From: Candidatus Methylomirabilota bacterium | Lineage (GTDB): Bacteria > Methylomirabilota > Methylomirabilia > Methylomirabilales > Methylomirabilaceae | Direction: 5' to 3' | Assembly (NCBI GenBank): GCA_003104975.1 | Contig: PQAM01000019.1 | Coordinates: 1 to 32,000 of the forward strand | DNA: 32,000 bases | Part shown: positions 1 through 32,000 of the stretch, piece by piece | Layout: every line of letters starts with the position of its first letter | Position numbering within the stretch: the first letter of the stretch is position 1 | Position numbers and translations under genes: made by a program | The notes under the pieces: model-generated | Databases searched by the model: none | Told to the model about the DNA's origin: nothing | What the model saw: the letters and a program-made list of their open reading frames with translations, nothing else

Positions 1-167
1 AGACAGGTGTCGTGGGACAGATGGTGCATATCCGGTCGTACTAGTTCACATTAATTAAAAATTCATCAGAAATTATTCAACGATTTTCCCATGCCCCTTC
101 TAAGCCGTTGGTCGAACCCCTTGATTTCACGCATTGGAGCAGAATGACGGCAGATTTGAACTTCGTT

Positions 168-183
168 TGGCATCATCCTTGCC
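168..183 (+). promoter_or_regulatory. candidate sigma-54 (-24/-12) promoter element upstream of pmoC
   Basis: TGGCAT-N5-TTGC (GG 169-170, GC 181-182) has the exact GG-to-GC spacing of the TGGCAC-N5-TTGC consensus. It lies ~300 nt upstream of the pmoC ATG. Motif match only. Confidence 0.25.
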
Positions 184-261
184 TTTTGCAACCATAGTTA
201 GTTGAGCGATTCAGGGGTGAACAGGTCGAGGATGGAACCGAGTTCGGAAGGTAAAAAGGAC

Positions 262-291
262 TTGACAGGTGTTTCGAACGCGACATATGCT
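262..291 (+). promoter_or_regulatory. candidate sigma-70 promoter upstream of pmoC
   Basis: TTGACA (262-267), 18-nt spacer, TATGCT (286-291). The -10 is bracketed by the inverted repeat GCGACA (280-285) / TGTCGC (294-299). Motif match only. Confidence 0.3.
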
Positions 292-480
292 AGTGTCGCT
301 AGAACAGGGTTTCCAAAAAGCGATTTTCCCGGAGCCACAACAACCTTCAACTCAAACCCGTTCCCACAGTGGTGGCAAAGGAGGTGAGAGCCGGCGTCAA
401 AAGAGGGACAGAGGATTTGTCATCCCAGAGTAGTACATCTACGCATTTAAAATGATCAGAGTGTAAGGAGGAAGAATCGA

Positions 481-1302
481 ATGGCACAATACAGGACGGA
501 AGCCGTACCAGCTAAGCGTGCTGAGACGGCCGAACAGATGTTTGGCTGGGGCATCTTCTGGAAGTGCATGATCGCGATCAGCCTGTTCTACATCTGCATT
601 CGGATTTACCAGCAGTACTTCTCATGGTCGAAGGGTCTCGACTTCTTCTCTGAAGACTTCCGGATCTACTGGTGGAACATGCTCATCGGTGAGCTGATCA
701 TCGAAGGCGCGGTGCTGACCTTCACCTTGGGCTACATCTGGAAGACCCGCGACCGGAACTTGGACAAGATTACACCGGAAGAGGAGTTGAGGCGGTTCTG
801 GGGTCTCGGACAGTGGATTGTCACGTTCGCGTGGGCCGTCTATTGGGGCGCCAGCTTCTTCACCGAGCAGGACGGGACCTGGCACCAGACCGTGATCCGC
901 GATACCGACTTCACGCCGAGTCACATCATCGAGTTCTACCTGAGCTACCCCATTTATATCATCATCGGGATCAATGCGTACATGTGGGCCAGGACCCGAA
1001 TTCCGCTGTTTGCGGCCGGGCACTCCCTGCCGTTCATGCTGACGGTCGGCGGCCCTGCGATGATCTTCGTCAATGTGGCGTTGAACGAGTGGGGCCACAC
1101 CTTCTGGATCATGGAGGAGCTGTTTGTGGCGCCGCTGCACTGGGGTTTCGTGACGCTCGGTTGGTGTCTGTTCGGGGTGTATGGAGTCGCAGCGGCCATG
1201 TGCCCGCGAATCCATGAGCTGATCAAGATCACCAGCGACGGCAAGGCGGCCCAGTGGGCTCCCAATGTCGGCAAGTTGCCGGTCCAGGTTGATAAGTGGT
1301 AA
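481..1302 (+). CDS. pmoC: particulate methane monooxygenase subunit C (PmoC/AmoC family)
   Basis: 273-aa polytopic membrane ORF with AAGGAGG RBS at 465-471. Recognisable PmoC/AmoC sequence including the metal-site stretch EQDGTWHQTVIRDTDFTPSHIIEFY (D-x3-H ... H). First gene of the canonical C-A-B order. Confidence 0.95.
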   Translation: MAQYRTEAVPAKRAETAEQMFGWGIFWKCMIAISLFYICIRIYQQYFSWSKGLDFFSEDFRIYWWNMLIGELIIEGAVLTFTLGYIWKTRDRNLDKITPEEELRRFWGLGQWIVTFAWAVYWGASFFTEQDGTWHQTVIRDTDFTPSHIIEFYLSYPIYIIIGINAYMWARTRIPLFAAGHSLPFMLTVGGPAMIFVNVALNEWGHTFWIMEELFVAPLHWGFVTLGWCLFGVYGVAAAMCPRIHELIKITSDGKAAQWAPNVGKLPVQVDKW

Positions 1303-1332
1303 ACACACTTGAAATCCTCGTAGCCAAATAGT

Positions 1333-1359
1333 GGAGGGGGTGGGGATCCGCCCCCCTCC
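1333..1359 (+). other. GC-rich stem-loop in the pmoC-pmoA spacer
   Basis: GGAGGGGG (1333-1340) pairs with CCCCCTCC (1352-1359). It sits between the pmoC stop and the pmoA RBS. No U-tract, so it is more likely an mRNA stability or processing element than a terminator. Confidence 0.35.
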
Positions 1360-1380
1360 CTTCTCGGAGGGGAAGAGCCT

Positions 1381-2112
1381 ATGGCGCTCTTATCAGTACA
1401 GCAAGCTGCAAGCCTGGAGCGAAAGTTTGATATCATCATCCTCGTAGCCGCCTTTACCGGTACGGTGGCCGGCTATCATATTCACCAGATGCTGACCGTC
1501 GGCGACTGGGACTTCTGGTTGGACTGGAAGGATCGACGCTGGTGGGTCACGTTGACACCGATCCTGTTGATCACCTTCCCCGCGGCGTCGCAATATTTCA
1601 TGTGGGAGAAGATGCGTCTGCCGATCGGTGCGACCTTCTGCATTATGACGCTTCACTTCGGTCAATGGATGAATCGGGTCTTCAACTTCTACTACTGGGC
1701 CTGGTTCCCGGTCAACTTCACCACCCCGGGCCTGATGATCCCCAGCGCGATCTTCCTGGACGTCATGCTGATGATGACCGGGAGCTACATGTTTACCGCG
1801 CTGTTCGGCGGGATGGGGTGGTCGCTGCTGTTCTACCCTGCGAACTGGACCTGGCTGGCGCCGTTCCACCTGGCGGTGAAGCATCCCAGCGGGCCGCTTA
1901 TGTCGATCGCCGATCTGATGGGGATGGAGTATGTGCGCTCCGCGACGCCTGAGTACATTCGGATCGTCGAGCGCGGGACGCTGCGCACCTTCGGACGTGA
2001 CGTCACACCGGTCTCGTCGTTCTTTGCCGGGTTCATCAGCGGGTTAGTTTACGTCTGGTGGATGTTTATGGGGAAGTGGATAAGCAAGCCGACATGGCTC
2101 GCGCGGACCTAG
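1381..2112 (+). CDS. pmoA: particulate methane monooxygenase subunit A (PmoA/AmoA family)
   Basis: 243-aa membrane ORF with strong family resemblance (WDFWLDWKDRRWW, YPANWTWLAPFH, MSIADLMGMEYVRSATPEYIRIVERGTLRTFGRDV). GGAGGGG RBS upstream. Confidence 0.95.
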   Translation: MALLSVQQAASLERKFDIIILVAAFTGTVAGYHIHQMLTVGDWDFWLDWKDRRWWVTLTPILLITFPAASQYFMWEKMRLPIGATFCIMTLHFGQWMNRVFNFYYWAWFPVNFTTPGLMIPSAIFLDVMLMMTGSYMFTALFGGMGWSLLFYPANWTWLAPFHLAVKHPSGPLMSIADLMGMEYVRSATPEYIRIVERGTLRTFGRDVTPVSSFFAGFISGLVYVWWMFMGKWISKPTWLART

Positions 2113-2168
2113 CTGTTTGCGGATCAGTTGACCCTGACCCTTACCCTGAGTGAGGTAGGAGGATAACA

Positions 2169-3440
2169 ATGAGGATAGGACGAGCGGCGTTGTCGGCGAT
2201 CTTACTTGGAGTGATCGCTGTGTCCGCGGGGGGGACGGCGTGGGCCCATGGCGAACGATCACAGGAGCCCTTCCTCCGGATGCGTACGATAACGTTTTAT
2301 GACACCAAGTGGTCGAAGGCCCGGGTACAGCCGGGCGAGACGATGGACCTCACGGGCAAGTTCCATACCTTCAGTGAATGGCCGCGGGCGGTCTATCTCC
2401 CCGAGTCGATCTTTTTGCACTACTCTGTGCCGGGGCCCTCAATGCTGAAGAAAGAGGCATGGATGAACGGCATGCCTGTCATCAACTCCACCAGCACGAA
2501 GCTTGGCGGTGACTACGATTATAAGCTAGCAATTATGGGGCGGGTCACCGGCACCTATCACGTTCACCCGATGGTGAATATCGAGGGTGGCGGCCCCTTG
2601 GTCGGTGGCGGCGAATTTGTCACCGTTGACGGCGACTGGAGTAATTTTACCAACAACGTGACCACCATCGATGGCCAGACGATCGATATGGAAACCCATG
2701 GCCAGGGCCGGATCATCGGCTGGTGGGTGTTGTGGACCATCATCGGGGTCTTCTGGCTGGGTTATTGGGTGGTACGGCCGTTTACGCGGCGCATCTTTAT
2801 GGTTGGGACTGTGCCTGAGGAGGAACTGGTCAGCCCCGGCGACCGCACGGTTGGACTTGTGCTGATGATTGCCACCGTCCTGATCGTGGCCATCGGCTAT
2901 GTGACCACTAACGGCGCCTACCCGATTACGATTCCGTTGCAGACCGGTCGGATGGATGCGCCTGAACTGAGGCCTACGACCGAGTTTACGCCGTATGCCC
3001 ATGCCACTGTGAGGGTCCGACCTGTCACTGCGGTTTATACGGTGCCCGGGCGCTCTCTTGGCATGGTCCTGGAGGTCACGAACGGTTCGAATAGGGCCCA
3101 GCAGTTAGGCGGGTTCATTACGGCTAATCTGCAGTTCCGCGAGCCGGCCCAGTTCCCCGACACGCGGCTCAAGATCAAGGTGGAGCCGGCAGGGCCCATC
3201 GCCCCTGGCCAGACCGCGACGGTTTCGGTTGATGCCACCGATGCGGAGTGGGAATACCAGCGGTTGGCCGAGTTGATCTATGACTCAGACAGCCGGTATG
3301 GTGGACTGCTGGAGTTCTTCGACGCCGACAAGAACCGGCAAATTGTCGAGGTTGGTGGCCCTGTGATCCCGTCCTTTGAGGGTGGCGCCACCGCGCTGAC
3401 TGGCGGTGGTCAGTGGCGACCCACGACCCAGTACAAATAG
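2169..3440 (+). CDS. pmoB: particulate methane monooxygenase subunit B (PmoB/AmoB family)
   Basis: AGGAGG RBS. Signal peptide ...GGTAWA|HGERSQEPFLRMRT gives a mature N-terminal His. H-x-H motif YHVHPMVN. Two central TM helices (IIGWWVLWTIIGVFWLGYWVV; VGLVLMIATVLIVAIGYV). Soluble C-terminal domain. Confidence 0.95.
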   Translation: MRIGRAALSAILLGVIAVSAGGTAWAHGERSQEPFLRMRTITFYDTKWSKARVQPGETMDLTGKFHTFSEWPRAVYLPESIFLHYSVPGPSMLKKEAWMNGMPVINSTSTKLGGDYDYKLAIMGRVTGTYHVHPMVNIEGGGPLVGGGEFVTVDGDWSNFTNNVTTIDGQTIDMETHGQGRIIGWWVLWTIIGVFWLGYWVVRPFTRRIFMVGTVPEEELVSPGDRTVGLVLMIATVLIVAIGYVTTNGAYPITIPLQTGRMDAPELRPTTEFTPYAHATVRVRPVTAVYTVPGRSLGMVLEVTNGSNRAQQLGGFITANLQFREPAQFPDTRLKIKVEPAGPIAPGQTATVSVDATDAEWEYQRLAELIYDSDSRYGGLLEFFDADKNRQIVEVGGPVIPSFEGGATALTGGGQWRPTTQYK

Positions 3441-3457
3441 GAAGGAGAGATGCGATT

Positions 3458-3541
3458 ATGGAATTTGCCGCTCAAGGGATGAATATCGCGCTGTTGCTTA
3501 TGTTGTTGTTTGTCGTTCTTACGTTGGTGAATCAGGCGTAA
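3458..3541 (+). CDS. unannotated 27-codon hydrophobic mini-ORF (single predicted TM helix), candidate small pMMO-associated peptide
   Basis: ATG at 3458 is preceded by GGAAGGAGAGA (3440-3450). Translation by hand: MEFAAQGMNIALLLMLLFVVLTLVNQA, stop TAA 3539-3541. It starts 18 nt after the pmoB stop and lies upstream of the 3559-3610 hairpin. Below the ORF-track length cutoff. Confidence 0.4.
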   Translation: MEFAAQGMNIALLLMLLFVVLTLVNQA

Positions 3542-3558
3542 CTGAGGTTATTGGCTGT

Positions 3559-3610
3559 GAGGGCCTCGCCCCGGGAGATTCGAATACGAGATTTCCGGGG
3601 CGAGGCCCTC
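3559..3610 (+). terminator. perfect 16-bp GC-rich hairpin after pmoB and the mini-ORF (partial terminator or processing site)
   Basis: GAGGGCCTCGCCCCGG (3559-3574) pairs with CCGGGGCGAGGCCCTC (3595-3610) around a 20-nt loop. No U-tract follows, so attenuation or RNA stabilisation is as likely as termination. Confidence 0.45.
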
Positions 3611-3692
3611 AGGCCCGCGTTGATCCTCCATACCAGATGCCGAGAGATCGAGTGGTTCGACCCGTAGAGGATCCCAGAAGTAGGCAGGTAGA

Positions 3693-4469
3693 ATGATGAA
3701 GTATGTGGTTGCGATTGCGTCAGTCGTTCTGTTGGCGGCGTCCGGGACGTCGCAGGTGTGGGCCCATGGTGGGGGCGGCATGGGTGGCATTACCGAGAAT
3801 GATATCTGCTCCATGGAGCGGGGACAGTATTTCATCCACTTCAGCGCCTATCAACATGCCGCTGCCGGAAATGTTGCCCAGCTTGCGGTCCTCAAAGATC
3901 TCAAGGAGGCAGATCTCAGGCGATACGTGGATGCGATGAAGGAGGAGTTTCGATCCTATTGCCGGGACATACCAAAAACCGGCAAGGCGACGCTGACCTT
4001 TGATCTGATCAGCGATGCGCTTCGCAAGATTCCCGTAGCTGTCCGCGTCGTTGAGGCCTCGGAGCGTGGCAATGCGGAAACTGTCCTCTATATCCCCCAA
4101 CAGGTGTATCCGTCCGGGGTCGTCAAGGCCGAAACCGACTTTACGCATGCAGGCAAATATAAGGCGGTCGTCGAGGTTGAGGAGCAGCATCCGGGGCAAT
4201 CGCCAATCGGCCATGGCGCCGACGCCGCTGACCATCAGCACGACAGTACAGTCATGGTCGGTGTCAAGCATGCCAGTTCAGCCGAGGAGGAGGTGTACCA
4301 CGCCCACGATTCGACCTTCAGTTTCCCCTTTACGGTCGGGTTGAAGACGCCGCGGTCCGGCGGTCGCGGTTCCTCGATGTTCAGCAATCCAAGCATTCTG
4401 GTTACGGCCATTGCCGGCGTGGCGATCGGGGCCGTGCTGTACGTCAGGCAGAAGAAGAAGGCGGCCTGA
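3693..4469 (+). CDS. hypothetical periplasmic His/Met-rich protein with C-terminal membrane anchor (possible copper-handling protein; PmoD-like architecture only)
   Basis: Signal peptide ...GTSQVWA|HGGGGMGG predicts a mature N-terminal His. His clusters GHGADAADHQHDS and VYHAHDS. C-terminal TM plus basic tail ILVTAIAGVAIGAVLYVRQKKKAA. Same strand as pmoCAB and followed by an intrinsic terminator. Confidence 0.7.
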   Translation: MMKYVVAIASVVLLAASGTSQVWAHGGGGMGGITENDICSMERGQYFIHFSAYQHAAAGNVAQLAVLKDLKEADLRRYVDAMKEEFRSYCRDIPKTGKATLTFDLISDALRKIPVAVRVVEASERGNAETVLYIPQQVYPSGVVKAETDFTHAGKYKAVVEVEEQHPGQSPIGHGADAADHQHDSTVMVGVKHASSAEEEVYHAHDSTFSFPFTVGLKTPRSGGRGSSMFSNPSILVTAIAGVAIGAVLYVRQKKKAA

Positions 4470-4499
4470 AGCCCGCCAACAAACTGCCGAAAAAAGTAA

Positions 4500-4534
4500 C
4501 CCTCTCACGACTATTGGCGCGAGAGGGTTTTTTT
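4500..4534. terminator. bidirectional intrinsic terminator between the pmo-linked gene and ftsH
   Basis: CCCTCTC(a)CG ... CG(c)GAGAGGG stem (4500-4527) followed by T7 (4528-4534). On the minus strand the same stem is followed by TTACTTTTTT. It lies between convergent genes ending at 4469 and 4572. Confidence 0.75.
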
Positions 4535-4571
4535 ATTCGTTCGACGACAGGGTGTCAGGATTCGCGTTAGG

Positions 4572-6515
4572 CTAAGCCGAAGGTGGCGGCGCCGGCGTCG
4601 ACGACGCGCTGGGTGCGACGGCCGCTTCGGTGGCGCTGACCTTGGCGGCTGTTCCAGCGGTGGCCGCCTCTGCAGCGGCTGCTCGTGACGGATCCAATGC
4701 TACCACCTTGCCCTCCATGACGTCGTCCAACTCCTCTGCGAAGAGGGTCTCGCGTTCGATCAGGGCCTTCGCCAGCCGCTGCAATTTCTCCCGATTGGTT
4801 TCGATCGTCTGGCGGGCGACCTGGTAGCACTCATCGATGATACGGCGTACCTCCTGGTCGATCTGGTACGCGATTTCTTCGCTGTAGTTCCGACTGTCGA
4901 TCATATCCCGTCCCAGAAACACCGGACCTCCCTGCCGCCCGAGCGTGACGGGGCCGAGCTTGTCGGACATGCCAAAATTGGTGACCATCCGTCGGACCAT
5001 ATTGGTGGCCTGTTCAAAGTCATTCGATGCGCCGGTGGTGACCTCCGCGAAGACGACGTCCTCAGCGACCCGCCCACCCATCGCCACACTCACCTCTGCC
5101 AACAGCTCTCCGCGAGTGCGGGTGTAGCGATCCTCCGGCGGCGCGCCCATGACATAGCCGAGCGCCATCCCGCGCGATACGATGGTGACCTTATGGGGCG
5201 GATCGGCCTTCGGCAGCAGCTTACGCAGGATGGCGTGGCCCGCCTCATGATAGGCCACCATCTCGCGTTCCTTCGGCGTCAGGGCGCGACTGCGGCGCAG
5301 CGGCCCGGCTATGACGCGTTCGGTGGCCTCGTCAAAATCAACCATCGAGACACGGTCCTTCCCGCGTCGGGCGGCCAGGAGCGCGCCCTCATTGACCACG
5401 GCGGCCAGATCCGCTCCCGAAAAGCCGGGGGTCTGTTTGGCAAGGGTGTCCACGTTGACGTCCGGCGCCAGCGGGATTTCGCGCAGATGGACCTGCAAGA
5501 TCGCCTTGCGACCCTTACTGTCCGGGTTGTCCACAATAATGCGACGGTCGAATCGACCCGGGCGCAGAAGGGCCGGATCCAGAATGTCAGGCCGGTTGGT
5601 GGCGGCAATGATGATGATGCCGATATTCGACTCAAAACCGTCCATGGCGACCAGCAGTTGGTTTAACGTCTGCTCGCGCTCATCGTTTCCGCCGCCAAGG
5701 CCGGCGCCACGATGACGGCCGACCGCGTCGATTTCGTCGATAAAGACCAGGCAGGGGGCGTTCTTCTTGGCCTGTTCAAACAGGTCGCGAACGCGGCTGG
5801 CGCCCACCCCGACGAAGACCTCGACGAACTCAGAGCCGGACAGTGAGAAGAATGGAACCCCCGCCTCTCCGGCTACGGCCTTGGCGAGGAGCGTCTTACC
5901 GCACCCCGGCGGTCCGACCAGCAGCAGCCCTTTGGGGATCTTGGCGTGCAGCGCCTGAAACTTCTGCGGGTGCTTCAAAAACTCGATAACCTCTTGCAGT
6001 TCCTCCTTAGGCTCTTCCTCTCCGGCGACATCCGCGAACGTCACCTTGGGTTTAGACGCGTCGTGCAGCTTCGCCTTCGACTTGCCGAAGGCCATCGGAC
6101 CGCCGCCTCCGCCCATTTGGGACCGACGGCTCATCATCACAAACAGGCCGATGATCAAAAGGAACGGCAGGAAGTTGAACAGCAGCCCCATCCAGATCGA
6201 ACCGCCCGAGGCGGGTTCGATGGCAAAGCGAACCCCCTTTTTCTTCAAAAGCTCCTGGAGGGCTCCCGTCGACTCCTTGCTGTAGACCGTCCTGAGGTGC
6301 TGTCCGGACGAGACGTGACCGTAAATGGTGTGGGTGTTTTCGTTGAAAATCACCGTTCCTGCGAGCTGTCCTGATTCCACCATATCCACGAAGTCGCTGA
6401 AAATGACCTGGGTCGAGGCCCTTTTCGGGCTCCAATAGAACGGCAGGAAAGCTATCGCTAGGACCACGAGGATCGCCGCGACCGCTCCCGCAATCTTGGC
6501 GTAACGCTTATTCAC
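4572..6515 (-). CDS. ftsH: ATP-dependent zinc metalloprotease FtsH
   Basis: Walker A GPPGCGKT, Walker B VFIDEIDA, zinc site HEAGHA, N-terminal TM helices. I place the start at GTG 6515 (AAGGAGG 8 nt upstream; N-terminus fMet-NKRYAK...). The ORF track extends to a TTG at 6563. Confidence 0.9.
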
Positions 6516-6713
6516 CGCAATGACCTCCTTGGTGCATCCCGACCTCCAGAAGCCAGGCGTCAACTATCCGGGACGTTATGAAAGAGGGATAACATCTCCT
6601 GAGCTTACTATGTTTCATCTGCTCCTCACTGTGCCGATCGAACTTGCGGTCGGCGTACTCTGATGCGTTCAATCCCTGCGCCACCTGTTACCGACGTTAG
6701 CATATATATTGCC

Positions 6714-6742
6714 AGAGTAAAGCAAGTCCCGAAGCTTGTCAA
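6714..6742 (-). promoter_or_regulatory. candidate sigma-70 promoter for ftsH
   Basis: On the minus strand: TTGACA (6742-6737), 17 nt, TACTCT (6719-6714). The -10 is weak. Motif match only. Confidence 0.2.
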
Positions 6743-6900
6743 GTCCAAGTTCTGCGCTAAAACCAGCAATTGATCACGCACCCAATTCATCTATCATCTT
6801 TCATTCTGTCATTGTGGGTTCTGAGGGGTACGCGGCAATCTCGCCGTCCGGTTCTCGTAACATTGGAAAACTCGAGGCGAAGAACGGTCGGAAGGAGGAA

Positions 6901-6922
6901 ACCGCAGCGGGGGTGCTGCGGT
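6901..6922 (-). terminator. 8-bp GC hairpin, possible weak terminator downstream of the GYD gene
   Basis: ACCGCAGC (6901-6908) / GCTGCGGT (6915-6922) with a 6-nt loop. On the minus strand it is followed by TTCCTCCTTCC, a poor U-tract. Confidence 0.25.
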
Positions 6923-7044
6923 CCGAACCGGAAAGGGACGAGCGGAGTATACGGCGTGGTGGGCGAATCGGAGTCTGCAGGTGGCCTACGGACTCTGGAC
7001 TCTACATCGCGCTGATCGGGTGACGTGGCGCGGGGGATGAACGG

Positions 7045-7296
7045 CTATATCTGACCGAACTCCTTCAGGGTAGACGCGACGACCAGGGTTTCGGATTCAA
7101 GCAGGTTCGATCCGGCCATATGCTTCATGACCTGATTGGCCGTCTTCAGATCCTTGGCCTCCCACTCAAATACGACATCGTATTGGCCATAGGTGACATA
7201 CGCCGATTTCATCCCTTCGTAGCAGGCGGCGGGAAGATCATTTGCCAGCTTGGACCATGCCCCGGGTCTCACCTTGGCCAGTGTGACGAACTTCAT
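7045..7296 (-). CDS. GYD domain-containing protein
   Basis: 83-aa ORF with AAAGGAGG RBS. The YVTYGQYDVVFEWEA motif and overall size fit the GYD family. Confidence 0.65.
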   Translation of the reverse strand: MKFVTLAKVRPGAWSKLANDLPAACYEGMKSAYVTYGQYDVVFEWEAKDLKTANQVMKHMAGSNLLESETLVVASTLKEFGQI

Positions 7297-7313
7297 GGCG
7301 TATCCTCCTTTTA

Positions 7314-7356
7314 ATAAAAACGCCGAAGGCTCCCCAAATAAGGGGAGCCTTCGGCG
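7314..7356 (-). terminator. intrinsic terminator after the porin gene
   Basis: 15-bp stem CGCCGAAGGCTCCCC (7321-7335) / GGGGAGCCTTCGGCG (7342-7356) with a 6-nt loop. On the minus strand it is followed by TTTTTATTAA. Confidence 0.75.
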
Positions 7357-7378
7357 GAAAATAGGTCTTACGCGAACA

Positions 7379-8896
7379 TTAGAACCGAACCATCAACTCG
7401 GCGATACCCTGATGGGTGAGTTCGCCCTGCGTGTTGTTGCTGACACCGAAGAAGTTCCGTCCCGGCGTGACATCGGTGAGCAGGTAGTTCGCCCGAACGA
7501 AGACGTTGGGGTTGGCATACCAGGTCAGGCCCAGTGTCCCGGCCCGCACCCGCAGCGTATCCTCGGTCGTACCAGCGGCCGGGGTGAAATTGCCCTTGGT
7601 GTCCTCGACCCGCAGGTGCTCGTAGCGGCCGTTGAGCAGCACGCCCTTCAGCTTGTTGCCGTAGAGCCAAAAGCCGATCGTGCCATAGCCGCCCATCATG
7701 CGAAGGTCCTCGAGGTTCGAGCCGCCCGCACCCACGCCGTCGCGCTCCTGAGAGGCATAGTGGAACTCGCCCTTGAGGATGAACGGATACAGATCGAAGA
7801 CGACGTCGGCGCCGGTGGTGACGCGGTCGCCATTGATCAGGAAGCCGTTCATGCTGGTACCGGCACCGTCACCGCCGAACTTATCCCCTAACGTGCTCAC
7901 CGGGTTAAAGCGGTGGAACTTCGAGCCGCCCCCGACAGGTGCCGTGACGCCGTTGGTATCGGTCGCGCCGGCCCCCCGCCGTATGTTGAAGGTACGGAAG
8001 TCGGCATTCACGCCGACGGTGAGGGCGCCAAAGGGCATCGCAGGCGAAACGGTCAAGCGGCCCGTATACTCCTTGTCGCCGTCGTTGTCGACGCTGCCGG
8101 GGCACTGATCGACCCGACCGCAACCGTTAAATACGCCGACCCCGTAATAGATGGGCAACGTGTCGGCAAGTTTGAGATTACCCGAGAGCAGGACGCCCAT
8201 CTGCAGGTCCGGCGAAAAGGCCCGGTTGACAAAGGACCGCTGTGCAGCGAAGTCCAGGTCCTGGGTCGCCATGCCCTGCTCGAGGCTGTAGTGGTGCCGC
8301 ATCTGTCCGGCGGTGACCTTCAACCATGGGGTATAGCTGTAGCTGACAAAACCTGTTTCGATCCGGGCGCCGATATTGCCGCCGGTAAACTCCGGCTCGA
8401 TATGGAAGCCGAAGTCCCTGAAGATCGTCCCGTTGAAGATGACCCGGACACGATGCAACTTCAACGTGCTGGGGCGGTGTCGACCGATTGCCGCCGTCTT
8501 GTCGGAGGCACCGTCGACATCCTCTTCATTCCGCGATGCCTCGACCTGCGCCAACGTCTGCACGTAGCCGCCGATATTCAGTCGGTGCTGACCATCGGCT
8601 GACTTCAGGTAGAACCCCTTTCCGGGCCAGGGGTCAAATCCGGTCTGGAGGGATGATGCCGTCGCCTCCGCGGCCTTCTTCTCTACCTCCATCACACGTC
8701 GGGTCACCTCTTCCTGTTGCGTGGTCCGCTCCTGCCGCAATCGCTGCATCTCCTGCTGCAACTGCTGCAACGACCGCTGCTGTGTCTCAAAGGCCTGCTC
8801 AAGCTCTGTGAGCTTGTCGGCCCATGCCCCTACCGGGGCGAGCAGCAGAGCGCTGCCCAAGACCGCACCACGAACCCACCACTTTCTTTGAGCCAT
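7379..8896 (-). CDS. outer-membrane beta-barrel porin with N-terminal coiled coil (phosphate-selective porin O/P-like)
   Basis: Signal peptide ...APVGAWA|DKL. Heptad-like Q/E/R-rich segment LTELEQAFETQQRSLQQLQQEMQRLRQERTTQQEEV. Alternating beta-strand pattern and C-terminal ...ELMVRF (terminal Phe, an OMP signature). Family assignment is by resemblance only. Confidence 0.7.
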   Translation of the reverse strand: MAQRKWWVRGAVLGSALLLAPVGAWADKLTELEQAFETQQRSLQQLQQEMQRLRQERTTQQEEVTRRVMEVEKKAAEATASSLQTGFDPWPGKGFYLKSADGQHRLNIGGYVQTLAQVEASRNEEDVDGASDKTAAIGRHRPSTLKLHRVRVIFNGTIFRDFGFHIEPEFTGGNIGARIETGFVSYSYTPWLKVTAGQMRHHYSLEQGMATQDLDFAAQRSFVNRAFSPDLQMGVLLSGNLKLADTLPIYYGVGVFNGCGRVDQCPGSVDNDGDKEYTGRLTVSPAMPFGALTVGVNADFRTFNIRRGAGATDTNGVTAPVGGGSKFHRFNPVSTLGDKFGGDGAGTSMNGFLINGDRVTTGADVVFDLYPFILKGEFHYASQERDGVGAGGSNLEDLRMMGGYGTIGFWLYGNKLKGVLLNGRYEHLRVEDTKGNFTPAAGTTEDTLRVRAGTLGLTWYANPNVFVRANYLLTDVTPGRNFFGVSNNTQGELTHQGIAELMVRF

Positions 8897-9070
8897 GATC
8901 CTCCTCCCTCTGCGTCAGGTTAACCACCGCGCTCCCGAGATCGAAGCGCGTTTGCGGATGCGGGGCGCCAAAATAACTCCGCCCCGATGAGACGATCTTC
9001 GCGGTGTATACAGGCTTCCCAACCTCATTAGAGGACTTGCAGTAGGGCGCTGACTTCAGTGATGGGCGTC

Positions 9071-9100
9071 ACTATTGCACATGCGTTACTCCCGTGTCAA
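9071..9100 (-). promoter_or_regulatory. candidate sigma-70 promoter for the porin gene
   Basis: On the minus strand: TTGACA (9100-9095), 18 nt, AATAGT (9076-9071). Motif match only. Confidence 0.3.
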
Positions 9101-9470
9101 GGGTTTTCTTCATCAGCCTGTCCGATGTTTCCTACGCGAGCGCTGGTGCCCCACGTCCGGTTCAGGCTGTCCCTGCGACGTCGTGTCGCAGCGACCGGCC
9201 AATACGGGCGTTGACCATCAACTCCGTATGTCCGTATGCCTTCGACGTCTCCCGTCATCAGCCCGCCGCCATGGTGTTCATGTATGATGTATTTCTAAAG
9301 ACCAAATGCCTATGTAAGCGTCTCTATAATGGTAGCAACGAATCCGGCGATGAACAGCTCGCGAATCAATCTTCGGTGTATACGAAACTTGTCGCGGGTG
9401 ACTTCAACATCGGCAATCGTGGACGCTGAATCATCATGCTCGGAGACCTCTGAAAACATCCCTTTTCGGC

Positions 9471-9499
9471 TTGACAGGTCCTACTGAGAAATGTATATT
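9471..9499 (+). promoter_or_regulatory. near-consensus sigma-70 promoter for the PAS-LuxR regulator
   Basis: TTGACA (9471-9476), exactly 17 nt, TATATT (9494-9499). The ORF-track ATG at 9491 falls inside this promoter, which argues for the downstream start at 9683. Confidence 0.5.
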
Positions 9500-9682
9500 G
9501 ATTCCATGGCTCACCCAGGCAACGGACTGAAACGGTCGGGGCGAATCCAACGGGCAGATCGACGGCCTGATGACGGTATCCGTGCAGGCGAGGCGGTCGT
9601 CCGCCATGCCGGTGCAGAAAATAACCGACGGCCTGCGGCTGATGTGACAGGTACACGCAACGAGTCGGGGGGTGGACAGGCG

Positions 9683-10390
9683 ATGGAGCCGCGGGAGGCC
9701 GCCTTCAAACTCTTCGCAGAGACGGCCGATGGCGTATTTATCAGCGCACCGACGGGTGAAATATTGTTCTGCAACTCGGCCGCTGAGACCATTCTGGAAG
9801 CCTCTGCCGAGCAGGTCGTCGGGCAGCAGTGTCGGGAGTTCTTCAACGGTCGTGACAGTAACGGCAATCAGCTTTGCCAGTGGCCGTGTCCGCTCAAGAT
9901 GTCGCTCAGCCGCGGTGACCTGATCCAGCATTTTGAGATGGCTACACGGACCCGGACAGGGAAACCGCTCTGGATCGACGTGAGCTGTGTCGCTCTCCCT
10001 ACCGAGAATAGCCAACCGCCAACCGTTGTTCATCTCTTTCGCGATGTCACAGCCGCGCACCAGCTTGAGGTATTGGTGCGGCAGCAACTGGCTCAGACTC
10101 AGCTCACGATGAGCGAGAAGACGGTTTCTCCCATCGGCGAGCTTACTCGCCGGGAACTGCAGGTGGTCACCCTTATGCGGACCGGTGCAACGACGGCAGC
10201 CATTGCGGAGCAACTCTTCATCAGCAAAACTACCGTGAGAAATCACATCCAGAACATCTTCAGTAAACTCAAGGTCCACTCGAGGCTCGAGGCGGTCGCC
10301 TACGTGAACGAGATGTCGAGGCGAGAGCCGAACCGAACAGAAGCCGGACCGTCATCCGGGGCGGCCAAGGAACCCCACAAGGCTGCATGA
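9683..10390 (+). CDS. one-component transcriptional regulator, PAS sensor domain plus LuxR/FixJ-type HTH
   Basis: PAS-like N-terminus (FKLFAETADGVFISAPTGEILFCNSAAETILE...PLWIDVSCVAL...HLFRDVT). C-terminal LuxR HTH (LTRRELQVVTLMRTGATTAAIAEQLFISKTTVRNHIQNIFSKLKV). No receiver domain. Start set at Met65 of the tracked ORF (9491..10390). Confidence 0.8.
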   Translation: MEPREAAFKLFAETADGVFISAPTGEILFCNSAAETILEASAEQVVGQQCREFFNGRDSNGNQLCQWPCPLKMSLSRGDLIQHFEMATRTRTGKPLWIDVSCVALPTENSQPPTVVHLFRDVTAAHQLEVLVRQQLAQTQLTMSEKTVSPIGELTRRELQVVTLMRTGATTAAIAEQLFISKTTVRNHIQNIFSKLKVHSRLEAVAYVNEMSRREPNRTEAGPSSGAAKEPHKAA

Positions 10391-10604
10391 TGAGTGCGAT
10401 GCGGAACGATTCAGCGAATCGCCGAATGATCACGTGCTCAATACATCGTTATGATGTTCGGGAGACCAGTAGTCCCTTGAACCGTATCCTTTGCCCTGCA
10501 GGGTGGATCAGCGCGTCGCCGTGCGATCGGGTAAACCCCGTTTTAACATTCTGTACGTCCATTACACCACTGCGCCGCTTGAATTACCCATTGCTAGTGC
10601 ATCT

Positions 10605-10640
10605 GCATCATCATATTGAGTCAATCGCAGGATTTACGAG
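10605..10640 (+). repeat. upstream element copy a (nod1 5' region)
   Basis: gcatcatcatattgagtcaatcgcaggatttacgag. It shares GCATC...TTGA...ATCG(C/T)AGGATTTA with copy b, which lies 74 nt downstream. Confidence 0.4.
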
Positions 10641-10678
10641 TCCCGTTTGGGATAGTAAAACTATACCATAGTACATAT

Positions 10679-10714
10679 GCATCCCGGTTTGATTCGATCG
10701 TAGGATTTAGAGAG
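10679..10714 (+). repeat. upstream element copy b (nod1 5' region)
   Basis: gcatcccggtttgattcgatcgtaggatttagagag. By eye it is ~75% identical to copy a with one 1-nt gap, and it is related to 13712-13750 upstream of nod2. Confidence 0.4.
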
Positions 10715-10960
10715 TCTATAGGGGACCGCAGTTATTACCGCCATGGAGGCGTTCCCCATGAATGACAGGATGCAGATCGATAAGCAGCGTAGCGGGCCAT
10801 CGCCTGGTCGACCGGGCATGTGCCGTCGGGCCCGCACCCTGCACGCCGTTCGGGAAGCGCGCGCACCCCCGACGGCCTGGGACACCACGTTCAAGACGGC
10901 ACCGTAATAACAATGCACGAGTGGCTACCTCAAAGCGGGGCAGAGCCACGGGAGGTAACA

Positions 10961-13393
10961 ATGAGTCCTAATCCCAGCGGAAGCGTAAGTAAGGGCAAGA
11001 ACGAGAGGACATTTGCCCAGGCACTACTGATTAAAAAGTATTGGTGGCTTCATGCTTTGATCGTTACTGCCATCAGCGTCATCGGGTTGATCGCACTTGG
11101 CGTCTGGACCTATACCAGCGTCCCCCCGTTGGTCAATTTCGTCTCGTCCAGCGGAGAGGTCGTCATCCCTGAATGGGAAATGCAGCGTGGGAAGCAGGTC
11201 TTCCACCTGAAGGGCCTGATGACCTACGGTTCGTTCTGGGGTGATGGCGCAGAGCGCGGTCCGGACTTCTCGGCCGAGGCCCTGCATCGCACCTTTGTTT
11301 CCATGGGTAAGTACTATGAGCAGCAGATCGAAAAAAGCGGACGCACCGTCACCCAGGACGACCGGGACGGGATCGCGGGCCGCGTGAAGCGCGAGATCCA
11401 CGAGAACGGCTTCGATGCATCGGCCAACGTGATCCGCCTGAACGACGCGCAGATTTTCGCCTATAATGAGTTGATCGAGCACTACACTAAGATGTTCACC
11501 GATTCAACCTATGAAGAAGCCTTCCAGAAGGGCCGAATCCAGAACTTTATCAGCAACCCCGCCGACCTGAAGGCCCTCGCGGGCTACTTCTTCTGGGGCG
11601 GTTGGGTAGCCGGCGCGAATCGGCCGGGTGAGACCTACAGCTACACCCACAACTGGCCGTACGATCCGGATGCCGGCAACCTCCCGACCTATCCGACCTA
11701 TATCTGGAGCTTCCTCTCGCTCTTGGTCCTGTTCGCTGGTACCATGCTGGTGCTGTATGTCTATGGTGAGATGAAGACCCTGCCGGGCGAGCCGTTCAAC
11801 GGTCGCGACTGGTCGCTCACCACGATCGACCTCGAGAACAAGGGTGATGCCTATGTGCGCCCGACCCAGCGCGCAACCTACAAGTTCTTCGCCTTTGCGG
11901 TGATCCTGTTCCTGGTGCAGGTTATCGCGGGTATCATTGCGGCAGAGGATTTCGTGGGTGGCGGTCCGGCTGATGCAGTCCTGAGCGCGATCGGCCTTAC
12001 CATTCCGTTCAGCGTGGCGCGTGGTTGGCATGCCATCGTCCAGATCTACTGGTTCTTCATGGCGTGGACCGGCTACACCCTGTTCTTCTTGCCCCGCATT
12101 TCCAAGGTGCCTAACGGCCAGCGCTTCCTGATTAACCTGCTGTTCACCCTGTGCGTCATCGTCGGCGCCGGCGCCCTGTTCGGCATCTGGATGGGCCACA
12201 CCGGGTATTTCGCCAGCGACGACATGGCCTACTGGTTCGGCAGCCAGGGTTGGGAGTTCCTGGAGCTCGGCCGGTTCTGGCACATCCTGATGCTGGCCTC
12301 GTTTGTGCTGTGGGTCTACATCATCTTCCGCGCCGTCAAGCCCTGGATCACCAGCCAGAACCTCTGGTCCGTTCCGGCTTGGCTGTTCTACGGCAGCGGC
12401 ATCATGGTGCTGTTCCTGTTCTTCGGGATGTTCATGACCCCGTCGCAGAACTTCGCTATCTCCGACTACTGGCGGTGGATGAACATTCATATGTGGGTTG
12501 AGGTAACCTTCGAGGTCTTCACCACCTGTATCGTGGGCTACATGCTGGTTCAGATGGGTCTGGTCAACCGGGCCATGGCCGAGCGGGTTATCTTCCTCGC
12601 CGTCATGATGTTCCTGGTGACCGCCCTGATCGGGATCTCCCACAACTTCTACTGGATCGCCAAGCCGACAGGGATCATCGCCCTGGGTAGCGTCTTCTCC
12701 ACCATGCAGGTGTTGCCGTTGCTCCTGATCACCCTGGATGCCTGGAAGATGCGGACGGAGCGCGCTCGGGCTCACGAGGCTCTGGCCGAGGGCAAGCAGC
12801 GCTTCGTGATGGACGGCGTCTGGACCTTCATCCTGGCCGTCAACTTCTGGAACATCTTCGGTGCGGGCGTGATGGGCTCGCTCATCAACCTGCCGATCGT
12901 CAACTACTATGAGCATGGCACCTATCTGACCGGTAACCATGCCCACGGCGCCATGTTCGGCGTCAAGGGGAACATCGCGATCGCCGGTATGCTCTTCGCG
13001 TGTCAGCACCTGTTCCAGCGCTCTGCCTGGAATGAGAAGCTGATCAAGACCATCTTCTGGAGCCTGCAGATCGGTATCGTGATGATGATGCTCATGGATA
13101 TGTTCCCGATCGGGCTGTATCAGTTGGCCGCGATCTTCCAGCACGGCTTCTGGTATGGCCGCCAGCAGTCCTTCGTCACCAACGAGGTTTGGCACACCCT
13201 GACCTGGCTGCGCGCCATCGGCGGTGTGGTCTTCATGTTCGGTGGCGTCCTGCCTCTCATGTGGTTCATTCTGTCGAGGGGTACTCGGATGGTCCGCGAA
13301 GCCGCCGTCGTTGAGGAGGGTGAGTGGACGATCTACGATCGAGAGAAGGCGAAGGAGCGGGAAGCTTGGGCCGCTTCTGACGAGGCGTTCTAG
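10961..13393 (+). CDS. nod: qNor-like haem-copper oxidase with substituted active site; putative nitric oxide dismutase, paralogue 1
   Basis: GGAGG RBS 10951-10955. 810 aa from ATG 10961 (the ORF track extends to 10820). N-terminal TM helix plus periplasmic domain fused to a 12-TM NorB-like core. HMWVEVTFE (His510, Glu514, Glu518), SHNFYW (His561-Asn562 where NORs have His-His), STMQVLPL (Gln583 where NORs have Glu), NHAHG haem ligands. Confidence 0.85.
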   Translation: MSPNPSGSVSKGKNERTFAQALLIKKYWWLHALIVTAISVIGLIALGVWTYTSVPPLVNFVSSSGEVVIPEWEMQRGKQVFHLKGLMTYGSFWGDGAERGPDFSAEALHRTFVSMGKYYEQQIEKSGRTVTQDDRDGIAGRVKREIHENGFDASANVIRLNDAQIFAYNELIEHYTKMFTDSTYEEAFQKGRIQNFISNPADLKALAGYFFWGGWVAGANRPGETYSYTHNWPYDPDAGNLPTYPTYIWSFLSLLVLFAGTMLVLYVYGEMKTLPGEPFNGRDWSLTTIDLENKGDAYVRPTQRATYKFFAFAVILFLVQVIAGIIAAEDFVGGGPADAVLSAIGLTIPFSVARGWHAIVQIYWFFMAWTGYTLFFLPRISKVPNGQRFLINLLFTLCVIVGAGALFGIWMGHTGYFASDDMAYWFGSQGWEFLELGRFWHILMLASFVLWVYIIFRAVKPWITSQNLWSVPAWLFYGSGIMVLFLFFGMFMTPSQNFAISDYWRWMNIHMWVEVTFEVFTTCIVGYMLVQMGLVNRAMAERVIFLAVMMFLVTALIGISHNFYWIAKPTGIIALGSVFSTMQVLPLLLITLDAWKMRTERARAHEALAEGKQRFVMDGVWTFILAVNFWNIFGAGVMGSLINLPIVNYYEHGTYLTGNHAHGAMFGVKGNIAIAGMLFACQHLFQRSAWNEKLIKTIFWSLQIGIVMMMLMDMFPIGLYQLAAIFQHGFWYGRQQSFVTNEVWHTLTWLRAIGGVVFMFGGVLPLMWFILSRGTRMVREAAVVEEGEWTIYDREKAKEREAWAASDEAF

Positions 13394-13433
13394 TCTCGTT
13401 ACCTACTGCGGTAGGTACGTCATACCTCACGTC

Positions 13434-13476
13434 AATACCCCCCGGTACCGAACGGTACCGGGGGGTATTGTTTTTT
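13434..13476 (+). terminator. intrinsic terminator of nod paralogue 1
   Basis: 16-bp stem AATACCCCCCGGTACC (13434-13449) / GGTACCGGGGGGTATT (13454-13469), loop GAAC, then GTTTTTT. Confidence 0.85.
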
Positions 13477-13711
13477 CGAGTTTCGGGCGTGAAACGCCGA
13501 TTTACCTTCATCACCACCCAGACCAACGCCTCCGTTGACCCTCTAAGCGTTCGAATGCCCACCAACTGCTTCTTCGCCTAAGCCCACGGTCATCCCTAGT
13601 GGTCTCACCCCCAAGCCCTCGGACTTGTTCGGCCTTCAATGTCCTAATGCATTTGCACTAGCCGTCCGTTCGATCAACGAACGCGTGGGCGTCTGGCGTA
13701 GTAGTGCATTC

Positions 13712-13750
13712 GCATCCCAATTTGAGCTGAACATCCGATTGTAGGAGGAG
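13712..13750 (+). repeat. upstream element copy (nod2 5' region)
   Basis: gcatcccaatttgagctgaacatccgattgtaggaggag. It aligns to 10679-10714 (GCATCCC..TTTGA, then TCCGATTGTAGGA versus TTCGATCGTAGGA) with an 8-nt insertion. Confidence 0.35.
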
Positions 13751-14033
13751 AAAAAGGTGTCTACATTTTGTCTGAAGTTCATTTTTAGAATCTCGGAGGG
13801 ACGGTAAGACATGAACCTGGGGTGGTGTGGAGGTAGTACGAAGCGCCGGCGCGGTCGTCCGGTGGCAGGGCGGCGCTACGCGGCTCGGTTGAATGAATCC
13901 CGTCATACGCCTCGCGAAGCGCGGGCTCCTCCCGTTGCGGGGCTTTGGCCCGGTCACAAAGAGGGGAGTTGGTGACACACAAAGCATTGCAAGTGCAGTA
14001 GCTGTAATGAAGCGTAACATATAGGAGGTTGTT

Positions 14034-16460
14034 ATGAGTCCCATCCCGAGCGATATGGTAAGCAAGCCCCATAAGACGTTCGGCCAAATGCTGTTAGTGA
14101 AAAAATATTGGTGGCTCCATGCGGCGATTGTCACAGGTATCAGCCTTATCGGTTTGGTCGCGCTTGGCGTCTGGACCTACACGTCGGCCCCACCGTTGAC
14201 CAATTTTGTGTCGTCGTCCACCGGGGAGACGGTGATACCTGAGTGGGAGATCCAGCGCGGCAAACAGGTATTTCACCTCAAGGGGCTCATGACCTACGGC
14301 TCGTTCTGGGGTGACGGCGGCGAACGGGGCCCGGATTTTACGGCCGAAGCTCTCCATCATACATACGTCTCCATGAACAAATACTACGAGAATGAGATCG
14401 CAAAGGAGCGCCCTGTCACGCAAGCCGATCGCGACATGATCGCGATGAGGGTACGACGTGAGATTCGAGAGAATGGGTACGACGAGGCCGCCAACGTGAT
14501 TCGAATCAATCCGGCGCAGGCTTTTGCGTATCAGGAGTTGATCACCCATTACACGAAGATGTTTACGGATGCTACCTATGAAGAAGCCTTTATGAAGGGC
14601 AGGATCAAGAATCATATCAGCGACCCGGCCGACCTGAAGGCCCTCGCGGGGTACTTCTTCTGGGGTGGTTGGGTTTCCGGGGCGAACCGGCCAGGTTTTG
14701 ACTACAGTTATACCCACAACTGGCCGCCCGATCCGGCGGTCGGCAATACTCCGACATTCGAGACCTACCTCTGGAGTTTCATTTCGATCTTCGTCCTGTT
14801 CTGCGGCACGATGCTGGTCCTGTACGTCTACGGCGAGATGAAGACCCTGCCGGGCGAGCCGTTCAACGGGCGAGATTGGTCGCTGACCACCGTCGATCTG
14901 GAGAATAAAGGCGATGCCTATGTGCGCCCGACCCAGCGCGCCACCTACAAGTTCTTCGCCTTTGCGGTCATCCTGTTCCTGGTGCAGGTCCTGGCGGGTA
15001 TCCTGAGCGCCGAGGATTTTGTGGGCGGCGGACCGGGCAGCGCCATCGCCACCACGGTGTTGGGATTCACCATCCCATTCACTGTGACCCGCGGCTGGCA
15101 TACCATCGTCCAGATCTACTGGTTCTTCATGGCGTGGGTCGGCTACACCCTGTTCTTCTTGCCCCGCATTTCCAAGGTGCCTAACGGTCAGCGCTTCCTG
15201 ATCAACCTGCTGTTCACCCTGTGCGTCATCGTCGGCGCCGGCGCCCTGTTCGGCATCTATCTCGGACATACGGGTTACATGAGCGACGACATGGCCTACT
15301 GGTTCGGCAGCCAGGGTTGGGAATTCCTGGAGCTCGGCCGGTTCTGGCACATCCTGATGCTGGCCTCGTTCTGTCTGTGGGTCTACATCATCTTCCGCGC
15401 CGTCAAGCCCTGGATCACCAGCCAGAACCTCTGGTCCGTTCCGGCCTGGCTGTTCTATGGCAGCGGCATCATGGTGCTGTTCCTGTTCTTCGGGATGTTC
15501 ATGACCCCGTCGCAGAACTTCGCGATTGCGGATTACTGGCGGTGGATGAACATTCATATGTGGGTTGAGGTAACCTTCGAGGTCTTCACCACCTGTATTG
15601 TGGGCTACATGCTGGTTCAGATGGGTCTGGTCAACCGGGCCATGGCCGAGCGGGTTATCTTCCTCGCCGTCATGATGTTCCTGGTGACCGCCCTGATCGG
15701 GATCTCCCACAACTTCTACTGGATCGCCAAGCCGACAGGGATCATCGCCCTGGGTAGCGTCTTCTCCACCATGCAGGTGTTGCCGTTGCTCCTGATCACC
15801 CTGGATGCCTGGAAGATGCGGACGGAGCGGGTGAAGGCCTATGAAAACGTTGCCGAGGGCAAGCAGCGCTTCGTGATGGACGGCGTCTGGACCTTCATCC
15901 TGGCCGTCAACTTCTGGAATATATTCGGCGCGGGCGTCTTCGGCTCGTTGATCAACCTGCCGATCGTCAACTACTATGAGCATGGCACCTATCTGACCGG
16001 TAACCATGCCCATGCCGCCATGTTCGGCGTCAAGGGGAACATCGCGATCGCCGGTATGCTCTTCGCGTGTCAGCACCTGTTCCAGCGCTCTGCCTGGAAT
16101 GAGAAGCTGATCAAGGGTATCTTCTGGTCGCTGCAGGTCGGCCTGGTGCTGATGATGATGTTGGATCTGTTCCCGGTCGGGCTCTATCAGGTCGCCACAG
16201 TCTTCAAGCAAGGCCTCTGGGCCGCCAGAGCGCAGGCGCACGTGACGGACAACGTCTGGATCACCTTGACCTGGATGCGGACCGTCGGTGGGGCGATCTT
16301 CCTCTTTGGCGGTGTCTTGCCTCTGGTCTATTTCATCCTGTCACGGGCGGGGCGAATGGTCCGCGAGGCGGCTGCTGTTGAAGAGGGTGAGTGGACCATC
16401 TACGATAAAGAGAAGGCCAAGGAGCGGGCTGCCTGGGCGGCCGGCGACGAGGCGTTCTAA
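14034..16460 (+). CDS. nod: qNor-like haem-copper oxidase with substituted active site; putative nitric oxide dismutase, paralogue 2
   Basis: TAGGAGG RBS. 808 aa with the same architecture as paralogue 1. HMWVEVTFE, SHNFYW (His559-Asn560, CAC AAC 15708-15713), STMQVLPL (Gln581, CAG 15774-15776), NHAHA. Confidence 0.85.
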   Translation: MSPIPSDMVSKPHKTFGQMLLVKKYWWLHAAIVTGISLIGLVALGVWTYTSAPPLTNFVSSSTGETVIPEWEIQRGKQVFHLKGLMTYGSFWGDGGERGPDFTAEALHHTYVSMNKYYENEIAKERPVTQADRDMIAMRVRREIRENGYDEAANVIRINPAQAFAYQELITHYTKMFTDATYEEAFMKGRIKNHISDPADLKALAGYFFWGGWVSGANRPGFDYSYTHNWPPDPAVGNTPTFETYLWSFISIFVLFCGTMLVLYVYGEMKTLPGEPFNGRDWSLTTVDLENKGDAYVRPTQRATYKFFAFAVILFLVQVLAGILSAEDFVGGGPGSAIATTVLGFTIPFTVTRGWHTIVQIYWFFMAWVGYTLFFLPRISKVPNGQRFLINLLFTLCVIVGAGALFGIYLGHTGYMSDDMAYWFGSQGWEFLELGRFWHILMLASFCLWVYIIFRAVKPWITSQNLWSVPAWLFYGSGIMVLFLFFGMFMTPSQNFAIADYWRWMNIHMWVEVTFEVFTTCIVGYMLVQMGLVNRAMAERVIFLAVMMFLVTALIGISHNFYWIAKPTGIIALGSVFSTMQVLPLLLITLDAWKMRTERVKAYENVAEGKQRFVMDGVWTFILAVNFWNIFGAGVFGSLINLPIVNYYEHGTYLTGNHAHAAMFGVKGNIAIAGMLFACQHLFQRSAWNEKLIKGIFWSLQVGLVLMMMLDLFPVGLYQVATVFKQGLWAARAQAHVTDNVWITLTWMRTVGGAIFLFGGVLPLVYFILSRAGRMVREAAAVEEGEWTIYDKEKAKERAAWAAGDEAF

Positions 16461-16496
16461 TCTGAGGAGTTAGGCAGGTACGTCTCGCTTGACTCG

Positions 16497-16536
16497 GATA
16501 CCCCCCGGTATAATCAACCTTGTACCGGGGGGTATC
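16497..16536 (+). terminator. hairpin after nod paralogue 2 (probable terminator, homologous to 13434-13476)
   Basis: GATACCCCCCGGTA (16497-16510) / TACCGGGGGGTATC (16523-16536) with a 12-nt loop, followed by a weak T-rich tract GCTTGTTGTG. It lies between convergent nod2 and nadE. Confidence 0.55.
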
Positions 16537-16558
16537 GCTTGTTGTGCGCGCGACGGTG

Positions 16559-17380
16559 TTACTTACCCCAGTCGCGGGGATAGCGGAAGTCGCGGTCGAT
16601 GGTACGGGCAGAGATCTTGGCAATGAGGGGGAGGCGTCGCTTGTACTGGGAGGCCTGGACCCTGGCGAGGACGGTTCGGACAAATCGCTCATCGAAGCCG
16701 TTCGCGATCATCTCGGAAATCTCGTATCGGCGGTCGATCATGAGATAGAGCACTTGGTCGACCTCTTCGTACGTAAAGCCGAGTTCCGTCTCGTCGGTCT
16801 GTCCGACCCAGAGATCACCGCTGGGCGCCTTTCCAATGATGGCCTCCGGAACGCCCATATGGCGCGCCAGTTGCCGCACCTGGCTCTTATACAGATCGCC
16901 CAGCGGGTTGATGGCGCTGGCCATGTCTCCGTACAGTGTACCGTACCCCAGGAGTAACTCGGTTTTATTGCTGGTCCCTAATACCAGGGCATTCAGCCTG
17001 GCCGAATAATCGAACAGGATGGTCATTCGCTCGCGCGCCATCTTGTTGCCCCGGCGTACCTGATCGGCATCCTGGAGCCGTCCGAAGTAGGCGTCTACCA
17101 TCGGGGTAATATCGATGATATCGGATTGGATTCCTAACTGCGTGACCACCAGTTCGGCGTGCGCTCGGCTGTCCGGACTGCTGGTTCGGTATGGCATCAG
17201 GAGGGCCCAGACGTTCTCGCCGCCAAGCGCTTCGGCAGCGAGATATGCGGACAACGCGGAATCGACCCCACCCGATAACCCGATGACAACCCGGCTGAAA
17301 CCGGTCTTTCGTACCTCGTTGGTAATGAATCCGGTCAGGATCTGTTGAACAAATGCGCAGTGCAGGGAGAGACGGATCAT
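16559..17380 (-). CDS. nadE: NAD+ synthetase (NadE, ATP-pyrophosphatase domain)
   Basis: P-loop GLSGGVDSA. Family-typical [20 protein letters not shown]. Start set at ATG 17380, forming an ATGA overlap with the upstream stop. The ORF track extends to 17419. Confidence 0.85.
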
Positions 17381-18234
17381 CTGTCCCCCTCGCGCCTGAT
17401 CCGCTCCAGTTCCCGACACGTCACGTCCAATCGCTCATCTCGACACAGCGGATTTATCGTCCTGGCCCGTCGAACCTCGGCAGGATCGATTTCGGCGACC
17501 AGGAGGGTCTCGTCAAGATAGGCTGCCTTGGCTACAGGCTCGCCGGATGGGGCGATGACCTCAGAGCCGCCCCAAAAGCAGGCGCCGTCCTCATATCCGA
17601 CCCGATTTGTATACAGGACATAGCTGGTGAAGAGTTGCGCGTAGGCTCGGTTGACCGTCTCCCACGCCCTGGCGTTCGCGAACAATTGACCCTCCTCCAG
17701 TCCCCCGCGGCCGGGACTGGCAGAGGGTGAGATAAGGATCTCCATCCCGTCCAGGGAGGCAATCCACGCCGTCGAGGGGTGCCACATATCCTCGCAGATC
17801 AGGATCGCAGATCGCCCGATGTCTGTATGAAACGTTGCGATCCGGCTGCCTTCCGCAAGATACCGTTGCTCATCGAAGATCCCGTATGTGGGGAGGTAGA
17901 CCTTACGATGGACGTGCCGAATGTCGCCCGCTGAGAGGTAAAGGGCGGCATTATAAAACAGGTATCCCGGCGCCTCCTCAACCAGCCCCACCACCAGATC
18001 GACGCGGCGGCTTAACTCCCTGAGTCTGTCGAGGATAGGGCTGGTTAAGGGGAGGGCCACTGATGAGACAATATCCTTCAGGAAGTATCCGGTCAGGCTT
18101 AACTCCGGAAAGATCAGCAGGCCGGCGCCTCGCCCGATCGCCTCCTCGATGGTCTTCTCGTGCAGGGTCAGGTTACGTTCCAGATCGCCGAGCACGGGGT
18201 TGATCTGGGCAAGGGCAACTGTATGTCGACTCAT
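17377..18234 (-). CDS. carbon-nitrogen hydrolase (nitrilase superfamily), probable glutaminase partner of NadE
   Basis: Glu-Lys-Cys triad contexts [33 protein letters not shown] start/stop overlaps with both neighbouring genes. Confidence 0.8.
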
Positions 18235-19058
18235 GCCACCGTACTCCGTACGTCGGGGGCAGTCAGGCCGCGATGCGCGGCCTCCATGTCCGGCGATACC
18301 GGGCCGCCGCGTGCCTCATAGACGAACAGAGGGGTAAGAATCCGTAGTCCCGACCGACCGTCCCGTCGCGCCTCTACCAGACTGAGTTCCGCCTGCGCGC
18401 CAGGGTATGAATGAATGAATCGCAACATCTTTGGTTCCAGTCGTACCGTCCTGAGGCTGCTCAACAGGTCGGCGAGTCGCGAGGCATGGTAGATGAGATA
18501 GGCGCGCCCGTGGGGCGCCAGGACATATCGGATGGCCGCCACTGCCTCGCGAATGGTGGCGGTCAGTTCGTGCTTCGCCTGTCGGATCTCGGGGTCCGGA
18601 CTGAGTCGGCCGCCGGCGATCGGTCGATAGGGCGGGTTGCAGAGTACCATATCAAAGCAGCTTGCCGGCAGCAGCCGCGTAATCTGACGAAGGTCACCCT
18701 CGACGATCTCGATGCGGTCTTGCAGTCCATTGAGCCGCACGCCACGCCTGGCCCGGTCGGCCAGGGCCGACTGGACCTCAAGACCGACGATGCGGAGGCT
18801 CGGATACCGATGTGCCAGCAGGAAGGCGATGGCGCCGTTGCCGCAGCCGAGATCAAGAACCCTGTCGCCGGGTCGCGGCATGGCGACCTGCGCCAGCAAC
18901 AGCGCATCCATCGAATAGCGGAAGCCCATTCTGCTCTGAATGACCTTTACGCCGGACATGCCGATATCATCCAGGGATTCGCCGTCATAGAGCCATGAAT
19001 TCGTCTGCGGTCGATCCATCATTTCGATCATCACGGCGCTACTGTAATACATCATCAA
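18231..19058 (-). CDS. SAM-dependent methyltransferase, NPPY-motif small-domain family (TrmN6/YfiC-like)
   Basis: SAM motif VLDLGCGNGAIAF, catalytic VLCNPPYRP, N-terminal GFRYSMDALLLA. Start uncertain (TTG 19058, ATG 19055, or later Met codons; no clear RBS). Confidence 0.7.
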   Translation of the reverse strand: MMMYYSSAVMIEMMDRPQTNSWLYDGESLDDIGMSGVKVIQSRMGFRYSMDALLLAQVAMPRPGDRVLDLGCGNGAIAFLLAHRYPSLRIVGLEVQSALADRARRGVRLNGLQDRIEIVEGDLRQITRLLPASCFDMVLCNPPYRPIAGGRLSPDPEIRQAKHELTATIREAVAAIRYVLAPHGRAYLIYHASRLADLLSSLRTVRLEPKMLRFIHSYPGAQAELSLVEARRDGRSGLRILTPLFVYEARGGPVSPDMEAAHRGLTAPDVRSTVA

Positions 19059-19096
19059 GGAAAAGACAAACGGTCAGCCGTCAGCTATCAGCGATG

Positions 19097-19144
19097 TAGG
19101 GGCGCTGCTTGCTGCGCCCTATTCGGGCAGGGCAAGCCCTGCCC
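19097..19144. repeat. two adjacent GC-rich hairpins (REP-like) between priA and the methyltransferase gene
   Basis: TAGGGGCGC...TGCGCCCTA (19097-19121, one bulge) and GGGCAGGG-caag-CCCTGCCC (19125-19144). An outer GTAGGGGC (19096-19103) / GCCCCTAC (19141-19148) pairing is an alternative fold. Confidence 0.3.
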
Positions 19145-19157
19145 CTACGCCGGCCGC

Positions 19158-21638
19158 TCAACACAGATCGACCGGATCGACGTCGATCTCAATCCCGGCC
19201 TGTTCTGTCGGTGGAAGCTGCGCAATCGTCCCTTTGACCCAGTGCAAGAGCCTATCCTGGTCGTGACCTTTGGCGAGGATCTGCCATCGATAGCGGTCCT
19301 GTAATCGATAGATCGGCGCCGGTGCGGGTCCCTCAACGGCAAGTGGGGGGGACGCCCCCCCCAGAAGCAGACCGGTCAGTTGCTCGGCCCGCGCTTGCGC
19401 TTGTCCCTCGTGCGTAGAGGCAACCAGGAGCAGAATAAGAGAGCCAAAGGGCGGAAGGCCGCGTTTCTCCCGAAGGGGCCGCTCGATCCGGTAGAGCGCC
19501 TCATAATCGTGGTGACGGGCTGCGAGGATACAATAGTGTTCAGGGTTGTAGGTCTGGACAATGACATGGCCGGGGCGGTCGCCACGACCGGCGCGACCGG
19601 CTACCTGCGTCAGCAGCGCAAAGGTTCGCTCGCCGGCTCGGAAATCCGGGATCTGCATCGAGACATCGGCCGAGAGGATGCCGACCAGGGTGATGCCGGG
19701 GAAGTCGTGTCCCTTTCCGACCATCTGTGTGCCGATCAGAATCTGTGTGCGCCGCTGCTGCATATCCCCGAGGATCTGTCGGTGTGCCTGCCGCCTTCGG
19801 GTGGTATCGCGATCCATCCTGACGATCGAGACGTCCGGGACCAGGAGTCGAGCGGCGGCCTCGACCTGCTGTGTCCCGTAGCCGAGCCACCCGCAGGCGA
19901 TCCCGCCGCACTGAGGACAACCCGTCGGCGGCCGCTGCCGATAATCGCAGTAGTGGCAGCGCATCCTGGCGTCGACGGCATGGTAGATGAGCGAGACACT
20001 GCAGTGAGGGCACCGCAACGTAAAGCCGCACTCCCGGCAGAGCAGCACCCTGGCGTACCCTCGTCGATTGATGAACAGCAGGACCTGCTCGCCCTTCGCC
20101 AGCGTCTCCTTGATCGCCTCAGCCAGTCGTTGTGAAAAGATCAGCGGGGCACCGCGCTCTGTCCGCCTCGCGCGCTCTTGACGCATATCGACCAGTTCTA
20201 TCGACGGGAGCGGCCTGTTGTGGACCCGCTCAGGGAGGAGGAACGGCCGGTAGATCCCCTCCTTCGCCCGATGAAGGGTTTCGAAGCTGGGGGTTGCAGA
20301 CCCGAGAAGGACGGGAATCCCAAGCATTCGCCCCCTGACCAATGCCACGTCCCGGGCGTGGTAGCGCGGCTCTTCCTGTTGCTTATAGGAGGTATCATGC
20401 TCTTCATCCACAACGATCAGGCCAAGGCGCGAGAGGGGTGCGAACACGGCAGAACGGGCGCCCACGACGATATCGGCCGTCCCGCGCCTGATGCGGTACC
20501 ACTGATCCAGCCGCTCGCCCGGCGAAAGGCCGCTGTGCAGCAGCGCGACGCGTTCGCCGAAGCGGGCGCGAAATCGATCGGCCGTCACCGGGGTCAGGGC
20601 GATTTCCGGAACGAGTACCAGCGCCTGCCGTCCCTGTCGTACCGCCTCGCCGATCACCCGAAGATAGACCTCGGTCTTTCCGCTTCCCGTCGCGCCGTAG
20701 AGTAGTGCCGGACAAAACGTCTGTGAGGACAGGCCTGCCAACAGCCCATCAACCGCGGCGCGCTGTGCCGAATTGAGTTGGGGGCAGGCGTCGGCGACTA
20801 TCGCGCCCTTGTCCCATGGCGACCGCTCGACCGCCTCAGTCGTGCGGCGGATCAGTCCCTTAGCGAGGAGGCTGCGCACGCCGGAGGCTCCGGCAATGGC
20901 CGTCGCCTCCGCAGATGTCAGCGATGAGCCGGATTGGAGGAGCCGATCGAGCAACGAGGCCTGTCGTGGTGCGCGGTCTTTGAGGCGGGCCCATCCCGCC
21001 TCCGCTGCCGTCCGGTCGATCGCCAGACTCAATACGGGTCGTACGACGGGCCGAACCGAAGGACGACGTTCCTGGTATTCGATTCTGGCCAGGTTCTGTC
21101 TGATGAGCAGGCGAATCAGTCGATCAACCGCTTCGCCGGGCCACCGCCGTTTGAGCGATGACAGCGCGATTCGACGTTGCGCCTGCAGAACGGTGAGAAT
21201 CTGCTGCTGAGTCGGGTCGAGTGGGCCGACCGCTCCGGCGTGGTCCGCCGCGATACCCGCGCGCGAGAACAGATCCGACGGTTCGATCAACTGAACCGTC
21301 CGTATCGTCCCGCGATCGATCCCGGGCGGCAGCGCCGTACGAATCACCGGCCCCCACGAGGTCACGTAATAGTCCGCGACATGGCGCGTCAGTTCGAGCA
21401 TATGTTGATCGAGCAGCGGTTCAGGATCGAGGATCGCCTCAATCGACTTCAGATCTGAAGGATCGGTTGGCGCAGGAGTGCGAAGGCCGACGATATATCC
21501 GGTGACCAGGCGGGGACCGAGCGGGACAAGTGCTCGCTTACCGACCCCGACCTGTATATGGAGCGAGGGCGGAACCGCATAGGTCAGGATGCTTCGAGGT
21601 GGAACCGGCAGGGCGATTTCAGCGGCGATCCGGCTCAA
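19158..21638 (-). CDS. priA: primosomal protein N' (replication restart helicase PriA)
   Basis: Walker A GATGSGKTEVYL, DEEHD box, Cys-rich zinc module CRECGFTLRCPHCSVSLIYH...CHYCDY...CPQCGG. Apparent TTG start overlaps the upstream stop (TTGA). Confidence 0.9.
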   Translation of the reverse strand: MSRIAAEIALPVPPRSILTYAVPPSLHIQVGVGKRALVPLGPRLVTGYIVGLRTPAPTDPSDLKSIEAILDPEPLLDQHMLELTRHVADYYVTSWGPVIRTALPPGIDRGTIRTVQLIEPSDLFSRAGIAADHAGAVGPLDPTQQQILTVLQAQRRIALSSLKRRWPGEAVDRLIRLLIRQNLARIEYQERRPSVRPVVRPVLSLAIDRTAAEAGWARLKDRAPRQASLLDRLLQSGSSLTSAEATAIAGASGVRSLLAKGLIRRTTEAVERSPWDKGAIVADACPQLNSAQRAAVDGLLAGLSSQTFCPALLYGATGSGKTEVYLRVIGEAVRQGRQALVLVPEIALTPVTADRFRARFGERVALLHSGLSPGERLDQWYRIRRGTADIVVGARSAVFAPLSRLGLIVVDEEHDTSYKQQEEPRYHARDVALVRGRMLGIPVLLGSATPSFETLHRAKEGIYRPFLLPERVHNRPLPSIELVDMRQERARRTERGAPLIFSQRLAEAIKETLAKGEQVLLFINRRGYARVLLCRECGFTLRCPHCSVSLIYHAVDARMRCHYCDYRQRPPTGCPQCGGIACGWLGYGTQQVEAAARLLVPDVSIVRMDRDTTRRRQAHRQILGDMQQRRTQILIGTQMVGKGHDFPGITLVGILSADVSMQIPDFRAGERTFALLTQVAGRAGRGDRPGHVIVQTYNPEHYCILAARHHDYEALYRIERPLREKRGLPPFGSLILLLVASTHEGQAQARAEQLTGLLLGGASPPLAVEGPAPAPIYRLQDRYRWQILAKGHDQDRLLHWVKGTIAQLPPTEQAGIEIDVDPVDLC

Positions 21639-22309
21639 TGCGCTGTGCTCGCCTGAGGCGCGCGGACCAGCACGTCGTATGCCGGACTGTCCTTGAGTTT
21701 TGACGATGTAGCGGTCAAATCGGCCGTCTCCTTGAGCGTGGCAGTAACGGCCCTCGGCGGCTGCGCTGAGACCAGACCAAAGGCGTAGGTACTGTCGCCA
21801 CGGACGCCGGACGGCCCGGCGCAGACAGGAGAGTCAAAGTACACGATGAACCTGTTGGTCCACCCGTGCACGTGGTCGATGCCGATCTTTCCCGGACCGC
21901 CGTCGGTCACGACATAGATCAGATCTCCGGCCTGTCCATCGCCATTGTAATCCAGGGTGTCGACGATGGGACCGAACTCAAGCGCCATGGTCCGTAGACA
22001 CGGCATGTGCGTCGTCGCAACAGCCTGTTCGAGATTGATCCGGTACTCATAGCCGTACAGCCCGGCCGCCGGCGTGCCGGGCTTCCCTGCGAAGGTGCGA
22101 GACTCGATGAAGGCCGTTCCCTCGACCTGCATCGGGATCGGTGCGGTGCTGCTCTCGATCGTGGTCACCTTGCACGAGGGATCGAAGAGACAGTAGACGG
22201 CCGGAGAGCCGACCGTGACGGTTGCCAGATGGGTGTCGCCCTTCCGGCACCCCGCGGCAAAGGCTAGAGTCAGCACCACAGCGATGAGAACGGGCACTCG
22301 CGCGGCCAT
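21635..22309 (-). CDS. lipoprotein of unknown function (paralogue A)
   Basis: Lipobox LAFAAGC. Conserved blocks shared with 22372..23106: VYCLFDPSC, ESRTFAGKPGTPAAGLYGYEYRI, GPIVDTLDYNGDGQ (D-x-N-x-D-G Ca-binding-like loop), FGLVS..PPR. Confidence 0.75.
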   Translation of the reverse strand: MAARVPVLIAVVLTLAFAAGCRKGDTHLATVTVGSPAVYCLFDPSCKVTTIESSTAPIPMQVEGTAFIESRTFAGKPGTPAAGLYGYEYRINLEQAVATTHMPCLRTMALEFGPIVDTLDYNGDGQAGDLIYVVTDGGPGKIGIDHVHGWTNRFIVYFDSPVCAGPSGVRGDSTYAFGLVSAQPPRAVTATLKETADLTATSSKLKDSPAYDVLVRAPQASTAH

Positions 22310-22371
22310 CCCCCGTTCCCCTCCTTTCGCTAATCAGACACCAACAGGCTACTTTGATCCCGGAATGAATC

Positions 22372-23106
22372 TTAAAGGCCTTCAGAACGATCCGACTTGC
22401 TACCCTCCGTGTCTATTTGAGGCGCATAGACATCTACGTGATATTTAATATTTTTCTTCATTTTCGGCGAGGCGGCGCCCAAACCGGCCGTCTCCTTGAT
22501 GGTCGCATCGACGAGCCTCGGCGGTTTGGTGGAGACCAGGCCAAAGAAAAAGGTGCTGTCGCCCGGATGATTCTGTCCCCCGACACAGATAGGGGAGTCG
22601 AAATTAAATGTCAGCCTGCCGTGAAACCGCTGTACGAATCCGAGGCTGGCTTTTCCAGGACCGCCCTGGCTGACGACATAGATCAGTTCGTCGGTCTGCC
22701 CATCGCCATTGTAATCCAGGGTATCGACGATGGGACCGAAATCAAAGATGATCGATGACAGGCACGGCATATACTTGACCTTCCCGAACTCCTCGACCTC
22801 GACCACAGTCTCTGCCCCCTGCTCGAGATCGATCCGGTATTCATAGCCGTACAGACCGGCCGCCGGCGTACCGGGCTTCCCCGCGAAGGTGCGGGACTCC
22901 ACAACCGCCTTACCCATGATCTCCATTGGGATAGGCACAGTGCTGCTGTTGGTAACGGCAACCGCACAGGATGGATCGAAGAGACAATAAACGGTTGACG
23001 CGCTGACCTTGACCTTTTTAAGATTCATGTCGGATTTCATCCGACAACCTGCAATGAAGGCTGCACTCAGCATGACACCCACAAGGATGAGTACCCTTCC
23101 AGTCAT
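22372..23106 (-). CDS. lipoprotein of unknown function (paralogue B)
   Basis: Start set at ATG 23106 (MTGRVLILVGVMLSAAFIAGC lipobox; GGGGGA about 9 nt upstream). The ORF track extends to 23229. Tandem paralogue of 21635..22309. Confidence 0.75.
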   Translation of the reverse strand: MTGRVLILVGVMLSAAFIAGCRMKSDMNLKKVKVSASTVYCLFDPSCAVAVTNSSTVPIPMEIMGKAVVESRTFAGKPGTPAAGLYGYEYRIDLEQGAETVVEVEEFGKVKYMPCLSSIIFDFGPIVDTLDYNGDGQTDELIYVVSQGGPGKASLGFVQRFHGRLTFNFDSPICVGGQNHPGDSTFFFGLVSTKPPRLVDATIKETAGLGAASPKMKKNIKYHVDVYAPQIDTEGSKSDRSEGL

Positions 23107-23200
23107 CCCATGTTCCCCCTTTCTCCTGTAATTGTGTCGTAACGTACACATCTCGGCGCGCTTTGTGATCGTTCCAGACGTGTTGTTGCTCAGATCGTGC

Positions 23201-24187
23201 TCAATCGACATCCATGGGCTTTTTCCCAACCAATTTCAAAAACTCGCCGGAATCGAGCGGACGCTCTCGAGGCGTAAAATAATTTTTTGGGAACCAGATC
23301 AATTTGAGCGCTACGCTCTTGAGTCCGCCATCGACGCGAATGCTGGAGACAGTCAATGCAAGACGGTTACCATCCGGAAAGAGGGTATTATCCGTCAGCG
23401 GAAAATCAAATCGGCCGAGGGTAAATGCGGCATTGGAGTTGACCAATCCCGACTTGGTACCGACCGTCAGCAATTGGACCCTGAACTTCTGATTCGCCCA
23501 GTCGGCATCGTCGACCACAATCGTCATCTTCTGGGCGCCGTCCGGTGATCTCAGATCCTCGATCGGCTCCTTTAATGTTCCGACCACCTGGAACGGGCGC
23601 TGCTCGTTGGCCGCGAGCGACGCATAGATCGTCTGCTGACTCAGGGAGAGTGGCGGCTCTGTAATGGTTAACATGTCGATCCTGGCCCCCTCTCCGTTTG
23701 AGCTCTCGCTGCCTGTCTCCTTTTTCAGCGCGGCTGTTTGACGATCAATGATTCGATCGGCCACGGATCGCAACGCGGTGCGCGCGTCGTGGTTCCCATC
23801 TTTGGCCAGTCGCCTGTCGATACGTTCGAACAATGGTTTCAGTTCAAAGTGTTCGTGAAAATTGAGAGCCAGAAGCTCCACCAACAGTTGTTCCCGGTCG
23901 GCGGACAGCCGTTCGCCGCTCTGAGCGCCGATAAACGGGCTGATAAGGCTGTTGAACATCGAGGCCCGCAGCTCACTCTCCGCCTTTTCCCGCTCGCTGA
24001 GCAGCGTGGTGCCGGCAATCTGACGCTGGCTTTGCAGCGTCGTCTGATTCATCTGCTGCTGAAACGAGTTCGCGAGGCGAGCGCCTATCCATGCTGCGAC
24101 GATGACGGCAGCGGGCGTAGCCAGCTTGACGATGATATCGATGACCCGCGGAAAGCGACTGGACCCCTCCTCTTGATCGCGCGACAT
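23201..24187 (-). CDS. hypothetical membrane-anchored protein
   Basis: 328-aa ORF with one N-terminal TM helix (VIDIIVKLATPAAVIVAAWIGARL), then a Q/E-rich helical segment and a beta-rich C-terminal part. I recognise no family. Confidence 0.6.
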   Translation of the reverse strand: MSRDQEEGSSRFPRVIDIIVKLATPAAVIVAAWIGARLANSFQQQMNQTTLQSQRQIAGTTLLSEREKAESELRASMFNSLISPFIGAQSGERLSADREQLLVELLALNFHEHFELKPLFERIDRRLAKDGNHDARTALRSVADRIIDRQTAALKKETGSESSNGEGARIDMLTITEPPLSLSQQTIYASLAANEQRPFQVVGTLKEPIEDLRSPDGAQKMTIVVDDADWANQKFRVQLLTVGTKSGLVNSNAAFTLGRFDFPLTDNTLFPDGNRLALTVSSIRVDGGLKSVALKLIWFPKNYFTPRERPLDSGEFLKLVGKKPMDVD

Positions 24188-24203
24188 GACCTCCCCTCAG
24201 CAT

Positions 24204-24533
24204 TTACTTCAACTGGATATCCTGCCTGATAGGTTCCGGATGACTCTGGATCATGACGCTTCTGCCGTCGGTGAATTCCACCGTGTAGACACCCGGGGGT
24301 AGGAACAGGCTGTACCCCTTTGATCCATCCGTCTTGACGGCATCCTTGACCACTTTGCCTGAGGCGTCTTTTACGCGAAACGTATCCCCGGGCTTGAACC
24401 TTCCCTTTGCATCATTGACGCGTCCTGATACCAAGCCGGCATCGGCAGATACGGAGAGCGAGAGCGACAACGCAGTTGCAAGGCAGACGATGCCGCTGCC
24501 TGTCCGCCGCACAATCCGTTCAGACTTGACCAT
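24204..24533 (-). CDS. small secreted protein with carboxypeptidase-regulatory-like (Ig-like beta-sandwich) domain
   Basis: AGGAGG 7 nt upstream of ATG 24533. Signal peptide ...SLSVSADA. GLVSGRVNDAKGRFKPGDTFRV...TDGSKGYSLFLPPGVYTVEF is typical of CarboxypepD_reg-like domains. Confidence 0.6.
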   Translation of the reverse strand: MVKSERIVRRTGSGIVCLATALSLSLSVSADAGLVSGRVNDAKGRFKPGDTFRVKDASGKVVKDAVKTDGSKGYSLFLPPGVYTVEFTDGRSVMIQSHPEPIRQDIQLK

Positions 24534-24586
24534 GTCGGACCTCCTGAGAGCCTTGTGCATTAAATTGTGTTATCGCGACTCGACGG

Positions 24587-25318
24587 TCAAGAAAATTCCG
24601 ATGCTGAAACGAGGGATTCCGGGTTGCCGAGTTGCTCGTACTGTCGCATCAGGAGTTTCATATCCTCCCAGACCGTCTTCTTTTCGTGCGGGTTACGCAG
24701 CAAATAGGCGGGATGGAAGGTGGGCAGGATCGGGATCCCGTGATAGTCGTGAAACCGTCCGCGCAACTTCGAAATTGGCTCTTTAGTTCGTAAGAGGGTC
24801 TGGGCCGCGAACGTACCGAGCGCGCAGATCAGTTTCGGCCTGATGGCGTGAAGTTGCGCGATCAGGAAGGGTTCGCATGCCGCGATCTCATCAGGCTCAG
24901 GGTTGCGATTGCCGGGGGGTCGACACTTGATGATGTTGCAGATATAGACCTGCTCACGGGTCAGCTTCATGGCCTCGATGATCCGGGTCAGCAACTGGCC
25001 GGCTCTTCCGACAAACGGCTCAGCCTGTTCGTCCTCGTCTGCGCCGGGCGCCTCTCCGACGAAGACAAGCCATGCCCGCGGGTTGCCGACCCCGAATACG
25101 ATCGTCTTCCGACCTGTGTGCAGCTTGCACCGCGCACACTCTCCCAGCGTCTCCCGCACCTGGGTGAGGGATGCCGTGGGAGGCGGTGCTATCCGCTCTG
25201 GCCATGCAACGTGAAGGCGTTCTATGCCCAAGAGCTTCTGCCGGCGCAGGTGGACACGAGCCTGTCCGATCAACTCGCGAAGCTCGTCCATCTCACGACT
25301 TGCCGCCGCTTCGTTCAT
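24587..25318 (-). CDS. udg: uracil-DNA glycosylase, family 4
   Basis: GECARCKL Cys motif and [26 protein letters not shown] (the GEAPG ... F-x-G-x-AG signature of family 4 UDGs). Confidence 0.85.
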
Positions 25319-26552
25319 CTCCGCCGTACCCTCCGCCCTCCACCCTCCGCCCGATACCCTGACTTGTTCGCAAGTCTACCACGCGATCGAGGATTCGTCG
25401 CGCCACCTCGCGTTTGGACATCAGCGGCAACGCCTCGACGCCGCCTGCCGCATCGAGGAGGACGACCTGATTGGTCTCACTGCCGAAACCGGCGCCCTCC
25501 CGGCTGACATCATTCGCTACGATCAGATCAAGATGTTTGGTCGTTAGCTTGTGGCGTGCTTTCGGTACGAGGTCTTCCGTCTCCGCAGCAAAGCCGACGA
25601 TGATCCGTCCGCCCTTCTGCGCGCCGATCTCCTGCAGGATATCCGGATTCGGCGTAAGGTCCAGCATCAGGGGCGCATCCTGTTTCGTAATTTTCGATGC
25701 GGCTGGGCGGGCCGGCCGATAGTCGCTGACCGCAGCCGCCTTGATGACGACCGTCGCTTCCGGCAGTCGGTCCAGCACCGCCGCGCGCATCTGCAGGGCG
25801 GTTTCAACCACAACGTACTCTACGCCAAAAGGGGGCGTCAATGTAGACGGACCGCTGACCAGGATGGTTCGGGCGCCCCGCAAGATCGCCTCTTCGGCCA
25901 GGGCGTATCCCATCTTGCCGGAAGATCGGGTGCTCAGATAGCGAACCGGATCGAGCGGTTCGCGCGTCGGGCCGGCGGTGATCAGTACCACCTCACCGCT
26001 GAGGTCGTGGGACGGGCAGAGCGTCTCAGTGACCACCCGTATGATCTCGACGGGATCGGCCAGGCGACCGGGACCCCACACCCCCGAGGCCAACTCCCCC
26101 GTTGCAGGCCCGACGGTCCGGACCCCCCAGCTTGTGAGCCGCGCCAGGTTATCCTGGACGGCGGGGTGACGATACATCTCGGCGTCCATTGCCGGTGCGA
26201 GGATGACCGGTTTGGTACAGGCCAGGAAGAGGGTACTCAACAGATCGTCGGCGAGCCCCTGGGCACACTTGGCGATGGTGCCGGCTGTTGCCGGGGCGAT
26301 CAGGAGCAGGTCGGCCTCCCGAGCCGCAGTCAGATGCGGCATCTGGGCCTCCCAGGCTGCCTGGTCGGTCAGGACCGCCTGTCGGGAGAGTGTGGCGAAC
26401 GTCAGGGGCGCGACAAATCGCTGCGCCGATTCGGTCATGACGACACGAACGGAGGCCCCAGCCTTCGTGAGCTCTCGCACCAGCTCGACGGCCTTATAGG
26501 CGGCGATGCTCCCTGTGACGCCCAGCAGAATCTTTTTTCCTTGCAGTGTCAT
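25293..26552 (-). CDS. coaBC: bifunctional phosphopantothenoylcysteine decarboxylase / phosphopantothenate-cysteine ligase
   Basis: N-terminal flavoprotein motif KKILLGVTGSIAAYKAVELVREL. ~419 aa two-domain Dfp architecture. 26-nt overlap with udg. Confidence 0.9.
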   Translation of the reverse strand: MTLQGKKILLGVTGSIAAYKAVELVRELTKAGASVRVVMTESAQRFVAPLTFATLSRQAVLTDQAAWEAQMPHLTAAREADLLLIAPATAGTIAKCAQGLADDLLSTLFLACTKPVILAPAMDAEMYRHPAVQDNLARLTSWGVRTVGPATGELASGVWGPGRLADPVEIIRVVTETLCPSHDLSGEVVLITAGPTREPLDPVRYLSTRSSGKMGYALAEEAILRGARTILVSGPSTLTPPFGVEYVVVETALQMRAAVLDRLPEATVVIKAAAVSDYRPARPAASKITKQDAPLMLDLTPNPDILQEIGAQKGGRIIVGFAAETEDLVPKARHKLTTKHLDLIVANDVSREGAGFGSETNQVVLLDAAGGVEALPLMSKREVARRILDRVVDLRTSQGIGRRVEGGGYGGDERSGGKS

Positions 26553-26571
26553 CTGTCCACCACTAAGAACT

Positions 26572-26649
26572 GGGGTCTAGGGTTTAGGGTCTGGGGTCTA
26601 GTCAAACGGACCCTGTTTTTCTACACCCTACACCCCATACCCTACCCCC
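26572..26649. repeat. paired G-quadruplex-prone repeats between slt and coaBC
   Basis: Plus strand GGGGtctaGGGtttaGGGtctGGGG (26572-26596). Minus strand G-tracts from CCCtacaCCCCataCCCtaCCCCC (26626-26649). The core ACACCCCATACCCTACCCCCT recurs at 28886-28906. Confidence 0.5.
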
Positions 26650-28894
26650 TGTCTTTCTCTGTGCTGTACTGCGCGCGATAGCGGTAATAGCTTCCGAGAA
26701 CCCGCTTCACATAGGCCCGCGTCTCCGTAAAAGGAATCTCTTCGACAAACTCATCATCGGTTCGACTACTTGACCGCGCCAGCCAGCGGCGGACCTGATT
26801 TGGCCCGGCATTGTATGCGGCCAATGCCCTGGCCCAATTACCCTTGAATTCGTCGATCATCATCGCCAGGTATCGAGTACCGAGTGTAATATTGTCGGAC
26901 GGCATGTCAAGCTTCACCGGGTCCCCTGCGCTCCCGGCCGTACGGACCAGGTAATCTGCCGTCGCAGGAAGCAATTGCATCAACCCGACAGCCCCTGAAG
27001 ACGACACCACCCGTTCGCCGAACGCGCTTTCTTCTCGAACCAGCGCGATCACCAGGAACGGATCAAGGGCATGACGCGCGCTCTGCCCCTGTATCAGTTC
27101 CCAATAGCCGAGCGGATAGAGAAACTCCCAATACCTCGGCATGGGCTCCATGGGTCGACTGCGTACGTATAGTGGGCGAAGGAACCGTTTGGCGATCCAG
27201 ACGCTTTTATCGAACTGCCCCAGGTCGAGGAGCGCGCTGCAGGCCTCATAGAGGACGCCGCGGTCGTCCGTATACCGCGCAGCGAGGGCCCGAAACTCGT
27301 CCGAGGCCTCTGCCCGTAACTTCAGCTCCTTGAGCAGTCTGGCCTTCGCCGTCTCAGAAGAGCAGGGTTGCGGAGATAGGGTACAAGGTACAGGCATTTC
27401 AGTCCCCCGCCTCCCGCCTCCCGCCTCCCGCGTATTCACGGCGGGCAGCACAACCTTTGCGCCCAGCGCCTTGAGGCGAAGGCGCGTCTGTTCGGCGTAA
27501 TAGTCGTCGTCGACGTGAGCGCGGAGCAGCCGGCGGTAGGTCTCTACCGCCTTTCCCCTCCTCTTCAGTCCTTCAAGGGCCCGTCCCTGCCAATAGAGGG
27601 CCTGAACCTGGAATCGCGGGTCGGCGGTACCCCGAGCGTGCAATTGTCGCAGATCGGCCAGCGCCTTCGTGAACGCCGACCGCCGGTATTGGATCCAGGC
27701 TCGGGTCCAGAGGGCGGCATCGACGAACCGACTCGATGGGTGGTCTCTGAGCAGCCGATTGAGCGCTCGAATTGCCGGCTTCGGTTGACCGTTATCGCTA
27801 TGCTCCAGCGCCATCAGATAGAGCGACTCTGCAGCGAAGGGACTGTGTGGATAGGCGTCAACCAGACGGGCCCACGTGGCGGCGGCCTTTTCGCGATCGT
27901 CGACCTTCGCATAGCTTCGCCCGATCCAGTACAACGCCTCCGCCGAGTGAAGCGAGCGATCCTGACTCAACGGCGACAGGAGACCGACGGCCCGGCTGTA
28001 ATCCCGACGGTGGAAATAGCCGATACCGCTCCACAGCCGTGCGCGGGAGGCGAAGCCGGAGCCGTCGGTCAGGAAGGGCGCAAACGCGGTAATGGCCTGG
28101 GCGTACTGCCCGCTGCGATGGAGGTTGAGCGCCCGCTCGAACTGCTCGTCGGCGGTGAAGGGCGGAACCTCCGCCATCGAGGTGAGCAGTTCATCGGCTC
28201 GCGCGGCCTCCCGGGTTCCAGGCCACTTCAGCCACAGCTCGCGCAGGAACGCCTCGGCCTGCCGCGGGCGATCCGTCTTGACGGCAATTTCGGCCAGCGC
28301 AAGCTGTGCCTCTCGCCGCCGTATCTCACCGGAGGTGTGAGCCAGGTAATCCCGATGCGCCTCCTCGGCCTCCGCGAGCTGACCGGCGTCAAGATAGAGC
28401 GCAGCGCGCTCTTGACGGGCTCGTTCGGCGAGGAGGCTTTCCGGGTAGTCACGAAGGAGACGCGACAACGACGCCGCGGCCTGCGCGGTCAGGCGAAGGG
28501 TCCGATAGGCGGACGCGCCGTAGTGCAGGGCGTAATCGCCCAGCAACGGAAGCCGTGTCGCGGCCGTCTCCAGTGCGTCGGCCGCCTCCTGCCACCGTTT
28601 CTGCCTGTACAGCGCCATCCCCAGGAGAAAATGGGCCTCAGGCGCCCTGGAAAACCCCTCTCGATGGCGCAGATCGTCCAGGAGGGGTATGGCGCTCTGG
28701 TCATTATTGGTCTCGATAAGGTCGAGCGCCTCCCGCCATAACGGTGCGGCCGTTGCCTCCGGTGAGGCGGCGGCCTGCAGCGGTGCAAGCAGCAGTAGCA
28801 CCGGTAGAAAGGTAAGGAGCATGATAGTCAGGCAGAGCGAAGAGCATACCGCGTAAAATCTAGGGCGCCGACCGTCCCACACCCCACACCCCAT
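26642..28894 (-). CDS. slt: soluble lytic murein transglycosylase (Slt70-like)
   Basis: C-terminal SLT domain ALVREESAFGERVVSSSGAVGLMQLLPATA. Long TPR/superhelical N-terminal region. Alternative start at ATG 28822 (MLLTFLPVLLLLAPLQAAA signal peptide); codons upstream of it are encoded by the G-rich repeat. Confidence 0.85.
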   Translation of the reverse strand: MGCGVWDGRRPRFYAVCSSLCLTIMLLTFLPVLLLLAPLQAAASPEATAAPLWREALDLIETNNDQSAIPLLDDLRHREGFSRAPEAHFLLGMALYRQKRWQEAADALETAATRLPLLGDYALHYGASAYRTLRLTAQAAASLSRLLRDYPESLLAERARQERAALYLDAGQLAEAEEAHRDYLAHTSGEIRRREAQLALAEIAVKTDRPRQAEAFLRELWLKWPGTREAARADELLTSMAEVPPFTADEQFERALNLHRSGQYAQAITAFAPFLTDGSGFASRARLWSGIGYFHRRDYSRAVGLLSPLSQDRSLHSAEALYWIGRSYAKVDDREKAAATWARLVDAYPHSPFAAESLYLMALEHSDNGQPKPAIRALNRLLRDHPSSRFVDAALWTRAWIQYRRSAFTKALADLRQLHARGTADPRFQVQALYWQGRALEGLKRRGKAVETYRRLLRAHVDDDYYAEQTRLRLKALGAKVVLPAVNTREAGGGRRGTEMPVPCTLSPQPCSSETAKARLLKELKLRAEASDEFRALAARYTDDRGVLYEACSALLDLGQFDKSVWIAKRFLRPLYVRSRPMEPMPRYWEFLYPLGYWELIQGQSARHALDPFLVIALVREESAFGERVVSSSGAVGLMQLLPATADYLVRTAGSAGDPVKLDMPSDNITLGTRYLAMMIDEFKGNWARALAAYNAGPNQVRRWLARSSSRTDDEFVEEIPFTETRAYVKRVLGSYYRYRAQYSTEKDRG

Positions 28895-28910
28895 ACCCTA
28901 TCCCCTACCC
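28876..28910 (-). repeat. G-quadruplex-prone repeat at the mtnA stop / slt 5' end
   Basis: Six C-tracts on the plus strand (CCC 28876-78, CCCC 28882-85, CCCC 28889-92, CCC 28896-98, CCCC 28902-05, CCC 28908-10) with 2-3-nt loops, giving G-tracts on the transcribed minus strand. Confidence 0.5.
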
Positions 28911-29956
28911 GACTGGTTGGCCTCGGCCAGGGCGGCCAGACCCGAGTCGTAGGGGGGCCGAACGACCCCACGATTGGTAATCAGGGCGGTAATGTAGCGA
29001 TGCGGCGTCATATCAAAGACGGGATTCCTCGCCATGACGCCTACCGGCGCCGTCCGAATACCTGCCCACCTGGTCACCTCTTCGGGATTGCGCTCCTCAA
29101 TCGGGATCGCCTCGCCGCTGCGCAGCGCCAGATCCATAGTCGACAGGGGGGCCGCGACATAGAACGGGAGATTGTGCGCCTGGGCCAGGACGGCCAGGGC
29201 GTAGGTCCCGATCTTATTGGCGACGTCGCCGTTGCGGGCGATCCGGTCGGCCCCGACGATGACGAGATCGATCTCGCCCCGCTGCATCAAGTGCCCGGCC
29301 ATATTATCGGTAATCAGCGTAACGGGGATGCCGTCCTGTTGCAACTCCCAGGCGGTCAGCCTGGCGCCCTGTAGAAACGGCCGTGTCTCACCGGCCCACA
29401 CCGACAGTTTGGTTCCGGCTGCGTGCGCCGCGCGAATCACGCCCAGGGCGGTTCCATAGCCGGCGGTGGCCAGCGCCCCGGCGTTACAGTGGGTGAGGAC
29501 CGCGGCCCCATCCGGGATCAGCCCCCGGCCGTACTCGCCGATCGCCCGATTGTCTTGGATGTCCTCCTCCAGGATCTGCTGGGCCTCCCGGATGAGCGTC
29601 CGGACGAGTTCGCCGATCGCAAGGTGTTTATGCCGTTCGGCGCTGTGCAGCATCCGCCCGATGCCCCACGCCAGATTGACGGCCGTCGGACGGGTTGCGT
29701 GCAGCATCTCACCACAGCGCGATAACTCTTTATGGAATTCGTCAAAGGTGCGCGCCTGAATCGACTGTGCCGCCAACGCCAGACCCATTGCGCCCGCTAC
29801 CCCAATCGCCGGGGCCCCTCGGATCTGCATCGACCGGATCGCGTGCGCGACGGCTGCCGCATCGCGACACTCGACATATACCTCTTCGGTCGGTAAGCGG
29901 GTTTGATCGAGCAACCGGACCGTGCCTGCTGCCGTCCATTCAATGGTCTCAAACAT
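28898..29956 (-). CDS. mtnA: S-methyl-5-thioribose-1-phosphate isomerase (eIF-2B alpha/beta/delta-like family)
   Basis: Family-typical [18 protein letters not shown] and [21 protein letters not shown], at ~352 aa. Confidence 0.85.
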
Positions 29957-30106
29957 CGTGTCTCTCCATGATCGGTCCGTCCCGGTATCTGCGCTCCTCC
30001 GCTCGTCCCATGCCGAACGGCGGCGTTTTACGCTGCGTCTACCCTACCATTGCTGTCCGGCCGCTTTCAACCGAAATATGCCGCCCGATCCGGTCGAAGA
30101 AAATTC

Positions 30107-30136
30107 TTGACAGGGGGACGCTGACGGTGAGATAGT
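30107..30136 (+). promoter_or_regulatory. candidate sigma-70 promoter for nirS
   Basis: TTGACA (30107-30112), 18 nt, GATAGT (30131-30136). Same CTTGACAGG context as the boxes at 261 and 9470. Confidence 0.35.
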
Positions 30137-30299
30137 GACGCCCAATGCAGCTTACGAGTGTGTCAATTCTCCCCATACGTCACAAAAACATACAGTTGAA
30201 TATAGGAAACGTTGTTTCATTATTGTGAACACGTAGGAATGTCGAGAGAGCGCGCTCACCCTGAACGTCGAGGAACCCTGTTCAACGAAAGGAGAGTAC

Positions 30300-31943
30300 A
30301 TGGCGACAAAGGCAACGTTGGCATTATTGACCCTTGCGCTTGGGATGCTATGGACCGTTCCGGCGCAAGCCCAGCCGGCCAAACCGGCCGAGCTTCCACC
30401 GCCTCCACCGCTGGCGAGTGGTGAGCTAGAGAGCGCCAAGCAGATCTATTTCGACCGGTGCGCCGGCTGTCACGGAGTCCTGAGAAAAGGCGCAACGGGC
30501 CCGCAGCTTCTGCCGGCGAAAACTCGTGCGTTAACCACCCCGGTGCTGAAGGCGTTTATCGTGAACGGGACAGGCGGCGGCATGCCGGACTGGGGCCGGC
30601 AAGGCATTCTTACGGATGCTGAAGCCGATCTGATGGCCCGCTACATCCAGCACGACCCGCCGGTGCCACCCGAGTTGCCCCTGGCGGAGATGAAAAAGAG
30701 TTGGAACCTGATCGTACCGCCGGACAAGCGACCCACAAAGCCCGAACACAACCGCGACTGGCAGGACTTTTTCGCCGTGACCCTGCGTGACGCCGGTCAG
30801 GTAGCCATCATCGACGGCAAGACCAAGGAGATCGTCAACACCGTCAAGACCGGCTTTGCGGTGCATATCTCGCGCAGCTCATTCTCGGGGCGCTATGTCT
30901 ACACCATCGGCCGCGATGGGCGGGCGACCATGATCGACCTGTGGATGAAGGTTCCGGATAAGGTCGCAGAGGTGAAGCCATGCAGCGATGCGCGCTCTAT
31001 TGACACGAGTAAGTATAAAGGAAAGCTCGGCGACTTCACCGACAAGCTGGCGGTCATCGGCTGCTATTGGCCACCGCAGTTCATCGTGTTGGACGGGGGC
31101 ACGCTGGAGCCGATAAAGGTCGTCAGCACCCGGAGCATGACCTACGATACGATGGAGTACCACCAGGAGCCCCGGGTCGCCTCGATCGTGGCCTCGCACT
31201 TCAAGCCTGAGTGGGTCATCAACATCAAGGAGACCGGGCTGATCTGGCTGGTCGATTACTCGGACCTCAAGAACCTGAAGATGACCCAGATCCAGGGCGA
31301 GAAGTTTCTCCACGACGGCGGCTGGGATGCCAGCAAGCGGTATTTCATGGTGGCGGCCAACATGGCGAACAAGGTGGTCGTGATCGACGTCGAGAAAGGC
31401 AAACTGGAGGCGATCTTCGAATCCGGGATCAAACCTCATCCCGGGCGCGGCGCCAACTGGATCGATCCGAAGTACGGTCCGGTGAACGGTACCCCGCATC
31501 TCGGTGAGGGCAAGGTCACTGTTTACGGCACCGATCCGGCCAAGCACAAGGAGTATGCCTGGAAAAAGGTGCGAGAGATCAAGACGCTGGGAGGCGGGGG
31601 CCTGTTTATCAAGACGCACCCGAAGAGCGAGAATGTCTGGGTAGATCACGCCCTGAACGGCGACCCGGCCATTCAAAAGCAGGTCTGCGTCTTCAAGAAG
31701 GCGAATCCGGAGAAAGAGCCGACGTGCTGGAAGGTGTCGGACAAGGGGCGCGCCGTGCACTTCGAGTACAACAAGGCCGGCACCGAGGTGTGGATCAGTG
31801 TGTGGGGGAAGAAAGACGGCAAGAGCGAGGTTGTCGTCTATGACGATAAGACGCTCAAAGAGGTAGCCAGGATCGACGACCCGCGCATTATCACGCCGAC
31901 CGGTAAGTTTAACGTCTACAACACGATGAAGGACATCTATTAA
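30300..31943 (+). CDS. nirS: cytochrome cd1 nitrite reductase (NO-forming)
   Basis: AAGGAG RBS. Sec signal ...VPAQA|QP. Haem c site C54-A-G-C-H58. d1-domain sequence FAVHISRSSFSGRYVYTIGRDGRATMIDLW and following beta-propeller-type repeats. Confidence 0.93.
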   Translation: MATKATLALLTLALGMLWTVPAQAQPAKPAELPPPPPLASGELESAKQIYFDRCAGCHGVLRKGATGPQLLPAKTRALTTPVLKAFIVNGTGGGMPDWGRQGILTDAEADLMARYIQHDPPVPPELPLAEMKKSWNLIVPPDKRPTKPEHNRDWQDFFAVTLRDAGQVAIIDGKTKEIVNTVKTGFAVHISRSSFSGRYVYTIGRDGRATMIDLWMKVPDKVAEVKPCSDARSIDTSKYKGKLGDFTDKLAVIGCYWPPQFIVLDGGTLEPIKVVSTRSMTYDTMEYHQEPRVASIVASHFKPEWVINIKETGLIWLVDYSDLKNLKMTQIQGEKFLHDGGWDASKRYFMVAANMANKVVVIDVEKGKLEAIFESGIKPHPGRGANWIDPKYGPVNGTPHLGEGKVTVYGTDPAKHKEYAWKKVREIKTLGGGGLFIKTHPKSENVWVDHALNGDPAIQKQVCVFKKANPEKEPTCWKVSDKGRAVHFEYNKAGTEVWISVWGKKDGKSEVVVYDDKTLKEVARIDDPRIITPTGKFNVYNTMKDIY

Positions 31944-32000
31944 TCGAGGTTGCACGTGAAGGACGGACCGCCAGGATGAGCCTGAAAATAGCTCATCCCG

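Follow-up and report, generated by a model that had tools for sequence, protein, structure and literature searches.

The window examined here, a stretch of 32,000 nucleotides, carries genes for a particulate methane monooxygenase (pMMO), two divergent proteins of the nitric oxide reductase (NOR) fold and a cytochrome cd1 nitrite reductase (NirS). The locus raises two questions: do these enzymes form one pathway linking nitrite to methane oxidation, and is their proximity itself a product of selection?

Identity of the locus

Proteins of the window are exact matches to a MAG of NC10 / Candidatus Methylomirabilota. The PmoA sequence is present in NCBI, filed as Methylomirabilota / NC10 PmoA, and the Nod and NirS proteins share 90%-identity clusters with those of M. 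oxyfera (CBE69502 and CBE69462, respectively). We think it very probable (roughly 0.85) that the whole stretch is the core methane and nitrite catabolic locus of Candidatus Methylomirabilis (NC10 / Methylomirabilota), acting in the order NirS, Nod, pMMO. The pMMO–Nod–NirS cluster is already known, and the intra-aerobic model, published for the genus in 2010-2012, is correct and not new. Because both NOR-fold paralogs bear the published Nod signature, the intra-aerobic interpretation amounts to a rediscovery, from sequence, of the model of Ettwig (2010/2012).

A Pfam scan of the 29 gene-sized ORFs confirmed the coordinates and identities that the initial annotation had assigned to pmoCAB, the two NOR-fold genes and nirS (Table 1). 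As it had also stated, norC, nosZ and a terminal oxidase are missing: the scan found neither these nor COX2 or any other oxidase subunit among the 29 ORFs. Absence from the window does not equal absence from the organism, since M. oxyfera encodes qNOR, sNOR, gNOR and a terminal oxidase outside the corresponding locus (PMC6094997). Extended to the whole M. oxyfera genome, the claim holds for nosZ, none being reported in the genus (PMC3413370, PMC6094997), but not for NORs and terminal oxidases.

Table 1. Features of the window (strand and supporting evidence).
Feature	Position	Strand	Evidence
σ54-type -24/-12-like element, TGGCAT-N5-TTGC, located some 300 nt before pmoC	168..183	+	pattern match
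σ70-like promoter candidate for pmoC, TTGACA-18-TATGCT	262..291	+	10/12 positions
pmoC, pMMO subunit C	481..1302	+	Pfam AmoC 1.6e-95
pmoA, pMMO subunit A	1381..2112	+	Pfam AMO 1.7e-97
pmoB, pMMO subunit B	2169..3440	+	Pfam Monooxygenase_B 3e-123
Unannotated 27-aa small ORF MEFAAQGMNIALLLMLLFVVLTLVNQA, single hydrophobic helix, right after pmoB	3458..3541	+	RBS GGAAGGAGAG just upstream
Long GC-rich hairpin closing the pmoCAB-small ORF unit	3558..3611	+	RNA fold -59.1 kcal/mol, z = -6.8
PmoD-like protein with signal peptide, periplasmic domain and C-terminal membrane anchor; mature form starts HGGGGMGG	3693..4469	+	translation
Outer-membrane porin, phosphate-selective porin O/P family	7379..8896	-	Pfam Porin_O_P 1.7e-10
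One-component regulator of PAS-LuxR (GerE) type, immediately before the nod genes	9491..10390	+	Pfam PAS_9, GerE
nod paralog, putative NO dismutase; ortholog of DAMO_2437 (NOD2 in PMC6094997)	10961..13393	+	NorB_cytochrome_c-like + COX1
Intrinsic terminator after first nod	13433..13470	+	17-bp stem then T run
nod paralog, putative NO dismutase; ortholog of DAMO_2434 (NOD1)	14034..16460	+	NorB_cytochrome_c-like + COX1
Hairpin after second nod, stem nearly that of the first terminator	16497..16536	+	repeat family D15
σ70-like promoter candidate for nirS, TTGACA-18-GATAGT	30107..30136	+	10/12 positions, TG before -10 hexamer
nirS, cytochrome cd1 nitrite reductase	30300..31943	+	Pfam Cytochrom_D1 7.6e-130 + c-type haem domain

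The enzymes and their accessory genes

PmoC aligns with Methylocystis PmoC (4PHZ, E = 6e-90) and keeps the metal ligands Asp-x3-His...His and Asn-x3-His...His. PmoB aligns with that of M. capsulatus (3RGB, E = 3e-104) and keeps the CuB ligands: the N-terminal His behind the signal peptide (TAWA, followed by HGERSQ) and the HVH motif. NirS matches the Pseudomonas aeruginosa cd1 nitrite reductase at E = 1.4e-185, with the CAGCH haem-c motif intact. In M. oxyfera nirS is followed by nirJ, nirF, napAB and nirDL-type genes; the counterpart region lies beyond the end of the window.

The two nod paralogs are 84% identical. Although the first can be read from a GTG at 10820, its start is the ATG at 10961, where a GGGAGG ribosome-binding site lies ahead and similarity between the paralogs begins. 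It contains the signature motifs GISHNFYW, STMQVLP and AAEDFVGGGP, and it is the paralog that clusters with CBE69502 at 90% identity. Compared with Geobacillus qNOR (3AYF), the second paralog has the FeB ligand His560 replaced by Asn and the catalytic Glu581 by Gln, and at the quinol site His328 by Glu, Glu332 by Gly and Asp746 by Gly. The same signature (FeB His to Asn, catalytic Glu to Gln, quinol-site residues replaced) is found in both paralogs, and is that described for putative NO dismutases (PMC3413370). Replacement of all five residues argues that Nod is not a quinol-driven reductase. A search of the PDB found no Nod structure, the nearest solved protein being an ordinary qNOR. As a separate observation, we note gene conversion between the nod paralogs.

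As the initial annotation had it, the genes between pmo, nod and nirS are mostly housekeeping genes. They comprise FtsH, NadE, C-N hydrolase, methyltransferase, PriA, UDG, CoaBC, SLT transglycosylase and MtnA, with nearly every one encoded on the opposite strand. Four exceptions look linked to the pathway: the PmoD-like gene, the small membrane peptide, the anion-porin-like gene and the PAS-LuxR regulator. The porin gene occupies the same pmo–nod interval in every Methylomirabilis locus examined. The regulator gene is kept ahead of nod in M. oxyfera as well as four further loci (L002, L047, L099 and L101), and a homolog with 59% identity adjoins nod in a Bdellovibrionota MAG (L003). The PmoD-like protein has no match in Pfam or NCBIfam, yet its residues 87-165 align with the PmoD structure 6CPD (E = 4e-6), and its gene comes after pmoB in both M. 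oxyfera and the nearest outgroup locus.

The small ORF that follows pmoB is conserved across seven Methylomirabilis pmo loci (PmoB identity 72-100%), always with a ribosome-binding site, a length of 25-27 aa and the C-terminus TL[VT][NR]QA. Lengths differ by whole codons, and variation is lowest at the second codon position. The nearest outgroup pmo operon (L102) lacks the ORF, and the peptide shows no detectable similarity to PDB chains. Going solely by gene position, the peptide is a candidate accessory peptide, or extra helix, of pMMO.

A proposed pathway from nitrite to methane

Together these genes would support a route in three steps. Periplasmic NirS would turn nitrite into NO; the two membrane-bound, qNOR-derived Nods, with quinol site lost and non-haem metal site altered, would disproportionate 2 NO into N2 and O2; and pMMO (PmoCAB, probably with the PmoD-like partner and the small membrane peptide) would spend the O2 on methane hydroxylation. 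The same route has been published as the model for Ca. Methylomirabilis oxyfera (Ettwig et al. 2010, relayed in PMC3413370; PMC6094997). The gene identities and the Nod sequence signature are established here, whereas the dismutase chemistry is deduced from what has been published on the physiology of whole M. oxyfera cells and not from work on an isolated enzyme: PMC6094997 states that purified Nod had not been demonstrated to dismutate NO, and our literature search found no newer demonstration.

The physiology reported for the genus (PMC3413370, PMC6094997) comprises the lack of an N2O reductase gene, negligible N2O, passage of 18O from nitrite into O2, and acetylene sensitivity; pMMO and both Nod paralogs rank with the most abundant at both transcript and protein level. 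The labelling and expression checks proposed with the initial annotation thus have published answers, and these, together with the Nod signature and the shared gene order, support the chain it proposed. Some of the O2 is thought to go to respiration and not to pMMO (PMC3413370). Nod may also not be the sole route to O2, since NO-dependent O2 release is reported for P. aeruginosa (PMC8608891).

Gene order and transcription units

In M. oxyfera (FP565575.1, two adjoining segments) the genes run pmoCAB, PmoD-like, FtsH, porin, PAS/LuxR, nod, nod and, past intervening genes, NadE, C-N hydrolase, methyltransferase, PriA and, after further genes, UDG, CoaBC, SLT, MtnA and nirS. The synteny that the initial annotation proposed to check across NC10 is kept in part. 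Three further Methylomirabilis lineages keep the pmo-to-nod order (L088, L099, L100, L101), and L002 retains FtsH-porin-PAS/LuxR-nod-nod-NadE on a contig that ends before pmo. The order is variable: in one Methylomirabilis lineage (L095), MtnA-SLT-CoaBC takes the place of PAS/LuxR-nod directly after the porin.

The genes, spread over about 31 kb, do not make up one operon: pmoCAB and the small ORF share a transcription unit, and the PmoD-like gene, each nod and nirS have one of their own. Each nod is followed by a terminator hairpin and the pmo unit by a strong hairpin, and pmoC and nirS have distinct, conserved promoter-like sites, all of which bears out the earlier description of loose chromosomal clustering. 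The pmo hairpin has a counterpart of different sequence at the matching place in each related pmo locus. The -35 block of pmoC is kept as AAAAAGGACTTGACA in three lineages; a 32-nt insertion separates the two hexamers in L096, which makes the σ70 assignment tentative. The σ54-like site before pmoC is kept as TTGGCAYCATCYTTGC in three Methylomirabilis lineages, and L096 and L099 carry a gene for a σ54 activator (Fer2 + Sigma54_activat + HTH_8) immediately before pmoC, although σ54-like matches across the window are no more numerous than expected by chance. The nirS promoter-like block is kept in M. oxyfera. A search upstream of the units revealed no FNR/Dnr-type box common to them.

Alternative explanations

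The NOR-fold pair need not be dismutases. They could be atypical NO reductases, or NO-detoxifying or NO-binding proteins, with an unknown electron donor, pMMO then drawing its oxidant from another reaction. They keep the overall qNOR fold, along with both haem ligands and most of those for FeB; enzyme-level proof of dismutation is lacking (PMC6094997), the Nod family is widespread where no monooxygenase gene adjoins nod, and P. aeruginosa, reported to release O2 from NO, is not described as a Nod user in the abstract of PMC8608891. Nevertheless, with all three quinol-binding residues gone there is no obvious entry for electrons, and the N/Q signature, present in 79/79 Nod-like genes from species-representative genomes, indicates a distinct conserved chemistry. 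M. oxyfera, without nosZ, makes very little N2O yet produces N2 and labelled O2 from labelled nitrite; both paralogs are among its most abundant proteins, and the canonical qNOR, the sNOR and the gNOR elsewhere in its genome could carry out detoxification. We consider this explanation improbable. Far less credible still is direct use of NO by pMMO, with release of N2 and no need for free O2 or a dismutase. Raised as a formal alternative in PMC3413370, it would also account for the missing N2O; all known pMMO copper ligands are kept here and are not adapted to another oxidant, and the stoichiometry does not fit, nor does the detection of labelled O2 (PMC3413370).

The proximity of pmo, nod and nirS may be either neutral inherited order or a selected, co-regulated or co-inherited 'intra-aerobic island'. 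By our own arithmetic, with genes picked post hoc, the probability that three loci on a 2.75-Mb genome land in a span of about 35 kb (31-35 kb) is roughly 3(w/L)^2 ≈ 5e-4, making accidental placement unlikely. The order shared with M. oxyfera despite third-codon-position divergence, its partial retention in further lineages, the accessory genes within the cluster (PmoD-like, porin, PAS-LuxR) and the -35-like blocks (CTTGACAGG, spacer of 18 nt) conserved at both pmoC and nirS all favor an island. Yet about 60% of the span consists of opposite-strand housekeeping genes, GC content is even, and the window shows no boundary of the island type, be it a tRNA, an integrase or a repeat. A rearrangement affects the porin boundary in L095, and in none of about 75 nod loci from MAGs of other phyla does pmo or nirS lie within 10 kb, so physical linkage is not a general property of nod. 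Since the order is seen in one genus only, shared ancestry suffices; such conservation does not prove selection, and we regard an island as doubtful.

Comparison with known systems

The Nods of the window share with the qNOR of Geobacillus stearothermophilus (3AYF, E = 1e-130) a fused architecture, in which an N-terminal cytochrome-c-like domain without haem c precedes a COX1-type catalytic domain, and they still carry the FeB motif His-x3-Glu. Putative NO dismutases elsewhere (NorZ of the γ-proteobacterium HdN1, environmental nod) have an identical N/Q active-site signature; outside NC10 nod is a single gene, with neither a copper monooxygenase nor nirS inside 10 kb. Canonical denitrification clusters combine nirS with norCB and nosZ. 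The cd1 NirS is common to both, and in the M. oxyfera ortholog haem-d1 biosynthesis genes and napAB follow it; the window locus differs in lacking norC, a norB with the HisHis site, and nosZ.

The architecture described for PmoD (PMC6189053) fits the PmoD-like protein. The 27-aa ORF is similar in size and character to the supernumerary helices of pMMO/AMO (Tucci and Rosenzweig, PMC11725843), likewise short single-helix peptides that were unannotated or of unknown function. Methylocystis sp. Rockwell has one of 23 aa and N. europaea one encoded by a 46-aa ORF, and they bind beside the C subunit. Unlike theirs, the gene in the window sits directly after pmoB, a position from which an association with pMMO is suggested.

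The closest counterpart is Ca. M. oxyfera, DAMO_2451 to DAMO_2415 (FP565575.1, about 2,073,164-2,107,960; about 35 kb). M. oxyfera is a different species from that of the window, with a third-codon-position identity between orthologs of only about 0.4-0.8. It has about 3.6 kb more between nod and nadE (with genes for a small cytochrome c and for a Tll0287-like protein), and a single copy of a 224-aa gene that is tandemly duplicated in the window. Order and orientation are nonetheless the same from pmoCAB through nirS, and its tandem nod paralogs, too, are 84% identical to each other.

Gene content of the window

The boundaries that the initial annotation had given for pmoCAB, nirS and the two NOR-fold (nod) genes proved exact in a Pfam scan of all gene-sized ORFs in the window. 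The start assigned to the first nod gene, ATG 10961, holds as well; a GTG start at 10820 was ruled out in favor of the ATG on the basis of the RBS and of the point at which similarity between the paralogs begins. Nothing similar to norC, nosZ or an oxidase subunit was found among these ORFs, as had been claimed. PmoA, both NOR-fold proteins and NirS are exact matches to NCBI entries from a 'Candidatus Methylomirabilota / candidate division NC10' MAG (PWB42337, PWB42344, PWB42345 and PWB42358, respectively), and the first NOR-fold protein and NirS share 90%-identity clusters with CBE69502 and CBE69462 of M. oxyfera.

Features located in the window and copies of the small ORF (smORF) in related loci
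Feature	Position	Strand	Basis
σ54-like -24/-12 element	168-183	+	
TTGACA-18-nt promoter-like site of pmoC	262-291		
pmoC	481-1302	+	Pfam scan
pmoA	1381-2112	+	Pfam scan
pmoB	2169-3440	+	Pfam scan
smORF	3458-3541	+	
258-aa protein, no family match	3693-4469	+	Pfam scan
FtsH	4572-6563	-	Pfam scan
83-aa GYD-domain protein	7045-7296	-	Pfam scan
Porin O/P-like, outer-membrane, anion-selective family	7379-8896	-	Pfam scan
PAS-LuxR one-component regulator	9491-10390	+	Pfam scan
NOR-fold gene 1	10961-13393	+	Pfam scan
Hairpin after NOR-fold gene 1	13433-13470	+	
NOR-fold gene 2	14034-16460	+	Pfam scan
Hairpin after NOR-fold gene 2	16497-16536	+	
NadE, C-N hydrolase, methyltransferase, PriA, four proteins without confident match, UDG, CoaBC, SLT-TPR transglycosylase, MtnA	16559-29956	-	
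Tandem paralogs	21635-22309; 22372-23229	-	
28-nt direct repeat	26623-26650; 28879-28906		
nirS	30300-31943	+	Pfam scan
smORF, L080 (M. oxyfera)	2425-2508		
smORF, L086	2196-2279		
smORF, L095	from 1667		
smORF, L096	from 6146		
smORF, L097	from 2048		
smORF, L098	from 1720		

The possibility that the region is a genomic island or mobile element was ruled out: the window contains no tRNA, no Rfam match and no long flanking repeats, and its GC-content is even. Two repetitive features lie among the genes between nod and nirS. The adjacent tandem paralogs share about 75% DNA identity and have weak FG-GAP matches. One copy of the 28-nt direct repeat (26 of 28 positions identical) lies at either end of the SLT transglycosylase gene. 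On the minus strand, which is the coding one, both copies carry a stop codon and, 3 nt beyond it, an ATG (TAGGGTATGGGGTGT); the downstream copy opens a mini-ORF of just five codons. This repeat was found in none of the related loci fetched.

The Nod proteins

The nod genes encode proteins of 810 and 808 aa, 84% identical to each other, each combining the Pfam NorB_cytochrome_c-like and COX1 domains in one polypeptide, the fused architecture of qNOR; the putative NO dismutases form a qNOR-derived branch of the haem-copper oxidase superfamily. There is no Nod structure in the PDB; the best solved relative is the qNOR of Geobacillus stearothermophilus (3AYF, E = 1e-130). Alignment to 3AYF reveals the same two replacements in both paralogs: Asn for the FeB-ligand His (G. 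stearothermophilus His560; GISHNFYW versus GIGHHYYY) and Gln for the catalytic Glu (Glu581; STMQVLP versus SALEVIP). In addition, the three quinol-site residues are replaced, His328 by Glu, Glu332 by Gly and Asp746 by Gly; the numbering follows our reading of the alignment and Matsumoto et al. 2012. The Asn/Gln replacements appear in all of the 79 Nod-like genes scored (79 loci, one genome per species scanned), and together with the quinol-site features they defined the putative NO dismutases DAMO_2434 and DAMO_2437 (Ettwig et al. 2012, PMC3413370).

The dismutation of 2 NO to N2 + O2 by these proteins is putative; characterization of a NOD enzyme had yet to be achieved at the time of PMC6094997, and we found nothing in the newer literature that alters this status. 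Co-localization of genes does not address biochemical proof of O2 formation by Nod.

Among the public MAGs, two contigs labelled as belonging to other groups carry Methylomirabilis nod genes at 86–90% identity: L002 (DATMXF010000229.1, 'Patescibacteria group bacterium'), which also has the Methylomirabilis gene order, and L020 (JAHFCR010000151.1, 'Peptococcaceae bacterium'). Both are probably mis-binned.

pMMO and NirS

The pMMO subunit genes are ordered C-A-B, and the copper ligands of PmoB and PmoC are kept. PmoB retains the CuB site, that is, the N-terminal His (AHGERSQ) and the HxH motif (YHVHPM), and PmoC retains both the CuC ligands Asp/His/His (EQDGTWH...PSH) and the CuD ligands Asn/His/His (NEWGH...PLH). 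Membership of PmoB in the Methylomirabilis clade, together with published physiology (PMC3413370), points to methane as the probable substrate. NirS shows the N-terminal c-haem domain and the d1 domain of a cytochrome cd1 nitrite reductase: it matches Pfam Cytochrome_CBB3/Cytochrom_C and Cytochrom_D1, has an aligned CAGCH (CxxCH) motif and matches 1NIR-type chains from end to end, including the cd1 of P. aeruginosa (E = 1.4e-185). The porin O/P-like gene and the gene for the GYD protein occupy the same pmo–nod interval in all Methylomirabilis loci seen; by way of speculation, the porin could be a route of nitrite entry.

The intra-aerobic model

The genes for pMMO, NirS and Nod are thus all within the window. 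The initial annotation had joined them in a chain in which NirS produces NO, Nod converts NO to N2 and O2, and pMMO uses the O2. The pathway, known since 2010, offers a fourth biological way of making O2, a means of anaerobic methane removal and a bypass of N2O. The proposed chain coincides with the 'intra-aerobic' model already in print (PMC3413370, PMC6094997). In M. oxyfera the model draws on a full aerobic methane pathway in which pMMO is highly expressed; an N2O reductase could not be identified and N2O is negligible; 18O-nitrite gives rise to labelled O2, the two Nod paralogs are present at very high transcript and protein levels, and the stoichiometry has one quarter of the O2 respired (PMC3413370). 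The absence of nosZ has been reported for both M. oxyfera and M. lanthanidiphila (PMC3413370, PMC6094997), and elsewhere the M. oxyfera genome encodes a qNOR, an sNOR, a gNOR and one oxidase (PMC6094997). The interpretation is therefore supported, but the system was already known: the published genome of M. oxyfera shows this gene arrangement, and NCBI already contains the window's proteins. Its value is that a reading of the bare nucleotides correctly rebuilt a published model.

Gene order and its origin

In M. oxyfera (two adjoining segments of FP565575.1) the order is pmoC-A-B, a 254-aa homolog of the 258-aa protein, FtsH, porin, PAS/LuxR, nod (DAMO_2437) and nod (DAMO_2434), followed by NadE, C-N hydrolase, methyltransferase, PriA, UDG, CoaBC, SLT, MtnA and nirS. 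The published locus tags are Damo_2451, 2450 and 2448 for pmoC, pmoA and pmoB, Damo_2434 and 2437 for the NODs and Damo_2408-2415 for the NirS cluster (PMC6094997). Order and orientation are those of the window, and pmoC to nirS spans ~34.8 kb in M. oxyfera. The two loci differ in that M. oxyfera has ~3.6 kb of additional DNA separating nadE from its second nod gene (15720-19374 of L080, the M. oxyfera segment, versus 16460-16559 in the window), encoding a 126-aa c-type cytochrome, a Tll0287-like protein and several small ORFs, and in that the gene tandemly duplicated in the window is single copy. The window stops 57 nt after nirS; directly after this gene M. oxyfera has haem-d1 biosynthesis genes (nirJ, nirF-like and nirDL-type), with napAB also downstream.

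The synteny, which the initial annotation had proposed to check across NC10 genomes, holds in part. The pmo-to-nod order is repeated in L088 (same species), in the NC10 MAGs L099 and L100 (86% PmoB identity) and in the JGI contig L101 (89%), and L002 keeps FtsH-porin-PAS/LuxR-nod-nod-NadE up to the end of its contig, before pmo. It did not hold in L095, a rearranged Methylomirabilis lineage (86% PmoB identity; ENA contig k141_6579874, 5522-11647), where MtnA-SLT-CoaBC stands reversed directly after the porin in place of PAS/LuxR-nod. Such an arrangement fits an inverted nod-to-mtnA block or a relocated nod, and either event breaks the adjacency of pmo and nod.

What accounts for the proximity of pmo, nod and nirS? 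By our own arithmetic, random placement would bring the three so close with a probability of ~5e-4, making chance placement unlikely. Nod-signature genes occur in ~75 MAG loci (L003-L079) labelled Acidobacteria, Myxococcota, Planctomycetota, Alpha- and Gammaproteobacteria, Binatia and others. In none of the ~75 nod loci beyond NC10 does a homolog of pmo or nirS lie within 10 kb of nod; we conclude that the proximity is a trait of the Methylomirabilis lineage and not of nod biology at large. Shared ancestry within one genus suffices to explain its persistence. Two of the loci, L033 and L042, have a canonical HisHis/Glu NorB-like gene ~6 kb from the Nod-signature gene.

Transcription units and candidate regulators

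The view that the genes form a loose cluster and not an operon was upheld: each nod gene has its own hairpin, the pmo unit is closed by a hairpin of -59 kcal/mol, and pmoC and nirS each have a separate, conserved TTGACA-18-nt promoter-like site (σ70-like at 262-291 for pmoC; 30107-30136 for nirS; both on the plus strand). Upstream of pmoC by ~300 nt there is also a conserved σ54-like -24/-12 element (TTGGCAYCATCYTTGC). Across the window the σ54 pattern is not enriched (15 matches versus 12.7 expected), and only this conserved site was retained as a lead. Related contigs (L096, 681-2546; L099, 1-114) encode, immediately ahead of pmoC, a σ54 activator whose N-terminal domain is of the 2Fe-2S ferredoxin type; the window begins just past the stop codon of the gene for this activator. 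Expression of pmoCAB may be σ54-dependent and redox-sensed. An FNR/Dnr/NnrR box (TTGAT-N4-ATCAA) was rejected as a shared site: it has 12 matches versus 8.2 expected, none of them in promoter regions.

The PAS-LuxR protein may be a dedicated regulator of nod. In all Methylomirabilis loci that extend this far, apart from the rearranged L095, its gene lies directly 5' of nod, and a homolog (59% identical; 9159-9782 of L003) adjoins nod in a Bdellovibrionota MAG. Conservation also extends over the 290 nt that precede the first nod gene. A coding small ORF was considered here and rejected on account of a 2-nt indel in the alignment to M. oxyfera; the region is therefore probably a leader or promoter and not a gene.

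Gene conversion between nod paralogs

Identity at third codon positions between the nod paralogs is ~0.47 over the first 160 codons versus 0.88 over the catalytic core (codons ~350-690; ~12000-13030 versus ~15070-16100 in the window), which includes stretches of 100% nucleotide identity. For the core, the within-genome value is 0.88 here and 0.89 in M. oxyfera, while orthologs in the two genomes reach 0.75–0.77. In the core, each genome's two paralogs thus resemble each other more closely than they do their orthologs in the other genome, which indicates that the nod paralogs undergo gene conversion in both lineages; ongoing conversion would keep the catalytic cores nearly identical. The strong hairpins that follow the two genes have near-identical stems (ATACCCCCCGGTAC and GTACCGGGGGGTAT), the terminator having been duplicated together with the gene.

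Two further candidate products of the pmo region

For the 258-aa protein encoded downstream of pmoB, neither Pfam nor NCBIfam has a matching model. The protein carries a signal peptide, with predicted cleavage (…QVWA|HGGGGMGG) exposing an N-terminal His, a His-rich stretch and a C-terminal anchor, which agrees with the architecture described for PmoD/AmoD: signal peptide, periplasmic domain with two conserved Cys, and C-terminal transmembrane helix (PMC6189053). Two Cys, C39 and C90, are shared by the window's protein and its M. oxyfera homolog; similarity to the PmoD structure 6CPD is modest, extending over 79 residues (E = 4e-6) that include just the second Cys. A PmoD-like gene also lies 3' of pmoB in the nearest outgroup pmo operon, L102 (7339-8052). 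The predicted N-terminal His-Gly4-Met resembles the N-terminal His of PmoB; the alternative, that the protein is a PmoB paralog, was rejected given that similarity is limited to the signal peptide with AHG and that the match is to PmoD instead.

The smORF starts 17 nt past the pmoB stop, behind an RBS (GGAAGGAGAG), and encodes 27 aa (MEFAAQGMNIALLLMLLFVVLTLVNQA). M. oxyfera and five more lineages, with PmoB identities as low as 72%, likewise have an ORF of 25–27 codons 3' of pmoB, and in each of these seven Methylomirabilis pmo operons it has its own RBS, a C-terminal TL[VT][NR]QA and a hairpin downstream. It is absent 3' of pmoB in L102 (51% PmoB identity). The copies differ in length by whole codons, variation is lowest at second codon positions (5 variable sites versus 12 and 15), and synonymous differences exceed non-synonymous differences in several close pairs, but not in more distant ones. 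The N-terminus is variable: a degenerate-pattern scan of JGI metagenomes with this part of the peptide returned one contig, and further copies were located by way of PmoB homologs. The smORF is unannotated in NCBI records and was called automatically just twice, without a name.

Of all the items in this analysis, the smORF is the one that might be new. Cryo-EM of native membranes has revealed short helices, not identified before, that bind next to PmoC and AmoC (PMC11725843), and the peptide is therefore a plausible operon-encoded counterpart. We tentatively suggest, at somewhat worse than even odds (about 0.4), that the Methylomirabilis operon is pmoCAB-X, with the hydrophobic peptide of 25–27 aa as a fourth, supernumerary transmembrane subunit of pMMO. 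If true, this would be the first case of a supernumerary helix encoded inside the operon, and would provide a genetic handle on the role of such helices, for example in array formation or in stabilizing PmoC and the copper sites. Along with this possible pMMO helix, the PmoD-like partner with its N-terminal His, the nod gene conversion and the σ54-like element are of modest practical interest to those who work on pMMO and Nod. Searched against PDB chains, the deposited supernumerary helices included, the 27-aa peptide has no similarity at E ≤ 10; as a candidate subunit it would be analogous to the helices seen by cryo-EM in Methylocystis pMMO and Nitrosomonas AMO, and unrelated to them in sequence.

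Follow-up and report, generated by a model that had tools for sequence, protein, structure and literature searches.

The window, which is the whole stretch of 32,000 nucleotides analysed here, contains two tandem genes on the same strand that encode putative nitric oxide dismutases (NOD). All features given below lie on the + strand unless marked otherwise. nod paralogue A occupies positions 10961-13393 (810 aa) and nod paralogue B positions 14034-16460 (808 aa), and the two proteins are 84% identical. Exact matches among deposited proteins from an NC10/Methylomirabilota MAG were PWB42344.1 for nod A and PWB42345.1 for nod B, and both sequences clustered with CBE69502 and with entries called 'putative nitric oxide dismutase'. 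The start of nod A was assigned to ATG 10961, which has GGGAGG upstream. An alternative start at GTG 10820 was rejected, because the ribosome-binding site precedes ATG 10961 and the N-terminus from this ATG equals that of DAMO_2437 and of the exactly matching deposited protein. Antisense ORFs inside the nod genes (11504-13195 and 14094-16241, - strand) and frame-shifted + strand ORFs (12151-12501 and 15221-15568) were not accepted as genes either, since their recurrence in other loci is explained by overlap with nod alone. An Rfam scan of the window gave no match.

Upstream of the pair, the window contains pmoC (481-1302), pmoA (1381-2112), pmoB (2169-3440) and, immediately 5' of nod A, a PAS and LuxR/GerE regulator (9491-10390). 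A NAD synthase gene lies directly 3' of nod B, and nirS, encoding cytochrome cd1 nitrite reductase, is located at 30300-31943. Thus pmoCAB, two nod genes and nirS are all found within 32 kb.

Both Nod proteins carry the Pfam domains NorB_cytochrome_c-like (PF22085) and COX1 (PF00115), and NCBIfam assigned a family to neither. nod A begins with a TM helix, followed by a haem-less cytochrome-c-like domain and a NorB core of 13 helices. No CxxCH motif was present in either protein, and no norC-like ORF was found in the window, where the sole cytochrome c domain is that of NirS. The AF2 model of nod A (pLDDT 81) showed 14 long helices and was superimposed on 3AYF, also its closest PDB sequence match (E=9e-131), with TM-scores of 0.83/0.89. 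The full qNOR architecture that the preliminary description had assigned to both proteins was upheld, with its helix count of 1 + 12 becoming 1 + 13 in the model.

The Nods were compared to the solved qNOR/NorZ structures of G. stearothermophilus (3AYF), N. meningitidis (6L3H/6FWF) and A. xylosoxidans (6QQ5/8BGW). They share the same fold, with TM-scores of 0.81-0.83 (query) and 0.88-0.90 (target), the 14 helices, the haem-less cytochrome-c-like domain, the haem b and b3 histidines, two FeB histidines, and the residues Glu512 and Glu516. However, the Nods are just 27-31% identical to these qNORs. Beyond the active-site changes described below, 29 further columns are identical in three solved qNORs and fixed to another residue in NOD, such as Gly513->Val, Trp505->Met and Tyr660->Lys, the comparison here covering three qNOR comparators only. 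The catalytic core is also homologous to cNOR NorB (P. aeruginosa 3O0R and Roseobacter 4XYD), a likeness given by E-value (about 1e-26) and fold-level similarity (target TM 0.83-0.85) only. cNOR has separate NorB and haem-c NorC proteins, whereas the NorC-like domain of the window Nods is fused and haem-less. With no separate haem-c NorC encoded beside the norB-like genes, the pair is not a cNOR (NorBC).

The closest relatives are the NODs of Ca. Methylomirabilis oxyfera, to which the preliminary description had likened the pair. nod A showed 90.5% identity to CBE69502 (DAMO_2437), and nod B showed 94.1% identity to the 808-aa M. oxyfera paralogue (P0021, DAMO_2434) and 95.5% to M. lanthanidiphila P0017. 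In an NJ distance tree rooted on three solved qNORs and without bootstrap support, A grouped with CBE69502 and B with the 808-aa paralogue in separate orthologue clades, apart from those qNORs. The type pair is NOD1 (DAMO_2434, CBE69496) and NOD2 (DAMO_2437, CBE69502), with orthologues in M. lanthanidiphila, M. limnetica and others. By these comparisons, nod A and nod B are orthologues of M. oxyfera NOD2 and NOD1, respectively, and qNOR-derived membrane haem proteins.

Length, architecture, signature substitutions and tandem order are equal in the two organisms. The gene order shared with M. oxyfera (FP565575) includes pmoCAB, ftsH, a porin and the PAS-LuxR regulator upstream, and NAD synthase, CN hydrolase, a methyltransferase and PriA downstream. 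The window nevertheless represents another lineage at species level, its amino-acid sequences diverging by about 6-10%. Unlike the window, M. oxyfera has a ~3.5-kb insert after DAMO_2434, encoding a small cytochrome c and a Tll0287-like protein, and the RGWH motif of the window reads RSYH in DAMO_2437. The gene pair is thus already known, being one more Methylomirabilota (NC10) copy of the published nod pair (2010-2012). What the window adds is modest, namely independent confirmation of a signature fixed across about 130 homologues, a compact pmoCAB-nod-nod-nirS arrangement and evidence for concerted evolution of the paralogue cores.

Catalytic and quinol-site residues were assigned by HMMER comparison with 3AYF, 6FWF and 9WYL and by a MAFFT alignment of 134 sequences, with G. 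stearothermophilus (Gs) numbering as reference and three solved qNORs as comparators. Residue counts refer to 129 homologues from many phyla with >= 61% identity. The motifs SHNFYW, STMQVLPL, AEDFVGGGP, HMWVEVTFE, RGWH and NHAH(G/A) had been read from the sequence before, and all of them were confirmed, with the codon coordinates given for them correct to the base.

The third FeB histidine, Gs His560, is replaced by Asn562 in A and Asn560 in B. The corresponding His-Asn codons (CAC AAC) in SHNFYW encode His561-Asn562 at 12641-12646 and His559-Asn560 at 15708-15713, and Asn occupied this column in 128/129 homologues. The catalytic and proton-delivery glutamate, Gs Glu581, is replaced by Gln583 in A (CAG, 12707-12709) and Gln581 in B (CAG, 15774-15776) within STMQVLPL, and every one of the 129 homologues had Gln. 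Both alignments placed the Asn in the FeB-ligand column and the Gln in the conserved-Glu column of the qNORs, as had been supposed.

The quinol site showed the third change. Its remnant AEDFVGGGP lies at 11942-11968 in A, where Gs His328 became Glu329 and Glu332 became Gly333, and at 15009-15035 in B, with Glu327 and Gly331. That the segment of this His/Glu pair has no His had also been described earlier, and in addition the quinol-binding Gs Asp746 is Gly755 in A (13223-13225, coordinates calculated from the residue number) and Gly753 in B (16290-16292). Glycine was found in this last column in 126/129 homologues. These three columns are His/Glu/Asp in all three solved qNORs and Glu/Gly/Gly in both Nods.

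The other ligand positions were retained. The FeB block HMWVEVTFE is located at 12488-12514 in A, where His510, Glu514 and Glu518 equal Gs His508, Glu512 and Glu516, and at 15555-15581 in B. Both Nods contain the RGWH and NHAH(G/A) motifs and keep the Gs columns His508, Glu512, His559, His355, His651 and His653. In A numbering, His357, His660, His662, His510, Glu514 and His561 were invariant in 129/129 homologues, a set that includes the two residues ligating haem b, the low-spin haem of electron transfer.

As aligned, this substitution signature is not a chance feature of the homologues. By sequence, the non-haem metal site is cut from three His and one Glu to two His, Asn and Glu. Both proteins, judged by their residues, lack the quinol-binding site, the 3-His and Glu FeB site and the Glu581 equivalent that mark a canonical qNOR (EC 1.7.5.2). 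Their sequence, architecture and tree placement are instead all those of a putative NOD. Ettwig et al. 2012 defined putative NOD by the same three changes at the Asn, Gln and quinol-site positions (PMC3413370), and the His->Asn change at the non-haem metal is the defining NOD feature (PMC3413370, PMC11549561).

Following Ettwig et al. 2010/2012, we consider it fairly likely that the Nods catalyse an electron-independent reaction, 2 NO -> N2 + O2, which would feed pMMO. Nod would take up no external electrons, because the quinol site is lost and the proton path is weakened. Two NO molecules would bind at the haem b3 and non-haem metal centre, where the N-N bond would be made, and N2 and O2 would be released in place of N2O and H2O. 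NirS, encoded 14 kb downstream, may supply the NO, and pMMO, encoded 7.5 kb upstream, may use the O2 to activate methane. NO dismutation, if real, is a distinct biological O2 route and a denitrification shortcut that bypasses N2O, and it would enable "aerobic" methane oxidation by Methylomirabilis in the absence of an external oxygen supply. Chlorite dismutase (Cld) offers a functional analogy only, in that an O-O bond is proposed to form in a haem-dependent, electron-neutral way, giving O2 in the dark. Cld belongs to an unrelated soluble family with another substrate, and its activity is biochemically proven, unlike that of NOD.

NOD enzymology has been a widely discussed problem since 2010-2012. 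A 2024 review (PMC11549561) and a 2024 preprint (bioRxiv 10.1101/2023.11.21.568154) describe NOD as lacking biochemical or structural characterisation, in agreement with the earlier remark that no such activity of a purified protein had been demonstrated. No report of NOD characterisation was found in the later literature, and the PDB (April 2026) contained no NOD structure.

The invariant haem b ligands are unexpected for an enzyme without electron input. They would suit NO reductases that catalyse 2 NO + 2 e- + 2 H+ -> N2O + H2O with a non-canonical donor, such as another quinol pocket, ferredoxin, cytochrome b561 or a small cytochrome c, and that serve mainly in NO detoxification. Nod-expressing foraminifera produce N2O (bioRxiv 10.1101/2023.11.21.568154), which also speaks for reduction and against dismutation. 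However, the positions of the His->Asn and Glu->Gln changes have been linked to NOR catalysis, and both changes are fixed family-wide. In M. oxyfera, little N2O accompanies the N2 that is produced, and no N2O reductase could be identified (PMC3413370; PMC6094997); the organism also already contains canonical qNOR, sNOR and gNOR. We therefore regard continued NO reduction by the Nods, the main competing explanation, as rather unlikely.

The gene neighbourhoods bear on the same question. A 126-aa cytochrome c gene just 3' of DAMO_2434 in M. oxyfera could provide a donor to a reductase, but it is missing from the window, since NAD synthase directly follows nod B. Around other nod loci, the recurring neighbours were a MORN-repeat protein (29 loci), ferredoxin (25/80), cytochrome b561 (15/80), and Rrf2, CRP/FNR and NnrS-like proteins (10-12 loci each); most of them were previously noted by Elbon et al. 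Ferredoxin and cytochrome b561 recur near Proteobacterial nod genes, where they could act as electron donors, a point against dismutation. NO-linked regulators (Rrf2/NsrR-like, CRP/FNR-like and NnrS-like) adjoin nod in other phyla, and those of the NsrR type suggest a role in nitrosative stress. In contrast, no universal partner gene was found among the 79 other nod loci searched; the recurring neighbours are lineage-restricted, and every one is missing from the window.

Dismutation might also yield other products. One such route is 4 NO -> 2 N2O + O2, as proposed for Nitrosopumilus, and another passes a bound oxidant directly to pMMO, with N2 formed in a further step. A route to N2O and O2 is known in nature (PMC11549561), Nod products in oxygen-deficient zones have been called uncertain (bioRxiv 10.1101/2023.11.21.568154), and nod lies near pmoCAB. 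Methylomirabilis, however, has no identifiable N2O reductase that would turn N2O into the observed N2, and the known makers of N2O and O2 have no nod (PMC11549561). These product sets consequently appear very unlikely for the Nods. That nod-less organisms also make O2 from NO (PMC11549561) is a further point against assigning dismutation to these proteins.

A different explanation removes NOD as the source of O2 and N2. pMMO would use NO directly, or another enzyme would act, and the role left to the Nods would be that of NO-binding buffers or sensors, or they would be decayed paralogues. Ettwig et al. name NO itself as the pMMO oxidant among the alternatives that they were unable to dismiss (PMC3413370), and the link between NOD and O2 is a genomic and expression correlation only. 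We consider this explanation highly improbable, given the strong purifying selection, seen in hundreds of columns that never vary and that include all cofactor ligands, the retention of orthologous paralogue pairs across Methylomirabilis species, the very high nod expression and the canonical pMMO sequence (both PMC3413370). Production of N2 and O2 by the Nods remains our preferred reading.

A hairpin with a 17-bp stem followed by TTTTTT lies at 13433-13470, 40 nt past the nod A stop, and is likely an intrinsic terminator. A second hairpin with the same stem (ATACCCCCCGGTA) was found at 16497-16536, past the nod B stop, with no clear T-run. These shared terminator hairpins are the window's own when compared to M. 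oxyfera. Since each gene has its own hairpin, nod A and nod B are probably separate transcription units. A sigma-70 promoter scan of 10300-16700 returned no site. The PAS-LuxR regulator upstream, which occupies the same position in M. oxyfera, contains three invariant cysteines, C114, C129 and C133, in a conserved three-Cys sensor domain. This Cys-containing candidate regulator probably controls the nod pair.

Both nod paralogues were kept in all Methylomirabilis genomes examined. The paralogues may be non-redundant: their peripheries have diverged, and repeated gene conversion has left the catalytic core almost identical, a pattern that would agree with roles either as a NOD1/NOD2 heterodimer, a reading suggested because solved qNORs can be dimeric, or as isoenzymes with the same chemistry and other partners or regulation. 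In either form, both would stand under a dedicated Cys-containing PAS-LuxR sensor of NO/O2 that travels with nod across phyla. We hold this combined proposal to be unlikely.

Gene conversion has homogenised the paralogues in their catalytic core. The tract in A covers 12041-13030 (codons about 361-690, patchy, with a core at 361-600), and its partner tract in B covers about 15111-16097. It includes a 230-nt perfect A/B match and spans the FeB and haem b3 site. In the core, the nucleotide distance between A and B was 0.040, compared to 0.081-0.093 to the M. oxyfera orthologues, whereas in the tract flanks the distances grouped by orthology. This concerted evolution has to be considered in phylogenies built from nod amplicons and in choosing which protein or proteins to purify. 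At their periphery the paralogues have diverged in the N-terminal region together with the cytochrome-c-like domain, in helix II, in what was the quinol loop and in the two final helices.

The two nod genes lie in tandem on the + strand. ORF A (10961-13393) encodes 810 aa and ORF B (14034-16460) encodes 808 aa, and the two proteins are 84% identical. For ORF A, the GTG at 10820 that begins the mechanical ORF was rejected in favor of ATG 10961, since GGGAGG precedes the latter, its N-terminus matches that of DAMO_2437 (NOD2) of Ca. Methylomirabilis oxyfera, and its 810-aa product equals the deposited protein exactly. By exact-sequence look-up, ORFs A and B were PWB42344.1 and PWB42345.1, encoded on a 188,888-bp contig of an NC10/Methylomirabilota MAG. 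The 90% clusters of both proteins included CBE69502 (DAMO_2437), M. lanthanidiphila proteins, and "putative nitric oxide dismutase" entries. ORF A was 90.5% identical to DAMO_2437; the corresponding value for ORF B and the 808-aa M. oxyfera paralogue DAMO_2434 (NOD1) was 94.1%. A distance tree with the solved quinol-dependent NO reductases (qNORs) as root placed A and B with these orthologues in two separate clades. Each clade spans several Methylomirabilis genomes, and the nod duplication is therefore older than their divergence. The match to the M. oxyfera nod candidates, proposed in the preliminary description, was thus correct by identity, clades, and gene order.

Pfam assigned PF22085 (NorB_cytochrome_c-like) followed by PF00115 (COX1) to both ORFs, and neither protein contained a CxxCH motif. 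An AlphaFold2 model built from 49 homologues (pLDDT 81, pTM 0.85) displayed 14 long helices and matched the Geobacillus stearothermophilus (Gs) qNOR, PDB 3AYF, with TM scores of 0.83 (query) and 0.89 (target) over 785 columns. The next structural matches were the Alcaligenes and Neisseria qNORs, followed by cNOR NorB and then cbb3 oxidases. The quinol-NOR architecture first read from the sequence was borne out by these results, with 13 rather than 12 core helices, the motifs and codon coordinates reported with it were all right on re-reading, and the claim of no nearby norC holds, as no norC-like gene was found within the 32-kb window.

Column homology was established by HMMER alignments against three solved qNORs and, independently, by a MAFFT alignment of 134 sequences, with the same outcome. 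The FeB ligands Gs His508/Glu512/His559 were kept in A (His510/Glu514/His561) and B (His508/Glu512/His559), as were the haem ligands Gs His355/His651/His653 (A His357/His660/His662; likewise kept in B). The third FeB histidine, Gs His560, was replaced by Asn (A Asn562, B Asn560) and the catalytic Glu581 by Gln (A Gln583, B Gln581), confirming both exchanges reported earlier. The suspected loss of the quinol-site His/Glu pair was also confirmed, with Gs His328 replaced by Glu (A Glu329, B Glu327) and Glu332 by Gly (A Gly333, B Gly331); in addition, the quinol contact Asp746 was replaced by Gly (A Gly755, B Gly753). At every altered column, the canonical residue is present in each of the three solved qNORs.

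Among 129 database homologues (identity at least 61%), Asn occupied the His560 column in 128, Gln the Glu581 column in all 129, and Gly the Asp746 column in 126, and all cofactor ligands were invariant. Because the substitutions are near-universal, they represent a fixed family signature, neither chance nor sequencing error. A further 29 columns, in a list drawn from three comparators only, hold one residue in the qNORs and another fixed in NOD (e.g., Gly513 to Val, Trp505 to Met, and Tyr660 to Lys). At the sequence level, NOD thus has one altered metal ligand, a neutralized catalytic/proton-path Glu, and none of the canonical quinol contacts, and its scaffold is expected to retain haem b, haem b3, and a non-haem metal.

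Putative NOD was defined in 2012 by a qNOR fold, 14 TMHs, a haem-less hydrophilic domain, retention of all histidines but one, His-to-Asn and Glu-to-Gln exchanges, and loss of the quinol site (Ettwig et al., PMC3413370). Versantvoort et al. (2018, PMC6094997) showed that M. lanthanidiphila and M. limnetica have the conserved pair too. Since the ORF features match this definition, the gene pair is already known, and the identification of ORFs A and B as this candidate enzyme is supported. Ettwig et al. regarded the dismutase role as speculation until purification. A 2024 review (PMC11549561) and Elbon et al. (bioRxiv 10.1101/2023.11.21.568154) describe NOD as lacking biochemical or structural characterization, in agreement with the preliminary statement on purified protein; no later characterization was found in the literature to mid-2026, and the PDB had nothing closer than qNORs at 27-31% identity.

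The nod pair is flanked by pmoC, pmoA, and pmoB (481-3440, +) and nirS (30300-31943, +), all inside 32 kb. With roles as proposed, the NO producer (nirS), O2 producer (nod), and O2 consumer (pmoCAB) of the intra-aerobic pathway are clustered here. The pmoCAB side matches M. oxyfera (FP565575), which shares the order pmoCAB, hypothetical, ftsH, porin, PAS-GerE regulator, nod, nod and, downstream, NAD synthase, CN hydrolase, methyltransferase, PriA. The gene orders differ at one point: between its second nod and NAD synthase, M. oxyfera has about 3.5 kb of additional genes (L080:15893-19174), among them those for a 126-aa monohaem cytochrome c and for a Tll0287-like protein, against some 100 bp in the window (16460-16559). 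This cytochrome c is therefore not a partner that every NOD needs.

Dismutation is favored by published organism-level physiology together with the fixed residue signature and the pmo-nod-nirS clustering: NOD would turn over without electron input, converting two NO to N2 and O2, and the O2 would feed pMMO. We consider this reading reasonably probable. In M. oxyfera, N2O is not formed in significant amounts and no N2O reductase is identifiable (PMC3413370); a stoichiometry of N2O plus O2 is judged improbable. Still less credible is a NOD without a catalytic role, with pMMO using NO directly.

Nod neighbors in loci of other phyla (L003-L079), named by eye from sequence without a family search, were recurrent and lineage-restricted. 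Upstream of nod, 29 loci had a gene for a MORN-repeat protein in the opposite orientation and 25 loci one for a 2x[4Fe-4S]-type ferredoxin in the same orientation. Other neighbors were cytochrome b561 (15), NnrS-like (12), ferritin-like di-iron (12), Rrf2/NsrR-like (10), and CRP/FNR-like (10) proteins. None of these genes occurs in the window.

The main competing explanation, that NOD reduces NO to N2O with electrons from a non-canonical donor, draws on the ferredoxin and cytochrome b561 adjoining nod in proteobacterial loci, NsrR-type regulators by nod in other lineages, the invariant low-spin haem b ligands, and Nod-expressing foraminifera that produce N2O (Elbon et al., bioRxiv 10.1101/2023.11.21.568154). 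However, no partner gene is universal to nod loci, and the cytochrome c beside M. oxyfera nod is absent from the window; we regard this explanation as unlikely.

Directly upstream of nod lies a PAS and LuxR/GerE regulator (9491-10390, +). Relatives precede nod by 79-530 nt, in the same orientation, in 15 loci spanning Methylomirabilota, Bdellovibrionota, Proteobacteria, and other groups (besides the window, L080:8430-9430, L002:4883-5779, L003:9135-9800, L036:9344-9886, and 10 more). In their sensor domain, Cys114, Cys129, and Cys133 (window numbering) were invariant, and a fourth Cys probably is as well. The LuxR association with nod was already reported, with the "connection unclear" (Elbon et al.); the three-Cys motif, read from sequence, is added here. 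The protein is a candidate NO/O2-sensing regulator of nod.

Across aligned codons 361-600 and 661-690, within-genome paralogues were 94-100% identical at the nucleotide level, corresponding to tracts 12041-13030 (+) in A and 15111-16097 (+) in B. The A-B core distance was 0.040, with a perfect run of 230 nt, whereas A and B each lie 0.08-0.09 from both M. oxyfera genes. Distances in the N- and C-terminal flanks instead followed orthology, at 0.12-0.20 inside an orthologue group versus 0.24-0.27 between groups. The same pattern was present within M. oxyfera and within locus L002. This is evidence of concerted evolution of the catalytic core by gene conversion, and the whole FeB/haem b3 site lies inside the tract. 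Such evolution may bias nod amplicon phylogenies. The literature search found no paper with both "gene conversion" and "Methylomirabilis".

Hairpins with 17-bp stems follow ORF A (13433-13470, with a T6 tail) and ORF B (16497-16536), each about 40 nt past the stop. The stem ATACCCCCCGGTA is common to both and had no further copy in the window or in the M. oxyfera, L002, L047, L001, L020, and L081 nod loci. A hairpin behind each gene suggests two separate transcription units. The promoter scan detected no sigma-70-like promoter between 10300 and 16700, and no Rfam match was obtained in the window.

A 258-aa ORF directly 3' of pmoB (3693-4469, +) had no Pfam/NCBIfam match; a 254-aa gene (L080:2808-3572) occupies its counterpart position in M. 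oxyfera. Three consecutive ORFs of 224, 285, and 328 aa (21635-24187, -), flanked by PriA and a uracil-DNA glycosylase-family gene, were without confident family match, with sub-threshold FG-GAP repeat matches in two. L002 (DATMXF010000229.1, deposited as a 'Patescibacteria group bacterium' MAG) and L020 (JAHFCR010000151.1, a 'Peptococcaceae bacterium' MAG) displayed Methylomirabilis-like synteny with 86-90% identical nod genes, and their taxon labels are probably binning errors. In PMC11549561 the signature Asn of CBE69502.1 is given as N564, whereas it is residue 562 in our CBE69502 alignment (SHNFYW = 560-565); H358 and H662 of that review do fall on histidines, and the mismatch seems to be a small numbering error in the review.
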